Of a DNA stretch of 64,000 nt, positions 1 through 64,000 are shown one piece after another. A program made the position numbers and the translations under genes. The stretch is from an uncultured virus (IMG/VR IMGVR_UViG_3300037400_001251). Lineage: Duplodnaviria; Heunggongvirae; Uroviricota; Caudoviricetes. The notes under the pieces were generated by a model, which was not told the origin of the DNA, ran no database searches, and saw only the letters and a program-made list of their open reading frames with translations. The stretch lies in the IMG/VR virus record IMGVR_UViG_3300037400_001251; one strand, given 5' to 3'. The stretch's first letter is position 1; each line of letters starts with the position of its first letter.

Positions 1-360
1 TAAAATATAAGATTAAAGATTAATATGAGTAATAATAGAAATAATTAATTATAACTTACGAATTGTATAGATAATTTAATGCTTATGAGCAAGTTATCTA
101 TATGCTATTATAATAATTGATTATTCCTATATATGAAAATATGAAATTTAATCTTACGATTTTAAAATATTTTGATATACTTTGATGTATAAGTTATTGT
201 GTGATAAAACCATTACTTAAAGATATATACTAATGACATTATGCTTTTATAGATACTTTTCCTAAGATAGATTGTCATTACACTTTCATGAGTGACCAAA
301 ATCATAATTGAAAGTTTTTTCTTGAACACTCGATAGGCACTGATATATTTTGAAAGGACA

Positions 361-1509
361 ATGAACATGCTGTTAGACTCTGAAAAAGAATTATATGATA
401 ACATAAAGAAAGCTATTAATTCAGATAAGAAACTAGCTAAGGCTTTCTTTAGAGCCATTGGCAAATCTGCATTATATATAACTATAGAAGATAAAAATAT
501 TTTTGATAAAGATAATACTACTTATGAGACAAATATTGTGAAATTTCCTCACGATACAGATATCTATATTTGTCAGGATTCAGACGGAGATTTCCTAATA
601 AGTGAAGGAGAATGGGATAATAGTGATAAGCAAATCAACTTGACTGGATTTCTAGGAGATCCTAAAACAATGTTCAGAGAAATAGCTGACAAGTTAATTT
701 CTCATTATGTAGAAGATCCCGATTCGTTTGAAAAAGTAAAGAATGCTAAAAGCGTTCTTAGATATAAAATCATGTCAGATAAAATGAATACTTTGTCTCA
801 GATATTGAAAACTAATAATAGTATATATGCTATATTTAAAAGGCATAAAGATATTTCTTATGCTGACCAAGACATAGAACTAAGAAGTATCTATCAGGCC
901 TTAGGAAAACAGATTTGGTATTTATATACTAATACAGAAGACATAGACTACGATAAGATAAAAAGATATCTATGGCAAATAGATTCAGATTATTCTTTAA
1001 TTTTAGAACTAATGCCTACAGGTATGTTATCTTTAAAATTATTGAAAGCATACAATGATTCTATAAAGAATTATTTTAAAACGGGTAATTATAATAACTA
1101 CATTAAGAATCTTATAATAGATGAAGAAACTTTTGTTATAGATTATTATAAGCAACTACCTCTTAGAAATTTCTCTATAGAAAATTTAATCTATATACGA
1201 GGATGTGGAACTTATGGAAATATTCAAGGTCTATTGAAATTTTCTAGAGCAAAAGATATAAGTAATATTGTACAAAAGTTTTCTGAACTTTTATATGATA
1301 GATCAGTTAAAGGGTATTCTGAAAGCTGGACTATAGAAAGTTTTAAAAGCAATTATAATGACATACGTGATCCAGAATATAATTCACCTGTATTATATAT
1401 GCGTTATCTTAAAGACAACTCCATAGAATTTGAATACCAAGAAAAAGATGTCAAAGAAACAGTAAAGATTACATCTATAGAAGCTTTACTAAAATTATTT
1501 AATCAATGA
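361..1509 (+). CDS. hypothetical protein
   Basis: 382-aa ORF after TTTGAAAGGA RBS (start may be 367); no motif recognised. Confidence 0.6.
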   Translation: MNMLLDSEKELYDNIKKAINSDKKLAKAFFRAIGKSALYITIEDKNIFDKDNTTYETNIVKFPHDTDIYICQDSDGDFLISEGEWDNSDKQINLTGFLGDPKTMFREIADKLISHYVEDPDSFEKVKNAKSVLRYKIMSDKMNTLSQILKTNNSIYAIFKRHKDISYADQDIELRSIYQALGKQIWYLYTNTEDIDYDKIKRYLWQIDSDYSLILELMPTGMLSLKLLKAYNDSIKNYFKTGNYNNYIKNLIIDEETFVIDYYKQLPLRNFSIENLIYIRGCGTYGNIQGLLKFSRAKDISNIVQKFSELLYDRSVKGYSESWTIESFKSNYNDIRDPEYNSPVLYMRYLKDNSIEFEYQEKDVKETVKITSIEALLKLFNQ

Positions 1510-1522
1510 AAGGACAATAACA

Positions 1523-1744
1523 ATGGCTTTAATAGAATTCTGCGATATAGAAACCAAAACTATTACTGTAGTTAATGCTAGAAAAATTACTCGTGTTAAA
1601 ATATTTACTGACGAGAAAACTGGTAGAACAGGTACTAGAATATCAATACCAGGGGAAGTTATATACACTAATGAAACTATAGAAGAAGTAGTTAGAAGAT
1701 GGAATATAGCTTTAAGCGGAAAGCAAGAAATCATTAAACTTTGA
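1523..1744 (+). CDS. small protein, FlbD-like; paralog of next gene
   Basis: MALIEF..VNARKI..ETIEEVVRRWNIAL; GAAAGGA RBS. Confidence 0.5.
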   Translation: MALIEFCDIETKTITVVNARKITRVKIFTDEKTGRTGTRISIPGEVIYTNETIEEVVRRWNIALSGKQEIIKL

Positions 1745-1761
1745 AAGGAGACAATATAACA

Positions 1762-1974
1762 ATGGCTTTAATAGATTTTTATGATTATGAAAACAACCAA
1801 GAAATAGTAACTGTCAATGCAGATAGAATAGTATCTATAGGACCGTATAGTACGAAAGAAATTTTAATAAGTACTGTAGACCCAGAAAATTATATTATTA
1901 CTAAAGAGCCTAGGAAAGAAGCTGTTGCTAGATGGAACAATGCTTTAAAGGGTAAAAGGGAGGAACTTAAATGA
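1762..1974 (+). CDS. small protein, FlbD-like; paralog of previous gene
   Basis: MALIDF..VNADRI..EAVARWNNAL; start moved to the ATG after GAAAGGAG. Confidence 0.5.
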   Translation: MALIDFYDYENNQEIVTVNADRIVSIGPYSTKEILISTVDPENYIITKEPRKEAVARWNNALKGKREELK

Positions 1975-2267
1975 AAGAACCTTCTCCTTTAGAATGGGTA
2001 ATTGTAATCTATGATGATAAATGGCATAACCCTTGTGGCAACGATGGCATAATATTTACTGGTTGCACTAGTTATCATTATGCCAGAAAGAAATTAGAAA
2101 GATTAGATATATTTAAGAAGATTTATAAAGACGCTAAGTATGTTTACCCTATGACTAGAGGAATGTGGAAATCTGTTCCTCAAGATGATATAGATAAATA
2201 TGCTAAACAATTAAATCTGAACGTAGAAGATTACATTAGTAACTATAGACGTTCATTATTTGCATAA
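1971..2267 (+). CDS. hypothetical protein
   Basis: 98-aa ORF with GGAGG RBS, overlaps upstream stop. Confidence 0.6.
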   Translation: MKEPSPLEWVIVIYDDKWHNPCGNDGIIFTGCTSYHYARKKLERLDIFKKIYKDAKYVYPMTRGMWKSVPQDDIDKYAKQLNLNVEDYISNYRRSLFA

Positions 2268-2348
2268 TAGAAACTTATTTCTAAAAAGGCAAACAAGATC
2301 TTAACTCGTTTTACTAAATGATATGTGTGAAAGGATAATAATAGATAA

Positions 2349-2600
2349 GTGACAAAACGAGTTTATACGCTAGTATTTATAAATGCTGGCAATATACTTC
2401 AATTCCATGCGGAGTCTTTCCAAACAGCTTTAGAACTTGTAGAAATCATTACGCCTATAATAGATAATATCTATGATGGTAAGACTGAAGCTCAGTTATA
2501 TATTGACACAGGTACTAGATGCTATAAATGGATTGACGAAGAAACAGGTATTGAAGATGTGATGGATTATATAGAATATAAGAATGAGGTTATAGATTAG
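2349..2600 (+). CDS. hypothetical protein
   Basis: 83-aa ORF, GTG start after GAAAGGA. Confidence 0.5.
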   Translation: MTKRVYTLVFINAGNILQFHAESFQTALELVEIITPIIDNIYDGKTEAQLYIDTGTRCYKWIDEETGIEDVMDYIEYKNEVID

Positions 2601-2662
2601 GAGAGGATCTTTTCGTAGAGGCAAAAATTCTATAAGTATTTGAAAGGAAACCATATAGAATT

Positions 2663-2797
2663 ATGATAACATTATTAATAGTAATACCAATTATAATATT
2701 ATTATTAGTTATTATTAGTATTAAAAGAAAGAAAGATCTAGAAGATAGATTAAGATTCAAAGTTATGTATGGTGTTACCGGGGAGGAAAAGAATTAA
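2663..2797 (+). CDS. small single-pass membrane protein (not in ORF track)
   Basis: MITLLIVIPIIILLLVIISIKRKKDLEDRLRFKVMYGVTGEEKN*; upstream TTTGAAAGGA; stop overlaps the next ATG. Confidence 0.55.
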   Translation: MITLLIVIPIIILLLVIISIKRKKDLEDRLRFKVMYGVTGEEKN

Positions 2798-3795
2798 TGG
2801 GTATCATCATAGAAGAACGTAAGAACCGTTACGGTAACAAGGATGTCTGGTTAGAAAAATATAGACCATCAGACATTAATGAAGTTGTGTTACCTGATAA
2901 GTATAGAAAGAAATTCAAAGAATTCATTACTAATCAAGAATTTCCAAGTCTATTATTAATAGGTAGTCCTGGCACTGGTAAAACTACAATGGCATATATT
3001 CTATTAGATGCCTGTATTGGAGATACTGCAGATTATCTAGAAATGAATGGTTCTCTATTTAGAGGCATAGAAGTCATTAGAAGTCTAGATGATTTTATAA
3101 AAGCAGATTCTATGTTCAGTAAACGTAAGGTTATATTCATAGATGAAGCTGATAAATTAACTGCAGATGCTCAAGATAGTTTACGTAATCTAATAGAACA
3201 GAATAGTGACCATTTAAGTTTTCTATTAACAGCTAACTATCCTCATAAGATAACGGAAGCTTTAAAATCTAGATTACAGACTTATCAATTTGAAAAGCTT
3301 CCTGAAGATAATAGAAGGAACTTTGTCTATAAAGTATTAGCTAATGAAAATATTAGATATAATACTGAAGAAGTAGAATATATCATTAAGGCAACAGATC
3401 CAGATTTAAGAAGATGTCTTAATGAAATCAATAAAGCTGTCATTACAGATTCTACTGGAAGTAAAGTATTATCATTAGGCAATACAGATGAATCCTTTTT
3501 GATAGAACAGAAGTTTGTAGAAAACATCAATAATATTTTGATATTTGCTCAACAGAATAATCCTGAAGCTATGAAGCAATGTTGTGCTTGGGCATATACT
3601 CAAATATTTAATGATGTAATGAATCATGAAACTGTCTATGAAAAACTAGTTGAGATAATGCCTAATATAAGAATCAAGACAATGGCAGCACATTATTATA
3701 ATGAGTTACCAACTTGCCCATCTCCTAAAATGAATATGATAGAATTCTTTGGAGAAATGATAATCTATATTAGGACATTATATAGAATGTCTTAA
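2797..3795 (+). CDS. clamp loader AAA+ subunit (RFC small / T4 gp44-like)
   Basis: WLEKYRP, Walker A GSPGTGKTT, Walker B IFIDEAD, ALKSRL, DLRRCLN. Confidence 0.9.
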   Translation: MGIIIEERKNRYGNKDVWLEKYRPSDINEVVLPDKYRKKFKEFITNQEFPSLLLIGSPGTGKTTMAYILLDACIGDTADYLEMNGSLFRGIEVIRSLDDFIKADSMFSKRKVIFIDEADKLTADAQDSLRNLIEQNSDHLSFLLTANYPHKITEALKSRLQTYQFEKLPEDNRRNFVYKVLANENIRYNTEEVEYIIKATDPDLRRCLNEINKAVITDSTGSKVLSLGNTDESFLIEQKFVENINNILIFAQQNNPEAMKQCCAWAYTQIFNDVMNHETVYEKLVEIMPNIRIKTMAAHYYNELPTCPSPKMNMIEFFGEMIIYIRTLYRMS

Positions 3796-3814
3796 AAGAA
3801 AACAGTGATATAAA

Positions 3815-4936
3815 ATGGCAGAAAAGATAACAGTTAAAGAAGCATTAGAAATACTCAAAGATAATATAAGATTGGTGAGAGTATTACCTAATGGTGAGCA
3901 TATATTTAAATGTCCTTTTTGTGGTGATAGTGATAACCCTTATCATGGGCATTTATATGTATCACCCGAAGGACTAATGAACTGTTATAAATGTGAAATG
4001 AAAGGTACTGTCAATAGATTACTTAATATCTTTGTCAGTACCAAATATCACTGTAATTTAGGTATAGATCCAACTAAGTCTTATAAGCAGTATTCTACTA
4101 GAGTTACTAAACAACTAAGATTAGATACTACAGACTTTGAAAGACATATAGCTGAGATAAGTATGAAACCTAAATTAGTTCCATATTTTGATATTACTAA
4201 ATCATTAGAAACTTATCCTATATATATGGTTAAAGATAACTATATGAATGATAGAATAATAGGTGAAGATAAGCACCTATTACCTATATGGTATATGACT
4301 AATGTTACTCAGCAATTATGTACTTATTATAGTGAGTACTTTATGTCAAAGTTATTACAATGTGATATTATAACTAATCCTGGTTTATGTAACGAATATA
4401 TCATGAGTAGAAGGACCAGCATACTATTTCTAGGATATAATAGAACTCTAAATATCTTTAAGAATGATAGTGAAGATGCCAAATATTTTAAGATTAAAAA
4501 GAATATCTATTATGGTGAAGATAGTGATAGAGATTTCTTTATAATATTAAACCAGAATAAGTATATTAATGGATTCACAGATTTATATAAACAAGACTTC
4601 TTAAATGTGTATTTTGCCGAAGGAGTCTTTGATGCTTTAAATCTTTATCTGCACAATCCAAAATATATAACTGGTGTCATACCAGACATCATAGTAGCAA
4701 CTGGTTCGAAGGTATCATATCCTAGTGCTTTATATTATATACTTGATACATTTATGAAACCGATAGTCTCGCATAATTTCTTAGATCCTGATATTGACTT
4801 TAAGAAATTCATTAATAGATACACGAGATTGAAAAGAGTATATAGAAGTACTATATGTTACCAAAACGGCATATTTGACTATGGAGATATGAGAAAAGAT
4901 AGACTAGATAATATTAAGATATGCTGGAGATTATAG
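3815..4936 (+). CDS. DNA primase-like (Zn finger + TOPRIM)
   Basis: CPFCGDS...CYKC zinc finger; AEGVFDAL TOPRIM motif; DPD. Confidence 0.7.
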   Translation: MAEKITVKEALEILKDNIRLVRVLPNGEHIFKCPFCGDSDNPYHGHLYVSPEGLMNCYKCEMKGTVNRLLNIFVSTKYHCNLGIDPTKSYKQYSTRVTKQLRLDTTDFERHIAEISMKPKLVPYFDITKSLETYPIYMVKDNYMNDRIIGEDKHLLPIWYMTNVTQQLCTYYSEYFMSKLLQCDIITNPGLCNEYIMSRRTSILFLGYNRTLNIFKNDSEDAKYFKIKKNIYYGEDSDRDFFIILNQNKYINGFTDLYKQDFLNVYFAEGVFDALNLYLHNPKYITGVIPDIIVATGSKVSYPSALYYILDTFMKPIVSHNFLDPDIDFKKFINRYTRLKRVYRSTICYQNGIFDYGDMRKDRLDNIKICWRL

Positions 4937-4943
4937 TAATAAG

Positions 4944-5459
4944 ATGATTAAGTTAACTGATGAACTTACGAGGAATTTAAGGAAGAATGTTTTCATCAAC
5001 AAGATTAAAGACGTGACATCATTTATAGATTTGATTAATAACATCTTTAGATGTATGCTAGGAAAACTTAACTTAAATAATTTCTTCTATAGATTCGATA
5101 GGTCCTTAGCTATTGAAGTTATTAAGAAGGAAGATGATACCTATGATTATGTGTTACATTTAAAAGGTATCAAGAGTGGTGAACAAGTTTTCATGGAAGA
5201 TTTATATGCACTATTATATATCTTCTTTGTGAACTTCAAGGTACTAAATGTATCTAGAACAACTGAGTTAAGTACAGTATATGTCACCTTAAATATTAAG
5301 TTCTCAGTTAAAGAGAATAATATGATTCTAGTAAAAGAAACTTTAAAACGTATTAAAGAACTTAAAGCATTATTAGAATCTATGCGAATAAGATATGCTC
5401 AAAATCGGGAACGTAAAGAAAGAGAAAAACCAGTTGAGGATATCTTTATAACTAAATGA
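4944..5459 (+). CDS. hypothetical protein
   Basis: 171-aa ORF in replication cluster. Confidence 0.55.
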   Translation: MIKLTDELTRNLRKNVFINKIKDVTSFIDLINNIFRCMLGKLNLNNFFYRFDRSLAIEVIKKEDDTYDYVLHLKGIKSGEQVFMEDLYALLYIFFVNFKVLNVSRTTELSTVYVTLNIKFSVKENNMILVKETLKRIKELKALLESMRIRYAQNRERKEREKPVEDIFITK

Positions 5460-5475
5460 AAGGAAGTCATATAAT

Positions 5476-6597
5476 ATGGCGAATTATTCTGTAACCCTAA
5501 CGAATGAAGATTTCAGAAAATTAACTGAAGCATTAACAGTAATATCTTCATTCTTAACAGATGTAGATATTAAGAAAGGCAAAGTTAAGCAATATAACTT
5601 AGCCAAGAATCTAATACTAGATTTAGATATGTCTAGTATCTTTAATGAAGATTTATGTGCATCCAACATTAAAGCTAAGATTCCTATCTTTGAAATTATG
5701 GCTAATGATGGTAAAGATGTTACCATTAGATGCGAAGAAAAAACTGAAACTAGAAACGGTATGTCTGCTACTAGAAGATATTGGTTCTTAGATAATGAAA
5801 TATCATTATTTAGATTCGTATGGACAGATCCTAATAAGTTGTCTACTAGATATTTTAACGATACTGAATGGAATAATGTATCTAGTAAGATTAAACCTGA
5901 GTTAGAAATTACCACATTAACAATGGAAGATAAGCCTGAACTAGTCAGAAAAATCAAAAAGGTTTGTGATACATTTAATAGTGGTAACATCGTATTTAGA
6001 AATGATACCACAGGCTTTTCTTTACAGACTGAGTCTAATGACAAAATAGCTAACGCTAAGCTATATACAGAATATGTAGATCTACATTTAGATAAAACCT
6101 ACATGATAAGTTGCGGCGTGGATTTCATTACCGATGGTATAGTCAAAAGCGTAACTTACTTTAAGACAAAAGATAATGAAACGGCTAGTTTTATGGTAGC
6201 TGATTGTATATTAAATGATAAGGTTACATTTAAAACATACAGTCAATCTAAAGTAAGTTCTGTAGCGTTACAACCAGGTAAAGCAGCTCCTAAGAAAAAG
6301 GTTATGCAAACTCCTTCAGTAGTAGATGCTATAGAAGCTCAACAAGAAGAGTTAGATATACCTAAACAACAGAAACCTACGATACCTGTTACCTTACAAG
6401 TTACCAATATTAAAAAACATGAGCCTGTAATTGAAATGGAAGAGTCTCCTCAGCCACCTCAATTTGACCAGACACCTGTTACAGTACCTCCTAAATTACA
6501 GACACAGTTTACAGGTTATCCACCAATGAACAATCCTGTAACTCAAGCACCTAGTCAAGGTTTCAATCCAATGGTTGATAGTGTAGACTCATTGTAA
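5476..6597 (+). CDS. possible sliding clamp (gp45/PCNA-like) with Pro/Gln-rich tail
   Basis: About 260-aa two-lobed alpha/beta pattern, close to the clamp loader; low-complexity P/Q C-terminus; function inferred. Confidence 0.35.
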   Translation: MANYSVTLTNEDFRKLTEALTVISSFLTDVDIKKGKVKQYNLAKNLILDLDMSSIFNEDLCASNIKAKIPIFEIMANDGKDVTIRCEEKTETRNGMSATRRYWFLDNEISLFRFVWTDPNKLSTRYFNDTEWNNVSSKIKPELEITTLTMEDKPELVRKIKKVCDTFNSGNIVFRNDTTGFSLQTESNDKIANAKLYTEYVDLHLDKTYMISCGVDFITDGIVKSVTYFKTKDNETASFMVADCILNDKVTFKTYSQSKVSSVALQPGKAAPKKKVMQTPSVVDAIEAQQEELDIPKQQKPTIPVTLQVTNIKKHEPVIEMEESPQPPQFDQTPVTVPPKLQTQFTGYPPMNNPVTQAPSQGFNPMVDSVDSL

Positions 6598-6656
6598 TCC
6601 TCCTAAGAAATTAAATTAATCATAAAAATTTAATTTTCTAATGGAGAACATCTATA

Positions 6657-7364
6657 ATGCTTACAGATAGTATTGTCTTAGATTACGTAAAAAGTGAATT
6701 AGGTTATCCTTTTACTGAAATAGAATTATGTGATAAAGATATCTTACATAGATTAAAAACTTTTATGCTAAGATACTTTTCTAGAGGGGTTCCGTTGTAT
6801 AAGTATGTAGTTATTAATACAGCTGATCCTAAAACTAAAGTAGATGAAAGGAATACTTACGAAATCTTAGATAAAGATAATGCAGGTATTATAGATGTCT
6901 TTGATGTCATAAGTGACAATGAAGTAGTAATGTCATTAAACATCTTAGGTTCACAAGGATTACAGTATTCTGATTTACCAAATTGGTATTCAGCTTATCA
7001 AGCAAGAGCCACAGGTTTTCTAACTACCAACTGGTATCAAATATTTGAGTTTACTCCTCCTAACTTTATAGCAATAAGACCAGGTAATACTATACCAAGT
7101 AATTTTGCTGTATGTTATGAAGCACAGCATGTTTGCTTTGAAACTATTCCACCTATTGAAGAACCATTGATATTTGATATGTCGATAGCTTATATTAAAA
7201 GGAACATAGGAACTATTAGAAGTAAGTATGCTACAGTAGAAACTCAATTTGGTGCTATTAATTTAAATTGGGAACAGTGGAAAACTGAAGGTAATGAACT
7301 CTGGGATAGGTGTATGGAAAAACTTGATAAGAAGCCTCCTAGAGTTATATTAGATATCGGCTAA
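6657..7364 (+). CDS. neck/head-completion protein (T4 gp13-like)
   Basis: LDYVKSELGYPFTEIEL N-terminus; KRNIGTIRSKY...PPRVILDIG C-terminus, both resembling gp13. Confidence 0.65.
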   Translation: MLTDSIVLDYVKSELGYPFTEIELCDKDILHRLKTFMLRYFSRGVPLYKYVVINTADPKTKVDERNTYEILDKDNAGIIDVFDVISDNEVVMSLNILGSQGLQYSDLPNWYSAYQARATGFLTTNWYQIFEFTPPNFIAIRPGNTIPSNFAVCYEAQHVCFETIPPIEEPLIFDMSIAYIKRNIGTIRSKYATVETQFGAINLNWEQWKTEGNELWDRCMEKLDKKPPRVILDIG

Positions 7365-7386
7365 TATCATATATAGAAAGGGCCAT

Positions 7387-8208
7387 ATGGGAAAGACTAT
7401 ATTTGCTGGATTAGATTTAAGTAAGAATCATTTTGGTTTAACTTTACTCAATAACTTTGATAAAGATAATCAATTAGAGAACCTTTACTCTTATGTAAGT
7501 ATTTCTAATATGACTAAGAAACAAGTTAAAGAAACTAATGATGCTCCTTACTGTGTAAGTACAACAGCAATGGGTGGAATGTATGGCCCTGATAAAACTG
7601 CTAATTATGCTATATATGATATTAGGATTAACCCTAGGTTAAACAGAATAGAAATGGATGCAGTTAAGTCCATAGCTATTAATAAGTTGATATTATATAT
7701 CTTTAGGCTATGGACTGACTTACAATCAGATGATGAACTATTCGTTAGTCTAGAAGATTATATAGTTATGAATAATGGTATAGTTAGCCTAGTACATACA
7801 ACTGAAGATTTTAAATATAGATTTCTATCTAGTGATTATGATTATATGTATCCTAAGAATAGAACTCTTTTCTTATGTTGTAATAGTACTTGGAAAAAGT
7901 TACTAGGAAAAGAAGCTAGTGCTAAACCTACTGGTAAAGATAGGTATGAAAATATCAAGAACTATATTAAGAATAACGAACCAGAATGTTATGATATCTT
8001 AACAAGAGCATTAAAAGATAAGTCTGAAGATGTTAGGAAAGATATAATAGATTCTTGGGCATTAGCTAAAGCTGGTATGAAAAGAGACTTACCATTATTT
8101 AGAAACTATAGTAAAAGATTATTTAAATATAATGAAAATGAAAGGACTATAACTAATGACTTACAAGGATTTTATCGAGACTTATCTGAAGAAGTCTCGT
8201 TGTGGTAA
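7387..8208 (+). CDS. RuvC-like Holliday junction resolvase/nuclease
   Basis: AGLDLS, LEDY, DIIDSWALA acidic RNase H-fold motifs. Confidence 0.6.
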   Translation: MGKTIFAGLDLSKNHFGLTLLNNFDKDNQLENLYSYVSISNMTKKQVKETNDAPYCVSTTAMGGMYGPDKTANYAIYDIRINPRLNRIEMDAVKSIAINKLILYIFRLWTDLQSDDELFVSLEDYIVMNNGIVSLVHTTEDFKYRFLSSDYDYMYPKNRTLFLCCNSTWKKLLGKEASAKPTGKDRYENIKNYIKNNEPECYDILTRALKDKSEDVRKDIIDSWALAKAGMKRDLPLFRNYSKRLFKYNENERTITNDLQGFYRDLSEEVSLW

Positions 8209-9352
8209 AGTAGCTGAATTTATTGAACTTTTAGCTAACTGTAATTATAAGTATGATACAATAGCAAACTTATATGATGAAGGTTCTATAGGTTTTACTA
8301 TTGGTGACAATAATGATAAAAGTATTCTTATATACATTAAGAATTATAAGAATTCTTGGTCTATTAGTGTAGATGATACTTTACATAATATATCTGAAAA
8401 AGCTTATGGTACTAAGAAGATTAATATCTTAATTAATAAGCTATATGATATATTTACTAAACCTAAAAAGAATGTAATTATAGAAAACTTGTTCTTTGAT
8501 ATAGTAGTTAATTATATTAAGTTAACTAAGTCATTTCATAAACTAAATGATGAGATGAGAATGAGCTTTGACAATACTGCTAAGTTATTAGAACAGGTAG
8601 CAGACACTATAGAGTTAGAAGGAGATACTCTAATAGATCTATTTAAGATATATAAGTTCTTCAATGAAAGATTAAATAATCCTAATAATAATGTAGGATT
8701 CTTCTTCTTTGAAAAACTTGTTATAATGAATACCATATGTGATAAACTATTATCTTATATAGGGCAGGTTCATTATGAAGAACCTAACTCTAATGAAATG
8801 TGTAAGATAACTGCTGAATCTAATCCAATATGTTATGCTCATGTCTTACCATTCTACGGAGGTAAATGTCATAGATTACATGGTCATAATGGTAAGCTAT
8901 CTATTACTATGGAAGTAAGCAAAGACTTCTATATGAAAAGACCAATGATGGTTAGTTATGGTTTCTTAAAAGGTTTCCTTAAGTATATAGATAATATAAT
9001 GGACCATACAACTTTAATCCATATTAATAATAAGAATACTAATTTAAAATTAGATGGCGTTAATTTAGAAGTAGAATTGGATGTAGATAACATTAATATG
9101 AAATTAAAGGATGGGTATAATCTAATACCTAATATAGAAAATGTCCCAATAGGTTCTGCAGAAACAACTAGTGAAATGACATTGGTTAATTATGTAATGC
9201 CATTGTTTAAGATATTCTTAGTTGATTTTATATGTAAGGAAAGTATAGATCATACAGATCTTACATTCTTTGAATTAACAGAGCCAATAAGATTTGTATT
9301 TACATGGGGAGAAACTGATTCTACATATTGTAGTATTCCATTTTCGTTCTAG
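8156..9352 (+). CDS. queD: QueD-like 6-carboxytetrahydropterin synthase with long N-terminal extension
   Basis: AHVLPFYGGKCHRLHGHN, DHTTL, TTSE, WGET motifs in the C-terminal half. Confidence 0.75.
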   Translation: MTYKDFIETYLKKSRCGKVAEFIELLANCNYKYDTIANLYDEGSIGFTIGDNNDKSILIYIKNYKNSWSISVDDTLHNISEKAYGTKKINILINKLYDIFTKPKKNVIIENLFFDIVVNYIKLTKSFHKLNDEMRMSFDNTAKLLEQVADTIELEGDTLIDLFKIYKFFNERLNNPNNNVGFFFFEKLVIMNTICDKLLSYIGQVHYEEPNSNEMCKITAESNPICYAHVLPFYGGKCHRLHGHNGKLSITMEVSKDFYMKRPMMVSYGFLKGFLKYIDNIMDHTTLIHINNKNTNLKLDGVNLEVELDVDNINMKLKDGYNLIPNIENVPIGSAETTSEMTLVNYVMPLFKIFLVDFICKESIDHTDLTFFELTEPIRFVFTWGETDSTYCSIPFSF

Positions 9353-9406
9353 AGGTACTTTAAAAACTATAATATAATATTTTAATTTTTAAAGTTACCA
9401 AGGAGA

Positions 9407-10120
9407 GTGGAAGTTAAAATGTATGCTTGTCTAATAACACCAGGTATTGATTCTTCATTAAGTTATTTCTATTTAAGAGAAAAGATAGCTAAAGGTGAAG
9501 ATATCAAATTAATATATATTCCTATAAGTAAAAAGTATTCTGATATTGAAATAACTAGAATTAAACTAATGGAAAAATACTTTGAAAGAAAAGTGTTTAT
9601 ATATCCTTTTAATAATAGTTTAATTAATGAAGATAAGAATGCTTTTATCGCAGGTAGAAATACCTTACTAGCCACGTTAGTAGAATCATCTATTAATGAA
9701 AGACCATTAAGAATAGTATTTGGTTTTACTGCAGATGATAGAGTATATGATTCTGGTAAAGAATTTATGGATAAGCTTACATCTATACAATCTAGTGAAG
9801 TAAGCTGTATGGCACCAGCTATAGATATAACTAAGTCTAGATTAGTTAGATGGTTCTTTGAAGAATATAAGGCTGATTTCAATAAAGAAGATTTTAGTAA
9901 GTTGTTATATTCTTGTTATGAAGGAAAAGATGAACCATGTGGCTGTTGTAAAGCTTGTATAAGAGCAGCTACTTCACTATATCCTTATGTAGATATCAAA
10001 TTAAAAGAAAGTGTTCTTCCTCAGTTAAAGAATCTATTAGAAGATTATACAATATCTGAGGAACGTAGACGTAGTATTGTGAACTATGTCGGATCACATT
10101 TTTCTAATACCTTGTTTTAA
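9407..10120 (+). CDS. queC: QueC-like 7-cyano-7-deazaguanine synthase
   Basis: PP-loop variant TPGIDS, GRNTLL, SCY..PCGCCKAC zinc motif. Confidence 0.75.
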   Translation: MEVKMYACLITPGIDSSLSYFYLREKIAKGEDIKLIYIPISKKYSDIEITRIKLMEKYFERKVFIYPFNNSLINEDKNAFIAGRNTLLATLVESSINERPLRIVFGFTADDRVYDSGKEFMDKLTSIQSSEVSCMAPAIDITKSRLVRWFFEEYKADFNKEDFSKLLYSCYEGKDEPCGCCKACIRAATSLYPYVDIKLKESVLPQLKNLLEDYTISEERRRSIVNYVGSHFSNTLF

Positions 10121-10187
10121 TAGGTACAATCGTTGTATAATTATAAAAGGCCAAAACTAATTTAAATAAGGAGCAAGTGTTCTTTAA

Positions 10188-11762
10188 ATGAAAATCAAGG
10201 TAGAAAAGAAAAGTAATATAACTATATATAATCCGGCAAATGAAGAAGAAGGAATTTCTTTTGTATTACTACAACCAGCTATACAGAATAAGTCAAAGAA
10301 ATTCGTTGAACATCTAAATACCATATTAATTGAAACTAAAGAAGAACAATGGTATTATAACATCTTGTATAAGTTTAAATCTACACAAGATCACGATGTA
10401 GTATATAATGAATTTCTAGATAAAGCATGTGAGATAGCTAGAAGATTTAGTGATATTAAAGATGAGCTTTATCCTACATTTGCTGATAAGAAAAAGAAAA
10501 CTGATAATAGTGTCTTTTTTGAAATTAGTGATATTAAAGAGATATACATGATTAATATCTTGGTTAAATTAATGGTGCCATTTACAGGTACTACATTAGT
10601 AGAAAATGACCAAGAAAGATTAACTAAGATGGCTTTTCAATATGTAATAGAAAAAGAAAAGCTTAATATCATTATAGAAAAGATACATGACTTAGTTAAT
10701 AGAAAACTCTTTAGATGTGTTGGTTTAGATCCTACAGTTTTAAATACAGTTAAGCTTAAATCAACTATGTCTGACCATGATTTCGTATTATATCTTTTTG
10801 ATTATATTATTAGTGCTATATTAGCCATATATGACTTAGAAAGAAATCCTATCACATTTATAGTTACTAGTGTTGATAGTATTATGACTTGGCACTTTAA
10901 AGGATTATATCAAAAGGCAATAGCTTATAAACCAACAGGTGAATTATTTGGTAAGACTATGGGTACTACTAATTTACCTGAAAAGATTATAGCTGGTATG
11001 ATATATGAGTATGTTCAAAAGACTGTTACTATTAGAAATAGAGAATTAGGTATCAGTATAGATGATGGTTATGAAAATATAGATAAGTATTTCTATACAT
11101 TCTTTACGATACCATTCTTTAAAAAGTTATTTGATATTAAAGATACTGATATAGAATACAATAACTTTGAATTAATCAATATACAGCTGTTCCTATATTA
11201 TACATTAAAAGATTTCATGGAAGAAACCAAAGAAGATATATTCCCTAGATTAAATAGGGAAGTAATGGTTAAAGATAAATCTAATACTGAAGAATTTAAA
11301 TTCTTAGAATTATTAAAGAGAGTTCCTGTTGGACAAACCAGTACTTATACATTATTAAAGCAAACTGTTTTTGAAAATAGTGAATTCTTAATAGATGACT
11401 TTACTGGTAATGCTAGAAACAATCATTCTTTACAGTATTCTGGTTTATATAAGATTGAATCATTACCAGAAATATTAACAAGTAATTTTAAATTCTATGG
11501 CATTAATAATATTATGATACTTAATAATTATTTAAAAGGTATAATGAATATTTTAATGAACCTAGTATTTAAGAAAGTATTCACATTTGATTTAACAACT
11601 GTAGATTTCAAATGTAGAAAATATGCTAAAGAATTAGAGCAGGAAATCTATCCAATGTTAATGATCATATTAGATAATAAGTTTGAATGGTATGACCATT
11701 ATAAGGAATGGGTTTTCAAGAAATACTGTAGTGAAAAGGCTACTATAACTAATCAACAATAA
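10188..11762 (+). CDS. possible promoter-specificity (sigma-like) subunit of non-virion RNAP
   Basis: 524-aa helical protein; size and segments such as SVFFEISDIKEIYMINILVKLMVPF and RNPITFIV recall phiKZ gp68/AR9 gp226 from memory; unverified. Confidence 0.35.
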   Translation: MKIKVEKKSNITIYNPANEEEGISFVLLQPAIQNKSKKFVEHLNTILIETKEEQWYYNILYKFKSTQDHDVVYNEFLDKACEIARRFSDIKDELYPTFADKKKKTDNSVFFEISDIKEIYMINILVKLMVPFTGTTLVENDQERLTKMAFQYVIEKEKLNIIIEKIHDLVNRKLFRCVGLDPTVLNTVKLKSTMSDHDFVLYLFDYIISAILAIYDLERNPITFIVTSVDSIMTWHFKGLYQKAIAYKPTGELFGKTMGTTNLPEKIIAGMIYEYVQKTVTIRNRELGISIDDGYENIDKYFYTFFTIPFFKKLFDIKDTDIEYNNFELINIQLFLYYTLKDFMEETKEDIFPRLNREVMVKDKSNTEEFKFLELLKRVPVGQTSTYTLLKQTVFENSEFLIDDFTGNARNNHSLQYSGLYKIESLPEILTSNFKFYGINNIMILNNYLKGIMNILMNLVFKKVFTFDLTTVDFKCRKYAKELEQEIYPMLMIILDNKFEWYDHYKEWVFKKYCSEKATITNQQ

Positions 11763-11784
11763 CTTTGAAAGGACGCAAACACAA

Positions 11785-12954
11785 ATGATTAACAAGACTT
11801 CAAAATACGTTATCTCTTCTAACTTCGTAAAAGTATTCATCGGTAAAGAACAATTCACATTCAAAGAAAAAGATAATATTACTAGTGTTAAGAAACTTAT
11901 TAAAACTGAAGTATTAAAGACATTAGCCAATTCTATGAAAGATGAAGCTTATTACAAGTATATTAAAAATGAAACTAACCTAAAAAGAATGGTTAAGTAC
12001 ATTAGAAAGACTTCAGTAGTTAATGAAGATCTATTTATAGAATTTGTCAATGCTATTAATCTTACAAGTAAAGCTAAACCAAGAGAAACAGCTTTAATAT
12101 TGATAGCTAAGTATATTAAGAATGATGACAAAGAATTAGAATGCGATATTATCGAAGAGTATATTAAATTATTGGCTAAGAAAGAACAATTAATAGAAAA
12201 CTATATTGATTCTGAAGGTTCAGAAGATGAAGATGATGATGGCCATGGCTTTGAATTAGATGAACCTATGGTTGAAGATGAAGAAGAAACTAAGCCAGCT
12301 AAGAAACATTCCACTAAGATGACTAAAGATAAGAACATCGCCATAGATGGTGAAGAATTGAAAGCTGATAAAACTTTAGTAAAGAAACATGTTATGAAAT
12401 GTATTACTAAAGGTGTAACTAAGAAAGCTTATCATAAGTTCTTATCTAAACTTAAAGAAAACCCAAGAAAGTATATCGAAGAAGAATTATATGCTTTCTT
12501 AGAAAGTGGTAATTTCCCTATAGCAGATGATGGTGATTTTTACGCATTTAAGAAAATCACATCTGATTATAAAGATGATAGAACTAGAACAATGGATAAT
12601 CGTCCAGGCAAATATGTAAAGATGAATCGTAAAGATGTCTGCGATGATAGAACTCAAACTTGTTCTAGTGGTTTACATTTTGCCGCTATGGAATATGCCA
12701 AAACCTATAGTGGAGATAAGTTAGTAATTTTAAAAATTAATCCAGAAGATGTTGTCAGTATACCTAATGACTATAATAATCAAAAAGGTAGATGCTGTAA
12801 ATATAAAGTAATCTGTGAATTAACAGATTCTAGCATCCTGGATAATATGACTAATAGAGAATTCTTACGTAAGATACAAGAGATAGAAGCTAAGAATGAT
12901 AAAATCTTAAAGAATAATAAGAATGCTGGTGAAAGAGATTTTATCAAATTCTAA
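11785..12954 (+). CDS. rIIB: RIIB-like protein
   Basis: IADDGDFYAFKKI, MDNRPG, TCSSGLH, NPEDVVSIPNDYNNQKGRCCKY. Confidence 0.85.
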   Translation: MINKTSKYVISSNFVKVFIGKEQFTFKEKDNITSVKKLIKTEVLKTLANSMKDEAYYKYIKNETNLKRMVKYIRKTSVVNEDLFIEFVNAINLTSKAKPRETALILIAKYIKNDDKELECDIIEEYIKLLAKKEQLIENYIDSEGSEDEDDDGHGFELDEPMVEDEEETKPAKKHSTKMTKDKNIAIDGEELKADKTLVKKHVMKCITKGVTKKAYHKFLSKLKENPRKYIEEELYAFLESGNFPIADDGDFYAFKKITSDYKDDRTRTMDNRPGKYVKMNRKDVCDDRTQTCSSGLHFAAMEYAKTYSGDKLVILKINPEDVVSIPNDYNNQKGRCCKYKVICELTDSSILDNMTNREFLRKIQEIEAKNDKILKNNKNAGERDFIKF

Positions 12955-12984
12955 TTAATCTATAATATAAAAGCAATCTTTTTG

Positions 12985-13022
12985 GGCTCTCGGTTATATT
13001 ATATATAATCGGGAGCCTTTTT
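12985..13022 (+). terminator. intrinsic terminator-like hairpin with TATATTATA in the arm/loop
   Basis: ggctctcggttata / tataatcgggagcc stem with 2 G-U pairs, followed by a T-tract. Confidence 0.65.
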
Positions 13023-13049
13023 AACACGTGAAAGGAAACTAAACTAATA

Positions 13050-14531
13050 ATGACTGAAATGCAAAACATACTTAAATGTTTATCTGATATATATAATACT
13101 AGTGGTAGAAAAGATAAAGAAACACTATTATCTAAATTTAAAGATAATGATAATATGAAAAGATTACTTATCAATTCTATGAGTAGTAGTATTGTTATAG
13201 GCATATCTGAAAAGACATTTGAAAAAGTCATAGGTAAGAACGAAATGTATTATAAACCTATTGATGAAAAAGCTTTATGGGATAGTGATGTATATGTCAC
13301 AGATATAGATTATAATCATTTCATTAAATGTTGTGAATTTATAGATGAGCAAAATAAGTTAGAAAAACCTACTGCTAGTAATGAAGTTATATCTAGATTA
13401 ATAGGGTTATTTAATAATATTTCTCCAATAGAAAGATATTGGTACTATAGAATGTTCATAGGTAATCTTAATATTGGTGTTGGTCCTAAATCTGTTAATA
13501 AGATATTTGGTCCTATTATTGAGCAATATACACCTATGTTAGCTGATAGTGGTATAGAAAAATTTGATAAATGGGCATTCGATAATAACCAACAAGAATA
13601 TTATGTCGATACTAAAATAGATGGCTTGAGATTAACTATATTCTTTAAGCCTGATACTATATCTGTAAAAACTAGAGCAGGAAAAACATTTTATCCATTA
13701 GAAGTTTACTTTAAAGAAAATCTTTTAGATGACCCATATCTACAACATACAATTAAAGCATTACACCCTATATTTAAAAATGAATGTAATGATGATGAAT
13801 TAGGCTTTGCTATTGATTGCGAAGTATTAGATAAAGATGGCACTTGGGAATCTACTATAAGTTTAGTTAATGTAGATGATGATAGTGTTACTTACTATGA
13901 TGATATGAGTTGTGAAGAATTACCTAAGTTTATATTGAAATGTTTTGACTTAGTTAATCTTAGTCCATTTAAGCCTGAGAATTTCAATAAGCAAGTTACT
14001 ACGTTACCTTATTATAGACGTAGAGAATTATTAGACAACTTTATAGATAATATCTATAGTAGTTATTGCTGTTGGAATTTCTTTAGTAAAACTCATTTAG
14101 AAAAAGTTAATACCTTAGAAGAAGTTCAAATGGTAGCTCAAAGATATATAGATGCTGGATATGAAGGAGCTGTAGTAAAGCATCCTACTCATCAATATAT
14201 TTGTGATAGAAAGAATGTTTGGTTAAAGATAAAAGATATTCAAACATTTGATGGTATTATTACTGATGTATTACCAGGTGAAGCTAGTGGTAAATATAAT
14301 AGCATGGCCTCTAAATTATTAGTTAAAGTTAATATGAAAGGCCAAGAAATTATAGGTACTATTGGTACTGGCTTTAAAGATGAAGATAGAAAATACCTAT
14401 GGGATAATAAGAATGAAGTTATAGGTAAGGTAGTTGAGTTTACAGTATTATCTAAAACCGTAAATGATAACTTTAGATCTGGTGTCTTTAAAGGATTAAG
14501 AGTAGATAAGGTAACTAACGATAATGCTTAA
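13050..14531 (+). CDS. ATP-dependent DNA ligase
   Basis: KIDGLR, IDCE, FDL, EGAVVK, WLKIK, OB-fold GTGF. Confidence 0.9.
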   Translation: MTEMQNILKCLSDIYNTSGRKDKETLLSKFKDNDNMKRLLINSMSSSIVIGISEKTFEKVIGKNEMYYKPIDEKALWDSDVYVTDIDYNHFIKCCEFIDEQNKLEKPTASNEVISRLIGLFNNISPIERYWYYRMFIGNLNIGVGPKSVNKIFGPIIEQYTPMLADSGIEKFDKWAFDNNQQEYYVDTKIDGLRLTIFFKPDTISVKTRAGKTFYPLEVYFKENLLDDPYLQHTIKALHPIFKNECNDDELGFAIDCEVLDKDGTWESTISLVNVDDDSVTYYDDMSCEELPKFILKCFDLVNLSPFKPENFNKQVTTLPYYRRRELLDNFIDNIYSSYCCWNFFSKTHLEKVNTLEEVQMVAQRYIDAGYEGAVVKHPTHQYICDRKNVWLKIKDIQTFDGIITDVLPGEASGKYNSMASKLLVKVNMKGQEIIGTIGTGFKDEDRKYLWDNKNEVIGKVVEFTVLSKTVNDNFRSGVFKGLRVDKVTNDNA

Positions 14532-14748
14532 CGAGACACCTAAATGGAAAGAGTTATTATTGACTAATGATATAGATATCTTAATAACTGTGGTATCTAA
14601 TAATCAGGTTTACTTTAAAGCAAAGACTATGGGATCTGTAGATAAAGTTAAATTAGAAAATAACACTGAATTTAATTTAACTGAATTTGTAGATAACTTA
14701 GACTATCAAGATTTCAGAGGATTAATATCTATAGAAGAATTGCATTAA
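14524..14748 (+). CDS. hypothetical protein
   Basis: 74-aa ORF overlapping the ligase stop. Confidence 0.45.
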   Translation: MLNETPKWKELLLTNDIDILITVVSNNQVYFKAKTMGSVDKVKLENNTEFNLTEFVDNLDYQDFRGLISIEELH

Positions 14749-14761
14749 GCTTTGAAAGGAG

Positions 14762-15322
14762 GTGAACTATATGCTATTAGATATAGGTGATATTCCCCTA
14801 TTAAGATTATATAATATCTGGAATAATCTACGTAAAGATATGTTATCAGATACGCAACTTGCAATGAAATCTAATTTACTTACATGCAGTATATTAAAAG
14901 AATTAGATTTCGTAATTACACCAATAGACTTCAGTGTATTTAATGCACCTAAATTTAGAGTAGCTGCAATCAGTTCTAAAACTGTTTATACACTATATGT
15001 GACACAATATAAGGTAGGCACTATATACGTAGATACTAACGATGGTTGTACACAGATGGATATGAAAGATAGCAATTTATATCATTCATATAATCTAGAA
15101 TTATGTACTATCTATATAGATGACTTACTAGATATACTGAAACCATATCTTAAACCTGAAGAAAAGACTATAGAGTTCAAGCAGAAATTATATGATAAAG
15201 CTAAAGAAGTCTTTGGTGAAGATTATGATACTATAGTAGGTTTAGATAAACTATATAATCAAATAGAAAAGCTAATTAAAACAGATGAGAAATTAAAGAA
15301 GCTTACTGAGAAAGGACATTAA
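14762..15322 (+). CDS. hypothetical protein
   Basis: ORF after TTTGAAAGGAGG. Confidence 0.6.
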   Translation: MNYMLLDIGDIPLLRLYNIWNNLRKDMLSDTQLAMKSNLLTCSILKELDFVITPIDFSVFNAPKFRVAAISSKTVYTLYVTQYKVGTIYVDTNDGCTQMDMKDSNLYHSYNLELCTIYIDDLLDILKPYLKPEEKTIEFKQKLYDKAKEVFGEDYDTIVGLDKLYNQIEKLIKTDEKLKKLTEKGH

Positions 15323-15324
15323 AC

Positions 15325-15588
15325 ATGAATAGGACTTATCCTAATTTAGAAAAAGCTGAAAAGAGTATTCCATTTAGAAATACTTTTGATGATGTACTAA
15401 AATATCTAGATACTAAGTTCGGTTATATCGTAGTGTCTAGAAAATCTATTGGTAACCATCCTGTCGAAACACTTACTGATGATAAGATGCACGAGGTGTT
15501 AGATGATTACTTTGAAATAGACCGAAAAGCTGCAGAAAAAGAAGCTAACGAAATGTATCAAAGGATTCTGTTCAAAGGACAGGAGTAA
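15325..15588 (+). CDS. hypothetical protein
   Basis: 87-aa ORF, GAAAGGA RBS. Confidence 0.6.
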   Translation: MNRTYPNLEKAEKSIPFRNTFDDVLKYLDTKFGYIVVSRKSIGNHPVETLTDDKMHEVLDDYFEIDRKAAEKEANEMYQRILFKGQE

Positions 15589-15593
15589 ATCTA

Positions 15594-16208
15594 ATGGACG
15601 AACAATATGAAAAAGATAGATACTCTGATATATTATACCATCTATTACCTAAACTAGAAAGAGAAGCTAGATTTAATTTAGCTAACATTTTAGATAGGTA
15701 TGCTTTAGAAGTTATTATCAATACATATCTAAAAGAAAAGTGTTATAGAATTAGTCAGGATTCTATATATGTAGATAGTAGTAATATCTTAATAGATTTT
15801 ACTAGAGATAATGATGGTAAAAGAGTTTATCATTTTAAATCTGCTAAGCATAGTTCTGGTACTCTTGAACCTGGTTCTACCATGTCTACGACACATCTAT
15901 TAGACGATTTAGGCATCATTGAAATAGATAATAATTTCATATTAAGATTAATTACTATGTTCATACCAGATTTTAATATAGCTAATGAAGATAATCGTAA
16001 TATGAAGTTTATGCTATCTGTTGAAAGATATATAGATAGTGAAAGTGATAATGCCTTTAGAACCTTAAGAATGTGCCATGATGTTCATTGTTTTGCTTTT
16101 GCTAAACTAAAGACTATCTATAACATAGAAAGATTATCTAGAAAGGACAAAGAAGATGGAAAAGAAGAAGAAACTAAAATTAGAGTCGTTAAAAATAGAC
16201 CTTACTAA
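15594..16208 (+). CDS. hypothetical protein (putative diverged family)
   Basis: IEIDNNFILRLI motif shared with neighbours. Confidence 0.6.
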   Translation: MDEQYEKDRYSDILYHLLPKLEREARFNLANILDRYALEVIINTYLKEKCYRISQDSIYVDSSNILIDFTRDNDGKRVYHFKSAKHSSGTLEPGSTMSTTHLLDDLGIIEIDNNFILRLITMFIPDFNIANEDNRNMKFMLSVERYIDSESDNAFRTLRMCHDVHCFAFAKLKTIYNIERLSRKDKEDGKEEETKIRVVKNRPY

Positions 16209-16665
16209 ATTAGAGACATCTATATTAATTAATACCATATTCGTTAATAATATGATAAATAAGAATAGTTTATGCAATGCTTATGTATTAGCTATGTCTA
16301 AGATATTTAGAAAACTATTACCTAATACTATAGATGTATTTGAATTTAAGAACAATCCAGCTACTCAATATTCTCAGATTTTTATAGATAAGTCTAGATT
16401 CATTATATGGGTAGATGATAAGACTATATCTGTATTTGATAGAGATTGTAATGAAAAAGAATCCATAGATATTCCTAGTGCATCTGATGCTTATATCTGT
16501 GTAGTGATAAATAGAATCTTAAAGTATTTTAATTCAGATACAGATATAGAAGATATCTTAGATATGTTATTACATGAACTAACATTTGATGAAGCTTATA
16601 TTAGATATAATGCTTTAGAAAGTGCTAGAGTTAAATTAGATAAGGCTTACAATGAAAAGGTATAA
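16156..16665 (+). CDS. hypothetical protein
   Basis: 169-aa ORF, GAAAGGA RBS. Confidence 0.6.
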   Translation: MEKKKKLKLESLKIDLTKLETSILINTIFVNNMINKNSLCNAYVLAMSKIFRKLLPNTIDVFEFKNNPATQYSQIFIDKSRFIIWVDDKTISVFDRDCNEKESIDIPSASDAYICVVINRILKYFNSDTDIEDILDMLLHELTFDEAYIRYNALESARVKLDKAYNEKV

Positions 16666-17707
16666 TATTGAATGGTATTATAATGATGTATATAACTTAA
16701 AGAATAGTCTATATAATATAAGAATGAATATCATTAAGCTTAATAGGCAATTTAACCATAATTTTCTAAAGAAGAGTAGATTTATAAATACTCCTTTTGA
16801 AGATTACTTCTTAGTTGATAATTATGGTAATCTATATAATAGAAAAGCACCTGATTCACATAAAGCGCTAACTCAAATAGAATCATATCTATTTGATAAT
16901 AGTGAAGCTAGTAAGTTTACTGGTGGCCCTTTGATATGTAGAAGGGATATGTTAATACATGCTTTGAAATATATAGAAGATAATCCAACTGAAGAAGAGC
17001 TTAATACTATGCGAATATGGTTAAATAATGACCATTATCTACATACGTTATGTGGAACTGCTTTACACCCATTACTTGTAAAGATAAGTGAATTTATACC
17101 ATTAGTAGATAAGTCATTAGAAACCCATGATAAGATAAGAGAAATAGTAAAACCTAAAACTGAAAGAGATTATGATAAAGTTCCTTTTAATTATATAGAT
17201 ACTTTAATTATTATAAGAAACTTTATGGTAATGTACTTTCATGAAATAAGTTTTATGGAAAAGTTAGTTCATGAAATATTATCCACTTATGTTAAAAAGA
17301 AATTCTTAGATGATGAAGTTGTATTACAATATGATAAACATAACTATAAACATGATATTAAAGTAGCACCAGATAAGTTATTAGCTAATGATATATTAAT
17401 TAATTTAAAGACTAGAGATTATATTAGATTCTATAATTATTATACATATAGTTCAGATAGATTAATTATTATAGAAGCTGATGTAGAAACTAATGATGGT
17501 ATTATTGATACTATTGAACTAGATGATAATTTTATATCAAATATGATAATGAATCTAGATAGGATATATAATAAGGCTAGAGAAAATGATAAGCATTATT
17601 ATAATACGTTATATTTAGATCTATTTGATAATGAATTATTATTCCAAATATTACAAGATTACATGATAATAGAAAGGACAATCAAAGATGAATCAGAAAA
17701 CATATGA
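16652..17707 (+). CDS. hypothetical protein (putative diverged family)
   Basis: IELDDNFISNMI motif. Confidence 0.6.
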   Translation: MKRYNIEWYYNDVYNLKNSLYNIRMNIIKLNRQFNHNFLKKSRFINTPFEDYFLVDNYGNLYNRKAPDSHKALTQIESYLFDNSEASKFTGGPLICRRDMLIHALKYIEDNPTEEELNTMRIWLNNDHYLHTLCGTALHPLLVKISEFIPLVDKSLETHDKIREIVKPKTERDYDKVPFNYIDTLIIIRNFMVMYFHEISFMEKLVHEILSTYVKKKFLDDEVVLQYDKHNYKHDIKVAPDKLLANDILINLKTRDYIRFYNYYTYSSDRLIIIEADVETNDGIIDTIELDDNFISNMIMNLDRIYNKARENDKHYYNTLYLDLFDNELLFQILQDYMIIERTIKDESENI

Positions 17708-18269
17708 ACTTCCAAATGTACTTAATGTAAAGAAAGAACAGTTACTTAAAATAGTTATGTCATTCTTAAATGACTATGAAAACATTTTTAATGTTAATTT
17801 AATGACACCAGAGTCATTTATAAGAATGATGAAAGATATCTTAAATTATGATAATGACGTAGTATTCTATAGTCAGCATAGATTTGGAGTACAAAACTTA
17901 GTTACCTATAATGTTACATATACTGCAGATAACATTATATCTGTATCTGGTGAAAGTAGTAGTATTCAGTTCCCAGTTATTAGAGTACATAGAATCTGGG
18001 TTAATAATGAATATAAAGATGTCTTTCCAGATGAAAGAACTTTCTGTATAGTAGATAATACCATTTTAAAGAATATCTGTAGTCTATTTCTTATTAAAGG
18101 GCATGATGTTATAAATGAAGAAAATGGTAAGATTACAGAAAAATCTATACTAGAAAGATATCTTGATGGTGACCATCTTAAAGCTATAGAAAAATTTACT
18201 TGTGTAGTAGAACTACTTAATATATGTGAATCTCAAAAGAAAATAGAAAAGCTTAGTGGTCAAGATTAA
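17688..18269 (+). CDS. hypothetical protein (putative diverged family)
   Basis: IVDNTILKNIC motif; GAAAGGA RBS. Confidence 0.6.
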   Translation: MNQKTYELPNVLNVKKEQLLKIVMSFLNDYENIFNVNLMTPESFIRMMKDILNYDNDVVFYSQHRFGVQNLVTYNVTYTADNIISVSGESSSIQFPVIRVHRIWVNNEYKDVFPDERTFCIVDNTILKNICSLFLIKGHDVINEENGKITEKSILERYLDGDHLKAIEKFTCVVELLNICESQKKIEKLSGQD

Positions 18270-18284
18270 TCAAAAGTAACACTC

Positions 18285-18342
18285 CTCCTTTCTATCAAAG
18301 AAATACTATTGATTTTAAATTATCTTCAATGATAGAAAGGAG
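18285..18342 (+). promoter_or_regulatory. RBS-sequestering hairpin upstream of RNAP beta'-N (copy 1)
   Basis: Perfect 13-bp inverted repeat ctcctttctatca (18285-18297) / tgatagaaaggag (18330-18342) covering the SD. Confidence 0.7.
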
Positions 18343-18350
18343 AGCTATAT

Positions 18351-19571
18351 ATGCCGATAGTAACTTTAATGGATGTTGATAAGTTTGTAGATCCTAAAAA
18401 AGAAGTTACTTCTGCTAATGTATTAACGACTAAAGGTAAGTTTGACAATAATGGCTTATTTAGTGAAACTATCTTTGGTTTAAATAATAGTAAAGATAGA
18501 AGTAAAACTTATGGATATATAAGCTTACATACTAAGATATTACACCCATTCATGTATGAGGTATATAAGAAAATTGAAGAAAAGATTATCTTGTTAATTG
18601 AAGGTAATACTATGTATTATAATGAACAAGATAAATTATTATTTAAAGAACAAGATAAAAATAATTCTTTAAAAGAAATAAGTGGCTTCGATGGAGCTAT
18701 GTATGCTATACATAATGGTGTAAACTATAGAGGCGATACTGATGTAAGATATAAGATAATAGAAAAACTTCAAGAAAACTTAGATAATGGATTAGCCTTT
18801 ATAGATAAAGTAATTGTTATTCCTCCATCTTATAGACCTGTTCAATTAAGTGACCAAGGTGAATTAGTAAGTATGGATGACTTGAATACGTTATATATAC
18901 AATTAATTAATGAAACTAAAAAGATTCAAATGATTAATAGTAATAATGATGATACAGGTCAAATGAGTGACAATGCTTTAATTAGAAGACAAATTCAATA
19001 TCTAGTAAATGAAATATACCTAATAGGTAAAACTAAACCAGCTAAAAAGTTTGGTTCTATTAGAGGACAACTATTAGGTAAAAGAGTTGACTTCTCTGCC
19101 AGATCTGCAATTACAGCTGGGTATGATGTACCTGCTGGTTCTTTAGGTGTACCATATAGAATTATAGCTAATATCTCTCAACCATTATTAATTCATTATT
19201 TCTGTAAACAACTTGTTCAAGATAGTCCTGATTATAATAAGTTAATGGATAATCTTGAAAAGAATGAATTTGATAAAAGTAATAATGTCCTAGTTATTAC
19301 TAATTGGTTAAAAGATATAGCTGAGAATAAGTGTAAATTAGATAAAGATGAAGTAACTTGGATTAAAGAAAAATTCCAAGAAGCTTTAGGTGATAATATG
19401 GTACTAATGAAAAGAGACCCGGCTATACATAAAGGAAGCTGGCAAAGTTTTCATCCTATAGTTTGTGATGGTAATACGATGAGAGTACCCATTACTAGGA
19501 CAGGTTTTTTTAACGCAGATTTTGATGGCGATTCCGTATTATGTAAGATAAGAGTTAGAATTTCTGATTAA
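18351..19571 (+). CDS. rpoC: RNA polymerase beta' N-terminal half, copy 1 (probably virion RNAP), ending in a 12-aa split-intein N-fragment
   Basis: GLFSETIFG, VIPPSYRP, LLGKRVDFSARS, RDPAIH, NADFDGD, then SVLCKIRVRISD*; no N-terminal Zn-binding Cys motif. Confidence 0.9.
   Translation: MPIVTLMDVDKFVDPKKEVTSANVLTTKGKFDNNGLFSETIFGLNNSKDRSKTYGYISLHTKILHPFMYEVYKKIEEKIILLIEGNTMYYNEQDKLLFKEQDKNNSLKEISGFDGAMYAIHNGVNYRGDTDVRYKIIEKLQENLDNGLAFIDKVIVIPPSYRPVQLSDQGELVSMDDLNTLYIQLINETKKIQMINSNNDDTGQMSDNALIRRQIQYLVNEIYLIGKTKPAKKFGSIRGQLLGKRVDFSARSAITAGYDVPAGSLGVPYRIIANISQPLLIHYFCKQLVQDSPDYNKLMDNLEKNEFDKSNNVLVITNWLKDIAENKCKLDKDEVTWIKEKFQEALGDNMVLMKRDPAIHKGSWQSFHPIVCDGNTMRVPITRTGFFNADFDGDSVLCKIRVRISD
19533..19568 (+). 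mobile_element. split intein N-fragment IntN1 (12 aa, Ser1)
   Basis: SVLCKIRVRISD directly after NADFDGD; complements the intein lacking block A at 23521. Confidence 0.75.
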
Positions 19572-19576
19572 AAGAT

Positions 19577-19620
19577 AAGCCTAGGTAAAATCTATTTAAG
19601 ATTATATGCCTAGGCTTTAT
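19577..19620 (+). terminator. hairpin/terminator after beta'-N copy 1
   Basis: aagcctaggta / tgcctaggctt inverted repeat followed by T-rich tract. Confidence 0.6.
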
Positions 19621-19653
19621 CTATCTCAACTTTGAAAGGACAACAAGAAATGT

Positions 19654-20763
19654 ATGTTAATTACTTTAGAAGATGCCAATACAATATGTAGAAGTTTAAG
19701 ATGTTTGAATTCATATATAGTATCACACAATCTAACAGATGATTTAATTGTTAATAAGGATATAGTTGCTATATGGTTTAAGTTTAAACACTATTCATTA
19801 TTTTATGATAATAGTGAGTTATGTATATATAAGAGAAGAGAGGATAACTCTATATATAGTAGAAAGATATACATATCTAAAAAGTTTAGAAGATTTACTG
19901 ATAATGATTTTATCTTAGGTTATAGAATGGTAATAGATGGAGAAGATAAAGAGTATATCTTAGATTATGATGATAATTTTATCTATAACTTCATTAAGAT
20001 AATATGTGAACCTAATGATTATGATTTTGATAACGATGAATCTAATAGTAGTGAATTATTAGAAGAAACTTTCTTAGGTGTAACTCATAATATCTTATTA
20101 AAAATAACTAGATGTTTTACTACTATACATAAGATGATAGAGTTAGTTAATAAGATAAATGAATTATCTAAAGAGAAAGTAGATAATGCAGTTACTATAA
20201 CTAATGAGTTTATCCATGATTTAAGATATATCTATGACCATGTATTTAGTGTAGATAGTAAATTATTTAATGTTAAATCTATATGGGATAAGCATTGCTA
20301 TAAAGTATATGATGTAATAGATACTGGTTTAAGATATTATGGGTTTAAATTATGTAATAGAATAGACAATCTATATAATGTATATAACCCAATGAGAAAT
20401 GATTTAGTATTAATTCTAAATTTTCAATTCTATCAAAAGACTAGTTTATATATAGGACATAATTATCCTAGAACATTAGAATATGATACTAGAGTAAGTG
20501 TTTATGAAAATAGTATATGCTTAGGCGATGCTTTTATAGATTACTTAGATATAGATTTACCATTGTCAGTACTTGATTTAATAAGAAAAACATTTAACTT
20601 AGATGGAAACAATCAAGATGAAAAACTTAAAGAAACTCATGACTATTATATTAGGAATGATTCTATGAGTGACTCTGTATGGAAACCATTAGTTAATGTT
20701 AGAAAGTTTCTTTTGAAATATGATAAATCTACTAAGAAAAGAAAGGACGACAATAATGAATAG
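19654..20763 (+). CDS. hypothetical protein (putative diverged family)
   Basis: LDYDDNFIYNFIKII motif; AACTTTGAAAGGA leader. Confidence 0.6.
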   Translation: MLITLEDANTICRSLRCLNSYIVSHNLTDDLIVNKDIVAIWFKFKHYSLFYDNSELCIYKRREDNSIYSRKIYISKKFRRFTDNDFILGYRMVIDGEDKEYILDYDDNFIYNFIKIICEPNDYDFDNDESNSSELLEETFLGVTHNILLKITRCFTTIHKMIELVNKINELSKEKVDNAVTITNEFIHDLRYIYDHVFSVDSKLFNVKSIWDKHCYKVYDVIDTGLRYYGFKLCNRIDNLYNVYNPMRNDLVLILNFQFYQKTSLYIGHNYPRTLEYDTRVSVYENSICLGDAFIDYLDIDLPLSVLDLIRKTFNLDGNNQDEKLKETHDYYIRNDSMSDSVWKPLVNVRKFLLKYDKSTKKRKDDNNE

Positions 20764-22510
20764 AACTAAGATATCAAATAAGATAATACTAGATAAACTA
20801 ATAGATACATTTGATAGTTTAGCTAAAGCTTATGTAGTAGAATATGATGTATTAGAAGAAATATCTCAGATGTATTTATCTAGTTTAAACACTGATGAAG
20901 ATAGCTTTGAATGGTTTATAGATAGTAATAGGCAATATCTAGGATTAGGCACTAAAGTGTTAAGATACGAGGAAGAAAATGCTTATAGAAGGTTTGATGA
21001 AAAGAAATATTTGCCAGTGCCAGTGCCTACTAAAGTATATAGATTCTATCCTAATAGGCCTAAATTTGTAGCTGATCCATATGAGCCTAAATTTGGTGTA
21101 GAAGATCCAGAAAAAGATGTCTATGTAGAAGTATCAGCTGTAGATAGAAACTTTGCTAGAAAGATATCTGAAATATATTTTGGTAGACCAGATGTGTTTG
21201 AAACAGTTAAAGTATATAACAATGATTATTATAGCAATACATCTAAATATTATGAAGGTGCTATAGAAAAATATTTAGCTAGAGTTACTATTAAAGAACT
21301 ATATCCTGAATTAATTAAAGCTAGAGAAACAGGAGATAAATTATTTAAATTAACTAGCGATGAAGATGGTTCTTATCATATTAATGATAGGACAATAGAT
21401 ACTGTTTTTAAATTAGAAGAGTCTATATTTAAATGGTTAATACAGGCTAATCCTTTACTTAGAAAATTTCAAGAAATGTTATGGTATGTACTTAACGATG
21501 TATTTGGCATTCAGAAGCATGAACTAAATACTAAAGGAGATACAGACCTATACACCATGATAATTAGTGATGATAAAATGTTCATGACAATAGAAATTAA
21601 TTATACTGGCGTACGGTTTAAGAAAGAAAATATTGATGTATATAATCCTTTTAATAATCCAAGTGATATATCAGTATATAATGGTACTTTTAGCGGTGGT
21701 TATCTTAATAGTTGCCAAAATATAAGTTCTAGATATTTATCTAAGTATAAACCATCTATAATGTTGAAGATATATCATGGTGCTAAATCTTTAGATAATA
21801 GTACCACTATAGATATGTTTGATCCTGAGTGTGTTGTTAAGATATGTGATTTAATCAATGTATATTATAAGATAAATATAAACATTGAAAATAGAGATAA
21901 GGCTATAAGATTCTTAGAAAAAGAATGTAAGACATTTAAAGCTATTAAAGATCTTAAAGAATGTTGTAATATGATTATCTATAATAGTGATTACATTAAA
22001 TTAGATAAAAAGATTGATGTTAATCCTAGAAGTAATATAATGATTACTTTAGATGATAATGATATTATGGATATAGAAAATAATCAATTAAAGATTATCT
22101 TCAAAAAGAAAGTTCCTACTTATCATAACAATATAGATAATATCTATGTATGTGATAAACAAGGAAAAGTATTCTTAAGATGTAAATGTGATAGTATAGC
22201 TAATTATAAAGATGTCATTAGTTTCGCTAAGAATATTAAACCATACAATGTAGGTGATAGGTTTACCAAAACTAATACTAAGAAATATTTTAATGATAAT
22301 TATAAAGCGTATTTAATATCTAGTAGAATGACAATGCCTGGTATAGATATTGAAAACTTTGGTATTAAAACGCCTCCTATTAGTTATCAATTTATAAGGA
22401 GTATTAGTTATAATGATAAAACCAATAGCCTTGTTGAACAAGTCATTAGAGAGAATAGTCGTTATACAGAGCCAAGAGAACGGACTACTCTCGATGAAGA
22501 ATCCTATTAA
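20756..22510 (+). CDS. hypothetical protein
   Basis: Long ORF; start moved to the ATG after GAAAGGA. Confidence 0.6.
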   Translation: MNRTKISNKIILDKLIDTFDSLAKAYVVEYDVLEEISQMYLSSLNTDEDSFEWFIDSNRQYLGLGTKVLRYEEENAYRRFDEKKYLPVPVPTKVYRFYPNRPKFVADPYEPKFGVEDPEKDVYVEVSAVDRNFARKISEIYFGRPDVFETVKVYNNDYYSNTSKYYEGAIEKYLARVTIKELYPELIKARETGDKLFKLTSDEDGSYHINDRTIDTVFKLEESIFKWLIQANPLLRKFQEMLWYVLNDVFGIQKHELNTKGDTDLYTMIISDDKMFMTIEINYTGVRFKKENIDVYNPFNNPSDISVYNGTFSGGYLNSCQNISSRYLSKYKPSIMLKIYHGAKSLDNSTTIDMFDPECVVKICDLINVYYKININIENRDKAIRFLEKECKTFKAIKDLKECCNMIIYNSDYIKLDKKIDVNPRSNIMITLDDNDIMDIENNQLKIIFKKKVPTYHNNIDNIYVCDKQGKVFLRCKCDSIANYKDVISFAKNIKPYNVGDRFTKTNTKKYFNDNYKAYLISSRMTMPGIDIENFGIKTPPISYQFIRSISYNDKTNSLVEQVIRENSRYTEPRERTTLDEESY

Positions 22511-22511
22511 T

Positions 22512-22889
22512 ATGAAATATTACTATATAGATGAAGTAAGAACTAATTTAATAGGATTAGATGAAACTAAAAATTATTGTAGGCCTATGTTCTGGAATAG
22601 TGATGAAGTAACTGATAATAATAAGTTGGTTACCTTAAGAACTGTTACTACAGAAAGAGGAGAGAAGATTAAGATAGATAACCATTGGTCTTATAATATT
22701 ACTCCTGAACATAGGCATGCTTTTGGTAAAGATATTAATCTAAGGTTAAGAGTACTATTAGAAAGTAGTGTACTAACTTATTTAGATGATATCTTTACTA
22801 ATAAGGAATGGTTTCTAAATTATGTAAAAGAAAATAACATTCCACAGTATGGCTTTTATGAATACCTAAAAATGAAAGGGTTCAATTAA
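22512..22889 (+). CDS. hypothetical protein
   Basis: In-frame ATG just after the upstream stop (track start 22413). Confidence 0.5.
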   Translation: MKYYYIDEVRTNLIGLDETKNYCRPMFWNSDEVTDNNKLVTLRTVTTERGEKIKIDNHWSYNITPEHRHAFGKDINLRLRVLLESSVLTYLDDIFTNKEWFLNYVKENNIPQYGFYEYLKMKGFN

Positions 22890-22891
22890 CT

Positions 22892-23500
22892 ATGTTAGAT
22901 GAAGTAAGAGATAAATTAAATCAAGCTAAAGAATACTGCCTAAGCCAATGTAAAAAGAAAGATGAAACCACTGGTAAATGGGTAGTAGACACAGAAGCTC
23001 AAGATTTATATAAAGAAGCATTTTCTAAAATAGAAACTAATATCAGACAATATGGTGATAGTTTAAATTTTGATACTATGTTTCAAACCATTATTGTGAA
23101 CAATTCTATTATTACAGATGATAGTAGTACACCTATGTCTGACCAATGGAATCTATTTGGGGGAGAAACTTATACTAAGATTCTTAATACAGCTAAAGAA
23201 GATTTCTTTACAGGTTTAAGTAGTACTACTAAAGTTGATGAATTTGCTAATGATATATTACAATCAATAGGTAGTGATGCTTCGGCTAGAAGAAGTGATT
23301 TATCTAATAAGTTACAGCCTAAATTAAGAACTGCTTTAGATAGAACATTTAGTCCATTGAATCCTGAAAAGTTATCTGATGATGCTAAAAGGAAAATTAA
23401 TGAAAGAATTCAAAAGATATTCTATGATGGTAAGATTAAAGATATCATTCAAGATTATCATTTAGATGTGACTATACCATCATTTTTACCTATAGGTTAA
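22892..23500 (+). CDS. hypothetical protein
   Basis: 202-aa ORF directly upstream of beta'-C copy 1. Confidence 0.6.
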   Translation: MLDEVRDKLNQAKEYCLSQCKKKDETTGKWVVDTEAQDLYKEAFSKIETNIRQYGDSLNFDTMFQTIIVNNSIITDDSSTPMSDQWNLFGGETYTKILNTAKEDFFTGLSSTTKVDEFANDILQSIGSDASARRSDLSNKLQPKLRTALDRTFSPLNPEKLSDDAKRKINERIQKIFYDGKIKDIIQDYHLDVTIPSFLPIG

Positions 23501-23520
23501 ATAAGGAAAGAAGTTGAATA

Positions 23521-24003
23521 ATGCAAGAGTTAATATGTGAAATTAAAGATTTAAAAGATAGAGTTGACTTATTCAAATTTAAAAGTAGAAAAGATAATGT
23601 TGAACATTATAAACCTATTAAAGATATAACTATACAATCTATTAATATTGATAATGGTTATTGTTCTTGGAATAGGATTACTGATTATAGTGTTCATTAT
23701 AATCTAGAGATGTATTCTATATTTGATCCCTTAAATAGATTTGAACAATTCTATGTATCTAGTGACCATTCTTTAATCGCTTGGGACGATAAAGAAGAAT
23801 GTATTAGAAAGGTAACACCATTAGAAGCAAAATCAAATGAATTTCTAATGGCAATAATATATCATGAAGAAGAAGATGATTATATATTAATACCTTTTAC
23901 AGAATTATTAATCGAACTAGATAAAACTAAAACTACAGGATATGATTTTACTGTAGAAAATGATTTCACATTTAGTACATTTGATGGTTTCTTTGTCCAA
24001 GAT
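23521..24003 (+). mobile_element. split intein C-fragment IntC1 (161 aa, ends VQD; +1 Thr)
   Basis: Block B VSSDHSL, block F GYDFTVE, block G DGFFVQD/T; no block A. Confidence 0.85.
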
Positions 24004-27000
24004 ACGGCAGCTATCTATATGCCATTAAGTATGGAATCTCAACAAGATTGCAAGAAGATGTATATACCAACAGGTATGAATAATAGTACTCAATTATCAT
24101 TAGAAATTAAGCATGAACTTGTATTAAGTGCATACATAATTACTGATAATAGAAAACCTATGAAGCCTGATTATGGCATTGTTACTTATAAGCAATTAAG
24201 AGAAGATAATATGATTGGCATTAAAGATAATGTTCATTGCCATCAAACTTGTACTTTAAAGTTGCCTAATGGTAAATCAATTAAAACTACATTAGGTAGA
24301 GCATTATTCAATTCCTTATTGCCAGATGAGTTTTTAAAGAAGAGATATAATTGGTTTTTAGATAAACAGATAAACAAGAAGATTCTAAATAGCGATATAA
24401 TATACAATCTATCTTTAGAATACACTATGGAAACTATGGCAGATATAGTTGATAACATAACTAATTTCTTAAGAGTATATACTAGTGTTTACCCTGCTTC
24501 ATTATTATTAGATGAGTTTATGGAAAACACTGTATTTAAAGCTCTTAAAGAGAAGTATGAAAAAGCTAAGACTATGGATGAGAAACAAGCTATCATAGGT
24601 GAAATAGAATCTAAATTTAAGACAGGCATTAGTGACGTTATGCCAATGATAGATTATATAGTGGCATCTGGTTCAAGAGGTGATCCTAGTCAGTTAAGAC
24701 AAATGCTAGTTACTAAAGGTTTAATACAAGATGCACAAGGTAATTTAATATCTATAAATGATTGTTATGTAGATGGTATGAAGCCTGAAGGAGCATTTAT
24801 GGATGGCTATGGTTCTAGAAAAGGTATTATGGACAGAAGTAGATCTACATCTGTTACAGGTTATCTTACTAGAAAAATAGTTTATGCTTGTGCTAGTGTA
24901 TTGTTAGATCCTGATTTAAACGATTGTGGAACTAAAAGAACTATTCCTGTAAAGATCACTAAAGATAATGCCATGTTATTATATGGTAGATATATGATTG
25001 ATTCTAAAGGAAAGAAGATTCTATTCGGTCCAGACAATCAAGACCAATATATAGGTAAGACAATGGATTTAAGATCTCCTATATATTGTAAGTCTAAAAA
25101 GTTGTGTAAGACTTGTTATGGCGACTTAGCTAAATTTTATGGTACTCCTTTTGTAGGCATCTTAGCAGCTAATGCTTTGGGAGAACGCGGAAGTCAAGAA
25201 ATAATGAAGACCTTTCATTGCTTAGACGCCTCAACAGGTGTTTTCCTTGATACAAAGAACGGAAAGTCGCTTGAATGCCTAGGTTCATTGTTTAATAAAT
25301 TTGAAGATAAAAAAGAATTTACTTTAAATGGAACTCAAGAAGAAATAGATCTTAGTGATAAAGATATTAAAGCAGATAACAATGGCAAATGGACAAAGGT
25401 TCTTAGAATAATTAGGCACAAACGTAATCCAAATAGTTCTTTGATTTACTTAAGAACCAGCGATGGTCATGGTATTACTTTACAAGACAACCATCCTATA
25501 GCTATTCAAAACGATGAAGGTTATTCTTTTATAGAACCAAAAGATGTTAAGCACAAGAAAGATAAATTAATTATAAGCAATAATAATATATGGCAAGATA
25601 CAAAAAGATCTTGTTTTATAGATGCTTATATATTAGGATATTATCTTGGAGATGGTTGCATTAAATTTGGTAGTACCAATAAGAATAAGCCTGAAGACAA
25701 AAGACCTTTAGATGTTCTTATAGATTGTCCATTAAATACAAAATCTATACAGCATTCTAATTTAATGAATATGCTAAATGAATATGGTTATCGTAGTGTA
25801 TCAGATACAGATAAATGTATAATCATAAGAGACAATGATTTAGCTAAGAAGATTCATGAAGAAACTGGTAGATATTCTTATGCTAAGCATTTACCGATTG
25901 ATTATATATATTATAATGATGAAGATCTATGTAAGATATTATGTGGCTTAATAGACAGCGACGGTTGTGTTCAGTCTAAAGATGGTTATATAGCATTGGT
26001 AGTATTTGAAATGAGTAGTGGTGCTATAATTAATGCTATGTGTAACATATTAGATAAATTCGGAGTAAAATATAATGTATGTACTAAGCCTGGTGGTAAA
26101 ACTAAGATATTAGGTAAAGACACGTTTGCTAGAATGTCTTACGGATTAACATTATATCCTAAAACTATACACGAGGAAATATTTAAGTACTCTGTTAAAT
26201 TTCAAGGTAAACATTGTAGTCCTAAAATTATGACTAGACGTGTTCCTAATAATATAGTTACTTACATTGGCAAAGCAAGTCTAAAAGAAGAAACTGATTA
26301 TGTCTATGACTTAATGACTGAAGACCATCAGTTTAGTGCTAATGGAATATTAGTTCATAATACCGCAGGCGCTGTAAGTGTAGTTATACCTGATTTAATA
26401 CAACAAGCTTTGGACAACAATCCTAACTTAACTAAAGATCAAATGTCTAAATACTTTAAGCAAGATGGTTATCAATTAAAGTTTAATGTTAATCAAGAAG
26501 TTGAATTAACATTAAGACATGATGAATATCTTGATTCAGGTATGACTGAATTTACATTAGATCCAGAAAAATCTGGTATTATAAAAGATTCTACTATTGA
26601 AGGTACTAATATTCAGAGTGCTTTAGATCTTAAACCATTTGCAGGCCATGTCCAATTTGCTGATGGAACTAATTTAGAAATAATACTAGATGATGAAGTT
26701 TTCATACCTTATGAATTCTTTGAAACTAGAGAAGAGGGTAAGAATGCCGAAGGTATTAAATGTATTGTATTAAAAGGTAATACTAAAGATATTCCATTCT
26801 TATTCAGTACTGTTATAGCTAGTAAAGATTTGAATGTAGTAATGAAAACTATATTAGGTATTATTGAGAAAAAGAATATTATGAAATATCCTGAAGTGGC
26901 ATTTAATAAGTTAACTAAGATATATGGTGATGGTTTTAAAGTTGCATATAACCATATTGAAATCCTAATATCTCAGATATTTAGAAATAAGATGAAACCA

Positions 27001-27213
27001 GAATATCCTGCTAGATTAATCGAGCCTTATTCTGCTCAAGTATATGGTATTAAGTATATATCACATCTAGAAGGATTCTTATCTGGCATGTTATTTGAAA
27101 ATATGGGTAAATCATTACAGAATGGTTTTATTAATGATACTGTTACACATAATCCTATGGAACAATTACTTAGCGATGATTTTGATTTCTTAAGAGAAGA
27201 TAAGGAGGACTAG
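23521..27213 (+). CDS. rpoC: RNA polymerase beta' C-terminal half, copy 1, with N-terminal split-intein C-fragment and internal cis-intein
   Basis: Extein starts TAAIYMPLS (= QMAVHVPLS); TTLGR, SGSRG, SRKGIMDRSRSTSVTGYLTRK bridge helix, DCGT, RSPIYC, CKTCYG, GERGSQEIMKTFH/TAG trigger loop. Confidence 0.9.
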   Translation: MQELICEIKDLKDRVDLFKFKSRKDNVEHYKPIKDITIQSINIDNGYCSWNRITDYSVHYNLEMYSIFDPLNRFEQFYVSSDHSLIAWDDKEECIRKVTPLEAKSNEFLMAIIYHEEEDDYILIPFTELLIELDKTKTTGYDFTVENDFTFSTFDGFFVQDTAAIYMPLSMESQQDCKKMYIPTGMNNSTQLSLEIKHELVLSAYIITDNRKPMKPDYGIVTYKQLREDNMIGIKDNVHCHQTCTLKLPNGKSIKTTLGRALFNSLLPDEFLKKRYNWFLDKQINKKILNSDIIYNLSLEYTMETMADIVDNITNFLRVYTSVYPASLLLDEFMENTVFKALKEKYEKAKTMDEKQAIIGEIESKFKTGISDVMPMIDYIVASGSRGDPSQLRQMLVTKGLIQDAQGNLISINDCYVDGMKPEGAFMDGYGSRKGIMDRSRSTSVTGYLTRKIVYACASVLLDPDLNDCGTKRTIPVKITKDNAMLLYGRYMIDSKGKKILFGPDNQDQYIGKTMDLRSPIYCKSKKLCKTCYGDLAKFYGTPFVGILAANALGERGSQEIMKTFHCLDASTGVFLDTKNGKSLECLGSLFNKFEDKKEFTLNGTQEEIDLSDKDIKADNNGKWTKVLRIIRHKRNPNSSLIYLRTSDGHGITLQDNHPIAIQNDEGYSFIEPKDVKHKKDKLIISNNNIWQDTKRSCFIDAYILGYYLGDGCIKFGSTNKNKPEDKRPLDVLIDCPLNTKSIQHSNLMNMLNEYGYRSVSDTDKCIIIRDNDLAKKIHEETGRYSYAKHLPIDYIYYNDEDLCKILCGLIDSDGCVQSKDGYIALVVFEMSSGAIINAMCNILDKFGVKYNVCTKPGGKTKILGKDTFARMSYGLTLYPKTIHEEIFKYSVKFQGKHCSPKIMTRRVPNNIVTYIGKASLKEETDYVYDLMTEDHQFSANGILVHNTAGAVSVVIPDLIQQALDNNPNLTKDQMSKYFKQDGYQLKFNVNQEVELTLRHDEYLDSGMTEFTLDPEKSGIIKDSTIEGTNIQSALDLKPFAGHVQFADGTNLEIILDDEVFIPYEFFETREEGKNAEGIKCIVLKGNTKDIPFLFSTVIASKDLNVVMKTILGIIEKKNIMKYPEVAFNKLTKIYGDGFKVAYNHIEILISQIFRNKMKPEYPARLIEPYSAQVYGIKYISHLEGFLSGMLFENMGKSLQNGFINDTVTHNPMEQLLSDDFDFLREDKED
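25219..26361 (+). mobile_element. cis-intein with LAGLIDADG homing endonuclease (381 aa)
   Basis: CLDAST start, LQDNHP block B, ILGYYLGDG and LCGLIDSDG, VYDLMTEDHQFSANGILVHN/T end. Confidence 0.93.
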
Positions 27214-27220
27214 TAATTAG

Positions 27221-27925
27221 TTGAAACAATTAATAGATTTCTTAATGATAACATTTATGATATTACTAACCACAGGTTGGTTTCTAATACCAGAATATTT
27301 TAATTATGTGATATGGACTTGTATAGCAATAGATATGTCTGGATTACTATTTGCTAAACTTGATAATATCCATAAAGCATCTATTGTAATATTAACTATA
27401 TTTAACTTATGTGCATTGCATTATGAATGGTTAAGATATGGTTATCTTATTATAGGTACATTATCTGTCTTAGGTTTTATATTATTAAGAGGTTTTATAG
27501 ATGAAGTAAAAGAAGTTGATAAGATAAAATCTGAAGAAATAGTACCAATAGAAAAAGTAAAAGAAGCTGTTAAAGATACTGCTTCCAAATTAGGTGTCAG
27601 GAATATGGAATTATCTCAAGAACCTAATGAAACATTAATAGAAAAATTCGTTAAGTTTAATAATAAGATAATAATAAGTGAATATGAAACACCTAATAAG
27701 TTAATTCATTATCATATAGAATTAGCTGATGATGAAGAAGAAACTAAAAAGAATTTTATAGAATTAATTAATCAAAGTTTAGAATGGATACATCTAAGGC
27801 AAAAGAATGAAAAGAAATCTGGTCCATTAGATTTTATAGTAACATTGTGTCAGCCATTTAATTTTGATAAATTAAACAAGATATGGGAAGAACCAAAAGA
27901 AGAAGAAGTTAAAGAATCTAAGTAA
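27221..27925 (+). CDS. membrane protein
   Basis: About four hydrophobic segments in the first 90 aa; TTG start after GGAGG. Confidence 0.55.
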   Translation: MKQLIDFLMITFMILLTTGWFLIPEYFNYVIWTCIAIDMSGLLFAKLDNIHKASIVILTIFNLCALHYEWLRYGYLIIGTLSVLGFILLRGFIDEVKEVDKIKSEEIVPIEKVKEAVKDTASKLGVRNMELSQEPNETLIEKFVKFNNKIIISEYETPNKLIHYHIELADDEEETKKNFIELINQSLEWIHLRQKNEKKSGPLDFIVTLCQPFNFDKLNKIWEEPKEEEVKESK

Positions 27926-27951
27926 AATATCTTTAGAAAGGAAGATTTAAA

Positions 27952-29721
27952 ATGTGTGGAATTTTTGGATGTTTTAAAAATTGTGTTTCTACTCTACCAT
28001 TAATAGACAATTATATAATGAATATTATGGTAGACAAAGCTAAGCTAAGAGGTGATGATGGCTTTGGCTTTACAGTTAATGGTTTACTGACATCTAGAAT
28101 AACTGATAGACATACTAGATATGAAGATCTTGTCAAAGATGGAAGAAGCGACTTTGATAGATATAATAGTAACACTGGTCATATAGATTGGGTACTGTTA
28201 AATTGTAGAGCTAAACCTGAAACAGAACCACCTACTAGTTTAACTAATCTTCAACCAATAATGACTAGAAGAATGGTTGACAATGGAATGGGCATAGGTT
28301 CTTATATAGTTCATAACGGAAGTTTATCTAATGACTTTGTAGAACAAGTCTATAGAGAATGTGATTATAAACCTGATACTAAAATAGATAGTGAAGCATT
28401 TACAGCTATATTATTAAATGCTTATTATCAATATACAGATAACTATAAAAATCTAAATCTTGTAGATTTCTTAAAGCAATATTTCAAAAGATATTTTAGT
28501 ATAGCTGATGGTGGCTTTGCCATGATAGGCAATCTTATATGGAGTGATATGACTAACATATTTGTCGTAGCATGTAAATATCAGCCATTGTATGAACTAG
28601 AAATTAACATTATAGGTGTAGGTAAATATTATTATCTGCATAGTGTAAAGGAGGCGCTAGAAGATGTTCAAGACTATATTACTGAAAACCTTATACGAGA
28701 TAATGAAATTGTTTTCACATTAAGAGAATTTCCGCCATATACATTTAAACTATATATAGATAGTCCATATCTAAAAGGATTTACTGAAGAAAGTAAATTT
28801 ACACCAACATATAGTTATCCTATAATAGATAACCCATGTCTAAGGAAAAAGATTCTTGTTAGTACTAGTGGTGGAATAGATAGTACTTGTTCTCTAATGA
28901 TGGCATATAACTTAACTAAAAATTATGATGAACAATATGATATAGAAGCTGTTCATTTTAAATATGGTCATAGAGGGCAAGAAGCTGAAGAACAAGCTAT
29001 TAGAAAAATTATAGATGAGGCTAATAAGAAAGAAGATATCAATATAACATTAAAGGTAGTTAATTTAGAATCTATTTATAAAGACTTCTTTAATGTTAAA
29101 AATTCTCAACTAATAGATAAAGAAGCTAATGTAGAAACAGGTTCTAACGATAAGATTAAAACTACTATAGCTTGGGTGCCAGTTAGGAATATGTTATTCC
29201 AAACATTAATGTATGGATTAGCTGAAACCTATATATTAGAACAAGGATATAAGGATGTCTATATAGTGGCAGGATGGAACCAATTATCTGAAGAAGGATT
29301 CTATCCAGATAATAGCACTAGGTTTACTAATGCTATGAGTTTAGCATCTAAGTTTGGTACATTAGTAGGACATAGAATTCATAACTGGAATATCTGTAGT
29401 AGATTATTGAAATCAGATGAATGGGCATTAGCTAAACTATATGACTTCTTAGATCTATATCAATATACAATAAGTTGTGACTGTCCAGTAAAAGATAAAG
29501 ATACTTATTATAACTGTAATGGACAATGTGGTTCAACTATATTAAGTCAGATAGCTAGTAAAAGATATATTGGTATAAAAGATCCAAGAGTATTTAAAAA
29601 GAATCCTAATATCGTAGTAGATAAACCTTTTGAATACTATGAGGAGGAACCAGTGGAATTAGATACTACAATTATAAAAGAAATCAAAAATAGGATACTA
29701 GATATTAATAGTTGTGACTAG
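27952..29721 (+). CDS. class II glutamine amidotransferase-QueC fusion (Gat-QueC)
   Basis: MCGIFG, RGDDG, HNG, IDSE (Ntn GATase); SGGIDS, WVPVRN, YPDNS, TISC (QueC). Confidence 0.85.
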   Translation: MCGIFGCFKNCVSTLPLIDNYIMNIMVDKAKLRGDDGFGFTVNGLLTSRITDRHTRYEDLVKDGRSDFDRYNSNTGHIDWVLLNCRAKPETEPPTSLTNLQPIMTRRMVDNGMGIGSYIVHNGSLSNDFVEQVYRECDYKPDTKIDSEAFTAILLNAYYQYTDNYKNLNLVDFLKQYFKRYFSIADGGFAMIGNLIWSDMTNIFVVACKYQPLYELEINIIGVGKYYYLHSVKEALEDVQDYITENLIRDNEIVFTLREFPPYTFKLYIDSPYLKGFTEESKFTPTYSYPIIDNPCLRKKILVSTSGGIDSTCSLMMAYNLTKNYDEQYDIEAVHFKYGHRGQEAEEQAIRKIIDEANKKEDINITLKVVNLESIYKDFFNVKNSQLIDKEANVETGSNDKIKTTIAWVPVRNMLFQTLMYGLAETYILEQGYKDVYIVAGWNQLSEEGFYPDNSTRFTNAMSLASKFGTLVGHRIHNWNICSRLLKSDEWALAKLYDFLDLYQYTISCDCPVKDKDTYYNCNGQCGSTILSQIASKRYIGIKDPRVFKKNPNIVVDKPFEYYEEEPVELDTTIIKEIKNRILDINSCD

Positions 29722-30655
29722 TCCTAAAGAAGTTATAGAGAATATCGTTCTTGATTTTAATCGTTATGTAGATGACTTTGACACTAGTCTTGTAGATGAA
29801 GAATTTATAAGATTAGATGCCTTAGAAAAGTTAAGCAAGCTATATAATGCAACTAGAAATGTTGTACTGTGTAAAGACTTTATAGTTTACTTTCTTAATT
29901 ATCTCATCGATTTAAAATACAACGAACACTTAAAGATATTCTATAAGAAAGATAACTTAACTTCTAATCAGATAGTAGATAAGATTACTCATAATGTTAC
30001 TAATAGAAAATTAGATTATCATTGCTTTAATGATGAGATAAATTCTATTGAGTATAACCCTAAATTAGAAAAATGGGATTCTATTTGGTTAACTGATATA
30101 CCAGAAAGAGTAATTATAAATCTACTGTCTAATAATAATATCACAACTAATAGAATTATTGGTATGGCTAATATTAGTAATTATCGTAGGCTAAAAGATT
30201 ATAATGATATCTTAGATGGATTTAATTATTTAAGGAAACATAAAGATTATGAACCTATAGCTTATTTGGTAAGAAGAGACTTTGGTAGAAATGTTACTAA
30301 ATATGAATATGCCAATGTCAAATCTAATAATGAATTTAATATTGGTTATACTAACGATTTTAAAGATAGGATAGATTCTATTAAACATGAAGCAATTCAT
30401 TCTAAATATTATCATACTGAAAGATTTAGTTTGATAAATATGATATATAAACTAAGTCCAGAAGGTCACGAAAATTTCTATAGAACGATATATACATCTG
30501 CTATAGAAAATAATGTTAGAATGAATCTATATAATAATCGTAGGTTAATTCTTATGAATCAAGTAATGAAAAATAGAAGGAGTAATAAGTTATTATGCAG
30601 ACAGATTATAAATTCTCTAGAACCGAAAGGGTTCAGCGTGCGGAAGTTCAAGTAA
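29714..30655 (+). CDS. hypothetical protein, weak GIY-YIG-like segment
   Basis: IAYLV...NIGYTNDFKDRI. Confidence 0.35.
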   Translation: MTSPKEVIENIVLDFNRYVDDFDTSLVDEEFIRLDALEKLSKLYNATRNVVLCKDFIVYFLNYLIDLKYNEHLKIFYKKDNLTSNQIVDKITHNVTNRKLDYHCFNDEINSIEYNPKLEKWDSIWLTDIPERVIINLLSNNNITTNRIIGMANISNYRRLKDYNDILDGFNYLRKHKDYEPIAYLVRRDFGRNVTKYEYANVKSNNEFNIGYTNDFKDRIDSIKHEAIHSKYYHTERFSLINMIYKLSPEGHENFYRTIYTSAIENNVRMNLYNNRRLILMNQVMKNRRSNKLLCRQIINSLEPKGFSVRKFK

Positions 30656-31311
30656 TACTAACAGAATTCTTTGATAAGAAGTTCGAAGAATTTTTAAAAG
30701 ATAAAGTATTATTTTTCGTAAGTAACGAGTTATCTAATAATGGGACAATACTAGATTTAGAATTTAATTTTGATAAAGAAGAATCTGAAGAACCTAATTC
30801 TGAAGTAATGAGAGCCAAAGGCTATTTAGAAGAAATCTTTGGTCCAGAAAGTTTTAATTTAGAAATGACACCTAAAGGCTGTAGATTAATTAGTAACTTT
30901 TTCTATGGTAAGATTAATACTATGGATAAGACTAAATCATTATTGAAACCTGTATTAGGTAGAATGAGAAATCTAGATTTAGATTTATCTTTTACAAGTC
31001 AACCTATTCCTAGAGTAGGGTTTGACCCAGATAAAGGTTTCTTATATAGTCCATCAGATGAAACTACAGAAAAATTAAGAAATGGATTATTCGGACAATC
31101 TACATCTTATTTAGATGAAGAATATTGGAAAGATTATATTGTTCATAATCTAATACCAGTTAATGGAAATAGAATGTCTATTAATGAGTTATTTAAAAAG
31201 TTATCATTAGTAGATAAATTATTAGCTGGCGAAATCTTAGATGAAGAAGAATTGAAAGAAAAGGAAGCAAAAGGTGGAACAGAAACAGAATCTAAACCAG
31301 CAGAATCCTGA
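30595..31311 (+). CDS. hypothetical protein
   Basis: 238-aa ORF with AAGGAG RBS. Confidence 0.55.
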   Translation: MQTDYKFSRTERVQRAEVQVILTEFFDKKFEEFLKDKVLFFVSNELSNNGTILDLEFNFDKEESEEPNSEVMRAKGYLEEIFGPESFNLEMTPKGCRLISNFFYGKINTMDKTKSLLKPVLGRMRNLDLDLSFTSQPIPRVGFDPDKGFLYSPSDETTEKLRNGLFGQSTSYLDEEYWKDYIVHNLIPVNGNRMSINELFKKLSLVDKLLAGEILDEEELKEKEAKGGTETESKPAES

Positions 31312-33064
31312 GTTAGAGTATAATGCTATTGAAGGATTGACTGAGGCTAAATGGGTTCAACATAGAGCTAGTAACTTTATAGGAACCACTCAGCATCCTA
31401 CTCACTTATTTGAAGAGGCATTTGATAATGCTTTAGATGAAGCACAAGCAGGATTCGCTAACAAGATAGATATCACTTTTAAAAATGGTATCTGTAAGGT
31501 AGTAGATAATGGAAGAGGTATGCCTGTTGATAAAGATGAAAAGACAGGTTTACCTTTTCCTGTTTTAGCATGTACTAAATTAGGAACGTCTGGAAAATTT
31601 AACCTTAAGGTTAAAGCGTATAAGAATAGTTCTGGTACTCATGGTATTGGCATTACTGCAGTTACATTTCTAAGTGATTTTACAGTATTAAGAACTCATA
31701 GAAATGGCAAAGCTTATGAATATGTGTTTACTACTGATTTTAATACTGGTATAGTTAATACCTTAGAAAAACCTGTAGTAGAAAGTAATGATAAAGGAAC
31801 TATTATATGCTTTAAACCTAGTGCTAAGATATTTAAGTCTACTGAGTTTCTTTATGATTATATCAAGGATAGAGTTAAACTATGCAAGATGTTAATAGAT
31901 GCTGATATTACATTAAAAATAGATGATAATATCATTTCTATTGATGGTAATAGAGAAACATTATTAGGTAATTTCTTTGAAGAATGTATTGGTAAAGATA
32001 CATATTATTCTGAGTGTAATAATAATGGTGAAATATTGAGAGTATGGTTCTATTATGATTTAGAAAAGAATGATACTAAATTTAAAGGTAGTGTAAATCT
32101 ATTACCAGTACATACAGGTACTCATATCAAATATGTGAAGAAGATAATACCTGAAGTATTAGAAAACTTTATGCCTAAGAACAAGTTAACTAAGAATGAT
32201 ATGTTATTAGGCCTAAGATGTTTCGTAAGTGCAGAAATAGCAGAAAGAGATTTTGGTAGTCAAACCAAAGGTGAATTAGTTAATGATATAGAATACTTTG
32301 ATAAGTTTACTACATTATTAAAGATATCATTAAATAAGACTATTAATGAACAAGTAGATGTTCAAGCTCTTTATGATAAGTTTATAGCTTATAAGACATC
32401 TTTAGAAATTAAACAAGTTACTAAGAAGATAAAGAAAAGAAGATATACTAGTAACTTATTAGATTGTAGTAAATATGATAACTCTACATTATTCATAGTT
32501 GAAGGAGAATCAGCAGCTGGTTCATTAATTAAATGCAGAGATAGAAATAAGCATGCTGTATATACTTTAACAGGTAAGTCTATGCCTAATGTAGAAACTA
32601 ATAGTGGTGCTAAGATAATGTCTAATAAGACAGTGTTAGATCTATTTAATGTTTTAAGTAAAGATAATGACTTAAAACCAATAGACGATACATCTAAAGT
32701 TAGATATGATTACATTAGTATTACTACAGACCCAGATGTTGATGGGTATCACATTAGTAGAATGATGTTATTATTCTTCAATAGATTCTTTCCTAAATTA
32801 ATAGAAGAGGGAAGAATTATATTAAGTCAGATACCACTATATGGATATTACGATAAAAAGAAATTCATTGGTGTATATGATTTAAATGAAGCAAAGACAA
32901 TGCTAGCTAATGGAAAGAAACTAATGCGTCATAAAGGGCTAGGCGAATTTGACCCTGATGAATTAGAAGTTATATTATTCCATGAAGCTAGATATATTGT
33001 AGTTACTAAAGAATTGATAGAAGATATGAAAGGACAAGAAAATGAAAGTAGTTTATCAATGTGA
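31274..33064 (+). CDS. gyrB: type II DNA topoisomerase, ATPase/TOPRIM subunit (GyrB/ParE-like)
   Basis: EAFDNALDE, DNGRGMP, GTHGIG, FGSQTK, VEGESA, TDPDVDGYHI, HKGLGE. Confidence 0.92.
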   Translation: MEQKQNLNQQNPELEYNAIEGLTEAKWVQHRASNFIGTTQHPTHLFEEAFDNALDEAQAGFANKIDITFKNGICKVVDNGRGMPVDKDEKTGLPFPVLACTKLGTSGKFNLKVKAYKNSSGTHGIGITAVTFLSDFTVLRTHRNGKAYEYVFTTDFNTGIVNTLEKPVVESNDKGTIICFKPSAKIFKSTEFLYDYIKDRVKLCKMLIDADITLKIDDNIISIDGNRETLLGNFFEECIGKDTYYSECNNNGEILRVWFYYDLEKNDTKFKGSVNLLPVHTGTHIKYVKKIIPEVLENFMPKNKLTKNDMLLGLRCFVSAEIAERDFGSQTKGELVNDIEYFDKFTTLLKISLNKTINEQVDVQALYDKFIAYKTSLEIKQVTKKIKKRRYTSNLLDCSKYDNSTLFIVEGESAAGSLIKCRDRNKHAVYTLTGKSMPNVETNSGAKIMSNKTVLDLFNVLSKDNDLKPIDDTSKVRYDYISITTDPDVDGYHISRMMLLFFNRFFPKLIEEGRIILSQIPLYGYYDKKKFIGVYDLNEAKTMLANGKKLMRHKGLGEFDPDELEVILFHEARYIVVTKELIEDMKGQENESSLSM

Positions 33065-33323
33065 TTTATGCCAAAAAACATTTGAGAATAGGCAAGAATG
33101 CCTACGGCATGAAGTTGAACACATAGGGTCTGTTGAAGAAACTTTAAGAACTATACAAAAGTATTGCTGTTCCAAACCTAAGTGTTATGACAAAGTTGAT
33201 TTAGTTCCTCTTTGCCCATTCTGCCATATAGATCGTGAAAATGACGTTGAATCACATTGTCTATTACAAGCAAAACCTCAAGATTGGAATATTGCAAAAA
33301 TGTTTGGAAAGAACAGATCTTAA
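33042..33323 (+). CDS. small Cys-rich Zn-binding protein
   Basis: C2H2-like CDLC..H plus IQKYC..CPF..C..PQDW. Confidence 0.55.
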   Translation: MKVVYQCDLCQKTFENRQECLRHEVEHIGSVEETLRTIQKYCCSKPKCYDKVDLVPLCPFCHIDRENDVESHCLLQAKPQDWNIAKMFGKNRS

Positions 33324-33358
33324 ACTATAAACTTAACTTTGAAAGGACATTACTTATA

Positions 33359-35800
33359 ATGATTAATAACGAACTTCAACAAGCAACTGAAACTAATATT
33401 ACTGAAGGATTAAATTCTTTTCAGATTAAAGCTACACCTGAAATGTTTGATATGCTATCTAAAAGAATTTATACTAATGAAAAGTTAGCTATAATAAGAG
33501 AGTTAACCACAAATGGTATAGATTCTATGATAGAAGCCAATACTATTAATACTAAGAAACTATTAGTTCATCTACCTGATTGGGGAGATCCTGAATTAAG
33601 AATAAGAGATTTTGGAACAGGATTAGATGATGATGGAATGAAAAGAGTTTACACTTATGGTGATACTAGTAGAAATAATACTAATAAGTACGTAGGCTCT
33701 TTTGGTATTGGCTCTAAATCTCCTTTTGCCTATGGTGATAGTGGATTTGAAATTATTAGTTTCTATAACCATAGAAAGTTAATTTATAATGCTTTCAAAA
33801 ATAATGGTATTCCTCAAATTATTAAATTAGGTGAGGAAGAAACTAACGAAGAAAATGGTGTAGAAGTCAAGTTATCTATCGAAGAAAAAGACTTCAGTAG
33901 TTTTAGAAAAGAAGCTAAGAAATTCTATGCTTGGTTTAATCATTTAGTAGATATTAATCTAACTGAATGTGAATGGGACAAAGATGAATACACTTATCAA
34001 AAAGATAAGATATTAGATAAACCTGATTATACATTATATACAAAAGATTGTTCTCTATTTAGTTATACTACAGATTGTAAAGTTTATATGGGTGGTATAT
34101 TATATGAATTGCCATCTATGTTTAGAAATGTAGTGACTGATAATGTATTATCTAATGCATCTGTAGTATTAAAGGTACCTGTCGGAACATTTACATTACC
34201 GCCATCTAGAGAACAGATATCTGGTACTGATGCCAATAAGGCTAAGCTAATTGAGTTATTAACTAATGTTAGATCTGATATGTTTGATAGTTTCTTTGCC
34301 GAAGATGTTAAGAACATCGAAGATAATAATATGTCTAATAATGAAATAGTTGCTTACTTTATGGCAGATGAATATAAGAGAGCTAAGGTATTATGGTTGA
34401 ATGATAGTCTGTATGGTTATGATAAAACCTATGCAGAAATTAGAAGTCATTATATTAATAAGATCAAAACTAAATATCCATTCTTTGAAGATTATGTAGA
34501 TTTCTATAGGTCTATTTATAAGAATACTGAAAAAGTAAATATACCTGGTACTACTTATTATATAGAATGGTGTTTACCTAAAATACCTGGTAGTAGAGTT
34601 CAAAATGTTACTACTTATAAATGGGCACAGAATTGGGGCACTGTATTCTTCTTAAGAGATTCATTAAAGATCCAATGGGAAAAGTTCTTAGAACATTATC
34701 CTAGATATGCCAGATTCTTTAGTTGCGAATTATATGACAAGCAACTAGATTATAAGACAATGAATGAACAATTAAATAAGCATAAAGATGACCCCAATTA
34801 TAAGCAACCAGATATCTGGTGTTATAATCCTGTTCAATTAAGGAAAGTAGAACCTGATGTCATTAAGAAGATAAAAGAATTAGTAGTAACTACTTTTGGT
34901 ATGAGGGAAGATCAAATAATTACATCTTCAGATATCAATGTAAGATTTCCTATACCTAAAAATACAGTTCTAACTAAAAGAAGTAATGGCTATGAAAGAG
35001 ATAAGGTAGTAGATACTACATTATTAGCTAAAAGGTTTAGTACTGAATTAGCTCATAGAGATAGTTATTTTGAAACTCACAAGGCTAGTGAATTGAGTAA
35101 TAACTTTACTTATATCTATGAAGGTGATTCTAAAGATGCTGAATTAGATTTAGGTAGTGCTATATTCAATGTATTAGGATATATCAAAAGAAAACTATTT
35201 GATGATAATAAGGTATCTTCTTATTCACCTGAAGTTACTATATACTTAGTTCATAAAAGATTTGAGAAAAAGATACCTAAAGATATAATAGATATTAAGA
35301 AATATGTCGAAGACTTTCTCAATAACTATGAAGTAGATATATTAACTGACGATGGTTATAATGATGGTTCTGAATATTCTTTCCAAGATTCTTATAGATT
35401 AAAGAATAGTTTCCCAATCTATAAATATTATAATTTCTATACAGATAGAGTTAAAGGTAAATTAAATCAAAATGAAATAGCTATCTTTAAATTAGCTAAG
35501 ATATTAGATGAACATCCTAAAGAAATAGAATTCTTAAATATGTACTTCTATAAAGGATTCTATGCTCATTTAAAAACTGTATTACGTAGATATGATATAG
35601 ATGAGAAACTTGTAAGATTAAAGAAATGGGTATTCGATGATTTAGAAAAATATAAACAAGAACATCCTATAACTGTAAGAGAATTTGAAAATGGAATATG
35701 GGATAACTACGATCCATATTTAGAATTACTAGCTTATGAAAAATTAGATGAATCTGGTATTCTAGTTCCATTTAATAACAAGTTTGGTAAAACTTACTAA
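33359..35800 (+). CDS. rIIA: RIIA-like protein (GHKL ATPase N-terminus)
   Basis: LSKRIYTNEKLAIIRELTTNGIDS, IRDFGTGL, GSFGIGSKSPFAY, PPSRE; start moved to the ATG after TTTGAAAGGA. Confidence 0.85.
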   Translation: MINNELQQATETNITEGLNSFQIKATPEMFDMLSKRIYTNEKLAIIRELTTNGIDSMIEANTINTKKLLVHLPDWGDPELRIRDFGTGLDDDGMKRVYTYGDTSRNNTNKYVGSFGIGSKSPFAYGDSGFEIISFYNHRKLIYNAFKNNGIPQIIKLGEEETNEENGVEVKLSIEEKDFSSFRKEAKKFYAWFNHLVDINLTECEWDKDEYTYQKDKILDKPDYTLYTKDCSLFSYTTDCKVYMGGILYELPSMFRNVVTDNVLSNASVVLKVPVGTFTLPPSREQISGTDANKAKLIELLTNVRSDMFDSFFAEDVKNIEDNNMSNNEIVAYFMADEYKRAKVLWLNDSLYGYDKTYAEIRSHYINKIKTKYPFFEDYVDFYRSIYKNTEKVNIPGTTYYIEWCLPKIPGSRVQNVTTYKWAQNWGTVFFLRDSLKIQWEKFLEHYPRYARFFSCELYDKQLDYKTMNEQLNKHKDDPNYKQPDIWCYNPVQLRKVEPDVIKKIKELVVTTFGMREDQIITSSDINVRFPIPKNTVLTKRSNGYERDKVVDTTLLAKRFSTELAHRDSYFETHKASELSNNFTYIYEGDSKDAELDLGSAIFNVLGYIKRKLFDDNKVSSYSPEVTIYLVHKRFEKKIPKDIIDIKKYVEDFLNNYEVDILTDDGYNDGSEYSFQDSYRLKNSFPIYKYYNFYTDRVKGKLNQNEIAIFKLAKILDEHPKEIEFLNMYFYKGFYAHLKTVLRRYDIDEKLVRLKKWVFDDLEKYKQEHPITVREFENGIWDNYDPYLELLAYEKLDESGILVPFNNKFGKTY

Positions 35801-35815
35801 GAAGGAAGTATTTAA

Positions 35816-36298
35816 ATGGTTCTATTAATTAGAGATACAGATATTAGTAGATATTTTACCTTAAAAGGAATACCTAATGTAGAACCTATATACGAAGAGA
35901 AGATAGATTCTAATAATACATTAGTAATTGATTCTTCTTTTAAATATGATATAACTTTATCATTTAAAGATTATATCTTTGGTATATATAAGATAATCAA
36001 TAACTATACATTAGGTAAACGAGATAAGATATTTAGTTATAATACTGAGTTTTATAAGAAACCATTTGATAAAGATACCTATAAAGATTTGGTAATATGT
36101 CTTAGAAAAGATAATTATAAAAAAGTCCATGTTCCTAACATTAGTAGTGATGGTAGAATAAGAATATCACAGTTAAGAATAGAAGATGTAGGACCTAATA
36201 TAATTGATTGGAATGCTAAGATAAAAGATTATGAAAAACTTAGAATTACAATATTTAACGAGACTATATTACCATACGTAAAAAGATTAATACTTTGA
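35816..36298 (+). CDS. hypothetical protein
   Basis: 160-aa ORF with RBS. Confidence 0.55.
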   Translation: MVLLIRDTDISRYFTLKGIPNVEPIYEEKIDSNNTLVIDSSFKYDITLSFKDYIFGIYKIINNYTLGKRDKIFSYNTEFYKKPFDKDTYKDLVICLRKDNYKKVHVPNISSDGRIRISQLRIEDVGPNIIDWNAKIKDYEKLRITIFNETILPYVKRLIL

Positions 36299-36312
36299 AA
36301 GGACAATTTAAA

Positions 36313-36543
36313 ATGACTAACGAAGAAAAGAAATCACTTATTGGGCGTGGACTTATTAAAGTAGGTTTAGGTTTAATAACTATTCCATTCAATTTTCTAG
36401 CTGGTGGAATTGTATTATACTTAGGCTTAGATGACTTATCAACAATAGACAATAACGGGCATAAAGAAAATCTTACTAGTAGAATTTCTGAAGCCATTAT
36501 GGCTAAGCTAAGATCGAGAAACCAAAAAAATTTGCGTGACTAA
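36313..36543 (+). CDS. small membrane-associated protein
   Basis: Gly-rich hydrophobic segment; TTTGAAAGGA RBS. Confidence 0.5.
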   Translation: MTNEEKKSLIGRGLIKVGLGLITIPFNFLAGGIVLYLGLDDLSTIDNNGHKENLTSRISEAIMAKLRSRNQKNLRD

Positions 36544-36586
36544 ACTCACCTATTTATGGTGAATCATTGTACGATAAAAATCAAGA

Positions 36587-36640
36587 AAACCCTGCCTCGA
36601 TATAAGACCAAAGTCGTTCGTAGACAGGGTTTCATTTTTC
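36587..36640 (+). terminator. hairpin/terminator-like structure
   Basis: aaaccctg / cagggttt stem with inner gac-caaa-gtc, then T-tract. Confidence 0.55.
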
Positions 36641-36695
36641 GATGTTTTAAAAATAGATTTACAAAACTTTAACTTCTTGAAAGGACAATCTTAAA

Positions 36696-37277
36696 ATGAC
36701 TTTAGAATTAGGTACTATCAATATTAATAGTGGTTATATGTATGTTACTGACCCATGTTATGACACAGATGTATGGTGTTGTAATAAGATAAAAGTTAAG
36801 CCTGGTAAATGGGTTGTAACTGAATTAGGATCTGATAATAGTAGAGATAGAGGTGATTGCTTACAAGCAGTCCATGAAGATTATATTAATAGAAAGTATC
36901 ATCACGAAAGAGCTAACTTTTCTGTAGGTGTAGATAGCGGTACTGTAAGTTTTGCAGATTCTAAATTCTATGAAGAAAAGCACAAAGACGAAGCTACTAA
37001 AGAAGAATGGTGGCAGAATGATGTATGTGCTGAATTAATTATAGAAGATAATGAAGAACATAGATGTTATACAGATACGTATAAGAGAAATGAAATGGTA
37101 GCTAGATCTACTAAATGGGGAGATGGAGATTACCCATGCTATATAGGTAAGAATGAACAAGGTGAAACAGTAGCTTGCTATATAGAACATGGTGAGTCTG
37201 AAAATGAAGACGTAGATTATGAATACGATGATGATATTGATTACGAAGAAGAAGTTGAATTAGATGAAGAATACTAA
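36696..37277 (+). CDS. DUF4241-like protein with acidic tail
   Basis: VTDPCY, GVDSG, WGDGDYPCY. Confidence 0.55.
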   Translation: MTLELGTININSGYMYVTDPCYDTDVWCCNKIKVKPGKWVVTELGSDNSRDRGDCLQAVHEDYINRKYHHERANFSVGVDSGTVSFADSKFYEEKHKDEATKEEWWQNDVCAELIIEDNEEHRCYTDTYKRNEMVARSTKWGDGDYPCYIGKNEQGETVACYIEHGESENEDVDYEYDDDIDYEEEVELDEEY

Positions 37278-37290
37278 GGAGAAAAATGAA

Positions 37291-37671
37291 ATGAATAATT
37301 ATATACTAACTGATAGTTTTAACTGGGCTGATGAAATAGATTTCTCAGGATTTATCGTAGTCACTGAAGATACGCTTAATAAGTTGAGAAAGTATCTTAA
37401 CAGTAAACGTGGAGAAACTGAAACATTTTATATAGGTACTAATGAAGAAGTAGAATGCGATATTGATGAATATGCTGATTATCTTGAAGATATAGAACCA
37501 ATTGATTCTAAAGAACTTGAAATAATAGAAAAGCATCTTGGTTCATCAATAGGTGAAACTTTATGGGAAAGACTTATTGACAATATGGAATATGAGTCTG
37601 ATGAAAATGAAGAAGAAGACGATGACGATATTGAAGATGAAGAAGATGAACTAGATGAGGAGGAAGAATAA
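37291..37671 (+). CDS. acidic hypothetical protein
   Basis: NWADEIDF..IGTNEE; D/E tail; AAGGAG RBS. Confidence 0.55.
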   Translation: MNNYILTDSFNWADEIDFSGFIVVTEDTLNKLRKYLNSKRGETETFYIGTNEEVECDIDEYADYLEDIEPIDSKELEIIEKHLGSSIGETLWERLIDNMEYESDENEEEDDDDIEDEEDELDEEEE

Positions 37672-37673
37672 TT

Positions 37674-38006
37674 ATGGCTAAGAGTGAAACTGAAGTAATT
37701 AATGAATTAAGATTAATACTAGAATCTGTTCAGAAACAGATAGATGAATCATATGAATGGGCCTATCAATGGTGTGATGAAGACTTATTCATAGAATATG
37801 TACTTCATGATATTGATGACAAGTATTATGATAAATGTCAGAAGTTCTTCGTCAGACATTTTGATGAAATATGTATTATCATTAATATGCTGACAGGCAT
37901 ATCTGTAAATGAAATAGATGGACATAAGTATTTCTTATTTGGTAGATGCACTGAAGAACAGGTAAGAGATGAACTTAAAGAGATGATGTATGGAGAAAAT
38001 GAATAA
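37674..38006 (+). CDS. hypothetical protein
   Basis: 110-aa ORF. Confidence 0.55.
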   Translation: MAKSETEVINELRLILESVQKQIDESYEWAYQWCDEDLFIEYVLHDIDDKYYDKCQKFFVRHFDEICIIINMLTGISVNEIDGHKYFLFGRCTEEQVRDELKEMMYGENE

Positions 38007-38440
38007 TGTTACCTCAAGATATAATAGAAAATGAAGAAGAATTCTTAAAATGGTATAATGCTAGTATTACAGATAAAGATAGAAAAGAAATACTAGTTCA
38101 ATACTATCTAACTAATGGAGATTTACCAACATCAATATTATTCAAATGGTGGAGAAACGCTGTAAAAGATGAGACAATATCTAAGGGACAAGAAAGTGGA
38201 GAATTTGATGTTAAGATAGATAATATCTATTTTAAAATACATTTCTGTTTTCTTAATGATAATCAATTACATCTTGATGTAGTCTCTACATTTACTAATG
38301 TAGTCAATACTTCAGAGACAGGCATTCTTCTAAGAGAAAAGGTTAGAGACCTCGAAGAATACAAGAATGTCTTTTCAGAAGATCTAATTCAGGAGTTATA
38401 TAATAGTATAGAGTATGCTGTCAAGAAAGGACATATCTAA
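38006..38440 (+). CDS. hypothetical protein
   Basis: 144-aa ORF, TAATG coupling. Confidence 0.55.
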   Translation: MLPQDIIENEEEFLKWYNASITDKDRKEILVQYYLTNGDLPTSILFKWWRNAVKDETISKGQESGEFDVKIDNIYFKIHFCFLNDNQLHLDVVSTFTNVVNTSETGILLREKVRDLEEYKNVFSEDLIQELYNSIEYAVKKGHI

Positions 38441-39738
38441 TGTACTATTCATATACACCTAGATATGATGAGATTGATTATATCTATCAAAAGTATTTAC
38501 AGAATTATCCTAATATAAGAATGAATTTCTTTTTAGATGTAAAGAATGGTATTAGTGGTGATTCTACTTTTATAGATGGTATGAGAATGTCATCAATATC
38601 TAATGAGAATAAGGGTCAACATCTAGTAGAATTAGTTACTTGTATTATTAATGTGGTGGCATTCATTAAAACTAGATTGTTAGATATTAGTAATAATGAT
38701 GTTAATCTAATTGATAATAGGGTAAGATTCTTTTTCTTTTGTGAAGTAGGCAAATCTTCATATCATAGAAATATTGATATGGCTTACAAGAGAAATAGAG
38801 GTATTAATGATGTTTTAAATAGAGATTCATTTGAAGTAGACCTTAGAGGAGATATAGTATTTAATGCTATTCAAATATGTAGATCTATTATTAATATGAT
38901 TCCTAACTGTTATTTCTATATGGGAGAATATGCTGAATATGACTTCATTCCATATGTAGTTGCTAAAAGATATTTTAGTAATGATGATTATGGAGTTATA
39001 TTATCTACAGATAAAGATATGTATCAAATGCAATCTTACTTCCCATATAGATTTGAACAACTAGAAAGATTAACCACTAACGCTAAGAATGTTCAATGGC
39101 ATCCAGGTAGAATGTATGTAGATAGTGATAATTATGTTATGAGATTTCTACATACATTATTCAATAAAGCTGGCTTTGAATTAAGTGAAGATGACTCTAA
39201 TTGGATTAAGAATAATTGGTCATTGTTTAGAGCCTTCATGGGTGACAGTGGCGATGGTATTAGTGGTATTAAAGGAATGGGTTTACATACTGTAATGAAA
39301 AATCTAAAAGATTTCAGAAATGTTACATTACCTAGAGAAGTATATAATCATAATGTAGCTCATTTAAATTTTGATAGATTTGATTATAACAATAATAATG
39401 TTATCTTTGATATGGAAAAGGTTAAAACATTATTAGCTATACCTACATTAAAGAATGGTAAACCTGGTAAGACTAAAGTAGCTAAAGTATTACAAGATAC
39501 ATTATCTCCTAAAGGAATAGATAGAATATGTCGTAATTTAGCATTAATGGATTACGAAGTAATGTATGAACGTAGGAAATCTAAAGAACAATTAGATTAT
39601 GATAATGTATATAATAATACTAATAAGTTTAAGAATGAAATTGAGTGTATTAATTTCATTAATAGAACTGGCTTATGGAAACAATACCCTATGTATAAAC
39701 CAAGAATATTTTTAAATAATCTGAAAGGAATAATTTAA
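38440..39738 (+). CDS. 5'-3' exonuclease / T4 RNase H-like flap nuclease
   Basis: YKRNR, EYDFI, STDKDMYQ, MGDSGDGISGIKGMG (H3TH). Confidence 0.8.
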   Translation: MYYSYTPRYDEIDYIYQKYLQNYPNIRMNFFLDVKNGISGDSTFIDGMRMSSISNENKGQHLVELVTCIINVVAFIKTRLLDISNNDVNLIDNRVRFFFFCEVGKSSYHRNIDMAYKRNRGINDVLNRDSFEVDLRGDIVFNAIQICRSIINMIPNCYFYMGEYAEYDFIPYVVAKRYFSNDDYGVILSTDKDMYQMQSYFPYRFEQLERLTTNAKNVQWHPGRMYVDSDNYVMRFLHTLFNKAGFELSEDDSNWIKNNWSLFRAFMGDSGDGISGIKGMGLHTVMKNLKDFRNVTLPREVYNHNVAHLNFDRFDYNNNNVIFDMEKVKTLLAIPTLKNGKPGKTKVAKVLQDTLSPKGIDRICRNLALMDYEVMYERRKSKEQLDYDNVYNNTNKFKNEIECINFINRTGLWKQYPMYKPRIFLNNLKGII

Positions 39739-40728
39739 ATGAACACTATATATGCTGGAATAGGAACAGATCTTTACAAGAAGCTAGATGAATTAAGAAA
39801 AGAACAAGGATACCTTAAAGGTGAACTAGATAAAGTATCTGTAGATAACGTATATTTTGTTGATCCTGGTATACCTGAATACGTAACAGGTATTAATCAT
39901 ATAGAAAGAGTAACTATTGAAGATTTCATTAGAGATATGTTATTAAGAGATTTTACTTTCTTCCTACATGCTGTAATAGAAAGTGATAGGATGATAGAAC
40001 ATATTGATATTGAAACTCTATCATTAATTACTTTACCTATGCTAGTTAAATTAGCTATCAAATGTAATACTTGTGTTAAGTTAACTTATCCTAGTATTAA
40101 GAAAGTTATTGAAAAATATGATGTATTAGGTTTAAATGATTCTCATGAAATGTTATTTGAACATGAATTAATTAATATTGAAACAATAGCTTTCGGAGAG
40201 CATAAAACAATATTAGATTATAATCGAATCGAAAACATCTTAAGAAAACTAGGCCTATATGAACGTCTTAAATTAGAACATCAAAGTAAATCAATAGATA
40301 AAAAGGAATTTTATGAAAGACTTATTATAAAGCAAGCTAATGATAACGATATGTCTAAGATCGAAGCAAATGAATTTGCCTTTACTACTTTAACTAATAT
40401 AGATGATGTACCTGGTATGCAAGATATTAATATAAAAGAATTGCCATTTAAATTAAGTAACTATATATTATACGAATTAGCTAAAGGTGGTAAGTTCAAT
40501 AAGACACCACTTAATTTCTATCTTAGATATCTAGAAGCTGATAAATTGTACTTATTAACTAAGAACGGCTATACTAAAGAAGTATCTGGAGATATGTTAG
40601 ACAAAGATGTGTTAGAAAACATTATGACTAGAGAAGGTCATTTTAGAACTACTACACCACCTAGCATACAATTACTGAATGAAATAGATCCTTTATATGG
40701 ATACTATTCTTTTTCGTTCACAATATAA
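39739..40728 (+). CDS. hypothetical protein
   Basis: 329-aa ORF, GAAAGGA RBS. Confidence 0.55.
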   Translation: MNTIYAGIGTDLYKKLDELRKEQGYLKGELDKVSVDNVYFVDPGIPEYVTGINHIERVTIEDFIRDMLLRDFTFFLHAVIESDRMIEHIDIETLSLITLPMLVKLAIKCNTCVKLTYPSIKKVIEKYDVLGLNDSHEMLFEHELINIETIAFGEHKTILDYNRIENILRKLGLYERLKLEHQSKSIDKKEFYERLIIKQANDNDMSKIEANEFAFTTLTNIDDVPGMQDINIKELPFKLSNYILYELAKGGKFNKTPLNFYLRYLEADKLYLLTKNGYTKEVSGDMLDKDVLENIMTREGHFRTTTPPSIQLLNEIDPLYGYYSFSFTI

Positions 40729-40776
40729 TATTATTTAAGACAACTATATTATAATGTGAAAGGAACATAAACTATT

Positions 40777-41793
40777 ATGTCAGATACTCCTGTTAGACCA
40801 GGTAATATGATGCAGAATCTACCTAATCAACAACCAGTTCAATCTCAGCAACCAGCTATACAACCAACAATGGCGCCAGTTAATTTAGTAAATATGACTC
40901 ACTTAAAGAAGTCAGATACATCTAAAGGTAAAGTTGTATTCAAAGGTTTTAGTCATCAATTAAGAACTACTAATAAGGTAAGTGTTTTCTTACCAGTATC
41001 TAATGCAGAAGTAAGAGTATGCCAAATACTATATAATGAAGAAATTGGAATGGCTCAGACATTAATTAATCCAAGTGATGTATTAATGGAAGTAGTCAAG
41101 ATAGTCTATAATCATATAGTAGAAGGACCAGAAATTCTTACTAAATCATTTGATAGTTTCTTAGATAATTTAGTTGAACCAGATTTAAGTGCTTTAGTGT
41201 ATGGACTATATGTATGTAGTTATGGTCCTACTATTAAAATAGGTGAAGTAGAATGCGAAGAATGTAAAGGTAAGCATGTACTACCAGACTTAAATCTAAA
41301 TCAATTATATAAAGAAACTCCATTTGAAGGTGAAGAATTTGCTGTATTAAAACATAGAACTTCATTAGATATGGCTGAGTATGGATTGCCTGGTGTTACT
41401 TTTAATATTAGAATACCTGTATTAAGAAAAACACTAGAATCAGAAAATGATGATATTAAAACTGCATCTATTACAAGAATAGAAAAGTACTTAGAAAATG
41501 TTGTCATTAAAAATGAACAAGGTCAAGATGAAACTTATACTGACTATGAATCATTATATAATGCAGTAGCAACATTACCACCTGTAGCTAGACATAGATT
41601 ACAAGAAGTACTAGATAAAGATTACTTTAAGTATGGTATATCTTTTGAACATGAATGGAAATGTACTAATGTAGTCAATGATGATAAGATATTAGGTGGT
41701 AAGAGAAAATGTGACCATGTAAATAAGTACATACCTACGGTAGAACAGGAGTTCTTTCGTAAAGTTTATGATGCTTTATACGGCTCCAGATAA
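40777..41793 (+). CDS. baseplate hub/tail assembly protein-like (T4 gp26/gp51-type)
   Basis: LPVS, DLSALVYGLYVCSYG, CEEC, second Cys pair, terminal EFFR. Confidence 0.5.
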   Translation: MSDTPVRPGNMMQNLPNQQPVQSQQPAIQPTMAPVNLVNMTHLKKSDTSKGKVVFKGFSHQLRTTNKVSVFLPVSNAEVRVCQILYNEEIGMAQTLINPSDVLMEVVKIVYNHIVEGPEILTKSFDSFLDNLVEPDLSALVYGLYVCSYGPTIKIGEVECEECKGKHVLPDLNLNQLYKETPFEGEEFAVLKHRTSLDMAEYGLPGVTFNIRIPVLRKTLESENDDIKTASITRIEKYLENVVIKNEQGQDETYTDYESLYNAVATLPPVARHRLQEVLDKDYFKYGISFEHEWKCTNVVNDDKILGGKRKCDHVNKYIPTVEQEFFRKVYDALYGSR

Positions 41794-41995
41794 AGTATCA
41801 GAGTATATAAGTCAACGAATAATGTCAGACTTAATGTTACTTAACTTTCTAAGTTATAATGATTTAATGAATCTGCCTGTCCTCACAGTAAACTATATGA
41901 GAGAAATGAAAGCTAAATTAGCTGAAAAAGATCCATTAGGTGGACTAGGAGGACTAGGTGGAGCTTTACAAAATTTACTAGGAGCTAGACGATGA
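41768..41995 (+). CDS. small tail/baseplate assembly partner-like protein
   Basis: SYNDLMNLP motif; overlaps the previous gene. Confidence 0.35.
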   Translation: MMLYTAPDKVSEYISQRIMSDLMLLNFLSYNDLMNLPVLTVNYMREMKAKLAEKDPLGGLGGLGGALQNLLGARR

Positions 41996-42618
41996 AGCAA
42001 AAAGATATCAAAGAATTAATGGAACAATTATCTAATATACCTGATGAAAAGGAATTAGAAAGTTTACCAGAAGAAGAAAAGAAAGCTAAACTAAAAGAAT
42101 TAGAATCATTATTAAGTGGTTCTACAAGTATACTTAATACTATGTATGATTCTTTTAGAAAACAAGAAGTTAAAAAGATGAAGATTTCTTTCCCACATCT
42201 AAGCGAAGTTGTACTTGACTTTAAGAAAGATGCATATTCTCTTTTAAAGATAAAGTACAATGAAAAGATACATGAAGTTACTAATCAGGTATATGACCAA
42301 ATTAAAGAATTGATTAATATGCCTAATAAGGATAAATCTGTAACTTTAAGAGCTATGTTGAAAAGAAGTCTTTTAAATACTAGAGAAAAATTTAGAGAAA
42401 GTATTCTTCAAGCTAAAGAATGTGTAGGCACCGAAGAAGAATTAATAGAAGCTACAGAAGAATTCTATACTAGTTTCTTTAATATAGTATTTAAATCAAT
42501 AGAAGATGCCTATACAGAACAACAGCAAAAGATACAAGATGAGATAAAGAAAGCTCAAAGACAAAGAGTCGATGAGTTTACACCCAAAGAAAAGGAGGCA
42601 ACTAGTCAAGATGCATAA
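41992..42618 (+). CDS. coiled-coil hypothetical protein
   Basis: 208-aa ORF, GGAG RBS. Confidence 0.55.
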   Translation: MKQKDIKELMEQLSNIPDEKELESLPEEEKKAKLKELESLLSGSTSILNTMYDSFRKQEVKKMKISFPHLSEVVLDFKKDAYSLLKIKYNEKIHEVTNQVYDQIKELINMPNKDKSVTLRAMLKRSLLNTREKFRESILQAKECVGTEEELIEATEEFYTSFFNIVFKSIEDAYTEQQQKIQDEIKKAQRQRVDEFTPKEKEATSQDA

Positions 42619-43081
42619 TGTTCTAAATGCTAAAACTTTTAAAACTAAAATATCTGACATTATCAATAATAATGATTGTAAACTAAAAACTAGATTAGGT
42701 GATGTTAGATTTAAAATGTTTAGTGATGACTTCAATAATGAGTTATTAAAACCATTAAAAGTAGATGATTCTGTTAAAGAAGAAATCATTAAACAAGATG
42801 TAGAAGTAGTTTTAAAAGAAATCAATAATGATAAATATTCTAAGTATAAAAGACTATTTCAAATTGAATTAGATATAACTTATAGTAGTAATCAAAGAGC
42901 AGTACTATTAAGGACACAATTTGAAATAGCTAGAATAGAACCAGATGATAAAATAGAAAAAGATCCTAATATTAAATTTGAACCTTTTGAAGAATGTTCA
43001 CTATTAAGTAAATATTCTCAAGAAGTTAATAAGGGTCTTGCTGTAGAAATAGGTAAAATGGTTCATAACGGAGAAGTATAA
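42611..43081 (+). CDS. hypothetical protein
   Basis: Start moved to the ATG after AAGGAGG. Confidence 0.55.
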   Translation: MHNVLNAKTFKTKISDIINNNDCKLKTRLGDVRFKMFSDDFNNELLKPLKVDDSVKEEIIKQDVEVVLKEINNDKYSKYKRLFQIELDITYSSNQRAVLLRTQFEIARIEPDDKIEKDPNIKFEPFEECSLLSKYSQEVNKGLAVEIGKMVHNGEV

Positions 43082-43084
43082 TTT

Positions 43085-44473
43085 ATGGAAGTAGGTTTTC
43101 ATATACGTATGAGAACTGATGAACTTCCGCAATTAGTATTGGAAAGTATCCGAAAGAATCTAACTTCTCATCAAACAGATTATATCACTAAAGAGAAATA
43201 TGATATAGAGTATTTCTGGGAAGATAGAGAAAAAGGTATTATACAGATACCAGGATGCTTTCCAATACCAATACCTGATAATGTAACATATAGTTATGAA
43301 CCAGGTATGCCTTTAAATGAAAAGGCAAAACTAAAAGATGGTTTTAAATATAGAGAAGGACAACAAGAAAGTATTAATGATGCTTTATCTAATAATGTTC
43401 TTACTTTAATGAAGCCACCTGGAAGTGGAAAGACTATCATTGGTTCTAGTGTAATATTAAAAAGAAAAGTAAGAAGTCTTATTATTGTAGACCAAGATAA
43501 TTTAAGAGAACAATGGATTAATGCTTTAAACTTAGTGTCTGATAATACCTTAGATGTATATTATGAAGGACTTACATTTGAAAAAGATGATAAAGAATTA
43601 AATCATGATGTATATGTCCAAACTATACAAGGTATGTTAGCTAAGATAAGAAAACATGGTGTAGATTATTTAAGAGAAAATCTAAAGAAGTTCCATATAG
43701 GCCATGTATTATTAGATGAGGTACATTGTCTAATAGGACCAGAAAAGTTTTCCTTATTATGCCATGTAATTAATCCTACTTATTGTTTAGCATTAAGTGC
43801 CACACCTAAAGATGATATATTCGTATCTTATTGGTTAGGACATATTATCGTAGGTGATAAGAAGTATAGTGTTAAACCTAAAGTTATATTCTTAGATTTT
43901 AATCCTAATTTAAATAGAAGTAAGAATTATATCTGTTTTGGTGGTAGATTTAGTAGAGATAAATATGCTAAGCTATTATACCATGATAGAAAGAATTCTA
44001 AAACTAAAGAAGTAATACCAGCTACATATCCAGCTTTTATATCTAGTATAGCTTATAAGACATTTCTAGCTAAACGTAATGTATTAGTAATATGTAATTA
44101 TAATGCATCTGGCGTTGATGACTTAGTAAATGAATTACAAAAGTTTACTAGCATAGATAATATAGGAAAGTATATAGCTGGTTGTGATAAAGAAGTAGAA
44201 GGTTCTAAACCTATTATAGTATCTAATTATAAGATGTTGCAAAAAGGTACTGATATACCTACATTAGATACATTAATAATGGCAGATCCATGTGCCAATG
44301 TAACTGGTTTAGAACAGACTATCGGTAGAATACTTAGAGTGAATAAGGGTATCATTAAAAAGGAATTATTAGTATTTGATATAACTGATAATACTTTTGG
44401 TGATGCTTTTGTAAGATGGAAGTCTATAAGAATAGATTTCTATAATGAAAAAGGTTTCGATTTAGTTTACTAA
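43085..44473 (+). CDS. SF2 DNA helicase (UvsW-like)
   Basis: PPGSGKT, LDEVH, LSATP, KGTDIP, QTIGRILR. Confidence 0.88.
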   Translation: MEVGFHIRMRTDELPQLVLESIRKNLTSHQTDYITKEKYDIEYFWEDREKGIIQIPGCFPIPIPDNVTYSYEPGMPLNEKAKLKDGFKYREGQQESINDALSNNVLTLMKPPGSGKTIIGSSVILKRKVRSLIIVDQDNLREQWINALNLVSDNTLDVYYEGLTFEKDDKELNHDVYVQTIQGMLAKIRKHGVDYLRENLKKFHIGHVLLDEVHCLIGPEKFSLLCHVINPTYCLALSATPKDDIFVSYWLGHIIVGDKKYSVKPKVIFLDFNPNLNRSKNYICFGGRFSRDKYAKLLYHDRKNSKTKEVIPATYPAFISSIAYKTFLAKRNVLVICNYNASGVDDLVNELQKFTSIDNIGKYIAGCDKEVEGSKPIIVSNYKMLQKGTDIPTLDTLIMADPCANVTGLEQTIGRILRVNKGIIKKELLVFDITDNTFGDAFVRWKSIRIDFYNEKGFDLVY

Positions 44474-44535
44474 TGTAGAAATCTTTACTTGATCTTAACT
44501 TAAAAATTAATTTAACTTTGAAAGGACTTATCCAA

Positions 44536-45753
44536 ATGAGTAACAATCAAAACATCAACATTAACCTAATTAACAATCTTTTCTCTTCTCTAACTAGTGG
44601 TAAAATCACTCTTAATTTTGGCGATACTGAAATTAATGTAGATATTACTGTTAATAGAAAAGGTAATATTGTTGAACAAGTAGCTAACAAGATTATAGAA
44701 GAAGTAGATAAAGATGAATCTCATAAGCATTTGCCTTTAAAGTATTATCCTATATCTGAAAATATAGATATGGATAGAGTGAATTATCTAGAAAAATTTC
44801 GTACTAAAGATTCAGATCCTATAATAGGTGAAGACAGCAAAGAATTAAAGAAAGAAGAAACTGGTTGGTTTAAAGGTGAATTTAGATATCGTGGTGAAAA
44901 CAGAACTAGTTTACATTATTATGAAGATGGTATAGCTGTTTGTGATACTGGTATAGTAAGTAGAAACCACATATTAAATGAAACCACAGTTAAGGTAGAT
45001 AATCCTGTAACTGAAGAATGTTGTAAGAAATGCTTATTAGTTTTAGCTAAAAGAAAAACAGCTACTTATAAAGAAATCAAACAATCTAAGAGTGTTAATG
45101 CCACTGGTTGGTATTTAAGAATGACTGATTCTAGAAAAGGTATCTATAAGCATTTCTATAAAGATGGTCATACTATTTGTAGAAATCATTGGTCATTAAC
45201 AACCATAGATAGAGAAACTAATCTAGATACTGATAAAGAGTATAAGATATGTAAAGTTTGTCTAGAAAAAGCCAAAGCACATACTAGAGCAGATCTATCT
45301 AATAAGAAAGTAATTAAAACTTTAGCACCCAAAGATGTTATAACACCAACAGAAATGTTAGAAAGATGGAATAAGAATCTAGTATTATTCGGAGAACCTG
45401 TTCCATTAAAAAGTAATTTAGAAACCGATGATGTTTATGCTGAAGCTGCTAAACGTATGTTAGTAGTTTATAGAAAACCTATCAATAATATTATGAGAAA
45501 ATTATCTTCTGATAATAGAATGACTGTTGATTCTACTACAGTTAAATTCTATTGTAAAAATAAGCTAGTAGAATTAACTGTTATTAGAAATGATAATAAG
45601 AGAAATAGTGAACTATCTATCAAGAAGATTAATATTACTGATAGAACATCACCTAACCAAAGAATTACTGGCACTGCCTATGATATGACATCTATGGTTA
45701 CTAGAGTTATTTTAGAAAGGAGTCGTAAGTTAAAAGATGAAGAAGAAGATTAA
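44536..45753 (+). CDS. protein with two tandem putative Zn-binding repeats
   Basis: TGW..HYYEDG..C..CKKC and TGW..HFYKDG..C..CKVC. Confidence 0.55.
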   Translation: MSNNQNININLINNLFSSLTSGKITLNFGDTEINVDITVNRKGNIVEQVANKIIEEVDKDESHKHLPLKYYPISENIDMDRVNYLEKFRTKDSDPIIGEDSKELKKEETGWFKGEFRYRGENRTSLHYYEDGIAVCDTGIVSRNHILNETTVKVDNPVTEECCKKCLLVLAKRKTATYKEIKQSKSVNATGWYLRMTDSRKGIYKHFYKDGHTICRNHWSLTTIDRETNLDTDKEYKICKVCLEKAKAHTRADLSNKKVIKTLAPKDVITPTEMLERWNKNLVLFGEPVPLKSNLETDDVYAEAAKRMLVVYRKPINNIMRKLSSDNRMTVDSTTVKFYCKNKLVELTVIRNDNKRNSELSIKKINITDRTSPNQRITGTAYDMTSMVTRVILERSRKLKDEEED

Positions 45754-47476
45754 AAAACTAGTTTTATGGGATTTTGAAGCTGTCAAAGGTGAAGCTGTTA
45801 CTTCTGATAAAATAGTAGAGAAGAAACGGTTCCACCCAGATGGCTTATATTCCGAAAGGATCTTTGGACCCATTAAGGATTATGTTTGTAGTTGTGGAAC
45901 ATTTAATCCTAATGGGGGTGTTTGTCCTGTCTGTGGTGTAAGATTTGGGCCTAGTAGTTTAAGAAGTACTACTTTTGCTCATATCAAATTACCAACAGAA
46001 GTGATTAATCCCTTGTTCATGTGGTCTTTAACATCTAGAACTAAGAATAAGAATTGTAAAATAGATGTTCCTTCATTAATAGAATATAAGTCATTTCTAT
46101 ATATTCCTAATGATAGACCTGAAGAAATAGTTCAATATGATAACTATAGATATAACTATCAAAAATTATCATATGAAAAGATGAAAGAATTAGAAGAACA
46201 AGGGTTAGATCCAAACACTTATGTATTAGATATTAATGGTGAATCTGTTTCTAATAATTTTAATAAGTTAACTGATGAAGAAAAAGCAGCTTTTAAAGAA
46301 GCTTATGAATCTAAGCATAAATTCATTGGTGCTCAAGCTATATTAAAATTAATAGATTGGCTAGAAGAGAATATAGCTAAAGATAAAGAATTTAATGTAG
46401 AAGAATACATTCGTAGAAAAGAATGGGATCTAATTATTAAATTTAAAGACAAAATTACCATTAATATTATACCTGTTATACCTCCAGATTTAAGACCTAT
46501 GATGTTTACTGGTAATAATATGAGTGTGGCTGAAACATTAACTAGATATTATACCACATTATTAACTAAAGTAAATATCATGAAAAATAAGACTAAGTTC
46601 ATTAAAGATGTTAGTTCATTAACTTGGAAGAATTATGAAGATCTACAAAAACAAGTTAATGAAATCTATAATGAAATTATGGATGTCTTTGGCGGTAAGA
46701 CTGGTATTATTAGAGCCAATATTTTAGGTAAAAGAATTGACTATTCAGGTAGAGCTGTAATAGCAATAGATCCATCTCTAAAATATAACGAATGTAGAGT
46801 TCCTTACCATATGGCATTAGAAGTCTATAAATATGAGTTTGCTAGATATCTTGCTAAGAAAGAAAACAAGACTATATTAGTAATACTCAAAGATATAGAA
46901 GAATCTTTAAAGTTAAGGGACTATCGTTTAATAGATGAATTAGAAGATTGGATTAAAGATAAGCCAACTCTATTGAATAGACAACCGACATTACATCAGT
47001 ATGGCATGTTAGCTTTCAATACTAAGCTTTCAAGTGACAGTACTTTGAAAATCAGCCCTACATGCACGTCTGCGTATAATGCTGATTTTGATGGGAAAAA
47101 TTCCTCAACCATGCCTATTTGCGACATATTGTAAATAGGTCTAAATATTCCCATCATTAAAGTTCGGAAAATCGGTGGAGCCTAAACTTGTAAAATCAAG
47201 CATGGTAATACCGAGATCCCATAGAAATCACTAGGGATTGTAACGCATAGGTAGTGAACGTTAAGAGAGTAATAATCTACCCACGAGTCCGGACCATATA
47301 CTATAATAATTATAGTTGGAAAATATATGCTGAGCTATACCGAAAGGTATAGAAGTAAGGGATAAAAAGCCTTTACGGTAACATAACTGGATAGTGCTTT
47401 AGGTGATGTAAAACTTAAAGTAAATGGTAAAATCATAGAATCTGCAATAGAAAATGTATTTAATATAGAAATCTAA
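45737..47476 (+). CDS. rpoC: RNA polymerase beta' N-terminal half, copy 2 (probably non-virion RNAP); join(45737..47095,47390..47476); ends in a 27-aa split-intein N-fragment
   Basis: GLYSERIFGP, CSCG..CPVC Zn domain, VIPPDLRP, LGKRIDYSGRAVI, LNRQPTLH, YNADFDG; exon 2 restores D and adds SALGDVKLKVNGKIIESAIENVFNIEI*. Confidence 0.88.
47096..47389 (+). ncRNA. ORF-less group I self-splicing intron (294 nt)
   Basis: IGS 47146-47156; P3 gttcgga/tccggac; P4 tcggt/accga; P6 atccc/gggat; P7 gcata/tatgc; P7.1 ggtag/ctacc; P9 ctatacc-GAAA-ggtatag; terminal G; removal restores NADFDGD in frame. Confidence 0.88.
47393..47473 (+). mobile_element. split intein N-fragment IntN2 (27 aa, Ser1)
   Basis: SALGDVKLKVNGKIIESAIENVFNIEI, block-A-like; complements the intein at 59735. 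Confidence 0.8.
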
Positions 47477-47482
47477 TTATAA

Positions 47483-47523
47483 GGGCCTAGGTAAATTAAT
47501 ATTTTATCTAGGCCTATTATTTA
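47483..47523 (+). terminator. hairpin/terminator after beta'-N copy 2
   Basis: ggcctaggtaaa / tttatctaggcc stem followed by T-rich tract. Confidence 0.6.
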
Positions 47524-47549
47524 TCTCAACTTTGAAAGGATATATCTTA

Positions 47550-48008
47550 ATGTTATATAAGATTAAAAGATGGCTTTATAGATTATGGTATAAGAAACCT
47601 ATTAACATTGATAAGCATAATAGCTGGTATCAATGGCTAAAGGCTAATTGGCAGAAAGATAATATGTTTCCTCCTCCAATAGATCCTGAATTAGCTTTAT
47701 GTTATTTATCAGATTATCTGTTAGATATTAAAACTACACCTGAAGATATTGATGTACATGATACAGCTTTAAAGATAACTGAGAAATATCTAGGTAAATC
47801 TATTAAGATTGATGAAACACTTTTACCTTATCAGGTAATGAATAAGTTATTTGAAGCTATGTTAATTGAAACGAATTTAAGCGGTTATATAGACAATCCT
47901 ATAACACAGTGGCAATGCCATACTGAGATAGTATCTGGCATCTTACAAGAATACTCAGATGATTATAATGAAGAATATGAATACTATAATAATAGAAAGG
48001 ACAACTAA
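47550..48008 (+). CDS. hypothetical protein
   Basis: ATG after AACTTTGAAAGGA. Confidence 0.55.
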   Translation: MLYKIKRWLYRLWYKKPINIDKHNSWYQWLKANWQKDNMFPPPIDPELALCYLSDYLLDIKTTPEDIDVHDTALKITEKYLGKSIKIDETLLPYQVMNKLFEAMLIETNLSGYIDNPITQWQCHTEIVSGILQEYSDDYNEEYEYYNNRKDN

Positions 48009-48011
48009 ACT

Positions 48012-48350
48012 ATGAATAATGTAAATATCAATGATGTAAAAACTTTTTCTCTTATGAATTATAAGTATGGAATCAATAATGCATCTACTGTTATGATTCC
48101 TTATGTATGTATGGAAATAGCTAGACTTATATCTGAAAAGAAAATAGATGCCAATTCAGATACATTAAAAGAAGATTTAGTAAATTTAATGATGAATGAA
48201 AAGACATTAAATGAAGCTAAAGAATTTACAGAGCAAATGACATTAAAGAATTTTACTAAAATTAATAGTGTCGTTATAGATGAATTATTCAAAGGCAAAT
48301 CTTATAATGAATCTATAAAAGCTTGTGAAAATATGAGCTGTATAGATTAA
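48012..48350 (+). CDS. hypothetical protein
   Basis: GAAAGGACAACT leader. Confidence 0.55.
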   Translation: MNNVNINDVKTFSLMNYKYGINNASTVMIPYVCMEIARLISEKKIDANSDTLKEDLVNLMMNEKTLNEAKEFTEQMTLKNFTKINSVVIDELFKGKSYNESIKACENMSCID

Positions 48351-48367
48351 TAGAAAGGACAACTTAT

Positions 48368-48601
48368 ATGTTAAAGATAAAGAAAGAAAAACAGGCTGTT
48401 GAATTAAAAGAGTGCCCTATAGGATTATTTCTGTATCGAGATACATTAGCTTTAAAAACAGAGTATCAAAATAATGAAGGAATACCTGAATGCTATATAG
48501 TATCATCTGGTGAAACATTTTGTGGAGGTGTAGAGAAATGTGAATTACCTTTCTTAATGGTTCACCCATGCAGAGTAGTAAGTGAAAAGATTATAGCTTA
48601 A
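48368..48601 (+). CDS. hypothetical phage protein
   Basis: LKECPIGLF..KTEY..YIVSSGETFCGG. Confidence 0.55.
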   Translation: MLKIKKEKQAVELKECPIGLFLYRDTLALKTEYQNNEGIPECYIVSSGETFCGGVEKCELPFLMVHPCRVVSEKIIA

Positions 48602-48619
48602 TGAAAGGACAACTAAACT

Positions 48620-48814
48620 ATGAAAAAGATTCCTAAGAATGTTTTAAAATCTATAAATGTGATTAAAGAATTCTGTATAAAACAACTTAATAAGGCTGAT
48701 GACGATACAGAATATTGTAAAGATTGCCCATTCTATATTGAAGGTAAAATCTATGAAAGAGAATGTTTCTTTGGAGTAGAAACACCTGATAACTGGGAGG
48801 TAGAAGAATTATGA
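48620..48814 (+). CDS. small Cys-rich protein (family member)
   Basis: IKEFC..CKDCPF..C..PDNW. Confidence 0.6.
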   Translation: MKKIPKNVLKSINVIKEFCIKQLNKADDDTEYCKDCPFYIEGKIYERECFFGVETPDNWEVEEL

Positions 48815-49227
48815 AATATACTAAATGTTCACAAAAGCAATTCTTTACTATATATCCACCTTGTAGCAGACAGTCGTTTATAATGACACCTAATGAAGAA
48901 CCTGAAGTTATTGAACATGGTAGTCTTGTATTATGTGATAGTTGTAATCAAGAAATGTATAATGATGATAACTTTAAAGAAGGATATCTGTTGTTAGAAG
49001 TGGAAGGTTATCCTACTCAAAGGCTATTATGTAAAAATTGTTTTGAAAGATGGAAAGGATATGGAAAAGAAGCTAACGATAATGAATTAAAAGAATTAAC
49101 TACTCGTCAAGCTATTTTATATCTAAATAATGGTTATGACCCAGTAGCTGAATTTGATGCAGATATGCTAGATAATCTGAGTCCTAGTGAAGAAGAATTA
49201 GAAAGATTATTTAATGAAAAGGAGTAG
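48811..49227 (+). CDS. hypothetical protein with CxxC pairs
   Basis: CDSC..CKNC. Confidence 0.55.
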   Translation: MKYTKCSQKQFFTIYPPCSRQSFIMTPNEEPEVIEHGSLVLCDSCNQEMYNDDNFKEGYLLLEVEGYPTQRLLCKNCFERWKGYGKEANDNELKELTTRQAILYLNNGYDPVAEFDADMLDNLSPSEEELERLFNEKE

Positions 49228-49238
49228 TATTTTAAATT

Positions 49239-50282
49239 ATGGGAAGAAGTTTTAGGTGTACCACTAATAGTAATCCATATAAGTATTCTGTAACACATGA
49301 TCCTGATTTACTACAGTCATTTGCTATATATGGTATATGGATAACTAGAGATGAGTTAAATTATGTATATCAGAAAACTAATACTAATGTTCATGAAAAG
49401 TTATTAGAATACTTAGTTAATAAGCATTATGTATCTAAATTACAGATAGAACCATTTAGATTTAAAAAGACTCTTAAAAATGGAAGATCTTATCTGGATA
49501 ATGTTTTTGATTATCTAAAGACTAATGAAGATGTTGAAAAATATCTAGATTCTATTAAAAGTAATATTATGGTATACGAATTCACTAATGAACGAGATGA
49601 ATTAGTTATACCTTTTACTGAATTAGAAATAATGTTATCTAAGACTAAAACATTAACTAGGTATAAAGAAGCATTTAAAGATATAGATCTAAGTGATAAA
49701 TACTTTAGTTATCATAGTCTAGATAAGTTTAGAATACTAGATAAGAATTATAAAGCTATTAAAAGATATAGTTTAACCCCTTTGTGGAGAAGAAATTATG
49801 GCGAAGTAGTATATGAAAATATTCGCATAAATGAACCTAATGCCTTATATCAAATGGCAGATTATCTATACGATAATTATATAAAGCCAGCATTAAATCT
49901 TACCACAAGGCCTGATGACTTAGATTATATGAAATGGGCTATGTATGATTATACAGAAAACAATAATAGAAAAGAAAAATATCCTGATGATCCTCCTAAC
50001 TTAAAAATCTATGAGATTGGTCAAACAGATAAGTTATTAATAGGTAGGAATGTAGCTTGGTCTACAGCACCATTCGTATGTGTAGATAATCTAATAGACA
50101 CTATTAATACTTGTAATACTATAGAAAGAAAGATGTTAAACAATATCGTAGATATAGTAGATGAGTATCATAACTATAAGGGTAAAAATAAGTCTATTAA
50201 AGAACGTATGACCATATATGCTTGTGGCTCATGTAGTGTAACAGAGTTCAATGATTTTCCTAAACCTAAGAAGAGGCAATAA
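49239..50282 (+). CDS. hypothetical protein
   Basis: 347-aa ORF, AAGGAG RBS. Confidence 0.55.
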   Translation: MGRSFRCTTNSNPYKYSVTHDPDLLQSFAIYGIWITRDELNYVYQKTNTNVHEKLLEYLVNKHYVSKLQIEPFRFKKTLKNGRSYLDNVFDYLKTNEDVEKYLDSIKSNIMVYEFTNERDELVIPFTELEIMLSKTKTLTRYKEAFKDIDLSDKYFSYHSLDKFRILDKNYKAIKRYSLTPLWRRNYGEVVYENIRINEPNALYQMADYLYDNYIKPALNLTTRPDDLDYMKWAMYDYTENNNRKEKYPDDPPNLKIYEIGQTDKLLIGRNVAWSTAPFVCVDNLIDTINTCNTIERKMLNNIVDIVDEYHNYKGKNKSIKERMTIYACGSCSVTEFNDFPKPKKRQ

Positions 50283-50285
50283 CTT

Positions 50286-50690
50286 ATGGCTATAGAAAGT
50301 ATCGTTGAAAAATTAAAAGATGCCAAAGATGAAGATATGCTAATCAATGGTAAATACGATAGTGATTTATATAGGCTAGTGTATATCTTAAAAGAATTAA
50401 TTAGTGCGAATGGCATATATAAACTAGATGTAGTATATTGCCATGACTCATTAATCGAAGCCAATAATGGTAAGTACAATATAACTATAAAAGACCAAGA
50501 TTATAATCCTATATTATGTAGATTCTATTCTAATGAAAAAGAGCTTATTGAAGACCTTAAAGATCTGATATCTAAACATTACAATAGAAACCAATGGATT
50601 ATAACTAGATGTATGACTAGTATATCATTAACTAAGTATTGGCAACCTATGTATAAATTTGCTTTATACAATTCTAAAGAAGAAGAATAA
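50286..50690 (+). CDS. hypothetical protein
   Basis: 134-aa ORF. Confidence 0.55.
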   Translation: MAIESIVEKLKDAKDEDMLINGKYDSDLYRLVYILKELISANGIYKLDVVYCHDSLIEANNGKYNITIKDQDYNPILCRFYSNEKELIEDLKDLISKHYNRNQWIITRCMTSISLTKYWQPMYKFALYNSKEEE

Positions 50691-50719
50691 TCTTAACTAT
50701 ATTTAAAAGGAGGGCACTT

Positions 50720-51445
50720 ATGCTCGACAATAAGCAAAAAACATTTCTTAAACTCATCACATTGATAGCAACTAAATATTATGCTAAAGGCGTTGTTAAT
50801 GGTGTAGTTACTACTTATAATCATTTGACAAGTACTGTAATATCAAGATCTGAAGCTAAAGAAGAACTGATGGATTATAAGAATTATGATCCTGTTGAAG
50901 CTGTAGAAATAGAATTAGAAACTATGGCAGGTGTATTAGGTTTACAAGAATTACAGCAAAAAGAAGCTGATTTGATATTAGAAAATACTGTAGCCAAAAC
51001 TAAAGTAGAAGTATTAACTGAGATAACTTCTATTTTAAACGATGATGAAATTAATACTAATATTGAACAAGCTGATATTGAGGATATATTAGATGATCCT
51101 AATATCAAAGTTAAGGTAGCTAAGACTGATGAAGAAAAAGAAACTATCATTAAAGAAGTAGCTCAGAAGACAGGACAAAGTGTAGAAAAGGTAAAACAAG
51201 ATATTCAAGAACAGCGGCCTAAAGATAATACTCCTTTTGTACAGATTCATGATTTAAGTAAAACGAAAACTAATGGTACAAGTAATTCTAAACCTTTCTA
51301 TGTAGATGGTAATACTAATGAAAATGACATTGAACTTAATATGATACAAGATGCTTTTAATGAAGCATCTAGTACTAATAATGTCATTGACTTTAGTCAA
51401 GCTATACAGAAAATAGCTAGTAAAAAGAAAGGAACTATACAATGA
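50720..51445 (+). CDS. hypothetical protein
   Basis: 241-aa ORF, AGGAGG RBS. Confidence 0.55.
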   Translation: MLDNKQKTFLKLITLIATKYYAKGVVNGVVTTYNHLTSTVISRSEAKEELMDYKNYDPVEAVEIELETMAGVLGLQELQQKEADLILENTVAKTKVEVLTEITSILNDDEINTNIEQADIEDILDDPNIKVKVAKTDEEKETIIKEVAQKTGQSVEKVKQDIQEQRPKDNTPFVQIHDLSKTKTNGTSNSKPFYVDGNTNENDIELNMIQDAFNEASSTNNVIDFSQAIQKIASKKKGTIQ

Positions 51446-51930
51446 TATACCTAATAGCTGATACTCATTTCGGAGATCCAGATATTATCAAAGTATGTGA
51501 TCGACCATTTAAAGATACTAAAGAAATGGACGACATGATAGTATCTAATTGGAATGATGTAGTTAAAGAAGATGATACTGTATATCTATTAGGAGATGTA
51601 GGTAAACTTAATAGAGTTCATGAACTAAATGGTATTATTAATCTTGTTAAAGGAAACCATGATAATCAAACCATTGAATCATATAAGGTTAATGGCATTA
51701 ATATGGTATATGATTTACCTATAGTTTTAAAAGAATTCTTTATCTTAAGCCATGAACCTATATCTTATATACAACCTAATGGAGTATTTGCTAATATCTT
51801 TGGTCACGTTCACAATAGTCCACATATAACTACATATAGTAACAGGCATTATTGTGTATCTGTAGAAAGAATCAATTACAAACCTATTAGTTTAGATGAT
51901 GTAATTGAAACTATGAGATATTGTGGTTAA
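51442..51930 (+). CDS. calcineurin-like metallophosphoesterase
   Basis: ADTHFG, LGDV, KGNHD, SHEP, FGHVH. Confidence 0.88.
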   Translation: MIYLIADTHFGDPDIIKVCDRPFKDTKEMDDMIVSNWNDVVKEDDTVYLLGDVGKLNRVHELNGIINLVKGNHDNQTIESYKVNGINMVYDLPIVLKEFFILSHEPISYIQPNGVFANIFGHVHNSPHITTYSNRHYCVSVERINYKPISLDDVIETMRYCG

Positions 51931-51972
51931 TCAATATCTAAAATACAAACTTCTTGAAAGGAGGAATCTGTA

Positions 51973-52329
51973 ATGAAATCAACTTCTTTTCTTACAATTC
52001 CAGACCAGATTCAAAATTTACGCGAGCTTCTTAAAGCTCATAATATCTATTACACATTAACTATCGTAGATACTTTTTGTGGATTAGATCTAGATTATGA
52101 TATCTCTCCTCAGATGCAATTTATCATTGAGCATAACAAGAGAAGATTTTCTATTATCTTTTATCGTGGCACTTATGGCTACGACAAAGGCTTGTTAGAA
52201 ATCGGTGATTTAGATAGAATTGAAAAATCTAATGATAAATATGAAGATGACTTAAGCCAGGTTGAAGGGAACCTAACAGCTCAAGATTGTCTTGATATCA
52301 TTCTTGGTAAGAGAGATATAATCGAATAA
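51973..52329 (+). CDS. hypothetical phage protein
   Basis: GTYGYDKGLLEI..VEGNLTAQD. Confidence 0.55.
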   Translation: MKSTSFLTIPDQIQNLRELLKAHNIYYTLTIVDTFCGLDLDYDISPQMQFIIEHNKRRFSIIFYRGTYGYDKGLLEIGDLDRIEKSNDKYEDDLSQVEGNLTAQDCLDIILGKRDIIE

Positions 52330-52338
52330 TTAACTAAT

Positions 52339-52380
52339 GGGAGTAGAAAGTATCAAGAGATATATTTCTACTCCTGTTTT
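52339..52380 (+). terminator. intrinsic terminator-like hairpin
   Basis: ggagtagaaa / tttctactcc stem then tgtttt. Confidence 0.65.
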
Positions 52381-52426
52381 ACACATTAACTAAAAACTTA
52401 TTTAAAATTTGAAAGGACAATTAAAA

Positions 52427-52930
52427 ATGATTATTGAAAGTAAAACTATGTCTAACGTATTCTATTCTTCTGATGCTGATACCAAAATAGATTTCTCTTC
52501 CAGCTGTATGGAAAGAATGGAAAAGAATGTAAGTAAAACTTGTCTGATTTCTATTATCTATGATGGTATGTATGGAATTGGAGATGGTACTTATATGGAT
52601 GTCATACCTAATTGGTTAGGATTAGTATCGCCTAGAATAGACTGCGGTAAAGGTGTAGAAGAATTACATGAATTCACAGATGACTATGAAAATAATCCAA
52701 ACAGATTTGTAAATATACTTGATATAGTAAATTCTATAACATTCTTAGTAGATAGTGAAAGCAGACCTTATCAATGTATAATAGAATTTAATAGGGAAAG
52801 TATTATATCAAGATTGAACCGTTACGATATAGATGTTAAACCAGAAGATTTTACTGAATCTATGAGAGTCAGTTATGAATTTACAGCCTTTGATGAAGGT
52901 TGCGAAATATCTACTCCAGAAGAATATTGA
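52427..52930 (+). CDS. hypothetical protein
   Basis: ATG after TTTGAAAGGACAA. Confidence 0.55.
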   Translation: MIIESKTMSNVFYSSDADTKIDFSSSCMERMEKNVSKTCLISIIYDGMYGIGDGTYMDVIPNWLGLVSPRIDCGKGVEELHEFTDDYENNPNRFVNILDIVNSITFLVDSESRPYQCIIEFNRESIISRLNRYDIDVKPEDFTESMRVSYEFTAFDEGCEISTPEEY

Positions 52931-52950
52931 AAGGAAGGAGGTATATTCTA

Positions 52951-53223
52951 ATGGCTAAATACACAGATTATAAGATAGAAGAGGCTAAATATCTTATAAA
53001 TAAGTTTATCAAATATGGCGAGAAGCCTGATTTTACAGATATTCCTAAGTATTATATAATGGAGAAGACTATATTTCATAATTTCTATTTTGGTTATCTA
53101 ACAGCTATGGCTAATATTAAGGACTTTTGTGAGAATGACTTCTTTGAAGAAGTTCCAAGTCATTGTAGATTATGCCCGCATAAGAAATACTGCCCAAAGA
53201 TAGTTAGAGAAAGGAAACTTTAA
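52951..53223 (+). CDS. hypothetical protein with C-terminal Cys cluster
   Basis: IKDFC..CRLCP..CP; GGAGG RBS. Confidence 0.55.
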   Translation: MAKYTDYKIEEAKYLINKFIKYGEKPDFTDIPKYYIMEKTIFHNFYFGYLTAMANIKDFCENDFFEEVPSHCRLCPHKKYCPKIVRERKL

Positions 53224-53227
53224 AATA

Positions 53228-53575
53228 ATGAATATAATAACTATTGATAACCCTAAAAAACAATTTCAAGAATTATATGACAATTCAGCTTATACTTGTA
53301 CTGGCTGTTCTGATCCAAAAGAATTTGCTAAAGGTTATACGGAATATCTAAAAGAATTAGGTATTGGTAAAGTAAACACATTCTATACATTTACTGGTAA
53401 GCAAATGAACGAAAACTATAAATTAAAAGGAACCACAAAATATCCTGATGATTTAAATTTCTTATCTTTTAAATTAGATGGATTAGATTGTGGTAAATTA
53501 GCTATTTTCAAATTAAGAATGGAAGATAAATGGTTTGATGATATAGTAGATAATAACAAGAGAAACAATCATTAA
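53228..53575 (+). CDS. hypothetical phage protein
   Basis: GKQMNENYKL..YPDDLNF..KWFDDIVDNN. Confidence 0.55.
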   Translation: MNIITIDNPKKQFQELYDNSAYTCTGCSDPKEFAKGYTEYLKELGIGKVNTFYTFTGKQMNENYKLKGTTKYPDDLNFLSFKLDGLDCGKLAIFKLRMEDKWFDDIVDNNKRNNH

Positions 53576-53601
53576 ACCAATTATTTTGAAAGGACAATTA
53601 T

Positions 53602-53778
53602 ATGAATTCAGATATATTAGATGCTATATCTAAAATAAGTAATTATTGTGATCGCCAAAATTGCGAGCAATGCCCATTATATGGAAAAGATAATTTTGAA
53701 CACCCATGTGATTTAAGAAACACATCGCCTAATAATTGGAATTACGTAATAGACAGATTACGTGATAAAGGAGAATAA
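53602..53778 (+). CDS. small Cys-rich protein (58 aa, not in ORF track)
   Basis: MNSDILDAISKISNYCDRQNCEQCPLY..PCDL..PNNW; TTTGAAAGGA RBS. Confidence 0.6.
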   Translation: MNSDILDAISKISNYCDRQNCEQCPLYGKDNFEHPCDLRNTSPNNWNYVIDRLRDKGE

Positions 53779-53782
53779 TATT

Positions 53783-53998
53783 ATGGAAAAAAAGTTACCT
53801 CAAGATGTGCTAAAAGCTATATTTACTATCTCAGATTGGTGTTCTAAAAGATCATATAATGTAGAAACTCAAGAAGAAGCTTGTTCTACTTGTCCTTTAC
53901 GTAATAGAAACACTGATGAAACTTGTGGTTTAAATGATGAAGAAGTACAATGGTGGAAAGCTAATCTTCAAAATCTAGAAGAGAAGGAAGGAAAATAA
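53783..53998 (+). CDS. small Cys-rich protein (family member)
   Basis: VLKAIFTISDWC..CSTCPL..CGL..WW. Confidence 0.6.
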   Translation: MEKKLPQDVLKAIFTISDWCSKRSYNVETQEEACSTCPLRNRNTDETCGLNDEEVQWWKANLQNLEEKEGK

Positions 53999-54002
53999 CT
54001 TC

Positions 54003-54527
54003 GTGAGATTATGGCATTACCAATTATTGCCTGGTTTACCTAAAGAGCAGTTAATATCACAATGGAGAGAATGCTGTAAGATAGCTTATGATATTAAAGC
54101 TACAGGTAAACCAACTAATCACTTATTAATTAATAAGATTAATGACTATCCTTTAGATGAATTTAAGATATACTGTAATCTATTAATCAAAGAAATGAGC
54201 AAACGTGGTATTAAGGTAAGCAGATCTACTATGGATAAGTTATATGATTGCCTTAAAGAATACTGTAATATTATAGTAGATAATAGTAAGCCTATCTTTA
54301 AGAATTGGCATAACTATACGTATATGGATATATGTTTCTATAACTTAAATGAGAAATACCTATGTGGTGGTATCACTAATGAAGATTGGTTAAAATTTAA
54401 AAATATTTACTTTGAAAGGAGAACATTACTAAATGAAGGACAAATTGGGAGACAGAATGAAGAAATACGAAAGTACGGAAACTCAAAGGTTTCTTCAACC
54501 TGGGTTACCTATTCTTGTAAGGATTGA
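54003..54527 (+). CDS. pyrimidine-dimer DNA glycosylase/DenV-like family protein
   Basis: MRLWH..LPKEQLISQWREC..EMSKRG..NLNEK. Confidence 0.6.
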   Translation: MRLWHYQLLPGLPKEQLISQWRECCKIAYDIKATGKPTNHLLINKINDYPLDEFKIYCNLLIKEMSKRGIKVSRSTMDKLYDCLKEYCNIIVDNSKPIFKNWHNYTYMDICFYNLNEKYLCGGITNEDWLKFKNIYFERRTLLNEGQIGRQNEEIRKYGNSKVSSTWVTYSCKD

Positions 54528-55611
54528 TGGTAAAGCATTTCATACATATACTAAAGGAATGAAAAAACCTTTTGATGAAACTTTAGTAAATGCTTTTATT
54601 GAAACAACTAAAAAGTTAGTAGAAAAATGCAATGCTGTAATAGGGTATACTCAATCAGATGAAATAACTTTAATATTACCTGATGATAGAGATACCATGT
54701 TTGAAAGAAAAATTCATAAACTAGATTCTGTTATATGTAGTATGGCTACTATGTACTTTAATAGTTTCATGCCTGAAGATAAAAGATATGCTACATTCGA
54801 TTGTAGAGTATGGAATGTTCCTAATAGGAGTGAAGCTATTAATTGTTTGATATGGAGAGAACTAGATGCCACTAAGAATGCCATTAGTATGGCAGCATCT
54901 TGTTTCTATAGTCATAAGCAATTACTTAATAAGAATAGTAAAGAAAAGTTAGAAATGCTTCAATTAAAAGGTGAAAAATTTGATGAATATCCTGTATTCT
55001 TTAGAAGAGGAACTTACATCAAAAAGGTATTAGAAGAACGTAGATTTTCTAAAGAAGAAATAGAAAAGTTACCACCTAAACATGAAGCAAGATTAAATCC
55101 AGACTATTGTTATTTGAGAAGTAATTATGTTCAATTAGATATGCCACCATTAGCTAAGATTCAAAATCGTATAGACTATGTATATTACAATGAACCATAT
55201 ATTACAGATATTACTAGTGATAAAGCATTCTTAAAAGATTTCGTTTATGCTTATAGATGGTTGTTTGAACATCCTATATTCAATGAGCAATTAGAATCTA
55301 GAATGTGGATAACTGCAGTAAAGGTAAATCCCAATACTAATGAAGTAGATGATGACCATAATCTTAATACTGATAATAGAATATGGTTAGAACCACAAAC
55401 TTATGATGATAAAGAAGATACATTTTATGGTGATCTAGATTTAGAATGTGGTGGTAAGACCTTTGAAGAAGCTATATTAAGATTAGCTAATCTAGTTTAT
55501 CAAAAGTATGGTACTTATACTCATGATGAAGCACATCAGATAATGATGGAAAGAATAGCTAGAATTAATTCTAAAACTAAAGAACAAGATACAACAGGAG
55601 ATACTAAATGA
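54433..55611 (+). CDS. tRNA-His guanylyltransferase Thg1-like protein with extra C-terminal domain
   Basis: LGDRMKKYE, RIDGKAFHTYT, YTQSDEI, FDCR, WRELDATKNAIS. Confidence 0.88.
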   Translation: MKDKLGDRMKKYESTETQRFLQPGLPILVRIDGKAFHTYTKGMKKPFDETLVNAFIETTKKLVEKCNAVIGYTQSDEITLILPDDRDTMFERKIHKLDSVICSMATMYFNSFMPEDKRYATFDCRVWNVPNRSEAINCLIWRELDATKNAISMAASCFYSHKQLLNKNSKEKLEMLQLKGEKFDEYPVFFRRGTYIKKVLEERRFSKEEIEKLPPKHEARLNPDYCYLRSNYVQLDMPPLAKIQNRIDYVYYNEPYITDITSDKAFLKDFVYAYRWLFEHPIFNEQLESRMWITAVKVNPNTNEVDDDHNLNTDNRIWLEPQTYDDKEDTFYGDLDLECGGKTFEEAILRLANLVYQKYGTYTHDEAHQIMMERIARINSKTKEQDTTGDTK

Positions 55612-56678
55612 TAGTAAATTGGTTACTAACAAGAAGATGTAATAGGCACTGTCCATTTTGTGGATTAGTTAATGACTCTAAGTACGATAAGTATAAGAAG
55701 ATCCAAGATGTAAATGATAAAGAATTATCTTGGCAAACTTTTGCTAACATTGTACTAAACATGGAAGAATTCTATGGCAAAGGTAAACTGTTCCATATAT
55801 TCTATGGTGGAGAACCTTTTCTTAAAGAAGGTTTTAAACAATTTATGTGTACAATGAATAGTATGAGTATGAATACTAATTACACCGTGATTACTAATGC
55901 TACATTATTAGATAAAGTAATTGAAGTCTATGAAGCAGCTGGTATCTATAAAGGATTAACTTGTAGTTTAGATCCTATTATAATGGAGTCTGGTAATCCT
56001 TTAAATAATATTAAGAATAATGCTGCATTACAATTATTAGATGTTAATAAGAAAAGACATCTAACCAAAGATATGACTGTAGAATGTGTATTTGATAAGA
56101 ATAATATTAAGTATACTAAAGCATTCTTAGATTTCATGAGTAGTGAATATCCTAATGTAAGTATTAGTATATCTGTATATGATTATCCTAAGAACGAACA
56201 TTATGATTTCGCAGCTAATCCCCATGCTGATAAGAATTATCAAGATTCTATGAGATTACATCCAGAATCAAAAGAAGTTAGAGAAGCATTTAAAATTATA
56301 GAAGAAGGCGCCAAATCTGGTAAGTATAATATTCACATGGGTAAAGCAGACGGTTTCATAGATTTAATAAGAATTACTTGTGATAGTAGTTATATGTGTA
56401 ATATTGTATATGATGAAGAACCTATTTCATTTCCTACATTAACAATAGATGCTGATGGAGAATTTAGATTATGTCTTAGAATAAGTGGTACAACTAAAAT
56501 GTATGCACAAGATGTATTTACTAATGATAAAGAAGAAACTAGGAATAATCTTGTTAAGTTAGCTAATACTCTTAGAGAAAATTATGATTTCTATTGTAAA
56601 GGTTGTGCTTGGTCTTGCCCAATAATGGATACATATTGGGACGACAACGTAGATGTAGCACATGGTCAATCTAAATAG
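55608..56678 (+). CDS. radical SAM protein
   Basis: CNRHCPFC, GGEPF, TNA; C-terminal Cys cluster C..C..CKGC..CP. Confidence 0.85.
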   Translation: MIVNWLLTRRCNRHCPFCGLVNDSKYDKYKKIQDVNDKELSWQTFANIVLNMEEFYGKGKLFHIFYGGEPFLKEGFKQFMCTMNSMSMNTNYTVITNATLLDKVIEVYEAAGIYKGLTCSLDPIIMESGNPLNNIKNNAALQLLDVNKKRHLTKDMTVECVFDKNNIKYTKAFLDFMSSEYPNVSISISVYDYPKNEHYDFAANPHADKNYQDSMRLHPESKEVREAFKIIEEGAKSGKYNIHMGKADGFIDLIRITCDSSYMCNIVYDEEPISFPTLTIDADGEFRLCLRISGTTKMYAQDVFTNDKEETRNNLVKLANTLRENYDFYCKGCAWSCPIMDTYWDDNVDVAHGQSK

Positions 56679-56698
56679 TATGAAAGGAAATTTTTAAA

Positions 56699-57043
56699 AT
56701 GGAAAACAATGAAAAGAAAAACGAACCCAATGTAATTAGAATATCTAATGGTGTTATTATAGCTGTTATAGTAGGTATAGTATTAATTGTATCTATGTTG
56801 ACAGGTACTTTCCCAATAATAGCTGCTTTGATATTTGGTGCTGTCTTAGGTTATATGACTCCTACTAATGTAACTAATCAATTAGATGATATAAAAGATT
56901 TCTTAAAACAAGATGACAATTATTATACTTATTCAACTACAGAAATAAGACCTGACTTTCCTAATGTTAAGGCACCTAAGGAAGATTCTAAAGAAGATCT
57001 TAAATCTGAAGCAAAGGAAGAACCTAAAGATGACAACAAGTAA
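56699..57043 (+). CDS. small membrane protein
   Basis: Two adjacent hydrophobic segments, charged tail. Confidence 0.55.
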   Translation: MENNEKKNEPNVIRISNGVIIAVIVGIVLIVSMLTGTFPIIAALIFGAVLGYMTPTNVTNQLDDIKDFLKQDDNYYTYSTTEIRPDFPNVKAPKEDSKEDLKSEAKEEPKDDNK

Positions 57044-57230
57044 TATTGTAAGTTTAATAGTTGTATTTACATTAGTATTTCTAGTATTCTATGTTCAATG
57101 GGTATTAACTAGATTCTTTAGAAAATCAAAAGAAGACATATTAGAAATACTAAATAGATTAGAAACAGGCCTTAATAGGGTAAAAGAAGATGCCATAGAA
57201 ATTACTAAGGAAGGAGAAATTAAGAAATGA
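57030..57230 (+). CDS. small single-pass membrane protein
   Basis: IVSLIVVFTLVFLVFYVQWVL; start moved to 57030. Confidence 0.5.
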   Translation: MTTSNIVSLIVVFTLVFLVFYVQWVLTRFFRKSKEDILEILNRLETGLNRVKEDAIEITKEGEIKK

Positions 57231-58000
57231 GTACTAAATATGATAACTTATCTTTAAATAAGATTAAGGCTATAAATACTTACGAGAATTATAATACCTT
57301 AAAAGATTATAATGAAATATTCTGGTCTGAATCTCAATTACAATTAAAAGATAGAAATGAATCTCTTATTAAAGAAGGTGGTAAAAGATTACCCCCTAAT
57401 GTTAATAGAAAAGAATATTCTATTAAGATGAATAAGATAAGAGCCATAGCTATTACAGATGTAGACCTTAAGAAACGTATTAAAGAAAAAGAAACTAATG
57501 AAAATAGAAAGTTATCATTAGCTGAAAAACATATCTTAAGAGAAGAATATAAGATTGAGAAATTTATGGAGATGTCTACTCTTAATAGACAACAGGCTAG
57601 AGAAATCATAGATAATGATTTATCTTTCGTTACTAAAGGTAACACTGTAGTATTTCTATTAACACCAGACAGTGTTGCTAAAAAGAAAAAGAAGAAAGAA
57701 GATATCGAAAGAGTAGAAGTTAAGACCAATACTAAAATAAGTAATCCTAATATTAGATATGGATATTTCCAAAAGTTTAAAGCTGATAATACTGGTAAGG
57801 TATTCATATTAATTAAGGATATTCAAAGAAGATACATTGGTGAAAAATTAGAAGCTAGTCCTACTGCTTACAGCTATAGTATGATAGGTTTAGAACGAAT
57901 AGTAAGAATGTTCGTTCAAAGTAGTGGTAAGTGGATAGAATTCACTAATGATTCTACCAAAGAAGTAGATGACGTATGGAAAGAATTAGAAAATGAGTAA
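57227..58000 (+). CDS. hypothetical protein, paralog of 58112
   Basis: Shared blocks FWS, EKH.., R.EVK.N.K..NPN..YG.F. Confidence 0.6.
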   Translation: MSTKYDNLSLNKIKAINTYENYNTLKDYNEIFWSESQLQLKDRNESLIKEGGKRLPPNVNRKEYSIKMNKIRAIAITDVDLKKRIKEKETNENRKLSLAEKHILREEYKIEKFMEMSTLNRQQAREIIDNDLSFVTKGNTVVFLLTPDSVAKKKKKKEDIERVEVKTNTKISNPNIRYGYFQKFKADNTGKVFILIKDIQRRYIGEKLEASPTAYSYSMIGLERIVRMFVQSSGKWIEFTNDSTKEVDDVWKELENE

Positions 58001-58111
58001 GAAGAAAAATTGGAATGATGTTATTGATCTTCTGATTGAAGGAAATAATATCAGAAAGAGCTTAATCGAAGTGTATGAAAACAATTAACTTATTTGAAAG
58101 GACAAAGAATT

Positions 58112-59164
58112 ATGAATAACAACACTGAAATATTTCTTGATACTGAAAATACTATAAAGACTCTAGATAAAGAATATAAATTCTTTTCTAATAATGAGCA
58201 CTTAAAACCTATTAAAGAAGAATTGAATGTTATCTTTACAGAAATCAAAGATAGAATCAATGATTTGAATACCTTAAGAAAAGACTTATTAGCTAAGATA
58301 GAAAAAGAAGAAGAACATAATAAGTCTAAGTCTAAAGATGATGGCAATAGAAAATTAATTAAGAAATCTAAAGAATCAATATATGGTACTAAAAGAGTTA
58401 GTAAAGATATTGCTAACGGTATATTCAATAATGACAATACTAATTTAGATGATATTAATTGGTTATTTTGGTCAGCTAAGCAAAACGAATTACGTAATTA
58501 TCAGAAAGAATTTGAAAATAAGATAGTTGGTGATTCTTTTTCTAGACAAGATGATTTAGATAAACTTATGAGAATATCTGTAAGAACCAAAGAGGTTAAG
58601 GATAAGATAGCTGATAAAGAAAAGAAACTATCTAGAGAATTAAACTTAACAGAAAAGCATCTTATTAGAGATGATATAAGGCAATCTAAATTATTTAAGT
58701 TTGCTTTAGAAAATGATAATACTATTGAATTAGATGATGTTAAGGTATATCTAGAAAATAAGGAAACCTTACAGACATTAGGTAATGAAGTAATGGTTGT
58801 ATTAAAACCTTATGATAAAGATTCTAAGAAACATTATTCTACTAATAAGGATAGAATTGAAGTTAAGGTTAATGATAAACTAAATAATCCTAATGTTAGT
58901 TACGGTTTCTTCCATGAATTTAAAGAAGATAAAGATGGTAATGTATTATTAGTAATTAGAGATAAGCAAAGAGAATTAATTGGTGAAACTGCAGACGCTA
59001 GTGTAACTAAATATGCTTGGTCTCAGTTCCCATCTAGTAGAATTAAAAGATTCTTTATCAAAGCCAGAGATGTATGGCATGAATATGATAAAGAAGGTAA
59101 TATGTATGAAATCAAAGATATATGGAAAGAAGTAGATGTAAATAATCCTAGAAATCAAGATTAA
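58112..59164 (+). CDS. hypothetical protein, paralog of 57227
   Basis: Same shared blocks; start after TTTGAAAGGA. Confidence 0.6.
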   Translation: MNNNTEIFLDTENTIKTLDKEYKFFSNNEHLKPIKEELNVIFTEIKDRINDLNTLRKDLLAKIEKEEEHNKSKSKDDGNRKLIKKSKESIYGTKRVSKDIANGIFNNDNTNLDDINWLFWSAKQNELRNYQKEFENKIVGDSFSRQDDLDKLMRISVRTKEVKDKIADKEKKLSRELNLTEKHLIRDDIRQSKLFKFALENDNTIELDDVKVYLENKETLQTLGNEVMVVLKPYDKDSKKHYSTNKDRIEVKVNDKLNNPNVSYGFFHEFKEDKDGNVLLVIRDKQRELIGETADASVTKYAWSQFPSSRIKRFFIKARDVWHEYDKEGNMYEIKDIWKEVDVNNPRNQD

Positions 59165-59220
59165 CTATAGACTACTTTAGATAAGATAATATATTTTTGA
59201 TACCAATATTTTTCTTTAAG

Positions 59221-59263
59221 TGCCCTTCCTTTTATATTATAATATTAGGAAGGGCATATTTTT
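59221..59263 (+). terminator. intrinsic terminator-like hairpin with TATATTATA loop
   Basis: tgcccttcct / aggaagggca 10-bp stem plus T-tract. Confidence 0.7.
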
Positions 59264-59296
59264 AATGACAAAATCTTTGAAAGGACATTACTTATA

Positions 59297-59719
59297 ATGG
59301 CAAATAATCCACGTATAACTATTGATGATATAACTATAGAAAATCAAAATCTAATAACCAAGATTTTAAGATTTAATCATATTACCCCATCTACAGAAAG
59401 AATAGTAGCTTATTATTTAGGAAGTATCTTAGGTCTACATCCTAATTTTTCAGATCCAGACCAAAGAACATTAGATACTACTCCTAAGATAATCAAGAGA
59501 AAAGATGTTGCATTTATACCCCAAAAGATATCTAGGCTAAGAGATTTAAGAAGAGTCTTTTGGAATAATTACCCTGAATTTAAAGAACAGTATTATAGAT
59601 CTTATAAGACTCAGAATGATTATCCTACTGATGTAAGATGCAAGTGGGTAGACTTTGTAGATCTATTAGAAAAGAATTGTGTAATCACTGATACTCTAGC
59701 CCAAAGAGCTACATTATAA
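59297..59719 (+). CDS. hypothetical protein
   Basis: 140-aa ORF upstream of beta'-C copy 2. Confidence 0.55.
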   Translation: MANNPRITIDDITIENQNLITKILRFNHITPSTERIVAYYLGSILGLHPNFSDPDQRTLDTTPKIIKRKDVAFIPQKISRLRDLRRVFWNNYPEFKEQYYRSYKTQNDYPTDVRCKWVDFVDLLEKNCVITDTLAQRATL

Positions 59720-59734
59720 AAGGAGGTTTATATC

Positions 59735-60193
59735 TTGAAGCTTTTTAAAGAAGTTCGTAAAGATGTAAAAGAAAACGGTGTTGTTGTAACTCATTATGAA
59801 CCACAAGCTGATGTTACCATTATGTCAATGAATATTGAAAATGGTAAGTTTGAGGAAAAGAAGATAACTGATTTTAGTAAGCATGAAAATATTAAGATGT
59901 ATAAGTTTCATGATGCTATTGAAAGATTTAAAGATTTTTGGTTATCTGATAATCATAGTGCTATTGTTAGAGATAAGCAAACTAGTTTATATGGTAAAGT
60001 AACTCCTATGGATATTATATTAGATCCTAATAGATATGAACTAGTTCAAATGATAGGTAGTCCATTATCTAGAAGATTTATACCATGTGATCAAATAGAA
60101 GTTACATTAGATGAAAGTAAAACCATAGGATATGACTTTACAGTAGAAGATAATTATACTTTTACAACAGATGATGGAGTAGTTGTCCAAGAT
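59735..60193 (+). mobile_element. split intein C-fragment IntC2 (153 aa, ends VQD; +1 Ser)
   Basis: Block B LSDNHSA, block F GYDFTVE, block G DGVVVQD/S; clearly homologous to IntC1. Confidence 0.85.
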
Positions 60194-61705
60194 AGTATGG
60201 CTGCTTATTTTACTATGACACAAGAAGCTCAAGACAGTTTAATTAAGCATTGTCATATAGATAATAACTTGTTCACTAACTTTAATAATGAATTAACATT
60301 ATCCTTAGGACATGATATAGTTTATGGGATATTCTTATTAAGTAAAAGAAAACCATCAGCTTTGCCAGAACCATTATATAATTATATGGTAGAAAAGAAA
60401 TGGGATTGTATTAATAAGAAAAGATTAGCAGAGTTTCTTAACTATTATATTAGATTAGATAAAAAGAAACATGCTGATATCGTTAATAAGTTAGTTACAT
60501 TAGGATTCACTATATCTAGTAGGTATAGTCAAACTTTACTATCTTTCGATAATATTAAGAAGTCTATTATTCCTGCAGATAAAAGAAAAGCCTTGTTTGA
60601 TAAATACATGAACAAGGAAATAACTATGTATCAGTATGTTCAAGAAGAAGATAAAATGATAGATGACTTGAAAAAGATATGTCTATTTACAGATCTTATT
60701 GAATCAGGTTCAAGAGGTTCATGGCAACAAGCTAAACAGATGTTCTGTCAAAGAGGTTTCGTTACTAATTCGGCAGGTCATATCAAACCTATTCCTGTAT
60801 GGAAGAACTTAACTGAAGGATTAGATAGTAGATCTATGTTCTTATCATGCTATGGTGTTAGAAAAGGTTTAGCTGACGTAGCAGATAATACTGCTGTATC
60901 TGGTGCATTTACTAGAGGTCTTATATATCTAGGTTTAGAAGCTAGACAAAGTAGTTCTAAAAAGCCATGTAATACTACTAATTATTTAAGGTTTAAACCT
61001 GATAATGAAAAGATGGCATCCGCTCTAATTGGTAGATATATCTTTAATGATGATTTGTGTACTAGTATGACTAGAATTACATATGACAATTATAAAGATT
61101 TCATTGGACAAGAGTTAAGGTTAAGATCACCAATATTCTGTACTGAAAAAGAATATTGTCATTACTGTTGTCCACATAAAGAATTATCTGAATTAGAACC
61201 AGGTAAAAGTTACAATGTTGGTGTCGTCGCCGCAGGAGCATTGAGTGAACCACTCACACAGTTGACACTTAGACAATTCCATACGAGTGGCGCGGTCACA
61301 AAAATATCAGACGGAGAAGATGATGACCAAGACAAAGATATCACCTACGATATACGTGGTATTCAAAGAATGTTCTCGAAACCTGATTTTGATATATACA
61401 CTGTAAATGATTGGGTAAAGAAACTTTACTTATCATTCTTAGATAAGAAGAATATCAAACTAATGTTATATGAAGTATTAGCATCTTGTCTGATGTGGGT
61501 TAAACCTGAAGATGATGATGAACCTAATGTTCATTGGAGATTAGCCCAGGATAGAGAATTACTATTAGTAGGATATTCTAAAGTTCCTGAATATGAATCA
61601 TTCCTATTAGGTGCAGCATTTAAGAACTTTAAGAGAAAACTATTATCATCTATCGGTAAGGAAGTAGGTGGAAGTAGATTCGATAGAATGATAATAGGTA
61701 ACTAA
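59735..61705 (+). CDS. rpoC: RNA polymerase beta' C-terminal half, copy 2, with N-terminal split-intein C-fragment
   Basis: TTG start after AGGAGG; extein SMAAYFTMTQEAQ; SGSRGS, GVRKGLADVADNTAVSGAFTR, RSPIFC, SEPLTQLTLRQFHTSG. Confidence 0.9.
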   Translation: MKLFKEVRKDVKENGVVVTHYEPQADVTIMSMNIENGKFEEKKITDFSKHENIKMYKFHDAIERFKDFWLSDNHSAIVRDKQTSLYGKVTPMDIILDPNRYELVQMIGSPLSRRFIPCDQIEVTLDESKTIGYDFTVEDNYTFTTDDGVVVQDSMAAYFTMTQEAQDSLIKHCHIDNNLFTNFNNELTLSLGHDIVYGIFLLSKRKPSALPEPLYNYMVEKKWDCINKKRLAEFLNYYIRLDKKKHADIVNKLVTLGFTISSRYSQTLLSFDNIKKSIIPADKRKALFDKYMNKEITMYQYVQEEDKMIDDLKKICLFTDLIESGSRGSWQQAKQMFCQRGFVTNSAGHIKPIPVWKNLTEGLDSRSMFLSCYGVRKGLADVADNTAVSGAFTRGLIYLGLEARQSSSKKPCNTTNYLRFKPDNEKMASALIGRYIFNDDLCTSMTRITYDNYKDFIGQELRLRSPIFCTEKEYCHYCCPHKELSELEPGKSYNVGVVAAGALSEPLTQLTLRQFHTSGAVTKISDGEDDDQDKDITYDIRGIQRMFSKPDFDIYTVNDWVKKLYLSFLDKKNIKLMLYEVLASCLMWVKPEDDDEPNVHWRLAQDRELLLVGYSKVPEYESFLLGAAFKNFKRKLLSSIGKEVGGSRFDRMIIGN

Positions 61706-61710
61706 TTACT

Positions 61711-61926
61711 TTGAAAGGAAAGCATAGATTGAATAGTACAGCAAACAAGTCCAACAATACCAAAACTACAAGGAGGAAAAGTGGTATGGCTACAGTTAGA
61801 GATGAAATGGTTAAATTCTTATATAATGAAAAACAGATTCCAAGTACTGGTCATGTAAGATATTGGTCTTGGGATAAGATCAAACAATTATATTTTAGAT
61901 ATATCAATTCTCAGAAAGGACAATAA
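61711..61926 (+). CDS. small hypothetical protein
   Basis: ORF between RNAP genes; true start may be the internal ATG after AGGAGG. Confidence 0.4.
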   Translation: MKGKHRLNSTANKSNNTKTTRRKSGMATVRDEMVKFLYNEKQIPSTGHVRYWSWDKIKQLYFRYINSQKGQ

Positions 61927-61934
61927 GATCTATA

Positions 61935-63602
61935 ATGTTAAAGAACAATCCTAATTTTAACTACAAGTATTTTGATAGGCTTCTAACATTAAAGCAAAGA
62001 GAATCAGATACTGTAGCAGATGTAGTACATCAAATTATGGAGATCTTTACTAAGATATATAATGGAAGATCTAGTAATAAGGGTGTCTATTATATTAAGA
62101 GAGAAATCAAATATACTACAGATATAGATCCTACATATTGTATAGATTTGCAATATGCCATTGGAGTAGTGCAAGATCTATATATTGATTTACCTTTAAT
62201 ACAGAATCAAGACACTATATTAATTAATGGTAATATCTATAATCCAATGTTGCAAATGATAGATAAACCATTATATATGAAAGGTAAAACTAAAACTGCA
62301 GTATTGCAAACTAACTTAGGTATATTTACTACAGGTGAAATAAGTAATGAAAGACTAATTAGATTCAATGCAACAGGATTTCATAATTTTCACCCGCCTA
62401 TATTATTGTACTTCTTATATTATTTAGGTGGTAATCTAAAATCATTTGAAGATTATACTGGTGTTAAATATTCCTTATTACCTGGTATAGAAGATATGCC
62501 ATTTAAAGATTTCGTTAATGATAAGGGAACTGAAACTAAGGATATATGTTATGTAGATTTAACTAATGTTAAACCACAATTTAAAGATCCTAAGTTTGAG
62601 ATATTAGCTAAGCAGATTAATAAGTTAGCTATCTCTTATAATAACGATTTTAAATCTAAAGAATTCAATGATAAATATGCCAATATAACTGTAGGTGATT
62701 TCTTTAAAGGATTATATTCTAGTGAATTCTGCCAAAGTTATATGAGTGTATTTATAACTAATAATCTATTAAAGAAGTTTAATTGCCATCAAGAATTGGT
62801 AGTTAAACTAGATATCTTCTCAGCTCACTTCATGGTATATAAGACAGTCTATGAAGAATTACTAAGAGCTTTTAGTACTAGTGCTCAATATATAGATATC
62901 AAAGATTTATCTAATAAGAGATTTAGATGTTATGAGTTATATTTACTAACATTTCTAAAGCATGTATATAATTTAGGAATGAATACTTTATATAGTAAGA
63001 TAGCTACAGTATCTAAAGAAAAGAGATTAAGAATCTATGATAATATTAGAGGTTCAACGAGTGCTACAAAAGATGTAGATGGTAAATCTCCAGCTTATTC
63101 TTTTGATGGCGGTAGAAATAATTCCATTATGAGATTAACTGAAATGACTAAGATAAACCAAACAGGTGAAGGTGGCCTTACAGCTGAAATGTTTGTAGGT
63201 GCTGCAAGAGACTTACATGATTCTCAATATGGAACATTATGTCCTATCACTACACCAGATAGAGAAAAGTGTGGCGTCACATTATATCTAGTACCAAGTA
63301 ATCTTACTAAATTTGATAGCATGTATTATTGGCCTTGCGATAATGAACACATGGAAGATAGAGAACCTCTTAAATCTAAAGAAGAATACGAAGTAATGTG
63401 GGCAGAACATTCTAAGACATTTAAGAAGAAAGCTGAAGAAGTTACTGCCACTGCTAAAGAAGCTTTAGGTGAAGATGAAGATGAAACTAGAGTAGTAGAA
63501 AATTCTAGTGACCATGTTGATACTGGTGATGAAGAAACTAGTGCTTCAGATAATAGATTATTCATTAATGATGAAATGAATGACCTTTGGGGTAATAGGT
63601 GA
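61935..63602 (+). CDS. rpoB: RNA polymerase beta subunit, N-terminal fragment
   Basis: ILING, DLSNKRFR, GEGGLT, ARDLHDSQYGTLCPITTPDREKCG (= RDVHPSHYGRICPIETPEG); acidic tail. Confidence 0.8.
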   Translation: MLKNNPNFNYKYFDRLLTLKQRESDTVADVVHQIMEIFTKIYNGRSSNKGVYYIKREIKYTTDIDPTYCIDLQYAIGVVQDLYIDLPLIQNQDTILINGNIYNPMLQMIDKPLYMKGKTKTAVLQTNLGIFTTGEISNERLIRFNATGFHNFHPPILLYFLYYLGGNLKSFEDYTGVKYSLLPGIEDMPFKDFVNDKGTETKDICYVDLTNVKPQFKDPKFEILAKQINKLAISYNNDFKSKEFNDKYANITVGDFFKGLYSSEFCQSYMSVFITNNLLKKFNCHQELVVKLDIFSAHFMVYKTVYEELLRAFSTSAQYIDIKDLSNKRFRCYELYLLTFLKHVYNLGMNTLYSKIATVSKEKRLRIYDNIRGSTSATKDVDGKSPAYSFDGGRNNSIMRLTEMTKINQTGEGGLTAEMFVGAARDLHDSQYGTLCPITTPDREKCGVTLYLVPSNLTKFDSMYYWPCDNEHMEDREPLKSKEEYEVMWAEHSKTFKKKAEEVTATAKEALGEDEDETRVVENSSDHVDTGDEETSASDNRLFINDEMNDLWGNR

Positions 63603-63607
63603 TAGAT

Positions 63608-64000
63608 ATGGACCAAATGAATCTTACATCTAGAGAATACCAAGAATTAATAGATGAGTATGATGAACTATATATAGCTGATATATGTAGAGAAAGACAA
63701 TTACCAGATATTAATGATGGTATGAGAATAGTTCAGAGAAGATTATTTTGGTCCTTTCTTAATTTAAGTAAATCTGCAAGGAATAGCTTTAGTAAATCAG
63801 CATCTATTATAGGTGATACTTTAAAGTTACATCCTCATGGTGATAGTTCTTGTTATGGTTCATTAGTGCAAGAAGTAAATAGTCCAGCAGGTTTACTTAA
63901 AGGGAAAGGTAATTGGGGTAGTCCAAATGGTTTCATTAAGTTTGGTGCTGCCGCCATGAGATACACCGAAGTAAAATTCTTAGAAAGAGCTAACAGATAT
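63608..64000 (+). CDS. gyrA: type II DNA topoisomerase breakage-reunion subunit (GyrA/ParC-like), truncated by window end
   Basis: Translated by hand: RQLPDINDGMRIVQRR, KSASIIG, HPHGDSS, GNWGS, AAAMRYTE. Confidence 0.9.
   Translation, partial: MDQMNLTSREYQELIDEYDELYIADICRERQLPDINDGMRIVQRRLFWSFLNLSKSARNSFSKSASIIGDTLKLHPHGDSSCYGSLVQEVNSPAGLLKGKGNWGSPNGFIKFGAAAMRYTEVKFLERANRY

Follow-up and report, generated by a model that had tools for sequence, protein, structure and literature searches.

How does a phage assemble two RNA polymerases (RNAPs) when the gene for the beta' subunit of each is broken inside the catalytic loop? The window, meaning the whole 64,000-nucleotide stretch analysed here, belongs to an uncultured AR9/phiKZ-like jumbo phage from gut metagenomes and is AT-rich (GC 28%). 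Pfam places beta' domains in all four gene pieces considered, which are distantly homologous to AR9 g270 and g264. We conclude that the window very probably encodes two beta' subunits, one per multisubunit RNAP, each spread over two genes that are broken directly after the final Asp of NADFDGD and that carry pieces of a one-family split intein that would rejoin the halves.

Gene organisation

The elements of both pairs (Table 1) lie throughout at the positions given in an earlier note made from the sequence. In pair 1, the N-half ORF (18351-19571, 406 aa) passes from NADFDGD directly into the Ser-initiated peptide SVLCKIRVRISD, 12 residues long and beginning at 19533 as had been noted, and the C-half ORF (23521-27213, 1230 aa) opens with a 161-aa segment ending FFVQD and then continues as TAAIY. 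The C-half ORF of pair 2 (59735-61705, 656 aa), which has a TTG start with AAGGAGG upstream, opens with a 153-aa segment ending VVVQD and continues as SMAAY; the previous description of both C halves as an intein piece followed by TAAIY or SMAAY is thus borne out in both ORFs. Each C half has a ribosome-binding site of its own, which points to independent translation.

The second N half had been described as ending in NADFDGD plus a 27-aa peptide at 47393. This Ser-initiated peptide, SALGDVKLKVNGKIIESAIENVFNIEI, is present from that position with the Asp codon directly before it, but the ORF from 45737 stops short: unspliced, it reads NADFDG followed by KNSSTMPICDIL and a stop at 47134, while the Asp codon and the 27 residues lie in a second exon behind a 294-nt insert that had been overlooked. 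The predicted product lengths of about 1082 and 957 aa were both reproduced, although a product of 1082 aa also requires the removal of a third, whole intein of 381 aa (FH/C...VHN/T), likewise overlooked before, from C half 1. This intein scores 33.7 bits on LAGLIDADG_3 and 34.6 bits on Intein_splicing, slightly below the Pfam cut-off of 35.8, and its empty site reads FHTSG in C half 2 and FHTGG in the syntenic relative L010.

The four ORFs between the halves of pair 1 match no Pfam or PHROGs family and have no homologues in L010, which, like L005 and L007, has a single DUF7487 ORF between its beta' halves. A Pfam search of the gaps between the beta' halves returned no endonuclease.

Table 1. 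Features of the two beta' loci in the window (all coordinates are those of the window).
Feature	Coordinates	Strand	Evidence
beta' N half 1, extein, 394 aa, ends NADFDGD	18351..19532	+	Pfam RNA_pol_Rpb1_2, E 9.8e-19
IntN1, 12-aa intein N fragment, and stop	19533..19571	+	relatives with the same tail pattern
Four ORFs (369, 596, 158, 202 aa) between pair 1 halves	19654..23500	+	no family match
IntC1, 161-aa intein fragment, predicted split after beta2 (S1 site), ends VQD, next residue Thr	23521..24003	+	AF2 model pLDDT 82.5; VIA-align to 9hth, Z 15.9
beta' C half 1, extein part a, begins TAAIYMPL	24004..25218	+	Pfam Rpb1_3/4/5; 49% identical to C part of intein-less P0017
Whole 381-aa contiguous intein with LAGLIDADG endonuclease, C...VHN/T, at FH/T	25219..26361	+	Pfam; empty sites
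beta' C half 1, extein part b, and stop	26362..27213	+	Pfam, coordinates
beta' N half 2, exon 1, 453 aa, ends NADFDG	45737..47095	+	Pfam Rpb1_1 and Rpb1_2
294-nt structured insert, intron-like	47096..47389	+	codon position of AR9 g270; intron-less allele; compensatory pairs
Exon 2, codon of the catalytic Asp followed by IntN2 (27 aa, from 47393) and a stop	47390..47476	+	ten relatives with DFDGD + 27-39 aa
IntC2, 153-aa intein fragment, predicted split after alpha1 (S2 site), ends VQD, next residue Ser	59735..60193	+	AF2 model pLDDT 89.5; Foldseek; VIA-align Z 14.5
beta' C half 2, extein, begins SMAAYFTM, and stop	60194..61705	+	Pfam Rpb1_5, E 7.8e-14; six relatives

Intein fold and break sites

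Pfam detected no intein family in the two fragments of the window alone, and contiguous relatives score 30.1, 24.5, and 17.9 bits on Intein_splicing (PF14890), below the 35.8 cut-off. The Hint fold, for which the earlier note had suggested a check, was found in the AlphaFold models of both large fragments. For IntC2, Foldseek returned 20 matches at E ≤ 1e-3, those listed being inteins or BIL domains, with 9hth at the top (E 1.4e-6); VIA-align to 9hth_A gave Z 14.5 (rmsd 2.5, 137 aligned residues), and 63 chains reached Z ≥ 8. The IntC1 model aligned to 9hth with Z 15.9 (rmsd 2.9, 154 aligned) and to 8cpn, the PolB16 OarG intein, with Z 10.0.

Residues 2-153 of the IntC2 model span 22-159 of the 9hth chain, and residues 3-168 of the IntC1 model span 12-166. 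Across solved inteins, IntC2 residue 2 matched positions 22-27 and IntC1 residues 1-3 matched positions 12-14, while the terminal Asp of each fragment aligned to the last intein residue. The predicted folds are thus missing their first ~12 (IntC1) and ~22-26 (IntC2) residues, lengths that fit the 12-aa and 27-aa tails, and a helix at residues 8-13 occurs in the IntC1 model and not in that of IntC2. By these models, IntC1 is broken at the atypical S1 site, after beta2, and IntC2 at the atypical S2 site, after alpha1, both of which are named and known as natural split sites (PMC13014065).

The two inteins of the window share 37-38% identity. In their alignment, C1 carries 14 additional N-terminal residues that are collinear, end to end, with the second half of the 27-aa IntN2, in agreement with the earlier observation that the surplus on IntC1 has its counterpart on IntN2. 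Placed end to end, IntN1 and IntC1 also align collinearly with the N part of P0223, which has no break. The complementary split points and the pairings drawn from them, 18351 with 23521 and 45737 with 59735, are matched by where the models start relative to the tail lengths.

Catalytic residues and relatives

An exhaustive search gave a family set of 118 relatives (representatives), which include contiguous inteins as well as ones split at the canonical or at atypical sites, all of them Asp-ended; position counts were taken over 87-94 rows. Pair 1 combines Ser1 with Thr+1 and pair 2 Ser1 with Ser+1. Among relatives with an intein N part, the residue following DFDGD is Ser or Cys in 18 of 18 (8 + 10), and the +1 residue is Thr in 67, Ser in 16, and Cys in 4 of 87 rows. 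Block B, which reads SSDH and SDNH in the window, has its His in 90/94 rows and a Ser/Thr in 91/93, and the F:4 Asp is present in 88/89.

The terminal residue of an intein is usually Asn. Both window inteins end in Gln-Asp, unlike the C-terminal His-Asn of class 1, with the terminal Asp in all 87 family rows and a penultimate His in none (0/87). Inteins ending in Asp, Gln, or Glu are described as accepted class variants that splice by cyclisation (PMC4031507). A class 1 assignment is consistent with the Hint fold, the Ser/Thr nucleophiles, block B and F:4, and in-frame insertion with intein-less alleles, and the split state with the placement of the two fragments in different genes, where each is joined to one host half, and with a short N fragment and a break at S1 or S2.

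The intein-less allele P0017 reads NADFDGD/TMAIYFPL across the site and is 51% identical to N half 1 and 49% to C half 1; the bacterial-like relatives P0040-43 and P0047, also without an intein, read DFDGD/QMA. Contiguous alleles, proposed earlier as something to look for in related genomes, exist in 21 members with the same Asp end, for which excision would be required to obtain a working beta'. Five relatives of N half 1 have DFDGD followed by 10-13 aa of the pattern S/C-x-x-x-K-[VI]-R, ten relatives of N half 2 have tails of 27-39 aa, and 6/6 relatives of C half 2 (653-659 aa) open with an intein piece. L010, at ~50% identity, reads DFDGD/CCFSKIRLRY and a stop, with an S1-type C half 1.4 kb later. 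That both beta' paralogs are interrupted in the catalytic loop by homologous split inteins, with staggered and complementary break points, is strongly supported by the fold, the conserved catalytic positions, the intein-less and contiguous alleles, and the synteny in this distant relative.

Proposed splicing and pairing

Sequence and predicted structure indicate that the halves are most likely ligated by trans-splicing after translation. In pair 2, the insert would first be removed from the mRNA at DFDG/D, and in pair 1, the LAGLIDADG intein would also be cis-spliced, to judge from its canonical C...HN/T. The short N piece would then dock in the cavity that the large C piece offers, completing the Hint fold of a class 1 intein, broken after 12 residues in pair 1 (18351 + 23521; Ser1/Thr+1) and after 27 in pair 2 (45737/47390 + 59735; Ser1/Ser+1). 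Ser1 would form an oxyester at the Asp-Ser bond, the +1 Thr or Ser would attack it, and the C-terminal Asp, in the place of the usual Asn, would cyclise and release the intein, a step established for other Asp-ended inteins. Ligation would leave each beta' as one uninterrupted chain (1082 or 957 aa) in which the Mg-binding loop is intact.

Tentatively, we hypothesize that these are members of an intein lineage specialised for the RNAP Mg-binding loop (Asp-ended, without a penultimate His, Ser1) that has been naturally broken at no fewer than three positions, and that selection in this phage clade may hold one beta' paralog to the S1 break and the other to the S2 break, preventing cross-ligation of polymerase halves. 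Another possible reading is that both inteins splice and are not orthogonal, the stagger being a historical accident; correct pairing would then come from expression timing, from contacts between exteins, or purely from sequence divergence. Close relatives differ freely in the alpha1 part of IntN2 yet have a nearly constant IntC start, so recognition there looks loose; the N pieces of GOS-TerL and AceL-TerL are described as interchangeable (PMC11766414); 37-38% identity might by itself suffice for correct pairing; and the split state changes several times on the intein tree. However, relatives down to ~50% identity retain the break at S1 in paralog 1 and likewise that at S2 in paralog 2, and in Aes123 PolB1, the closest solved intein, activity is reported lost when an N piece of <26 aa meets a C piece without alpha1 (PMC13014065), the analogue of IntN1 with IntC2, which is one of the two possible cross pairs.

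The insert in the second N half

The proposed route for pair 2 depends on removal of the insert, which interrupts N half 2 at DFDG/D and is most likely a self-splicing intron. Its codon boundary is that of the intron in AR9 g270, a gene annotated in two pieces (record KU878088); both lie between the Gly and Asp codons of D-x-D-G-D and end in G. They differ in that the AR9 intron contains an endonuclease (HNH) ORF, follows U, and matches RF00028 weakly, at 28.4 bits when run as a control, whereas the window insert has no ORF, follows G, and matched no Rfam family even at E ≤ 10, RF00028 included. An intron-less allele of N half 2 exists in P0026 (99% identical). Inserts in other phages share homology with its 3' 170 nt, 19/40 pairs being compensatory across 3 phages, the RNA is structured (z -3.7), and a related insert interrupts a DNA polymerase gene in a cultured phage as well. 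The window insert has G as its final base (47389), and the upstream exon ends in GGG and is able to pair with CCCAUCA at 47150-47156. Group I introns usually have a U immediately upstream of the 5' splice site.

It is very unlikely that pair 2 is instead dead, with the insert staying in and N half 2 ending in NADFDGKNSSTMPICDIL, without the third Asp or an intein piece. The insert's lack of an Rfam match and of U at its 5' junction would fit such a reading, as would the absence of a spliced joint in four runs, where RNA cover at the junction amounted to two short contigs per run. Against it, both exons and C half 2 are intact and conserved, the exon-2 frame restores the Asp and a block-A-like peptide, and the insert is a conserved structured RNA shared with the DNA polymerase gene mentioned above. 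Moreover, the read-through tail of N half 2 recurs in the N half 1 orthologue of P0008, a 97% identical phage, as expected of a mobile intron targeting that codon.

Comparison with known systems

Literature searches returned no account of this beta' split-intein arrangement, in line with the earlier note, which knew of no description. The closest frame for the locus is the virion and non-virion RNAPs of phiKZ/AR9-type phages, described as two paralogous sets of beta/beta' pieces per jumbo phage, in which beta' is split after the DPBB domain and assembles non-covalently (Sokolova et al., 2020, PMC7598289); the word "intein" does not occur in that review. We rejected a beta' of this non-covalently split type for the window, where the break lies in NADFDGD and is bridged by intein pieces and the C exteins cross the usual split. 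AR9 g270 extends 54 aa beyond the catalytic Asp. The C exteins of the window reach across the AR9 split region, and the spliced products would span the usual split point, a feature missed previously. That the intein fragments no longer splice, merely holding the halves together or cleaving off while beta' works as two polypeptides, is highly improbable: jumbo-phage RNAPs do function from split beta and beta' pieces (PMC7598289), and the family has Asp for Asn and no penultimate His, but the break falls within the Mg-binding loop, with the usual split ~30-55 residues further on, the catalytic Asp would carry ~170 Hint-domain residues, the block B His and the two nucleophiles are kept across the family, the 21 contiguous Asp-ended members must excise to yield any beta', and splicing is reported for Asp-ended inteins (PMC4031507).

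Among inteins, trans-splicing being our preferred reading, PolB16 OarG (Pasch et al., 2023, PMC10189870) is alike in being a natural, cysteine-independent Ser1 intein with an S1 split after beta2 and a very short N fragment. It resides in a family B DNA polymerase, its N fragment of 15 aa, there called the shortest characterised, compares with 12 here and 10-13 in relatives, and the intein ends in Asn (solved variant N183A) where the window inteins end in Asp. It also has an extra conserved His upstream of block B (motif NX), described as always preceded by Lys/Arg; the window family has a His in 91/93 rows, the sole invariant column in A3, which lies at a similar position and is preceded by Lys/Arg in only 23/93. 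Aes123 PolB1 (PDB 9hth; PMC13014065), the best structural match to both IntC models, is cysteine-less with Ser1 chemistry, but it has a canonical natural split and a DNA polymerase host and shares ~18-20% identity with the window inteins. AceL-TerL and GOS-TerL have natural S2 splits after alpha1, their N pieces measuring 25 and 37 aa (27 in IntN2, 27-39 in relatives); they differ in their phage terminase host, Cys dependence, Asn end, and occurrence as one intein per genome, in contrast to the staggered pair in paralogs here (PMC11766414, PMC13014065).

Core transcription proteins are described as holding few inteins; archaeal RNAP inteins also occur in the largest subunit (COG0086, 14 cases in Euryarchaeota), are contiguous whereas those of the window are split and phage-borne, and, as far as tabulated, have no counterparts in bacteria or phages (Novikova et al., 2016, PMC4760082). 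The fractured genes of Dassa et al. (2009, PMC2677866) are eight DNA synthesis and repair enzymes, "RNA polymerase" being absent from the text; the gaps between halves in the window, by comparison, are 4 kb (four ORFs) and 12 kb (~20 genes).

If the proposed selection for staggered breaks is correct, this phage would hold two cysteine-independent split inteins that evolved orthogonality in nature, one of them with a 12-residue N piece. A break in the intein, after which the halves were dispersed to 4 and 12 kb apart, would then represent a living intermediate toward the jumbo-phage polymerase subunits that are permanently split.

Two beta' gene pairs in the window

Beta' domains were found by Pfam in four open reading frames (ORFs), which are the N and C halves of two pairs (N1 and C1, N2 and C2), and we reproduced both the coordinates and the product sizes (1082 and 957 aa) of an earlier note on this DNA. 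The 1082-aa product would also need excision of a whole LAGLIDADG intein within C1. The claim that both N halves end in NADFDGD held for N1, while the N2 frame departs from the motif after NADFDG and the Asp codon lies in a second exon.

Features of the beta' genes (nucleotide positions; a slash marks an intein boundary)
Feature	Position	Strand	Content
N1	18351-19571	+	Pfam beta' domain; NADFDGD, then SVLCKIRVRISD, stop
C1	23521-27213	+	Pfam beta' domain; first 161 residues end FFVQD, then TAAIYMPL
Whole LAGLIDADG intein in C1	25219-26361	+	381 aa, FH/C...VHN/T
N2	from 45737	+	Pfam beta' domain; NADFDG, then KNSSTMPICDIL, stop
Insert in N2	47096-47389	+	294 nt between Gly and Asp codons
N2 second exon	3' of 47389	+	D-SALGDVKLKVNGKIIESAIENVFNIEI-stop
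C2	59735-61705	+	Pfam beta' domain; first 153 residues end VVVQD, then SMAAYFTM

The window has a G+C content of 28.4% and nearly all its genes on the + strand, and each C half is preceded by a Shine-Dalgarno sequence of its own. ORFs between or beside the halves showed no endonuclease and mostly no family at all in Pfam and PHROGs. AR9, PBS1, Staphylococcus jumbo phages, and phiKZ-like phages have distant homologues of the RNA polymerase pieces (22-30% identity); the best AR9 matches were the beta' piece g270 for both N halves and g264 for both C halves, which does not discriminate the virion from the non-virion pair. Among 50,697 public phage records, no near-identical DNA was found for 18351-27213, a region for which the window has no close relative there, and tblastn with the large intein piece of C1 (IntC1) plus 19 aa of extein gave no match at E<=0.01; C2 matches in 52 records all began at query residue 213 or later, none covering the intein. 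An IMG/VR scan with C1 or C2 alone gave no match, and with alignment A1 it gave five loci.

Hint fold and split sites

The large intein fragments alone matched no Pfam family, and the Hint fold for which the earlier note had proposed a search was recovered in the structure models of both. For C2 residues 1-170, AlphaFold2 gave a model with a mean pLDDT of 89.5 from an alignment of 37 relatives. Foldseek with this model returned 20 PDB chains at E<=1e-3, the matches listed all being inteins or intein-like domains, and the top match was 9hth, the cysteine-less Aes123 PolB1 split intein (E 1.4e-6, TM 0.63). VIA-align to 9hth gave Z 14.5 and rmsd 2.5 over 137 residues for C2, for which 63 chains scored Z>=8, and Z 15.9 and rmsd 2.9 over 154 residues for the C1 model (pLDDT 82.5).

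The terminal Asp of both large pieces aligned with the final residue of solved inteins, C1 residues 1-3 with their residues 12-14, and C2 residue 2 with residues 22-27 (VIA-align). From these ranges it follows that N-terminal parts of about 12 and about 22-26 residues are missing, as compared with intein tails of 12 and 27 residues on N1 and N2 (IntN1 and IntN2). A helix at residues 8-13 was present in the C1 model and absent from the C2 model; in the sequence alignment the N-terminus of C1 was 14 residues longer, the figure that had been put at about 14. Placed end to end, IntN1 and IntC1 were collinear with relatives such as P0223 in which the N part of the intein is uninterrupted. As modelled, the large pieces are Hint domains without exactly what the short tails supply, with pair 1 split at S1 and pair 2 at S2. 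In the nomenclature adopted, S1 lies after beta2, as in VidaL and PolB16 OarG, and S2 after helix alpha1, as in AceL-TerL and GOS-TerL (PMC13014065). The aligned ranges and the tail lengths bear out the earlier reading of two beta' paralogs broken at the catalytic loop by homologous inteins at staggered sites.

The intein family across relatives

C2 residues 1-170 matched 118 proteins at E<=1e-3 (74 at <=1e-10) when 1.84 billion representatives were searched exhaustively with phmmer; the architectures of these proteins were set from match coordinates and re-alignment. An atypical split, with the large intein piece at the protein N-terminus, was seen in 39 of the 118. Canonical splits comprised 24 C halves, in which the N-terminus carries just the final ~55 residues of the intein, and 19 N halves, with only the first ~105 residues and ending at most 15 residues from the C-terminus, some possibly being contig-end cuts. 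The search for contiguous alleles that had been proposed was successful, with both intein parts in one protein in 21 relatives, one of which (P0163) had a LAGLIDADG domain; the remaining 15 were fragments or other forms. Contiguous relatives scored 30.1, 24.5, and 17.9 bits with Pfam Intein_splicing, below its cut-off of 35.8.

Counted over the rows covering each alignment column, the last intein residue was Asp in 87/87, and the penultimate one was Gln (53), Tyr (18), Trp (6), or another residue (10), and never His. The first C-extein residue was Thr (67), Ser (16), or Cys (4). Block B had His in 90/94 and Ser/Thr in 91/93, F:4 was Asp in 88/89, and an extra His ~24 residues upstream of block B, present in 91/93, was the sole invariant column of alignment A3. 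An intein with Asp, Gln, or Glu as its last residue follows the same four-step mechanism, with cyclisation of that residue, according to a review that cites Amitai et al. 2004 (Mills, Johnson and Perler, PMC4031507).

This same Asp-ended intein occurred at the same site in long proteins too (P0253, P0257, P0258, and P0261; 933-3173 aa); in a PDB sequence search of P0253 and P0258, their exteins matched bacterial-type beta', and P0258 had more than one intein copy. In an intein tree whose backbone was unresolved and bootstrap unconverged, and from which only this separation was taken, the two window inteins fell in separate supported clades (support 99/92 and 100/99). The tree excluded rows with fewer than 110 of 136 columns and, where they came through this filter, any tandem-intein proteins from the set P0152, P0162, P0200, and P0258; its split-site labels, set by hand, are rough, and those of P0187 and P0208 doubtful.

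Pairing of the halves

The N1 search returned 18 proteins, 14 of them phage-like. Five of these 14 end in DFDGD plus 10-13 residues of the pattern S/C-x-x-x-K-[VI]-R-[VLI]-R (one begins with Cys), in five the sequence turns unrelated immediately past DFDG or DYDG, the pattern expected of introns, three have longer intein N parts (70, 135, and 131 residues), and one, P0017, is intein-less (NADFDGD/TMAIYFPL). For N2, the first 23 proteins found were inspected: 10 end in DFDGD plus 27-39 residues, two break after DFDG, one (P0037) has a contiguous mini-intein, six with DFDGD are bacterial-like (DFDGD/QMA in five, while P0045 ends there), and in four a regex found no DFDGD-type motif. The P0037 mini-intein (S...VQD/S at NADFDGD) is followed four residues later by a second, Cys-initiated intein-like tail of 24 aa at the protein end, that is, two inteins inside one loop. 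All six C2 relatives (653-659 aa) open with an intein piece and are 46-98% identical over residues 1-185.

The pairing of 18351 with 23521 received direct support. The N part of P0017 was 51% identical to N1 and 24% to N2, and its C part was 49% identical to the C1 extein and had no match to C2. Six contiguous relatives (P0164, P0176, P0177, P0181, P0183, and P0189) scored higher to N1/C1 than to N2/C2. On L010, a metagenome contig syntenic with the window over 30 kb, an N1-like gene ending DFDGD/CCFSKIRLRY is followed by one DUF7487 ORF and, 1.4 kb downstream, by a C1-like gene with an S1-type start (MKYSKEEVLHIQDLISRSDLFEF...) and the ending VFVQD/TMAVYFPI, in which the internal LAGLIDADG intein is absent. 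For 45737 with 59735, elimination and a weaker similarity to bacterial-like beta' support the predicted pairing of N2 and C2.

The single ORF between beta' halves was a Pfam DUF7487 member on three relative contigs: L005 (6341-7453, E 1e-18), L007 (4028-5971, 1e-54), and L010 (11345-12616, 3e-8). By eye, the L010 protein has a PD...ExK-like motif at its end, and in a "fractured gene" layout the DUF7487 protein may play the part of the homing endonuclease.

The insert in N2

The 294-nt insert in N2 is likely removed at the RNA level. Its position between Gly and Asp codons with a last base G counts for a self-splicing intron and is shared with the AR9 g270 intron, the g270 annotation being a CDS in two pieces that enclose an HNH gene; AR9 mature mRNAs were determined experimentally (10.1101/2020.12.14.422802). 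An insert-less allele, P0026, was 99% identical to N2 over the extein, the insert folded better than shuffles (z -3.7), and in a three-sequence alignment of its 3' part, compensatory changes were present at 19/40 predicted pairs, all of which also count for a self-splicing intron. Against it, the preceding exon ends in G, not U, and Rfam gave no relevant match around the insert at E<=10, whereas the AR9 intron scored 28.4 bits on RF00028; nor did the whole window have a gathering-level match. No joint across the insert was seen in two RNA and two DNA runs, but the RNA contigs stopped short of the junction, with cover too thin to count.

Two further observations count for a self-splicing intron. 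Cultured phages have inserts that share 69-76% identity with the 3' 170 nt, one after an endonuclease ORF and ahead of a DNA polymerase gene piece, another ahead of a tape-measure gene; neither had an Rfam match at E<=1. A 33-nt core (47351-47383) recurred, its flanks varying, across many unrelated contigs from both DNA runs and both RNA runs, as the conserved core of an abundant intron-like RNA family with no Rfam match. P0008, which is among the five N1 relatives that break after DFDG or DYDG and is 97% identical to N1, continues after DFDG with K-D-SSTMPICDIL, the same K-x-SSTMPICDIL read-through as window N2; in this sister phage the same insert apparently occupies the same codon of the paralogous gene, the N1 orthologue. 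The 28-aa intein tail of P0026 (SLYGDVKLKINGNKELKVSVKDLENISI) differs at about half the positions from window 47393-47473, a difference that may stem from recombination at the break or from co-conversion of the flanking exon as the intron homed, and that suggests an exchangeable alpha1 part of the N piece.

Habitat and other window genes

Sequence words from 46700-47700 were found in runs labelled bovine gut metagenome (24 rows, 14 studies), with all sampled words in one run, which may be the source of the window, and up to 0.45 of them in others. Just past the second N2 exon, ORF 47532-48008 matched Pfam Tad8, a type II Thoeris inhibitor (E 9.8e-10). PTPS (QueD-like) and two QueC-domain ORFs (8156-10120 and 27952-29721) suggest 7-deazaguanine base modification; at 9407-10120 the QueC profile is matched in its C-terminal half only, so that this gene may be in pieces too. 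Three adjacent ORFs at 54003-56678 match a pyrimidine dimer DNA glycosylase, Thg1 (tRNA-His guanylyltransferase, E 2e-30), and a radical SAM protein. The neighbouring ORFs 57227-58000 and 58094-59164, neither with a Pfam or PHROGs family, look alike by eye in their C-terminal domain (R[VI]EVK..N.K..NPN..YG.F..FK.D..G). Directly 3' of C2 comes a beta-subunit N piece (Rpb2 domain 3), with gyrase B, an RIIA-like protein, and the start of gyrase A nearby (beta piece included: 61935-63602, 63599-64000, and 31274-35800).

Probable trans-splicing, possible orthogonality, and implications

The break sits on the third catalytic Asp of beta'. Because an unspliced complex would keep ~170 Hint-domain residues at the Mg site, and because the 21 contiguous members with the same residues would yield beta' only through excision, both pairs very probably trans-splice. 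The spliced products would run through the AR9 beta' split point, ~30-55 residues further on, which is common to virion and non-virion enzymes (PMC7598289).

The two inteins are possibly a ready-made orthogonal pair. In favour of orthogonality, each break site was kept within its paralog down to ~50% identity, and Aes123 PolB1 N pieces shorter than 26 aa lost activity when the C piece was without alpha1 (PMC13014065). Three points count against it: close relatives differ in the alpha1 part of IntN2; the two window inteins share only 37-38% identity, which could be enough even with no stagger; and they fall in separate supported clades.

The earlier note knew of no description of this arrangement, and our literature search likewise found none, supplements aside, for an intein in a phage or bacterial beta' or for one at NADFDGD. 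No split intein in a jumbo-phage RNA polymerase was found in the literature either, the search leading instead to a PolB intein; the word "intein" is absent from the jumbo-phage RNAP review (PMC7598289), and "RNA polymerase" from the text of Dassa et al. 2009 (PMC2677866). What is new is that the two beta' paralogs of one genome carry homologous split inteins, one broken at S1 and the other at S2. Core transcription proteins are described as holding few inteins (PMC4760082), and the origin of split jumbo-phage polymerase genes is treated as an open question for which intron mobility has been proposed (PMC7598289). In the window, an intron-like insert and three inteins, all of them mobile elements, are packed around the same motif, and halves have drifted apart while protein-level rescue of function stays possible; the spliced beta' would not be split at the "common" site. 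From this family come junctions with Ser/Thr only, N pieces as small as 10-13 aa, and an unusual Asp end, and its contiguous, canonical, S1, and S2 forms can be compared directly. If our reading is true, the catalytic loop of the RNA polymerase exists only once two proteins are ligated, and enzyme activity would hinge on their co-expression and splicing.

What the first reader, a model, noticed from the sequence alone, without database searches (positions are those of the whole stretch)
19533..24003. Ultra-short 12-aa natural IntN (SVLCKIRVRISD) paired with a 161-aa IntC about 4 kb downstream
Seen: only 12 codons lie between NADFDGD and the stop, followed by a hairpin, with no intron-like sequence. 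Established: most natural split inteins have a long IntN and short IntC, and atypical ones have IntN of roughly 15-30 aa. Inference: this may be among the shortest natural IntN fragments, and it would be easy to synthesise for protein labelling.
Basis: partly seen in the sequence, partly recalled or inferred. Interest (0 to 1): 0.85.

Follow-up and report, generated by a model that had tools for sequence, protein, structure and literature searches.

The report
Phage RNA polymerase split intein, 12-residue half
A large rumen phage encodes its RNA polymerase beta-prime subunit in two genes that appear to be stitched together after translation by a split intein whose first piece is only 12 amino acids, shorter than any natural one characterised so far, which would make it attractive for peptide-based protein labelling.

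Summary
The beta' N-half gene (18351-19571) ends NADFDGD plus 12 codons (19533-19568) and a stop. The 1230-aa ORF at 23521 opens with a 161-aa domain (23521-24003) ahead of the beta' C-half.

That domain is an intein (HINT) fold lacking only its first ~11-15 residues. The 12-aa tail and the 161 aa are collinear, with no gap or overlap, with inteins at the same site that are contiguous (L083, P0038) or canonically split (L001, L081, L082).

- Six relatives keep a 10-13-aa tail, Ser or Cys first.
- Nine relatives keep the long IntC with invariant block B His, block F Asp and a Gln-Asp|Thr junction.
- Six relatives break frame after DFDG. This is best explained by mobile introns, one of which sits in the window's second beta' gene (47096-47389).
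- A complex model docks tail residues 396-406 into IntC1: score 0.75, best control 0.00.

Trans-splicing itself is untested. It is a new member of the known "atypically split" (S1-site) inteins. The published natural record is 15 aa (PolB16 OarG). The window also holds a paralogous 27+153-aa split intein at the same site of the other beta' gene.

The parts
18351..19532 (+). beta' N-half (N-extein 1), 394 aa, ending in the catalytic NADFDGD loop
   Evidence: Pfam RNA_pol_Rpb1_2 E 9.8e-19 and Rpb1_1; alignment A1
19533..19571 (+). IntN1: 12 codons (SVLCKIRVRISD) plus TAA stop
   Evidence: Conserved 10-13-aa tails in P0003, P0004, P0006, P0009, P0011, P0145. Aligns to the first 12 residues of the longer IntN of L081. 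Residues 396-406 form the modelled interface
19577..19640 (+). hairpin (9-bp arms, CCTAGG core) plus 19-mer TATCTCAACTTTGAAAGGA just upstream of the next gene; the same module follows IntN2
19654..23500 (+). four intervening same-strand ORFs (369, 596, 158, 202 aa) of unknown function
   Evidence: no Pfam or PHROG family at the thresholds used. No homolog in L001/L002/L081-L083. Present at 85-97% likeness in contigs of three other runs, with contigs bridging into IntC1 (records 22 and 31)
23521..24003 (+). IntC1: 161 aa holding intein blocks N2-B (S80..H83), the NX-like His59, block F (D142) and block G (Q160-D161)
   Evidence: AlphaFold model pLDDT 89. Foldseek top hits all inteins, best 9hth E 1e-7. 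VIA Z 15.7. Invariant columns in A2/A3
24004..25218 (+). beta' C-half, first part (C-extein 1, begins with Thr+1)
   Evidence: Pfam Rpb1_3, Rpb1_4, Rpb1_5. Inteinless relatives P0010 and P0029 run straight from DFDGD into this sequence
25219..26361 (+). second, contiguous intein (381 aa, Cys1 ... His-Asn | Thr) with LAGLIDADG endonuclease, inside beta' C-half
   Evidence: Pfam Intein_splicing, LAGLIDADG_3; boundaries
26362..27213 (+). beta' C-half, last part
   Evidence: (Rpb1_5 spans 419-1156)
45737..47095 (+). second beta' N-half (paralog), exon 1, ends ...NADFDG
   Evidence: Pfam Rpb1_1/_2
47096..47389 (+). 294-nt structured insert read as a self-splicing intron (type not assigned)
   Evidence: fold z -4.5. 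Homologous 3' halves upstream of second halves of interrupted genes in other phages. 19 of 37 predicted pairs with compensatory change. No Rfam match. 99%-identical relative P0146 lacks it
47390..47476 (+). mini-exon: third Asp of DFDGD + IntN2 (27 aa) + stop
   Evidence: Intronless relatives P0146 and P0147 carry DFDGD + 27-28-aa IntN in one frame
59735..60193 (+). IntC2 (153 aa, ends VVQD | Ser+1), 44% identical to IntC1, starts 16 residues later in the fold
60194..61705 (+). second beta' C-half (C-extein 2)
   Evidence: alignment A6

Best explanation
The gene for one of the phage's two RNA polymerase beta' subunits was invaded by an intein exactly behind the catalytic NADFDGD loop. The gene later broke inside the intein after its 12th codon.

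The two products are beta'N1 carrying the 12-residue IntN1 (406 aa) and IntC1 fused to beta'C1 (1230 aa). They are made separately from genes 3.95 kb apart. IntN1 is an amphipathic beta-hairpin-forming peptide. It inserts into the otherwise complete IntC1 domain and supplies the missing first strands and the Ser1 nucleophile.

A class-1 splicing reaction with oxyester chemistry then follows:
1. Ser1 N-O acyl shift.
2. Transfer to Thr+1.
3. Cyclisation of the terminal Asp161.
4. O-N shift.

This joins Asp394 to Thr162 and restores a continuous beta' of about 1082 aa once the second, ordinary intein has also left.

Shown here: gene anatomy, fold, homology to unsplit and canonically split alleles, conservation of the catalytic positions, and modelled docking. 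Inferred: association in the cell, the chemistry, and that ligation rather than mere association or cleavage is the outcome.
For: (1) Anatomy is exact.

(2) IntC1 is a HINT fold. The model has pLDDT 89. Foldseek found 23 matches at E<=0.001; every listed match is an intein, a bacterial intein-like (BIL) domain or a Hedgehog autoprocessing domain, led by 9hth (E 1e-7). VIA gave Z 15.7, rmsd 2.3 A, 149 aligned. In 45 of the 50 listed rows the model's first residues align to residues 11-16 of the solved chain. One of these is residue 16 of PolB16 OarG (8cpn), the first residue of that intein's natural IntC (PMC10189870 passages).

(3) The same allele exists in other forms:
- contiguous with a LAGLIDADG domain (L083);
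- contiguous mini-intein in a fused beta' (P0038);
- canonically split, with about 110-118-aa IntN and about 52-aa IntC (L001, L081, L082), two of them with a free-standing homing endonuclease gene between the halves (PHROG 3339/559).
IntN1 aligns to the first 12 residues of those IntN, and IntC1 Met1 to the next residue.

(4) Inteinless relatives P0010 and P0029 (fused, 1077 aa) run straight through the site.

(5) Conservation of the tail, over 17 beta'N1 relatives examined:
- 6 have a 10-13-aa tail with Ser (5) or Cys (1) first and an alternating hydrophobic/basic strand;
- 3 have longer IntN with the same start;
- 1 is inteinless;
- 1 is split elsewhere;
- 6 leave the frame after DFDG.

(6) Conservation of IntC1. 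Of 10 beta'C relatives, 9 start with the ~160-aa IntC and 1 is the inteinless fusion. S80, D82, H83, H59, D142, Q160, D161 and T162 are invariant.

(7) Docking model: ipSAE 0.75 (runs 0.75/0.77/0.72), best of 3 controls 0.00. That mark was reached by 116 of 157 solved complexes and 2 of 215 mismatched pairs. Runs share at least 60% of contacts; partner pLDDT is 41-43. The interface is tail residues 396-406 against IntC1 1-9, 34-39, 75-78, 137-141 and 151-159.

(8) The frame-breaking relatives are explained. P0001's read-through tail matches 11 of 12 residues of the read-through into the 294-nt intron of the window's own beta'N2. There, a mini-exon encodes only Asp + IntN2, and 99%- and 83%-identical intronless relatives carry DFDGD + IntN in one frame.
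Against: No experiment or expression data bear on splicing.

The intein ends in Gln-Asp instead of His-Asn. Asp can substitute (PMC4031507 passage), but such inteins can be slow.

The closest characterised analogue, PolB16 OarG, splices slowly, with up to 25% C-cleavage (PMC13014065 passage).

Six of 17 relatives lack the tail in the called ORF. Their downstream DNA could not be fetched, so a tail-coding mini-exon there is inferred by analogy, not seen.

The docking model may pass partly by likeness to solved split-intein complexes, and the partner's own fold is uncertain (pLDDT under 50).

Sequence searches alone did not recognise IntC1 as an intein (Pfam, PDB sequences).
Confidence: 0.8

Rival explanations
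1. The intein pieces are a degenerate remnant that only holds the two beta' halves together non-covalently, or IntC1 merely cleaves itself off, without ligation. The polymerase would work as a split enzyme, as other jumbo-phage polymerases do at other positions.
For: Jumbo-phage beta and beta' are commonly encoded in pieces (passages of 10.1101/2020.12.14.422802; L083 splits beta' elsewhere). The C-terminal His-Asn is replaced by Gln-Asp. PolB16 shows substantial C-cleavage.
Against: The position-1 nucleophile is kept in every tail (Ser in 5, Cys in 1 of the 6 short-tail relatives; Ser in all longer IntN). Thr/Cys/Ser +1, block B His and block F Asp are invariant. None of these would be needed for mere association. 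Gln-Asp is also the ending of the contiguous alleles (L083 Tyr-Asp, P0038 Gln-Asp), which must splice to give a working beta'. A 161-aa domain left beside the Mg-binding loop is hard to reconcile with catalysis (inference).
Confidence: 0.12
2. This beta' copy is a decaying pseudogene, the 12 codons are chance read-out after a disruptive insertion of about 4 kb, and the phage relies on its other polymerase.
For: Four unrelated ORFs of unknown function lie between the halves. A second beta' pair exists in the window.
Against: Both halves are intact ORFs. The same arrangement (short tail; long IntC) is kept in relatives down to 51% identity from other samples. The tail pattern is conserved. Tail and IntC1 are exactly collinear with unsplit alleles.
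Confidence: 0.05
3. The split is an assembly or sequencing artefact (chimeric contig or false stop).
For: Metagenomic origin; no whole genome held.
Against: A separate Logan assembly of the probable source run matches with 0 differences across both junctions. That is not independent of the reads. Independent relatives from other runs and databases show the same two protein architectures.
Confidence: 0.02

Closest known systems
PolB16 OarG split intein (sheep gut metagenome; PMC10189870, abstract and passages read; structures 8cpn/8cpo)
   Same: Naturally split just behind the first strands (S1 position). Very short IntN plus a long IntC (15 + 168 aa). Ser1 with a hydroxyl +1 residue (oxyester chemistry). 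Ruminant gut phage-like source. In the structural alignment IntC1 residue 1 falls on PolB16 residue 16, its natural IntC start (Z 10.7, rmsd 2.6 A, 128 aligned).
   Different: Other host gene (PolB versus RNA polymerase beta'). IntN is 12 aa here (10-13 in relatives). Thr+1 instead of Ser+1. The intein ends Gln-Asp rather than the usual Asn (PolB16 was crystallised as an N183A variant). Only 21% identity in the structural alignment. PolB16 is biochemically characterised; this one is not.
VidaL (16-aa IntN) and AceL-TerL / TerL CAT (25-30-aa IntN) natural atypical split inteins, as listed in PMC13014065 (passages)
   Same: Natural split inteins with short IntN. VidaL is also at the S1 position, and the TerL ones lie after the first helix, which is the break point of the window's second pair (IntN2 27 aa).
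   Different: Those are cysteine-dependent and sit in other genes. No sequence comparison was made here.
Engineered S1 split of the Ssp DnaB mini-intein / M86 (11-aa IntN; named in PMC13014065; structures 1mi8, 6frh)
   Same: Same break point in the fold: IntC1 residue 1 aligns to chain residue 12 of 1mi8 and 6frh. IntN is of nearly the same length.
   Different: Artificial, cysteine-dependent, and evolved in the laboratory. The window's is natural.
Aes123 PolB1 cysteine-less split intein / CL intein (9hth; PMC11923092 seen in listing only)
   Same: Best structural match (Foldseek E 1e-7, TM 0.72; VIA Z 15.7). Ser-type phage intein.
   Different: Naturally split at the canonical site; its short-IntN version (26 aa) is engineered.
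'Fractured genes': split inteins with a free-standing homing endonuclease gene between the halves (Dassa et al. 2009; seen only in reference lists; content recalled)
   Same: L081 and L082 carry exactly this arrangement for the same beta' intein allele.
   Different: In the window the halves are separated by four ORFs with no endonuclease signature, and the break is at residue 12, not at the endonuclease insertion point.

Membership tests
Class 1 intein (HINT domain) | HINT horseshoe fold | tested here: met
   Model pLDDT 89. Foldseek found 23 matches at E<=0.001; every listed match is an intein, a bacterial intein-like domain or a Hedgehog autoprocessing domain. VIA found 68 chains at Z>=8, best 15.7.
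Class 1 intein (HINT domain) | Nucleophile (Cys/Ser) as first intein residue, directly after the N-extein | tested here: met
   Ser395 follows NADFDGD. It is Ser in 5 and Cys in 1 of the 6 short-tail relatives.
Class 1 intein (HINT domain) | Block B (N3) Thr/Ser-x-x-His | tested here: met
   S80-S-D-H83 of IntC1; S80, D82 and H83 are invariant in 10 of 10 rows.
Class 1 intein (HINT domain) | Block F (C2) Asp | tested here: met
   D142 in G-Y-D-F-T-V-E is invariant. It is also present in IntC2 and in L001/L081/L082.
Class 1 intein (HINT domain) | Block G: penultimate His and terminal Asn | tested here: not met
   Gln160-Asp161, invariant in the family. Asp or Gln in place of Asn is a documented variant that can still cyclise (PMC4031507 passage), so this lowers but does not exclude membership.
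Class 1 intein (HINT domain) | Cys/Ser/Thr as first C-extein residue | tested here: met
   Thr162 is invariant in 10 of 10 rows. It is Ser in pair 2 and Cys in L081.
Class 1 intein (HINT domain) | Insertion in a conserved host-protein site, with inteinless homologs | tested here: met
   The site is directly behind the catalytic DFDGD. P0010 and the fused P0029 are inteinless.
Class 1 intein (HINT domain) | Protein splicing activity | not testable with these tools
   Needs expression of the two halves.
Naturally, atypically split intein (S1 position) | Two separate genes, each intein piece fused to one extein | tested here: met
   Stop at 19569-19571. IntC1's ATG at 23521 has an in-frame TGA one codon upstream.
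Naturally, atypically split intein (S1 position) | Break just after the first two strands, with IntN far shorter than about 100 aa | tested here: met
   IntN is 12 aa. IntC1 residue 1 aligns to residues 11-16 of solved inteins in 45 of 50 rows, and to residue 16 of PolB16. Collinear with L081's IntN.
Naturally, atypically split intein (S1 position) | The two pieces associate | tested here: inconclusive
   The model supports binding (0.75 versus best control 0.00; 116 of 157 solved complexes and 2 of 215 mismatched pairs reached the mark). It is a prediction and may lean on solved split inteins.
Cysteine-independent Ser1 / Ser+1(Thr+1) inteins with motif NX (PMC10189870) | Conserved His of motif NX, preceded by Lys/Arg | tested here: inconclusive
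   His59 is invariant. It is preceded by Lys in P0028, IntC2, L082 and L001, but by Val in the window's closest clade. Equivalence to PolB16 His68 was not checked residue by residue.

The most novel reading that the evidence does not exclude
The phage keeps two homologous split inteins at the identical catalytic-loop site of its two beta' paralogs. They are broken at different points of the fold: 12+161 aa after strand 2, and 27+153 aa after helix 1. The novel reading is that the different break points make the pairs mutually incompatible, so each polymerase's halves are ligated only to their own partner. On this reading the 10-13-aa IntN of the first pair is a fully active, cysteine-independent natural IntN, shorter than the 15-aa record, and usable directly as a synthetic peptide tag.
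Probability: 0.3. Interest if true: 0.78.

Novelty: new member of a known kind. Interest (0 to 1): 0.62.

Why it matters
Short IntN pieces can be made by peptide synthesis and carry probes into proteins by trans-splicing. The field's own statement (PMC13014065, March 2026, passages read) is that natural atypical IntN span 15-37 aa, that the only natural cysteine-independent one (PolB16, 15 aa) is slow, and that other natural candidates are lacking.

This family offers a 12-aa IntN (10-13 aa in relatives) with Ser1/Thr+1 chemistry. It also offers dozens of natural variants of one allele broken at three different places or not at all. That is a ready-made series for asking what a HINT domain needs to reassemble.

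Biologically, assembly of a phage RNA polymerase's catalytic loop would depend on protein trans-splicing. The same site is also a target for mobile introns.

Tried and rejected
- **PDB sequence search:** phmmer of IntC1 against PDB sequences gave only two chance-level hits, no intein. Pfam did not flag residues 1-161.
- **IMG/VR scan** with the single beta'N protein found no relative.
- **Metagenome scan** was swamped by bacterial beta': 592 relatives, 80 kept. Only L001 and L002 were examined further (L004 only by tblastn).
- **Genome-contig scan** returned one locus, L084, a bacterial MAG region with no RNA polymerase or intein. It was rejected as a chance match.
- **Rfam:** nothing in the window at gathering thresholds. 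Nothing intron-like at E<=10 in 47000-47520 or in L085.
- **Terminator scan:** 0 sites in 18200-23700, so the hairpin is not called a terminator here.
- **Intervening ORFs:** no Pfam or PHROG family and no homolog in five distant loci. Their role, if any, in the split is unknown.
- **Sequencing runs:** no RNA holder listed. The joints in read-laying table 5 have short sides (21-24 letters) or low depth and were not used.
- **The listing of cluster members** gave no accessions, so P0004 and P0023 (both on a contig of 8748 bases) could not be proven to share a contig.
- **Other copies of the intron** in the window: none.
- **Supplements** of the cited papers were not consulted.


Full report
**1. 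Observation**

The window is AT-rich (28% G+C). It carries phage-type genes on one strand, including two sets of multisubunit RNA polymerase beta' pieces.

ORF 18351-19571 (406 aa) matches Pfam Rpb1 domains 1 and 2. It ends NADFDGD followed by SVLCKIRVRISD and TAA.

A perfect 9-bp inverted repeat with a 23-nt loop follows (19577-19617). It does not fit the canonical terminator pattern.

ORF 23521-27213 (1230 aa) begins with 161 aa ending FFVQD. It then continues TAAIYMPLS into Rpb1 domains 3-5. An in-frame TGA one codon before its ATG fixes the N-terminus.

Rfam finds nothing in the window. A separate Logan assembly of the probable source run reproduces both junctions without a difference. That is not independent of the reads.

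**2. What the 161 aa are**

Sequence searches alone fail. A model built on nine relatives is confident (pLDDT 89, pTM 0.80), and its matches are inteins throughout:
- Foldseek best hit is 9hth (Aes123 PolB1 cysteine-less split intein), E 1e-7, TM 0.72. There are 23 matches at E<=0.001.
- VIA-align gives Z 15.7, rmsd 2.3 A, 149 aligned, with 68 chains at Z>=8.

In 45 of the 50 listed rows the model's first residues align to residues 11-16 of the solved chain. IntC1 therefore lacks only about the first dozen residues of a HINT domain. For PolB16 OarG (8cpn) the start falls on residue 16, the first residue of that intein's natural IntC (IntN 15 aa; PMC10189870 passages).

**3. Same allele in other states**

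Related loci and proteins carry a clearly homologous intein at the same DFDGD|T site.

| Source | State of the intein |
|---|---|
| L083 | contiguous, with a LAGLIDADG domain |
| P0038 | contiguous mini-intein in a fused 1146-aa beta' |
| L001 | canonical split (~118 + ~52 aa), adjacent genes |
| L081, L082 | canonical split with a free-standing homing endonuclease gene between the halves (PHROG 3339/559) |
| L002 | 40-aa IntN, no C-half within 10 kb |
| P0010, P0029 (fused, 1077 aa) | no intein |

The window's tail aligns to the first 12 residues of these longer IntN (for L081: SVSADIEVLTSD). IntC1's Met1 aligns to the very next position, so nothing is missing or duplicated.

A full scan of 1.84 billion representatives with IntC1 found 111 proteins. 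My classification by match coordinates gives:

| Architecture | Count |
|---|---|
| long IntC at the N-terminus | 42 |
| contiguous or internal | 19 |
| long IntN at a C-terminus (fragments included) | 25 |
| short canonical IntC at the N-terminus | 19 |
| unclear | 6 |

I aligned the N-termini of 37 of the 42 long-IntC proteins; the other 5 were left out as truncated or interrupted. Only P0021 and P0028 (the window's clade), P0116 and P0132 begin as early as IntC1, with P0065 borderline. About 30 begin some 16 residues later, at a Lys-Leu-Phe motif.

**4.

Seventeen beta'N1 relatives were examined: 15 plus P0139 and P0145.
- Six stop 10-13 residues after DFDGD with the same pattern. These are P0003, P0145, P0004, P0006, P0011 (Ser first) and P0009 (Cys first, 10 aa).
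- Three have longer IntN with the same start (P0012, P0013, P0014).
- One is inteinless (P0010).
- One is split elsewhere (P0015).
- Six leave the frame right after DFDG, lose the third catalytic Asp, and end in unrelated 1-14-residue strings (P0001, P0002, P0005, P0007, P0008, P0139).

On the C side, 9 of 10 relatives start with the ~160-aa IntC; the tenth is the inteinless fusion. Invariant positions are S80, D82, H83, H59, D142, Q160, D161 and T162. No cysteine is invariant.

**5. The frame-breaking relatives**

The window's second beta'N gene (45737-47134) ends NADFDG + KNSSTMPICDIL. Eleven of these 12 residues are identical to the odd end of P0001, which is otherwise 97% identical to beta'N1.

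Behind it lie 294 nt (47096-47389) with these properties:
- They fold far better than shuffles (z -4.5).
- They pair their start with the exon end.
- They end in G.
- They are followed in frame by Asp + a 27-aa IntN2 + stop (47390-47476).

The 3' half of this element is 69-83% identical to sequences in 29 phage records. These include one lying between an endonuclease gene and the second part of a DNA polymerase gene, and one lying ahead of a tape-measure gene. Nineteen of 37 predicted pairs show compensatory changes in five sequences.

Relatives 99% and 83% identical to beta'N2 (P0146, P0147) lack the insert and read DFDGD + 27-28-aa IntN in one frame. P0148 and P0149 again break after DFDG. 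In run X6 a contig follows beta'N1 to 19510 and then reads the P0139-type end.

I therefore read these ends as read-through into mobile introns at the DFDG|D codon boundary. Intron disruption of jumbo-phage polymerase genes is described (passages of 10.1101/2020.12.14.422802). That a mini-exon encoding nothing but Asp + IntN2 is maintained argues that the short IntN is needed. For the beta'N1-type relatives, the mini-exon itself was not seen.

**6. Docking**

Two chains were modelled: IntC1 plus 14 extein residues, and the last 52 residues of beta'N1, each with its own alignment.
- Score 0.75 (runs 0.75, 0.77, 0.72); best of three controls 0.00.
- The mark was reached by 116 of 157 solved complexes and 2 of 215 mismatched pairs.
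- Runs share at least 60% of contacts; partner pLDDT is 41-43.
- Only residues 396-406 of the partner (11 of the 12 tail residues, 395-406) touch confidently. They lie against IntC1 residues 1-9 and 34-39 (neighbouring strands) and near blocks B, F and G (75-78, 137-141, 151-159).

Split inteins have solved complexes, so part of this pass may be likeness. It supports binding but does not show it.

**7. Mechanism**

The most likely mechanism is class-1 trans-splicing with oxyester intermediates, using Ser1 and Thr+1 and ending with cyclisation of Asp161. A passage of PMC4031507 states that Asp or Gln can replace the terminal Asn.

The second, ordinary intein (aa 567-947, 25219-26361, Cys1...His-Asn|Thr, LAGLIDADG) would leave in cis. 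The result is 394 + 688 = 1082 aa, close to the 1077 aa of the inteinless P0029.

The main rival is association or cleavage without ligation (about 0.12). The conserved nucleophiles speak against it. So does the fact that contiguous alleles with the same Asp ending must splice.

**8. Comparison and novelty**

This is a natural split at the S1 position, as in PolB16 OarG (15 aa, Ser1/Ser+1) and VidaL (16 aa). It is the same break as the engineered 11-aa DnaB/M86 split (passages of PMC13014065).

That paper (March 2026) gives 15-37 aa for natural atypical IntN and aa the record. Searches found nothing describing this element:
- 'split intein' + 'jumbo phage' + 'RNA polymerase' returned one paper, on a PolB intein of phage MIJ3.
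- 'intein' + 'NADFDGD' returned none.
- Two broader searches found no description of a beta' DFDGD-site intein.

So this is a new member of a known kind. It is notable for four things: the shortest natural IntN seen, an Asp ending, a new host site, and a family containing every split state.

The window's second pair (27 + 153 aa; IntC2 44% identical to IntC1) raises the untested idea that different break points keep the two polymerases' halves from cross-splicing.

Noticed in passing
window 45737-47476: Second beta' N-half gene interrupted after DFDG by a 294-nt structured insert (47096-47389). It has no Rfam match even at E<=10 but shows covariation and has homologs in 29 phage records. A mini-exon follows, encoding Asp + a 27-aa IntN2. 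The 5' exon would end in G paired to C rather than the usual U.G of group I introns, so the intron type is unassigned.
   Followed up: partly
window 59735-61705: Second beta' C-half begins with a 153-aa IntC2 (ends VVQD|S), paralogous to IntC1 (44% identity). It starts after the first helix of the fold, so this is a second split intein at the same site with another break point.
   Followed up: partly
window 25219-26361: Ordinary contiguous 381-aa intein with LAGLIDADG endonuclease inside beta'C1, at the ...TFH|T site. It is absent from 8 of the 9 close relatives (844-851 aa); P0021 (1159 aa) has an intein there too.
   Followed up: partly
window 19577-19640 and 47483-47540: Both IntN stop codons are followed by a homologous module: a hairpin with CCTAGG arms, then the exact 19-mer TATCTCAACTTTGAAAGGA just before the next gene's ATG. 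Looser copies of the 3' part precede three other genes (33329, 44508, 52399). The TTG inside it makes ORF finders call false 'MKG...' starts (44518, 47532, 52409).
   Followed up: partly
proteins P0113 and P0158 (relatives of beta'N2): The protein ends with a complete intein C-terminus (...VIVQD) followed directly by another short IntN-like segment and a stop. This looks like a contiguous intein sitting immediately in front of a split one.
   Followed up: no
L002 9947-11152: The beta'N of a distant relative ends GGDFDGD + a 40-aa IntN-like tail. No beta' C-half lies within the 21-kb locus, so the halves are far apart.
   Followed up: no
L081 11117-14479: Its beta' C-half carries a further large insertion ending ...VHN|S at the same ...TFH site as the window's second intein, with different internal sequence.
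   Followed up: no
window 8156-10120 and 27952-29721: Pfam PTPS and QueC hits, the last fused to an N-terminal domain starting MCGIFG. From recall, such sets serve 7-deazaguanine DNA modification in phages; not examined.
   Followed up: no
window 18351-24100 in runs X2, X4, X6: Relatives at 85-97% likeness occur in ruminant gut metagenome runs of several studies. At 19510 one of them switches to another sequence after DFDG, an intron presence/absence polymorphism among near-identical genes (P0001, P0139 and the window's own protein share one 90% cluster).
   Followed up: partly

Follow-up and report, generated by a model that had tools for sequence, protein, structure and literature searches.

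How a phage RNA polymerase β′ subunit could be made from a reading frame that breaks off inside its own catalytic motif is the question raised by this locus. It lies in a stretch of 64,000 nt (hereafter the window) from an uncultured Caudoviricetes virus (IMGVR_UViG_3300037400_001251), which, judging from its gene content, probably comes from a phage with a very large genome. The window contains two β′-like RNA polymerase genes. On the basis of Pfam Rpb1 domains, both are split in two at the catalytic motif, one into 18351-19571 and 23521-27213 and the other into 45737-47476 and 59735-61705, all on the plus strand. The N-terminal part of the second gene begins with exon 1 (45737-47095; Pfam RNA_pol_Rpb1_2, E 1.7e-22, and Rpb1_1, E 8.8e-12), which closes with the first six residues of the NADFDGD motif (codons 47078-47095). 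As an earlier note on this DNA had pointed out, the open reading frame (45737-47134) lacks the third catalytic Asp; it stops 12 codons past the motif Gly, inside an insert. The partner gene (59735-61705; Pfam Rpb1_5) encodes a C-intein, IntC2, and the remainder of β′. The paralogous N-part (18351-19571) is intron-free in the window, with GGC as its Gly codon, and its partner (23521-27213) encodes a 161-aa C-intein followed by the remainder of β′.

The insert (47096-47389, plus strand) is 294 nt long, has a G+C content of 36% (versus 28% in the window), carries stops in all three frames and ends in G. Its boundaries were examined by a cut-pair test, in which every 5′ position from 47080 to 47145 was combined with every 3′ position from 47370 to 47400. 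Only two cut pairs restored NADFDGD in frame, both giving the same mRNA, and of these 47095/47389 alone leaves a terminal G. The proposal that excision of 47096-47389 restores NADFDGD and appends a 27-aa N-intein, IntN2, is borne out by this test and by uninterrupted alleles, three of which (P0001, P0072 and P0076) fix the junction. The uninterrupted homologues P0001, P0002, P0072 and P0076 end in 27-28 aa look-alikes of IntN2. Exon 2 (47390-47476, plus strand) has the predicted length of 87 nt and comprises the third catalytic Asp (47390-47392), the 27-aa IntN2 with Ser at position 1 (47393-47473) and a stop. These coordinates support the further suggestion that the intron and intein splice sites lie one codon apart. 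A terminator-like hairpin is located 3′ of exon 2 (47483-47515, plus strand; one found versus 0.3 expected in a consensus scan).

Every helix that the earlier note had named for a full group I core (P3, P4, P6, P7, P7.1, P8 and a GAAA-capped P9) pairs base by base. The catalytic core, consisting of P3, P4, P5, P6, P7, P7.1 and P8, spans 47162-47331 on the plus strand. P3 is formed by 47162-47168 and 47288-47294 (7/7 pairs), P4 by 47172-47177 and 47209-47214 (6/6 pairs), P6 by 47215-47220 and 47234-47239 (6/6 pairs), and P7.1 by 47250-47254 and 47277-47281. P7 (47245-47249 with 47326-47330; 5/5 pairs) is extended by A47243-U47331 and a bulged C47244, beside which the G47245-C47330 pair forms the G-binding site. 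P9, with its GAAA loop (47335-47341 with 47346-47352), P9.1 (47355-47361 with 47370-47376) and a family-typical 3′ end occupy 47335-47389 on the same strand. The characteristic group I features are present: the P3-P7 pseudoknot, the P4-P6 domain, P8, P9, a terminal G, and an internal guide that forms P1 and P10. The folding z-score of the insert is −4.05, and none of 100 shuffles was equally stable. Ribosome bypassing was rejected as a reading of the insert, by inference from its length of 294 nt, the lack of a matching landing codon and the presence of a full ribozyme core.

Covariation was examined in a MAFFT alignment of 19 sequences, comprising the window and the cores of 18 relatives. Two-sided changes were found in 25 of the 33 core pairs, and 99.5% of the cells were paired. 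This level was reached in none of 500 shuffles, and slid controls were paired at 32-45%. The rows had been preselected for at least five P3 pairs, which biases the P3 count but leaves the other helices unaffected. The G-binding G-C pair is kept in all 19 sequences, and the neighbouring pair alternates between A-U (10) and G-C (9).

A blastn search with the intron gave 29 phage records of similar DNA sharing its 3′ end point, and in three of the four records opened the intron-like DNA separates the halves of a gene. A 27-nt pattern was found at no fewer than 120 viral loci. From the pattern and blastn loci, 18 ORF-less introns with readable ends were hand-picked, and removal gives an open frame for 17 of them. 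An nhmmer profile built from these 18 phage introns, with the window left out, gave a single match in the 64 kb (47141-47391; 118.7 bits, E 1e-35) and none in 20 shuffles. The profile also matches both introns of Lactobacillus phage JCL1032, in genes annotated as joins in GenBank. The JCL1032 terminase intron (EU409559) scores 102.8 bits and has 62% core identity to the window intron, with which it shares the core, P7.1, the conserved 3′ end and a P2-less layout. The window intron matches the JCL1032-terL-like family at 118.7 and 107.8 bits, with 57-68% core identity to the 18 relatives, and the profile match together with the common P7.1, J7/3 and 3′ end places it in that family. The JCL1032 introns reportedly self-splice. 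The terL/tape-measure relatives probably correspond to the IA1-class TMP-IVS3/term-IVS1 group of PMC2504315. At the level of sequence, we regard it as confirmed by the nhmmer profile, the covariation and the cut-pair test that the insert is a real, ORF-less group I intron with correct bounds.

The Rfam covariance model RF00028, which had been proposed as a check, came out negative: no match was obtained at the gathering score in the whole window or at E values up to 10 in 46800-47700. In control searches, RF00028 matched only two places in ten loci, neither of them a close relative, and it likewise missed the JCL1032 terL intron. The JCL1032 tape-measure intron, by contrast, is matched by RF00028 at 59.4 bits and by the family model at 53.1 bits. 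Because RF00028 also misses close relatives, the absent match, which makes up the first half of the earlier note's refuting condition, is no valid test and does not refute a group I intron, and a review of phage introns calls this model incomplete (PMC11878797). The family is large (L005-L124 and L287-L310; at least 120 viral loci match the 27-nt pattern alone) and was missed by RF00028 in the controls tried; several loci (L061, L288 and L296) hold two members each.

The 5′ splice site is the most unusual feature of the intron and the main risk to the claim that it splices. All 18 relatives have U at the last exon position, as part of a U·G pair, whereas the window intron does not. Its 5′ exon ends in G, a point passed over in the earlier note; neither motif-restoring cut gives a U end, and a search over all cut pairs for a U-ended 5′ exon found none that restores the motif. 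The 5′ strand of P1 (47089-47097, plus strand), which spans the splice site between 47095 and 47096, forms nine Watson-Crick pairs with 47148-47156. The internal guide sequence (47146-47156, plus strand) pairs through 47150-47156 with the 5′ exon (P1) and through 47146-47149 with exon 2 (P10). All 11 guide bases are thereby matched, seven of them to the end of exon 1 and four to the start of exon 2; equal pairing anywhere in the region was reached by 112 of 20000 shuffles. In a 78-nt fold, the G47095-C47150 pair has a probability of 0.999. The profile aligns C47150 with the guide G of the relatives, and C47150 precedes the P3/P4 marker by 19 nt, as does the guide G in the P2-less L033, L098 and JCL1032 terL introns. 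This correspondence indicates that the U·G pair is turned into G-C through changes on both sides.

The G-C pair was read directly in one assembly only, that of the window. For another strain, represented by one contig of DNA run X4, the tally of changes contains zero C>G and is compatible with G47095>T or C47150>T. Because no C>G occurs among these changes, the guide base of the X4 strain is not G either, which supports the G-C pair indirectly. Older biochemistry on the P1 pair found U·G to be best and C·A and C-G to be tolerated. The U·G pair is described as critical and highly conserved (PMC4227781; PMC11835236), and in the open-licence PMC and bioRxiv literature we found no report of a G-C pair at a 5′ splice site.

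JCL1032 and the Firmicutes phage and prophage terL/tape-measure introns have a short P1 loop as well as the U·G pair, whereas the P1 loop of the window intron is about 52 nt long, approximately 45 nt larger than in its relatives. The loop contains a 12-bp hairpin predicted by folding (47113-47140, plus strand), which holds the read-through stop (47132-47134) and, unlike P2 of the relatives, has no GNRA loop. A precedent for a long loop is provided by Bacillus recA introns, which are described as having ORFs in the P1 loop (PMC2677866). As a speculation, an endonuclease gene, since lost, may have left the enlarged loop behind as a scar. No homing endonuclease was detected by Pfam, either in the intron or as a free-standing gene among the 38 window proteins scanned, which represent part of the window ORFs.

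The distribution of the intron was examined in an allele set consisting of the ten members of a 90% protein cluster, the window's own among them, all identical in at least 444 of 453 residues upstream. Three alleles contain no insert, and in these the frame continues across the motif and closes with a 28-aa tail. The read-through of the window intron is common to five (window included), although one of the five has it in a different frame. The remaining two have different read-throughs. The first intron bases differ between strains. The X4 contig, with 75 differences and five gap letters over 45604-47540 (1937 nt), retains both the intron and an unbroken exon 2, with no gap in between. Because five of the ten alleles share the read-through and X4 retains both intron and exon 2, the interrupted gene appears to persist in several strains; it is presumably essential. 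The intron appears to be present in the other β′ paralog as well, because P0237, an allele of 18351-19571 in another strain, ends in the same read-through. Compared by eye with the tail found in alleles that lack the intron, exon 2 agrees at only about 13 of 28 positions, versus 0-6 differences in the 153 residues of IntC2 over seven alleles. From this disparity, between alleles that cannot be linked to one another, exon 2 probably arrived together with the intron.

Several observations bear on the surroundings of this site. Just 3′ of exon 2 (window 47540-47548), an additional 583 letters are present in the X4 contig, which may represent a gene, for example that of a free-standing endonuclease. 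The read-through starts with Phe in P0238 (a paralog allele), P0003, P0004 and P0077, and that of P0079 differs again. These five proteins may contain further inserts at the same codon, and the back-read peptide of P0079 offers a lead to a second intron with a guide C. A 20-mer from the intron's 5′ end gave no viral matches and a single match, due to chance, in a bacterial gene, no close DNA relative turned up when viral contigs were scanned with single proteins, the family of the window intron was absent from 160 β′ loci, and 120 loci matching the P1 pattern contained no intron core.

We infer that the intron splices from its intact core, the two-sided change in P1 and the persistence of the interrupted gene in several strains. 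The alternative that a real intron was crippled by the loss of U·G, so that the subunit is absent or present only in traces from interrupted alleles, is in our judgement unlikely. It is favoured by the U at the last exon position of 18/18 relatives, and no spliced RNA was seen in RNA runs X1-X3 (word shares 0.06-0.07), whose contigs, limited to exon 1 fragments and unrelated intron ends, do not extend across the junction. A crippled intron would, however, hardly be expected to combine exon G with guide C and to keep P10 and all core helices intact. Exon 1 (444-453 of 453 residues identical), X4 exon 2 and IntC2 show no decay, and the intron has reached a second gene.

Splicing at the same site could also use a short local P1 (47090-47096 with 47101-47106), which would retain a wobble, in the form of a reversed G·U. 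The read-through peptides of P0073, P0074, P0075, P0078 and P0237 preserve the 47101-47106 tract, whereas the bases preceding it vary. This short helix is 5.4 kcal/mol less stable than the long-range P1 and has a pair probability of 0.0 versus 0.999; moreover, it requires a bulge and yields no P10, and the profile places the guide at 47150. We therefore consider its use improbable. Guarded preference, only a little beyond an even chance, goes to an active and still-spreading group I intron outside the IStrons, whose U·G has become a Watson-Crick G-C with no U·G nearby. Such an intron could occupy GGG codons closed to ordinary ones, move between paralogs and carry a swapped N-intein exon.

The view that exon 2 supplies a split intein's N-fragment is upheld by Ser1, by the Ser at +1 and by its profile coverage, which complements that of IntC2. 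IntC2 consists of 153 aa (59735-60193), ends in Gln-Asp and is followed by Ser at +1. Its AlphaFold model (pLDDT 89.7) has the Aes123 PolB1 split intein (9hth) as the top Foldseek match (E 1.6e-6), and the matches listed are Hint domains, which supports a predicted Hint/intein fold. On an intein profile built from two contiguous and ten long-N relatives, IntN2 covers positions 1-26, weakly when taken alone (E 0.014), and IntC2 covers 26-122. The paralog pair covers 1-11 (IntN1) and 16-120 (IntC1). IntN1 (19533-19568, plus strand) is a 12-aa N-intein with Ser1 that ends the paralogous N-part, and IntC1 (23521-24003, plus strand) is the 161-aa C-intein, which ends in Gln-Asp with Thr at +1. The N- and C-fragments were assigned to each other because they cover one intein profile in a complementary manner. 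A tblastn search of GenBank phages with IntC2 gave no match, and no report of a split intein at NADFDGD in a phage polymerase was found in the open-licence PMC and bioRxiv literature.

Both split inteins of the window thus end in Gln-Asp in place of the usual His-Asn. These non-standard residues, together with a literature search for Asp-ended inteins that gave nothing usable, leave some room for a reading in which the RNA is spliced but the intein docks or cleaves without ligating, the two halves then acting as a non-covalent pair. We doubt this reading. Val-Gln-Asp-Ser is invariant in 7/7 aligned IntC2 homologues and also closes the contiguous inteins of P0012 and P0013, and removal of both intron and intein yields the exact spacing of intein-free relatives. 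The Chy RIR1 intein, which ends in Asp, is said to splice. P0012 and P0013 have two tandem inteins at this motif, the contiguous one and, directly after it, a short N-fragment of a split one. Twelve relatives (P0018, P0019, P0030, P0035, P0037, P0039, P0041, P0042, P0045, P0048, P0083 and P0096) have N-fragments of approximately 130-150 aa, and the same lineage also occurs with N-fragments of 27-39 aa and 12 aa. Because these forms coexist, the intein lineage appears to have been split at several sites. Further along 23521-27213 there is an additional contiguous intein with a LAGLIDADG domain; in 59735-61705 the equivalent site contains no intein, and the residues on either side of it vary between alleles.

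We think it likely that the catalytic motif of one β′ gene carries a stack of two selfish elements, a split intein and a younger ORF-less group I intron. The older intein would have inserted after the third Asp and been split after 27 residues, its C-part now lying 12 kb away. The younger intron, of the widespread JCL1032-terminase-intron family, would then have inserted one codon upstream of the intein. In the transcript, the long-range P1 would fold with the last G of the exon paired to C47150, guanosine would attack after G47095, P10 would align exon 2, and ligation to 47390 would restore the Asp codon together with the N-intein. After translation, IntN2 would dock on IntC2, and Ser-based trans-splicing would join the halves. 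The earlier proposal that the subunit needs RNA splicing and then protein trans-splicing is supported in this respect, as read from the DNA. Since the intron does not encode an endonuclease, it may have spread by borrowed homing or by hitch-hiking, probably with the flanking exon 2.

In this scheme, unspliced mRNA would give a dead-end fragment, which we interpret as a cost and not as control. The earlier note had instead suggested a regulatory checkpoint, with conditional splicing gating the production of active polymerase. It is true that every unspliced message would logically give an inactive, non-ligatable fragment. The enlarged P1 loop with its stop-bearing hairpin and a competing short P1 (−17.5 versus −22.9 kcal/mol) could allow translation to affect folding, and a riboswitch-controlled group I intron is described in C. 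difficile (PMC3984707). Evidence against the suggestion, however, comes from the three of ten near-identical alleles that are insert-free, the two with other read-throughs and the presence of the read-through in the other paralog. In addition, the motif is uninterrupted in all 121 distinct motif-bearing relatives in which it can be read, the initial intron bases vary between strains, and no riboswitch, aptamer or other Rfam family was found in the window. We regard a checkpoint as quite improbable. Because its presence is polymorphic and it has jumped between paralogs, the intron is better described as a selfish element at a conserved site.

Descent from an IS607-type (group B) IStron, of which the insert would be a remnant, is very improbable. 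Such elements choose sites after TGGG and are spliced after G, and TGGG, the target motif described for CboIStron, does close the 5′ exon (10.1101/2023.11.20.567912), but no TnpA/TnpB remnant or long AU-rich 3′ stem is present, the first intron base is A and not U, so that no shifted U·G can form, the 3′ end is ordinary for the phage family and does not finish in GG, and the core is that of the phage terL/tape-measure family. The group B IStrons BcISt1 and CboIStron resemble the window intron in having a 5′ exon that ends in G, and splicing after G, which has been shown for both and by RT-PCR for BcISt1, provides a precedent (PMC4227781; 10.1101/2023.11.20.567912). They differ in that, according to the text of these sources, IS607 IStrons spliced after G keep a U·G one step away, start with U and encode TnpA/TnpB; the window intron has none of these and belongs to a different ribozyme lineage. 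The P1 drawings in PMC4227781 could show a splice-site G-C for group B IStrons, which would narrow the difference. An IS-less IA2 intron of Turicibacter is also described there at a GG-ending site (PMC4227781).

A parallel to the combined arrangement is provided by polr2a and polr2b of Bodo saltans virus, in which group I intron splicing is followed by intein splicing and ORF-less 'offspring' introns occur (PMC5871332). That virus is a eukaryotic giant virus with contiguous inteins, whereas the window gene has a split intein. A group I intron in the catalytic codons of a jumbo-phage RNA polymerase is described for PhiPA3 gp210, but it is located in the β subunit, encodes an HNH nuclease and, in the account given, has no split intein after it (10.1101/2023.09.30.560319). 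PolB16, with a 15-aa IntN, and Aes123 PolB1 (PMC10189870; PDB 9hth) share with IntN2/IntC2 a cysteine-independent, atypically split organization with Ser1/Ser+1, a Hint fold and, in the case of PolB16, a short N-fragment. The window intein differs from them in its RNA polymerase β′ host, its C-terminal Gln-Asp and the placement of its N-fragment on an exon of its own behind an intron. Intron-rich gut phages are described in PMC12880540 and PMC7886860.

An intron and an intein in one RNA polymerase gene have already been published (PMC5871332). What stands out at this locus is the G-C pair of the splice site, together with split inteins whose N-fragments are very short. If spliced, the intron would be a natural ribozyme that chooses its 5′ splice site without U·G and would allow one of the rules of group I catalysis to be tested directly and at low cost. 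It could also be useful for trans-splicing and RNA-circularising ribozymes, which are limited to U sites. Introns with a G-C pair, if real, would be invisible to RF00028, which misses this family. The largest group I database would exclude them by its own criteria, since, as described, it admits only introns with a U-ended 5′ exon (PMC11835236). The gene pair supplies Ser1 split inteins with N-fragments of 27 aa and 12 aa and a C-terminal Asp, and the 12-aa IntN1 is shorter than the 15 aa termed the shortest characterised in PMC10189870. As gene regulation the locus carries little weight, since the accumulation of introns and inteins in polymerase genes is already known.

Some minor features of the window were also observed. 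An identical 18-mer is found at 19622-19639 and 47522-47539, in each case beyond the hairpin that follows the N-intein gene, and nowhere else in the window (0.01 expected). The downstream neighbour gene (47532-48008) matches Pfam Tad8, an inhibitor of type II Thoeris (E 9.8e-10). QueD-like, QueC-like and glutamine-amidotransferase-like ORFs (by eye), together with a Thg1 guanylyltransferase (Pfam), are located at 8156-10120, 27952-29721 and 54433-55611, and may represent a base-modification pathway.
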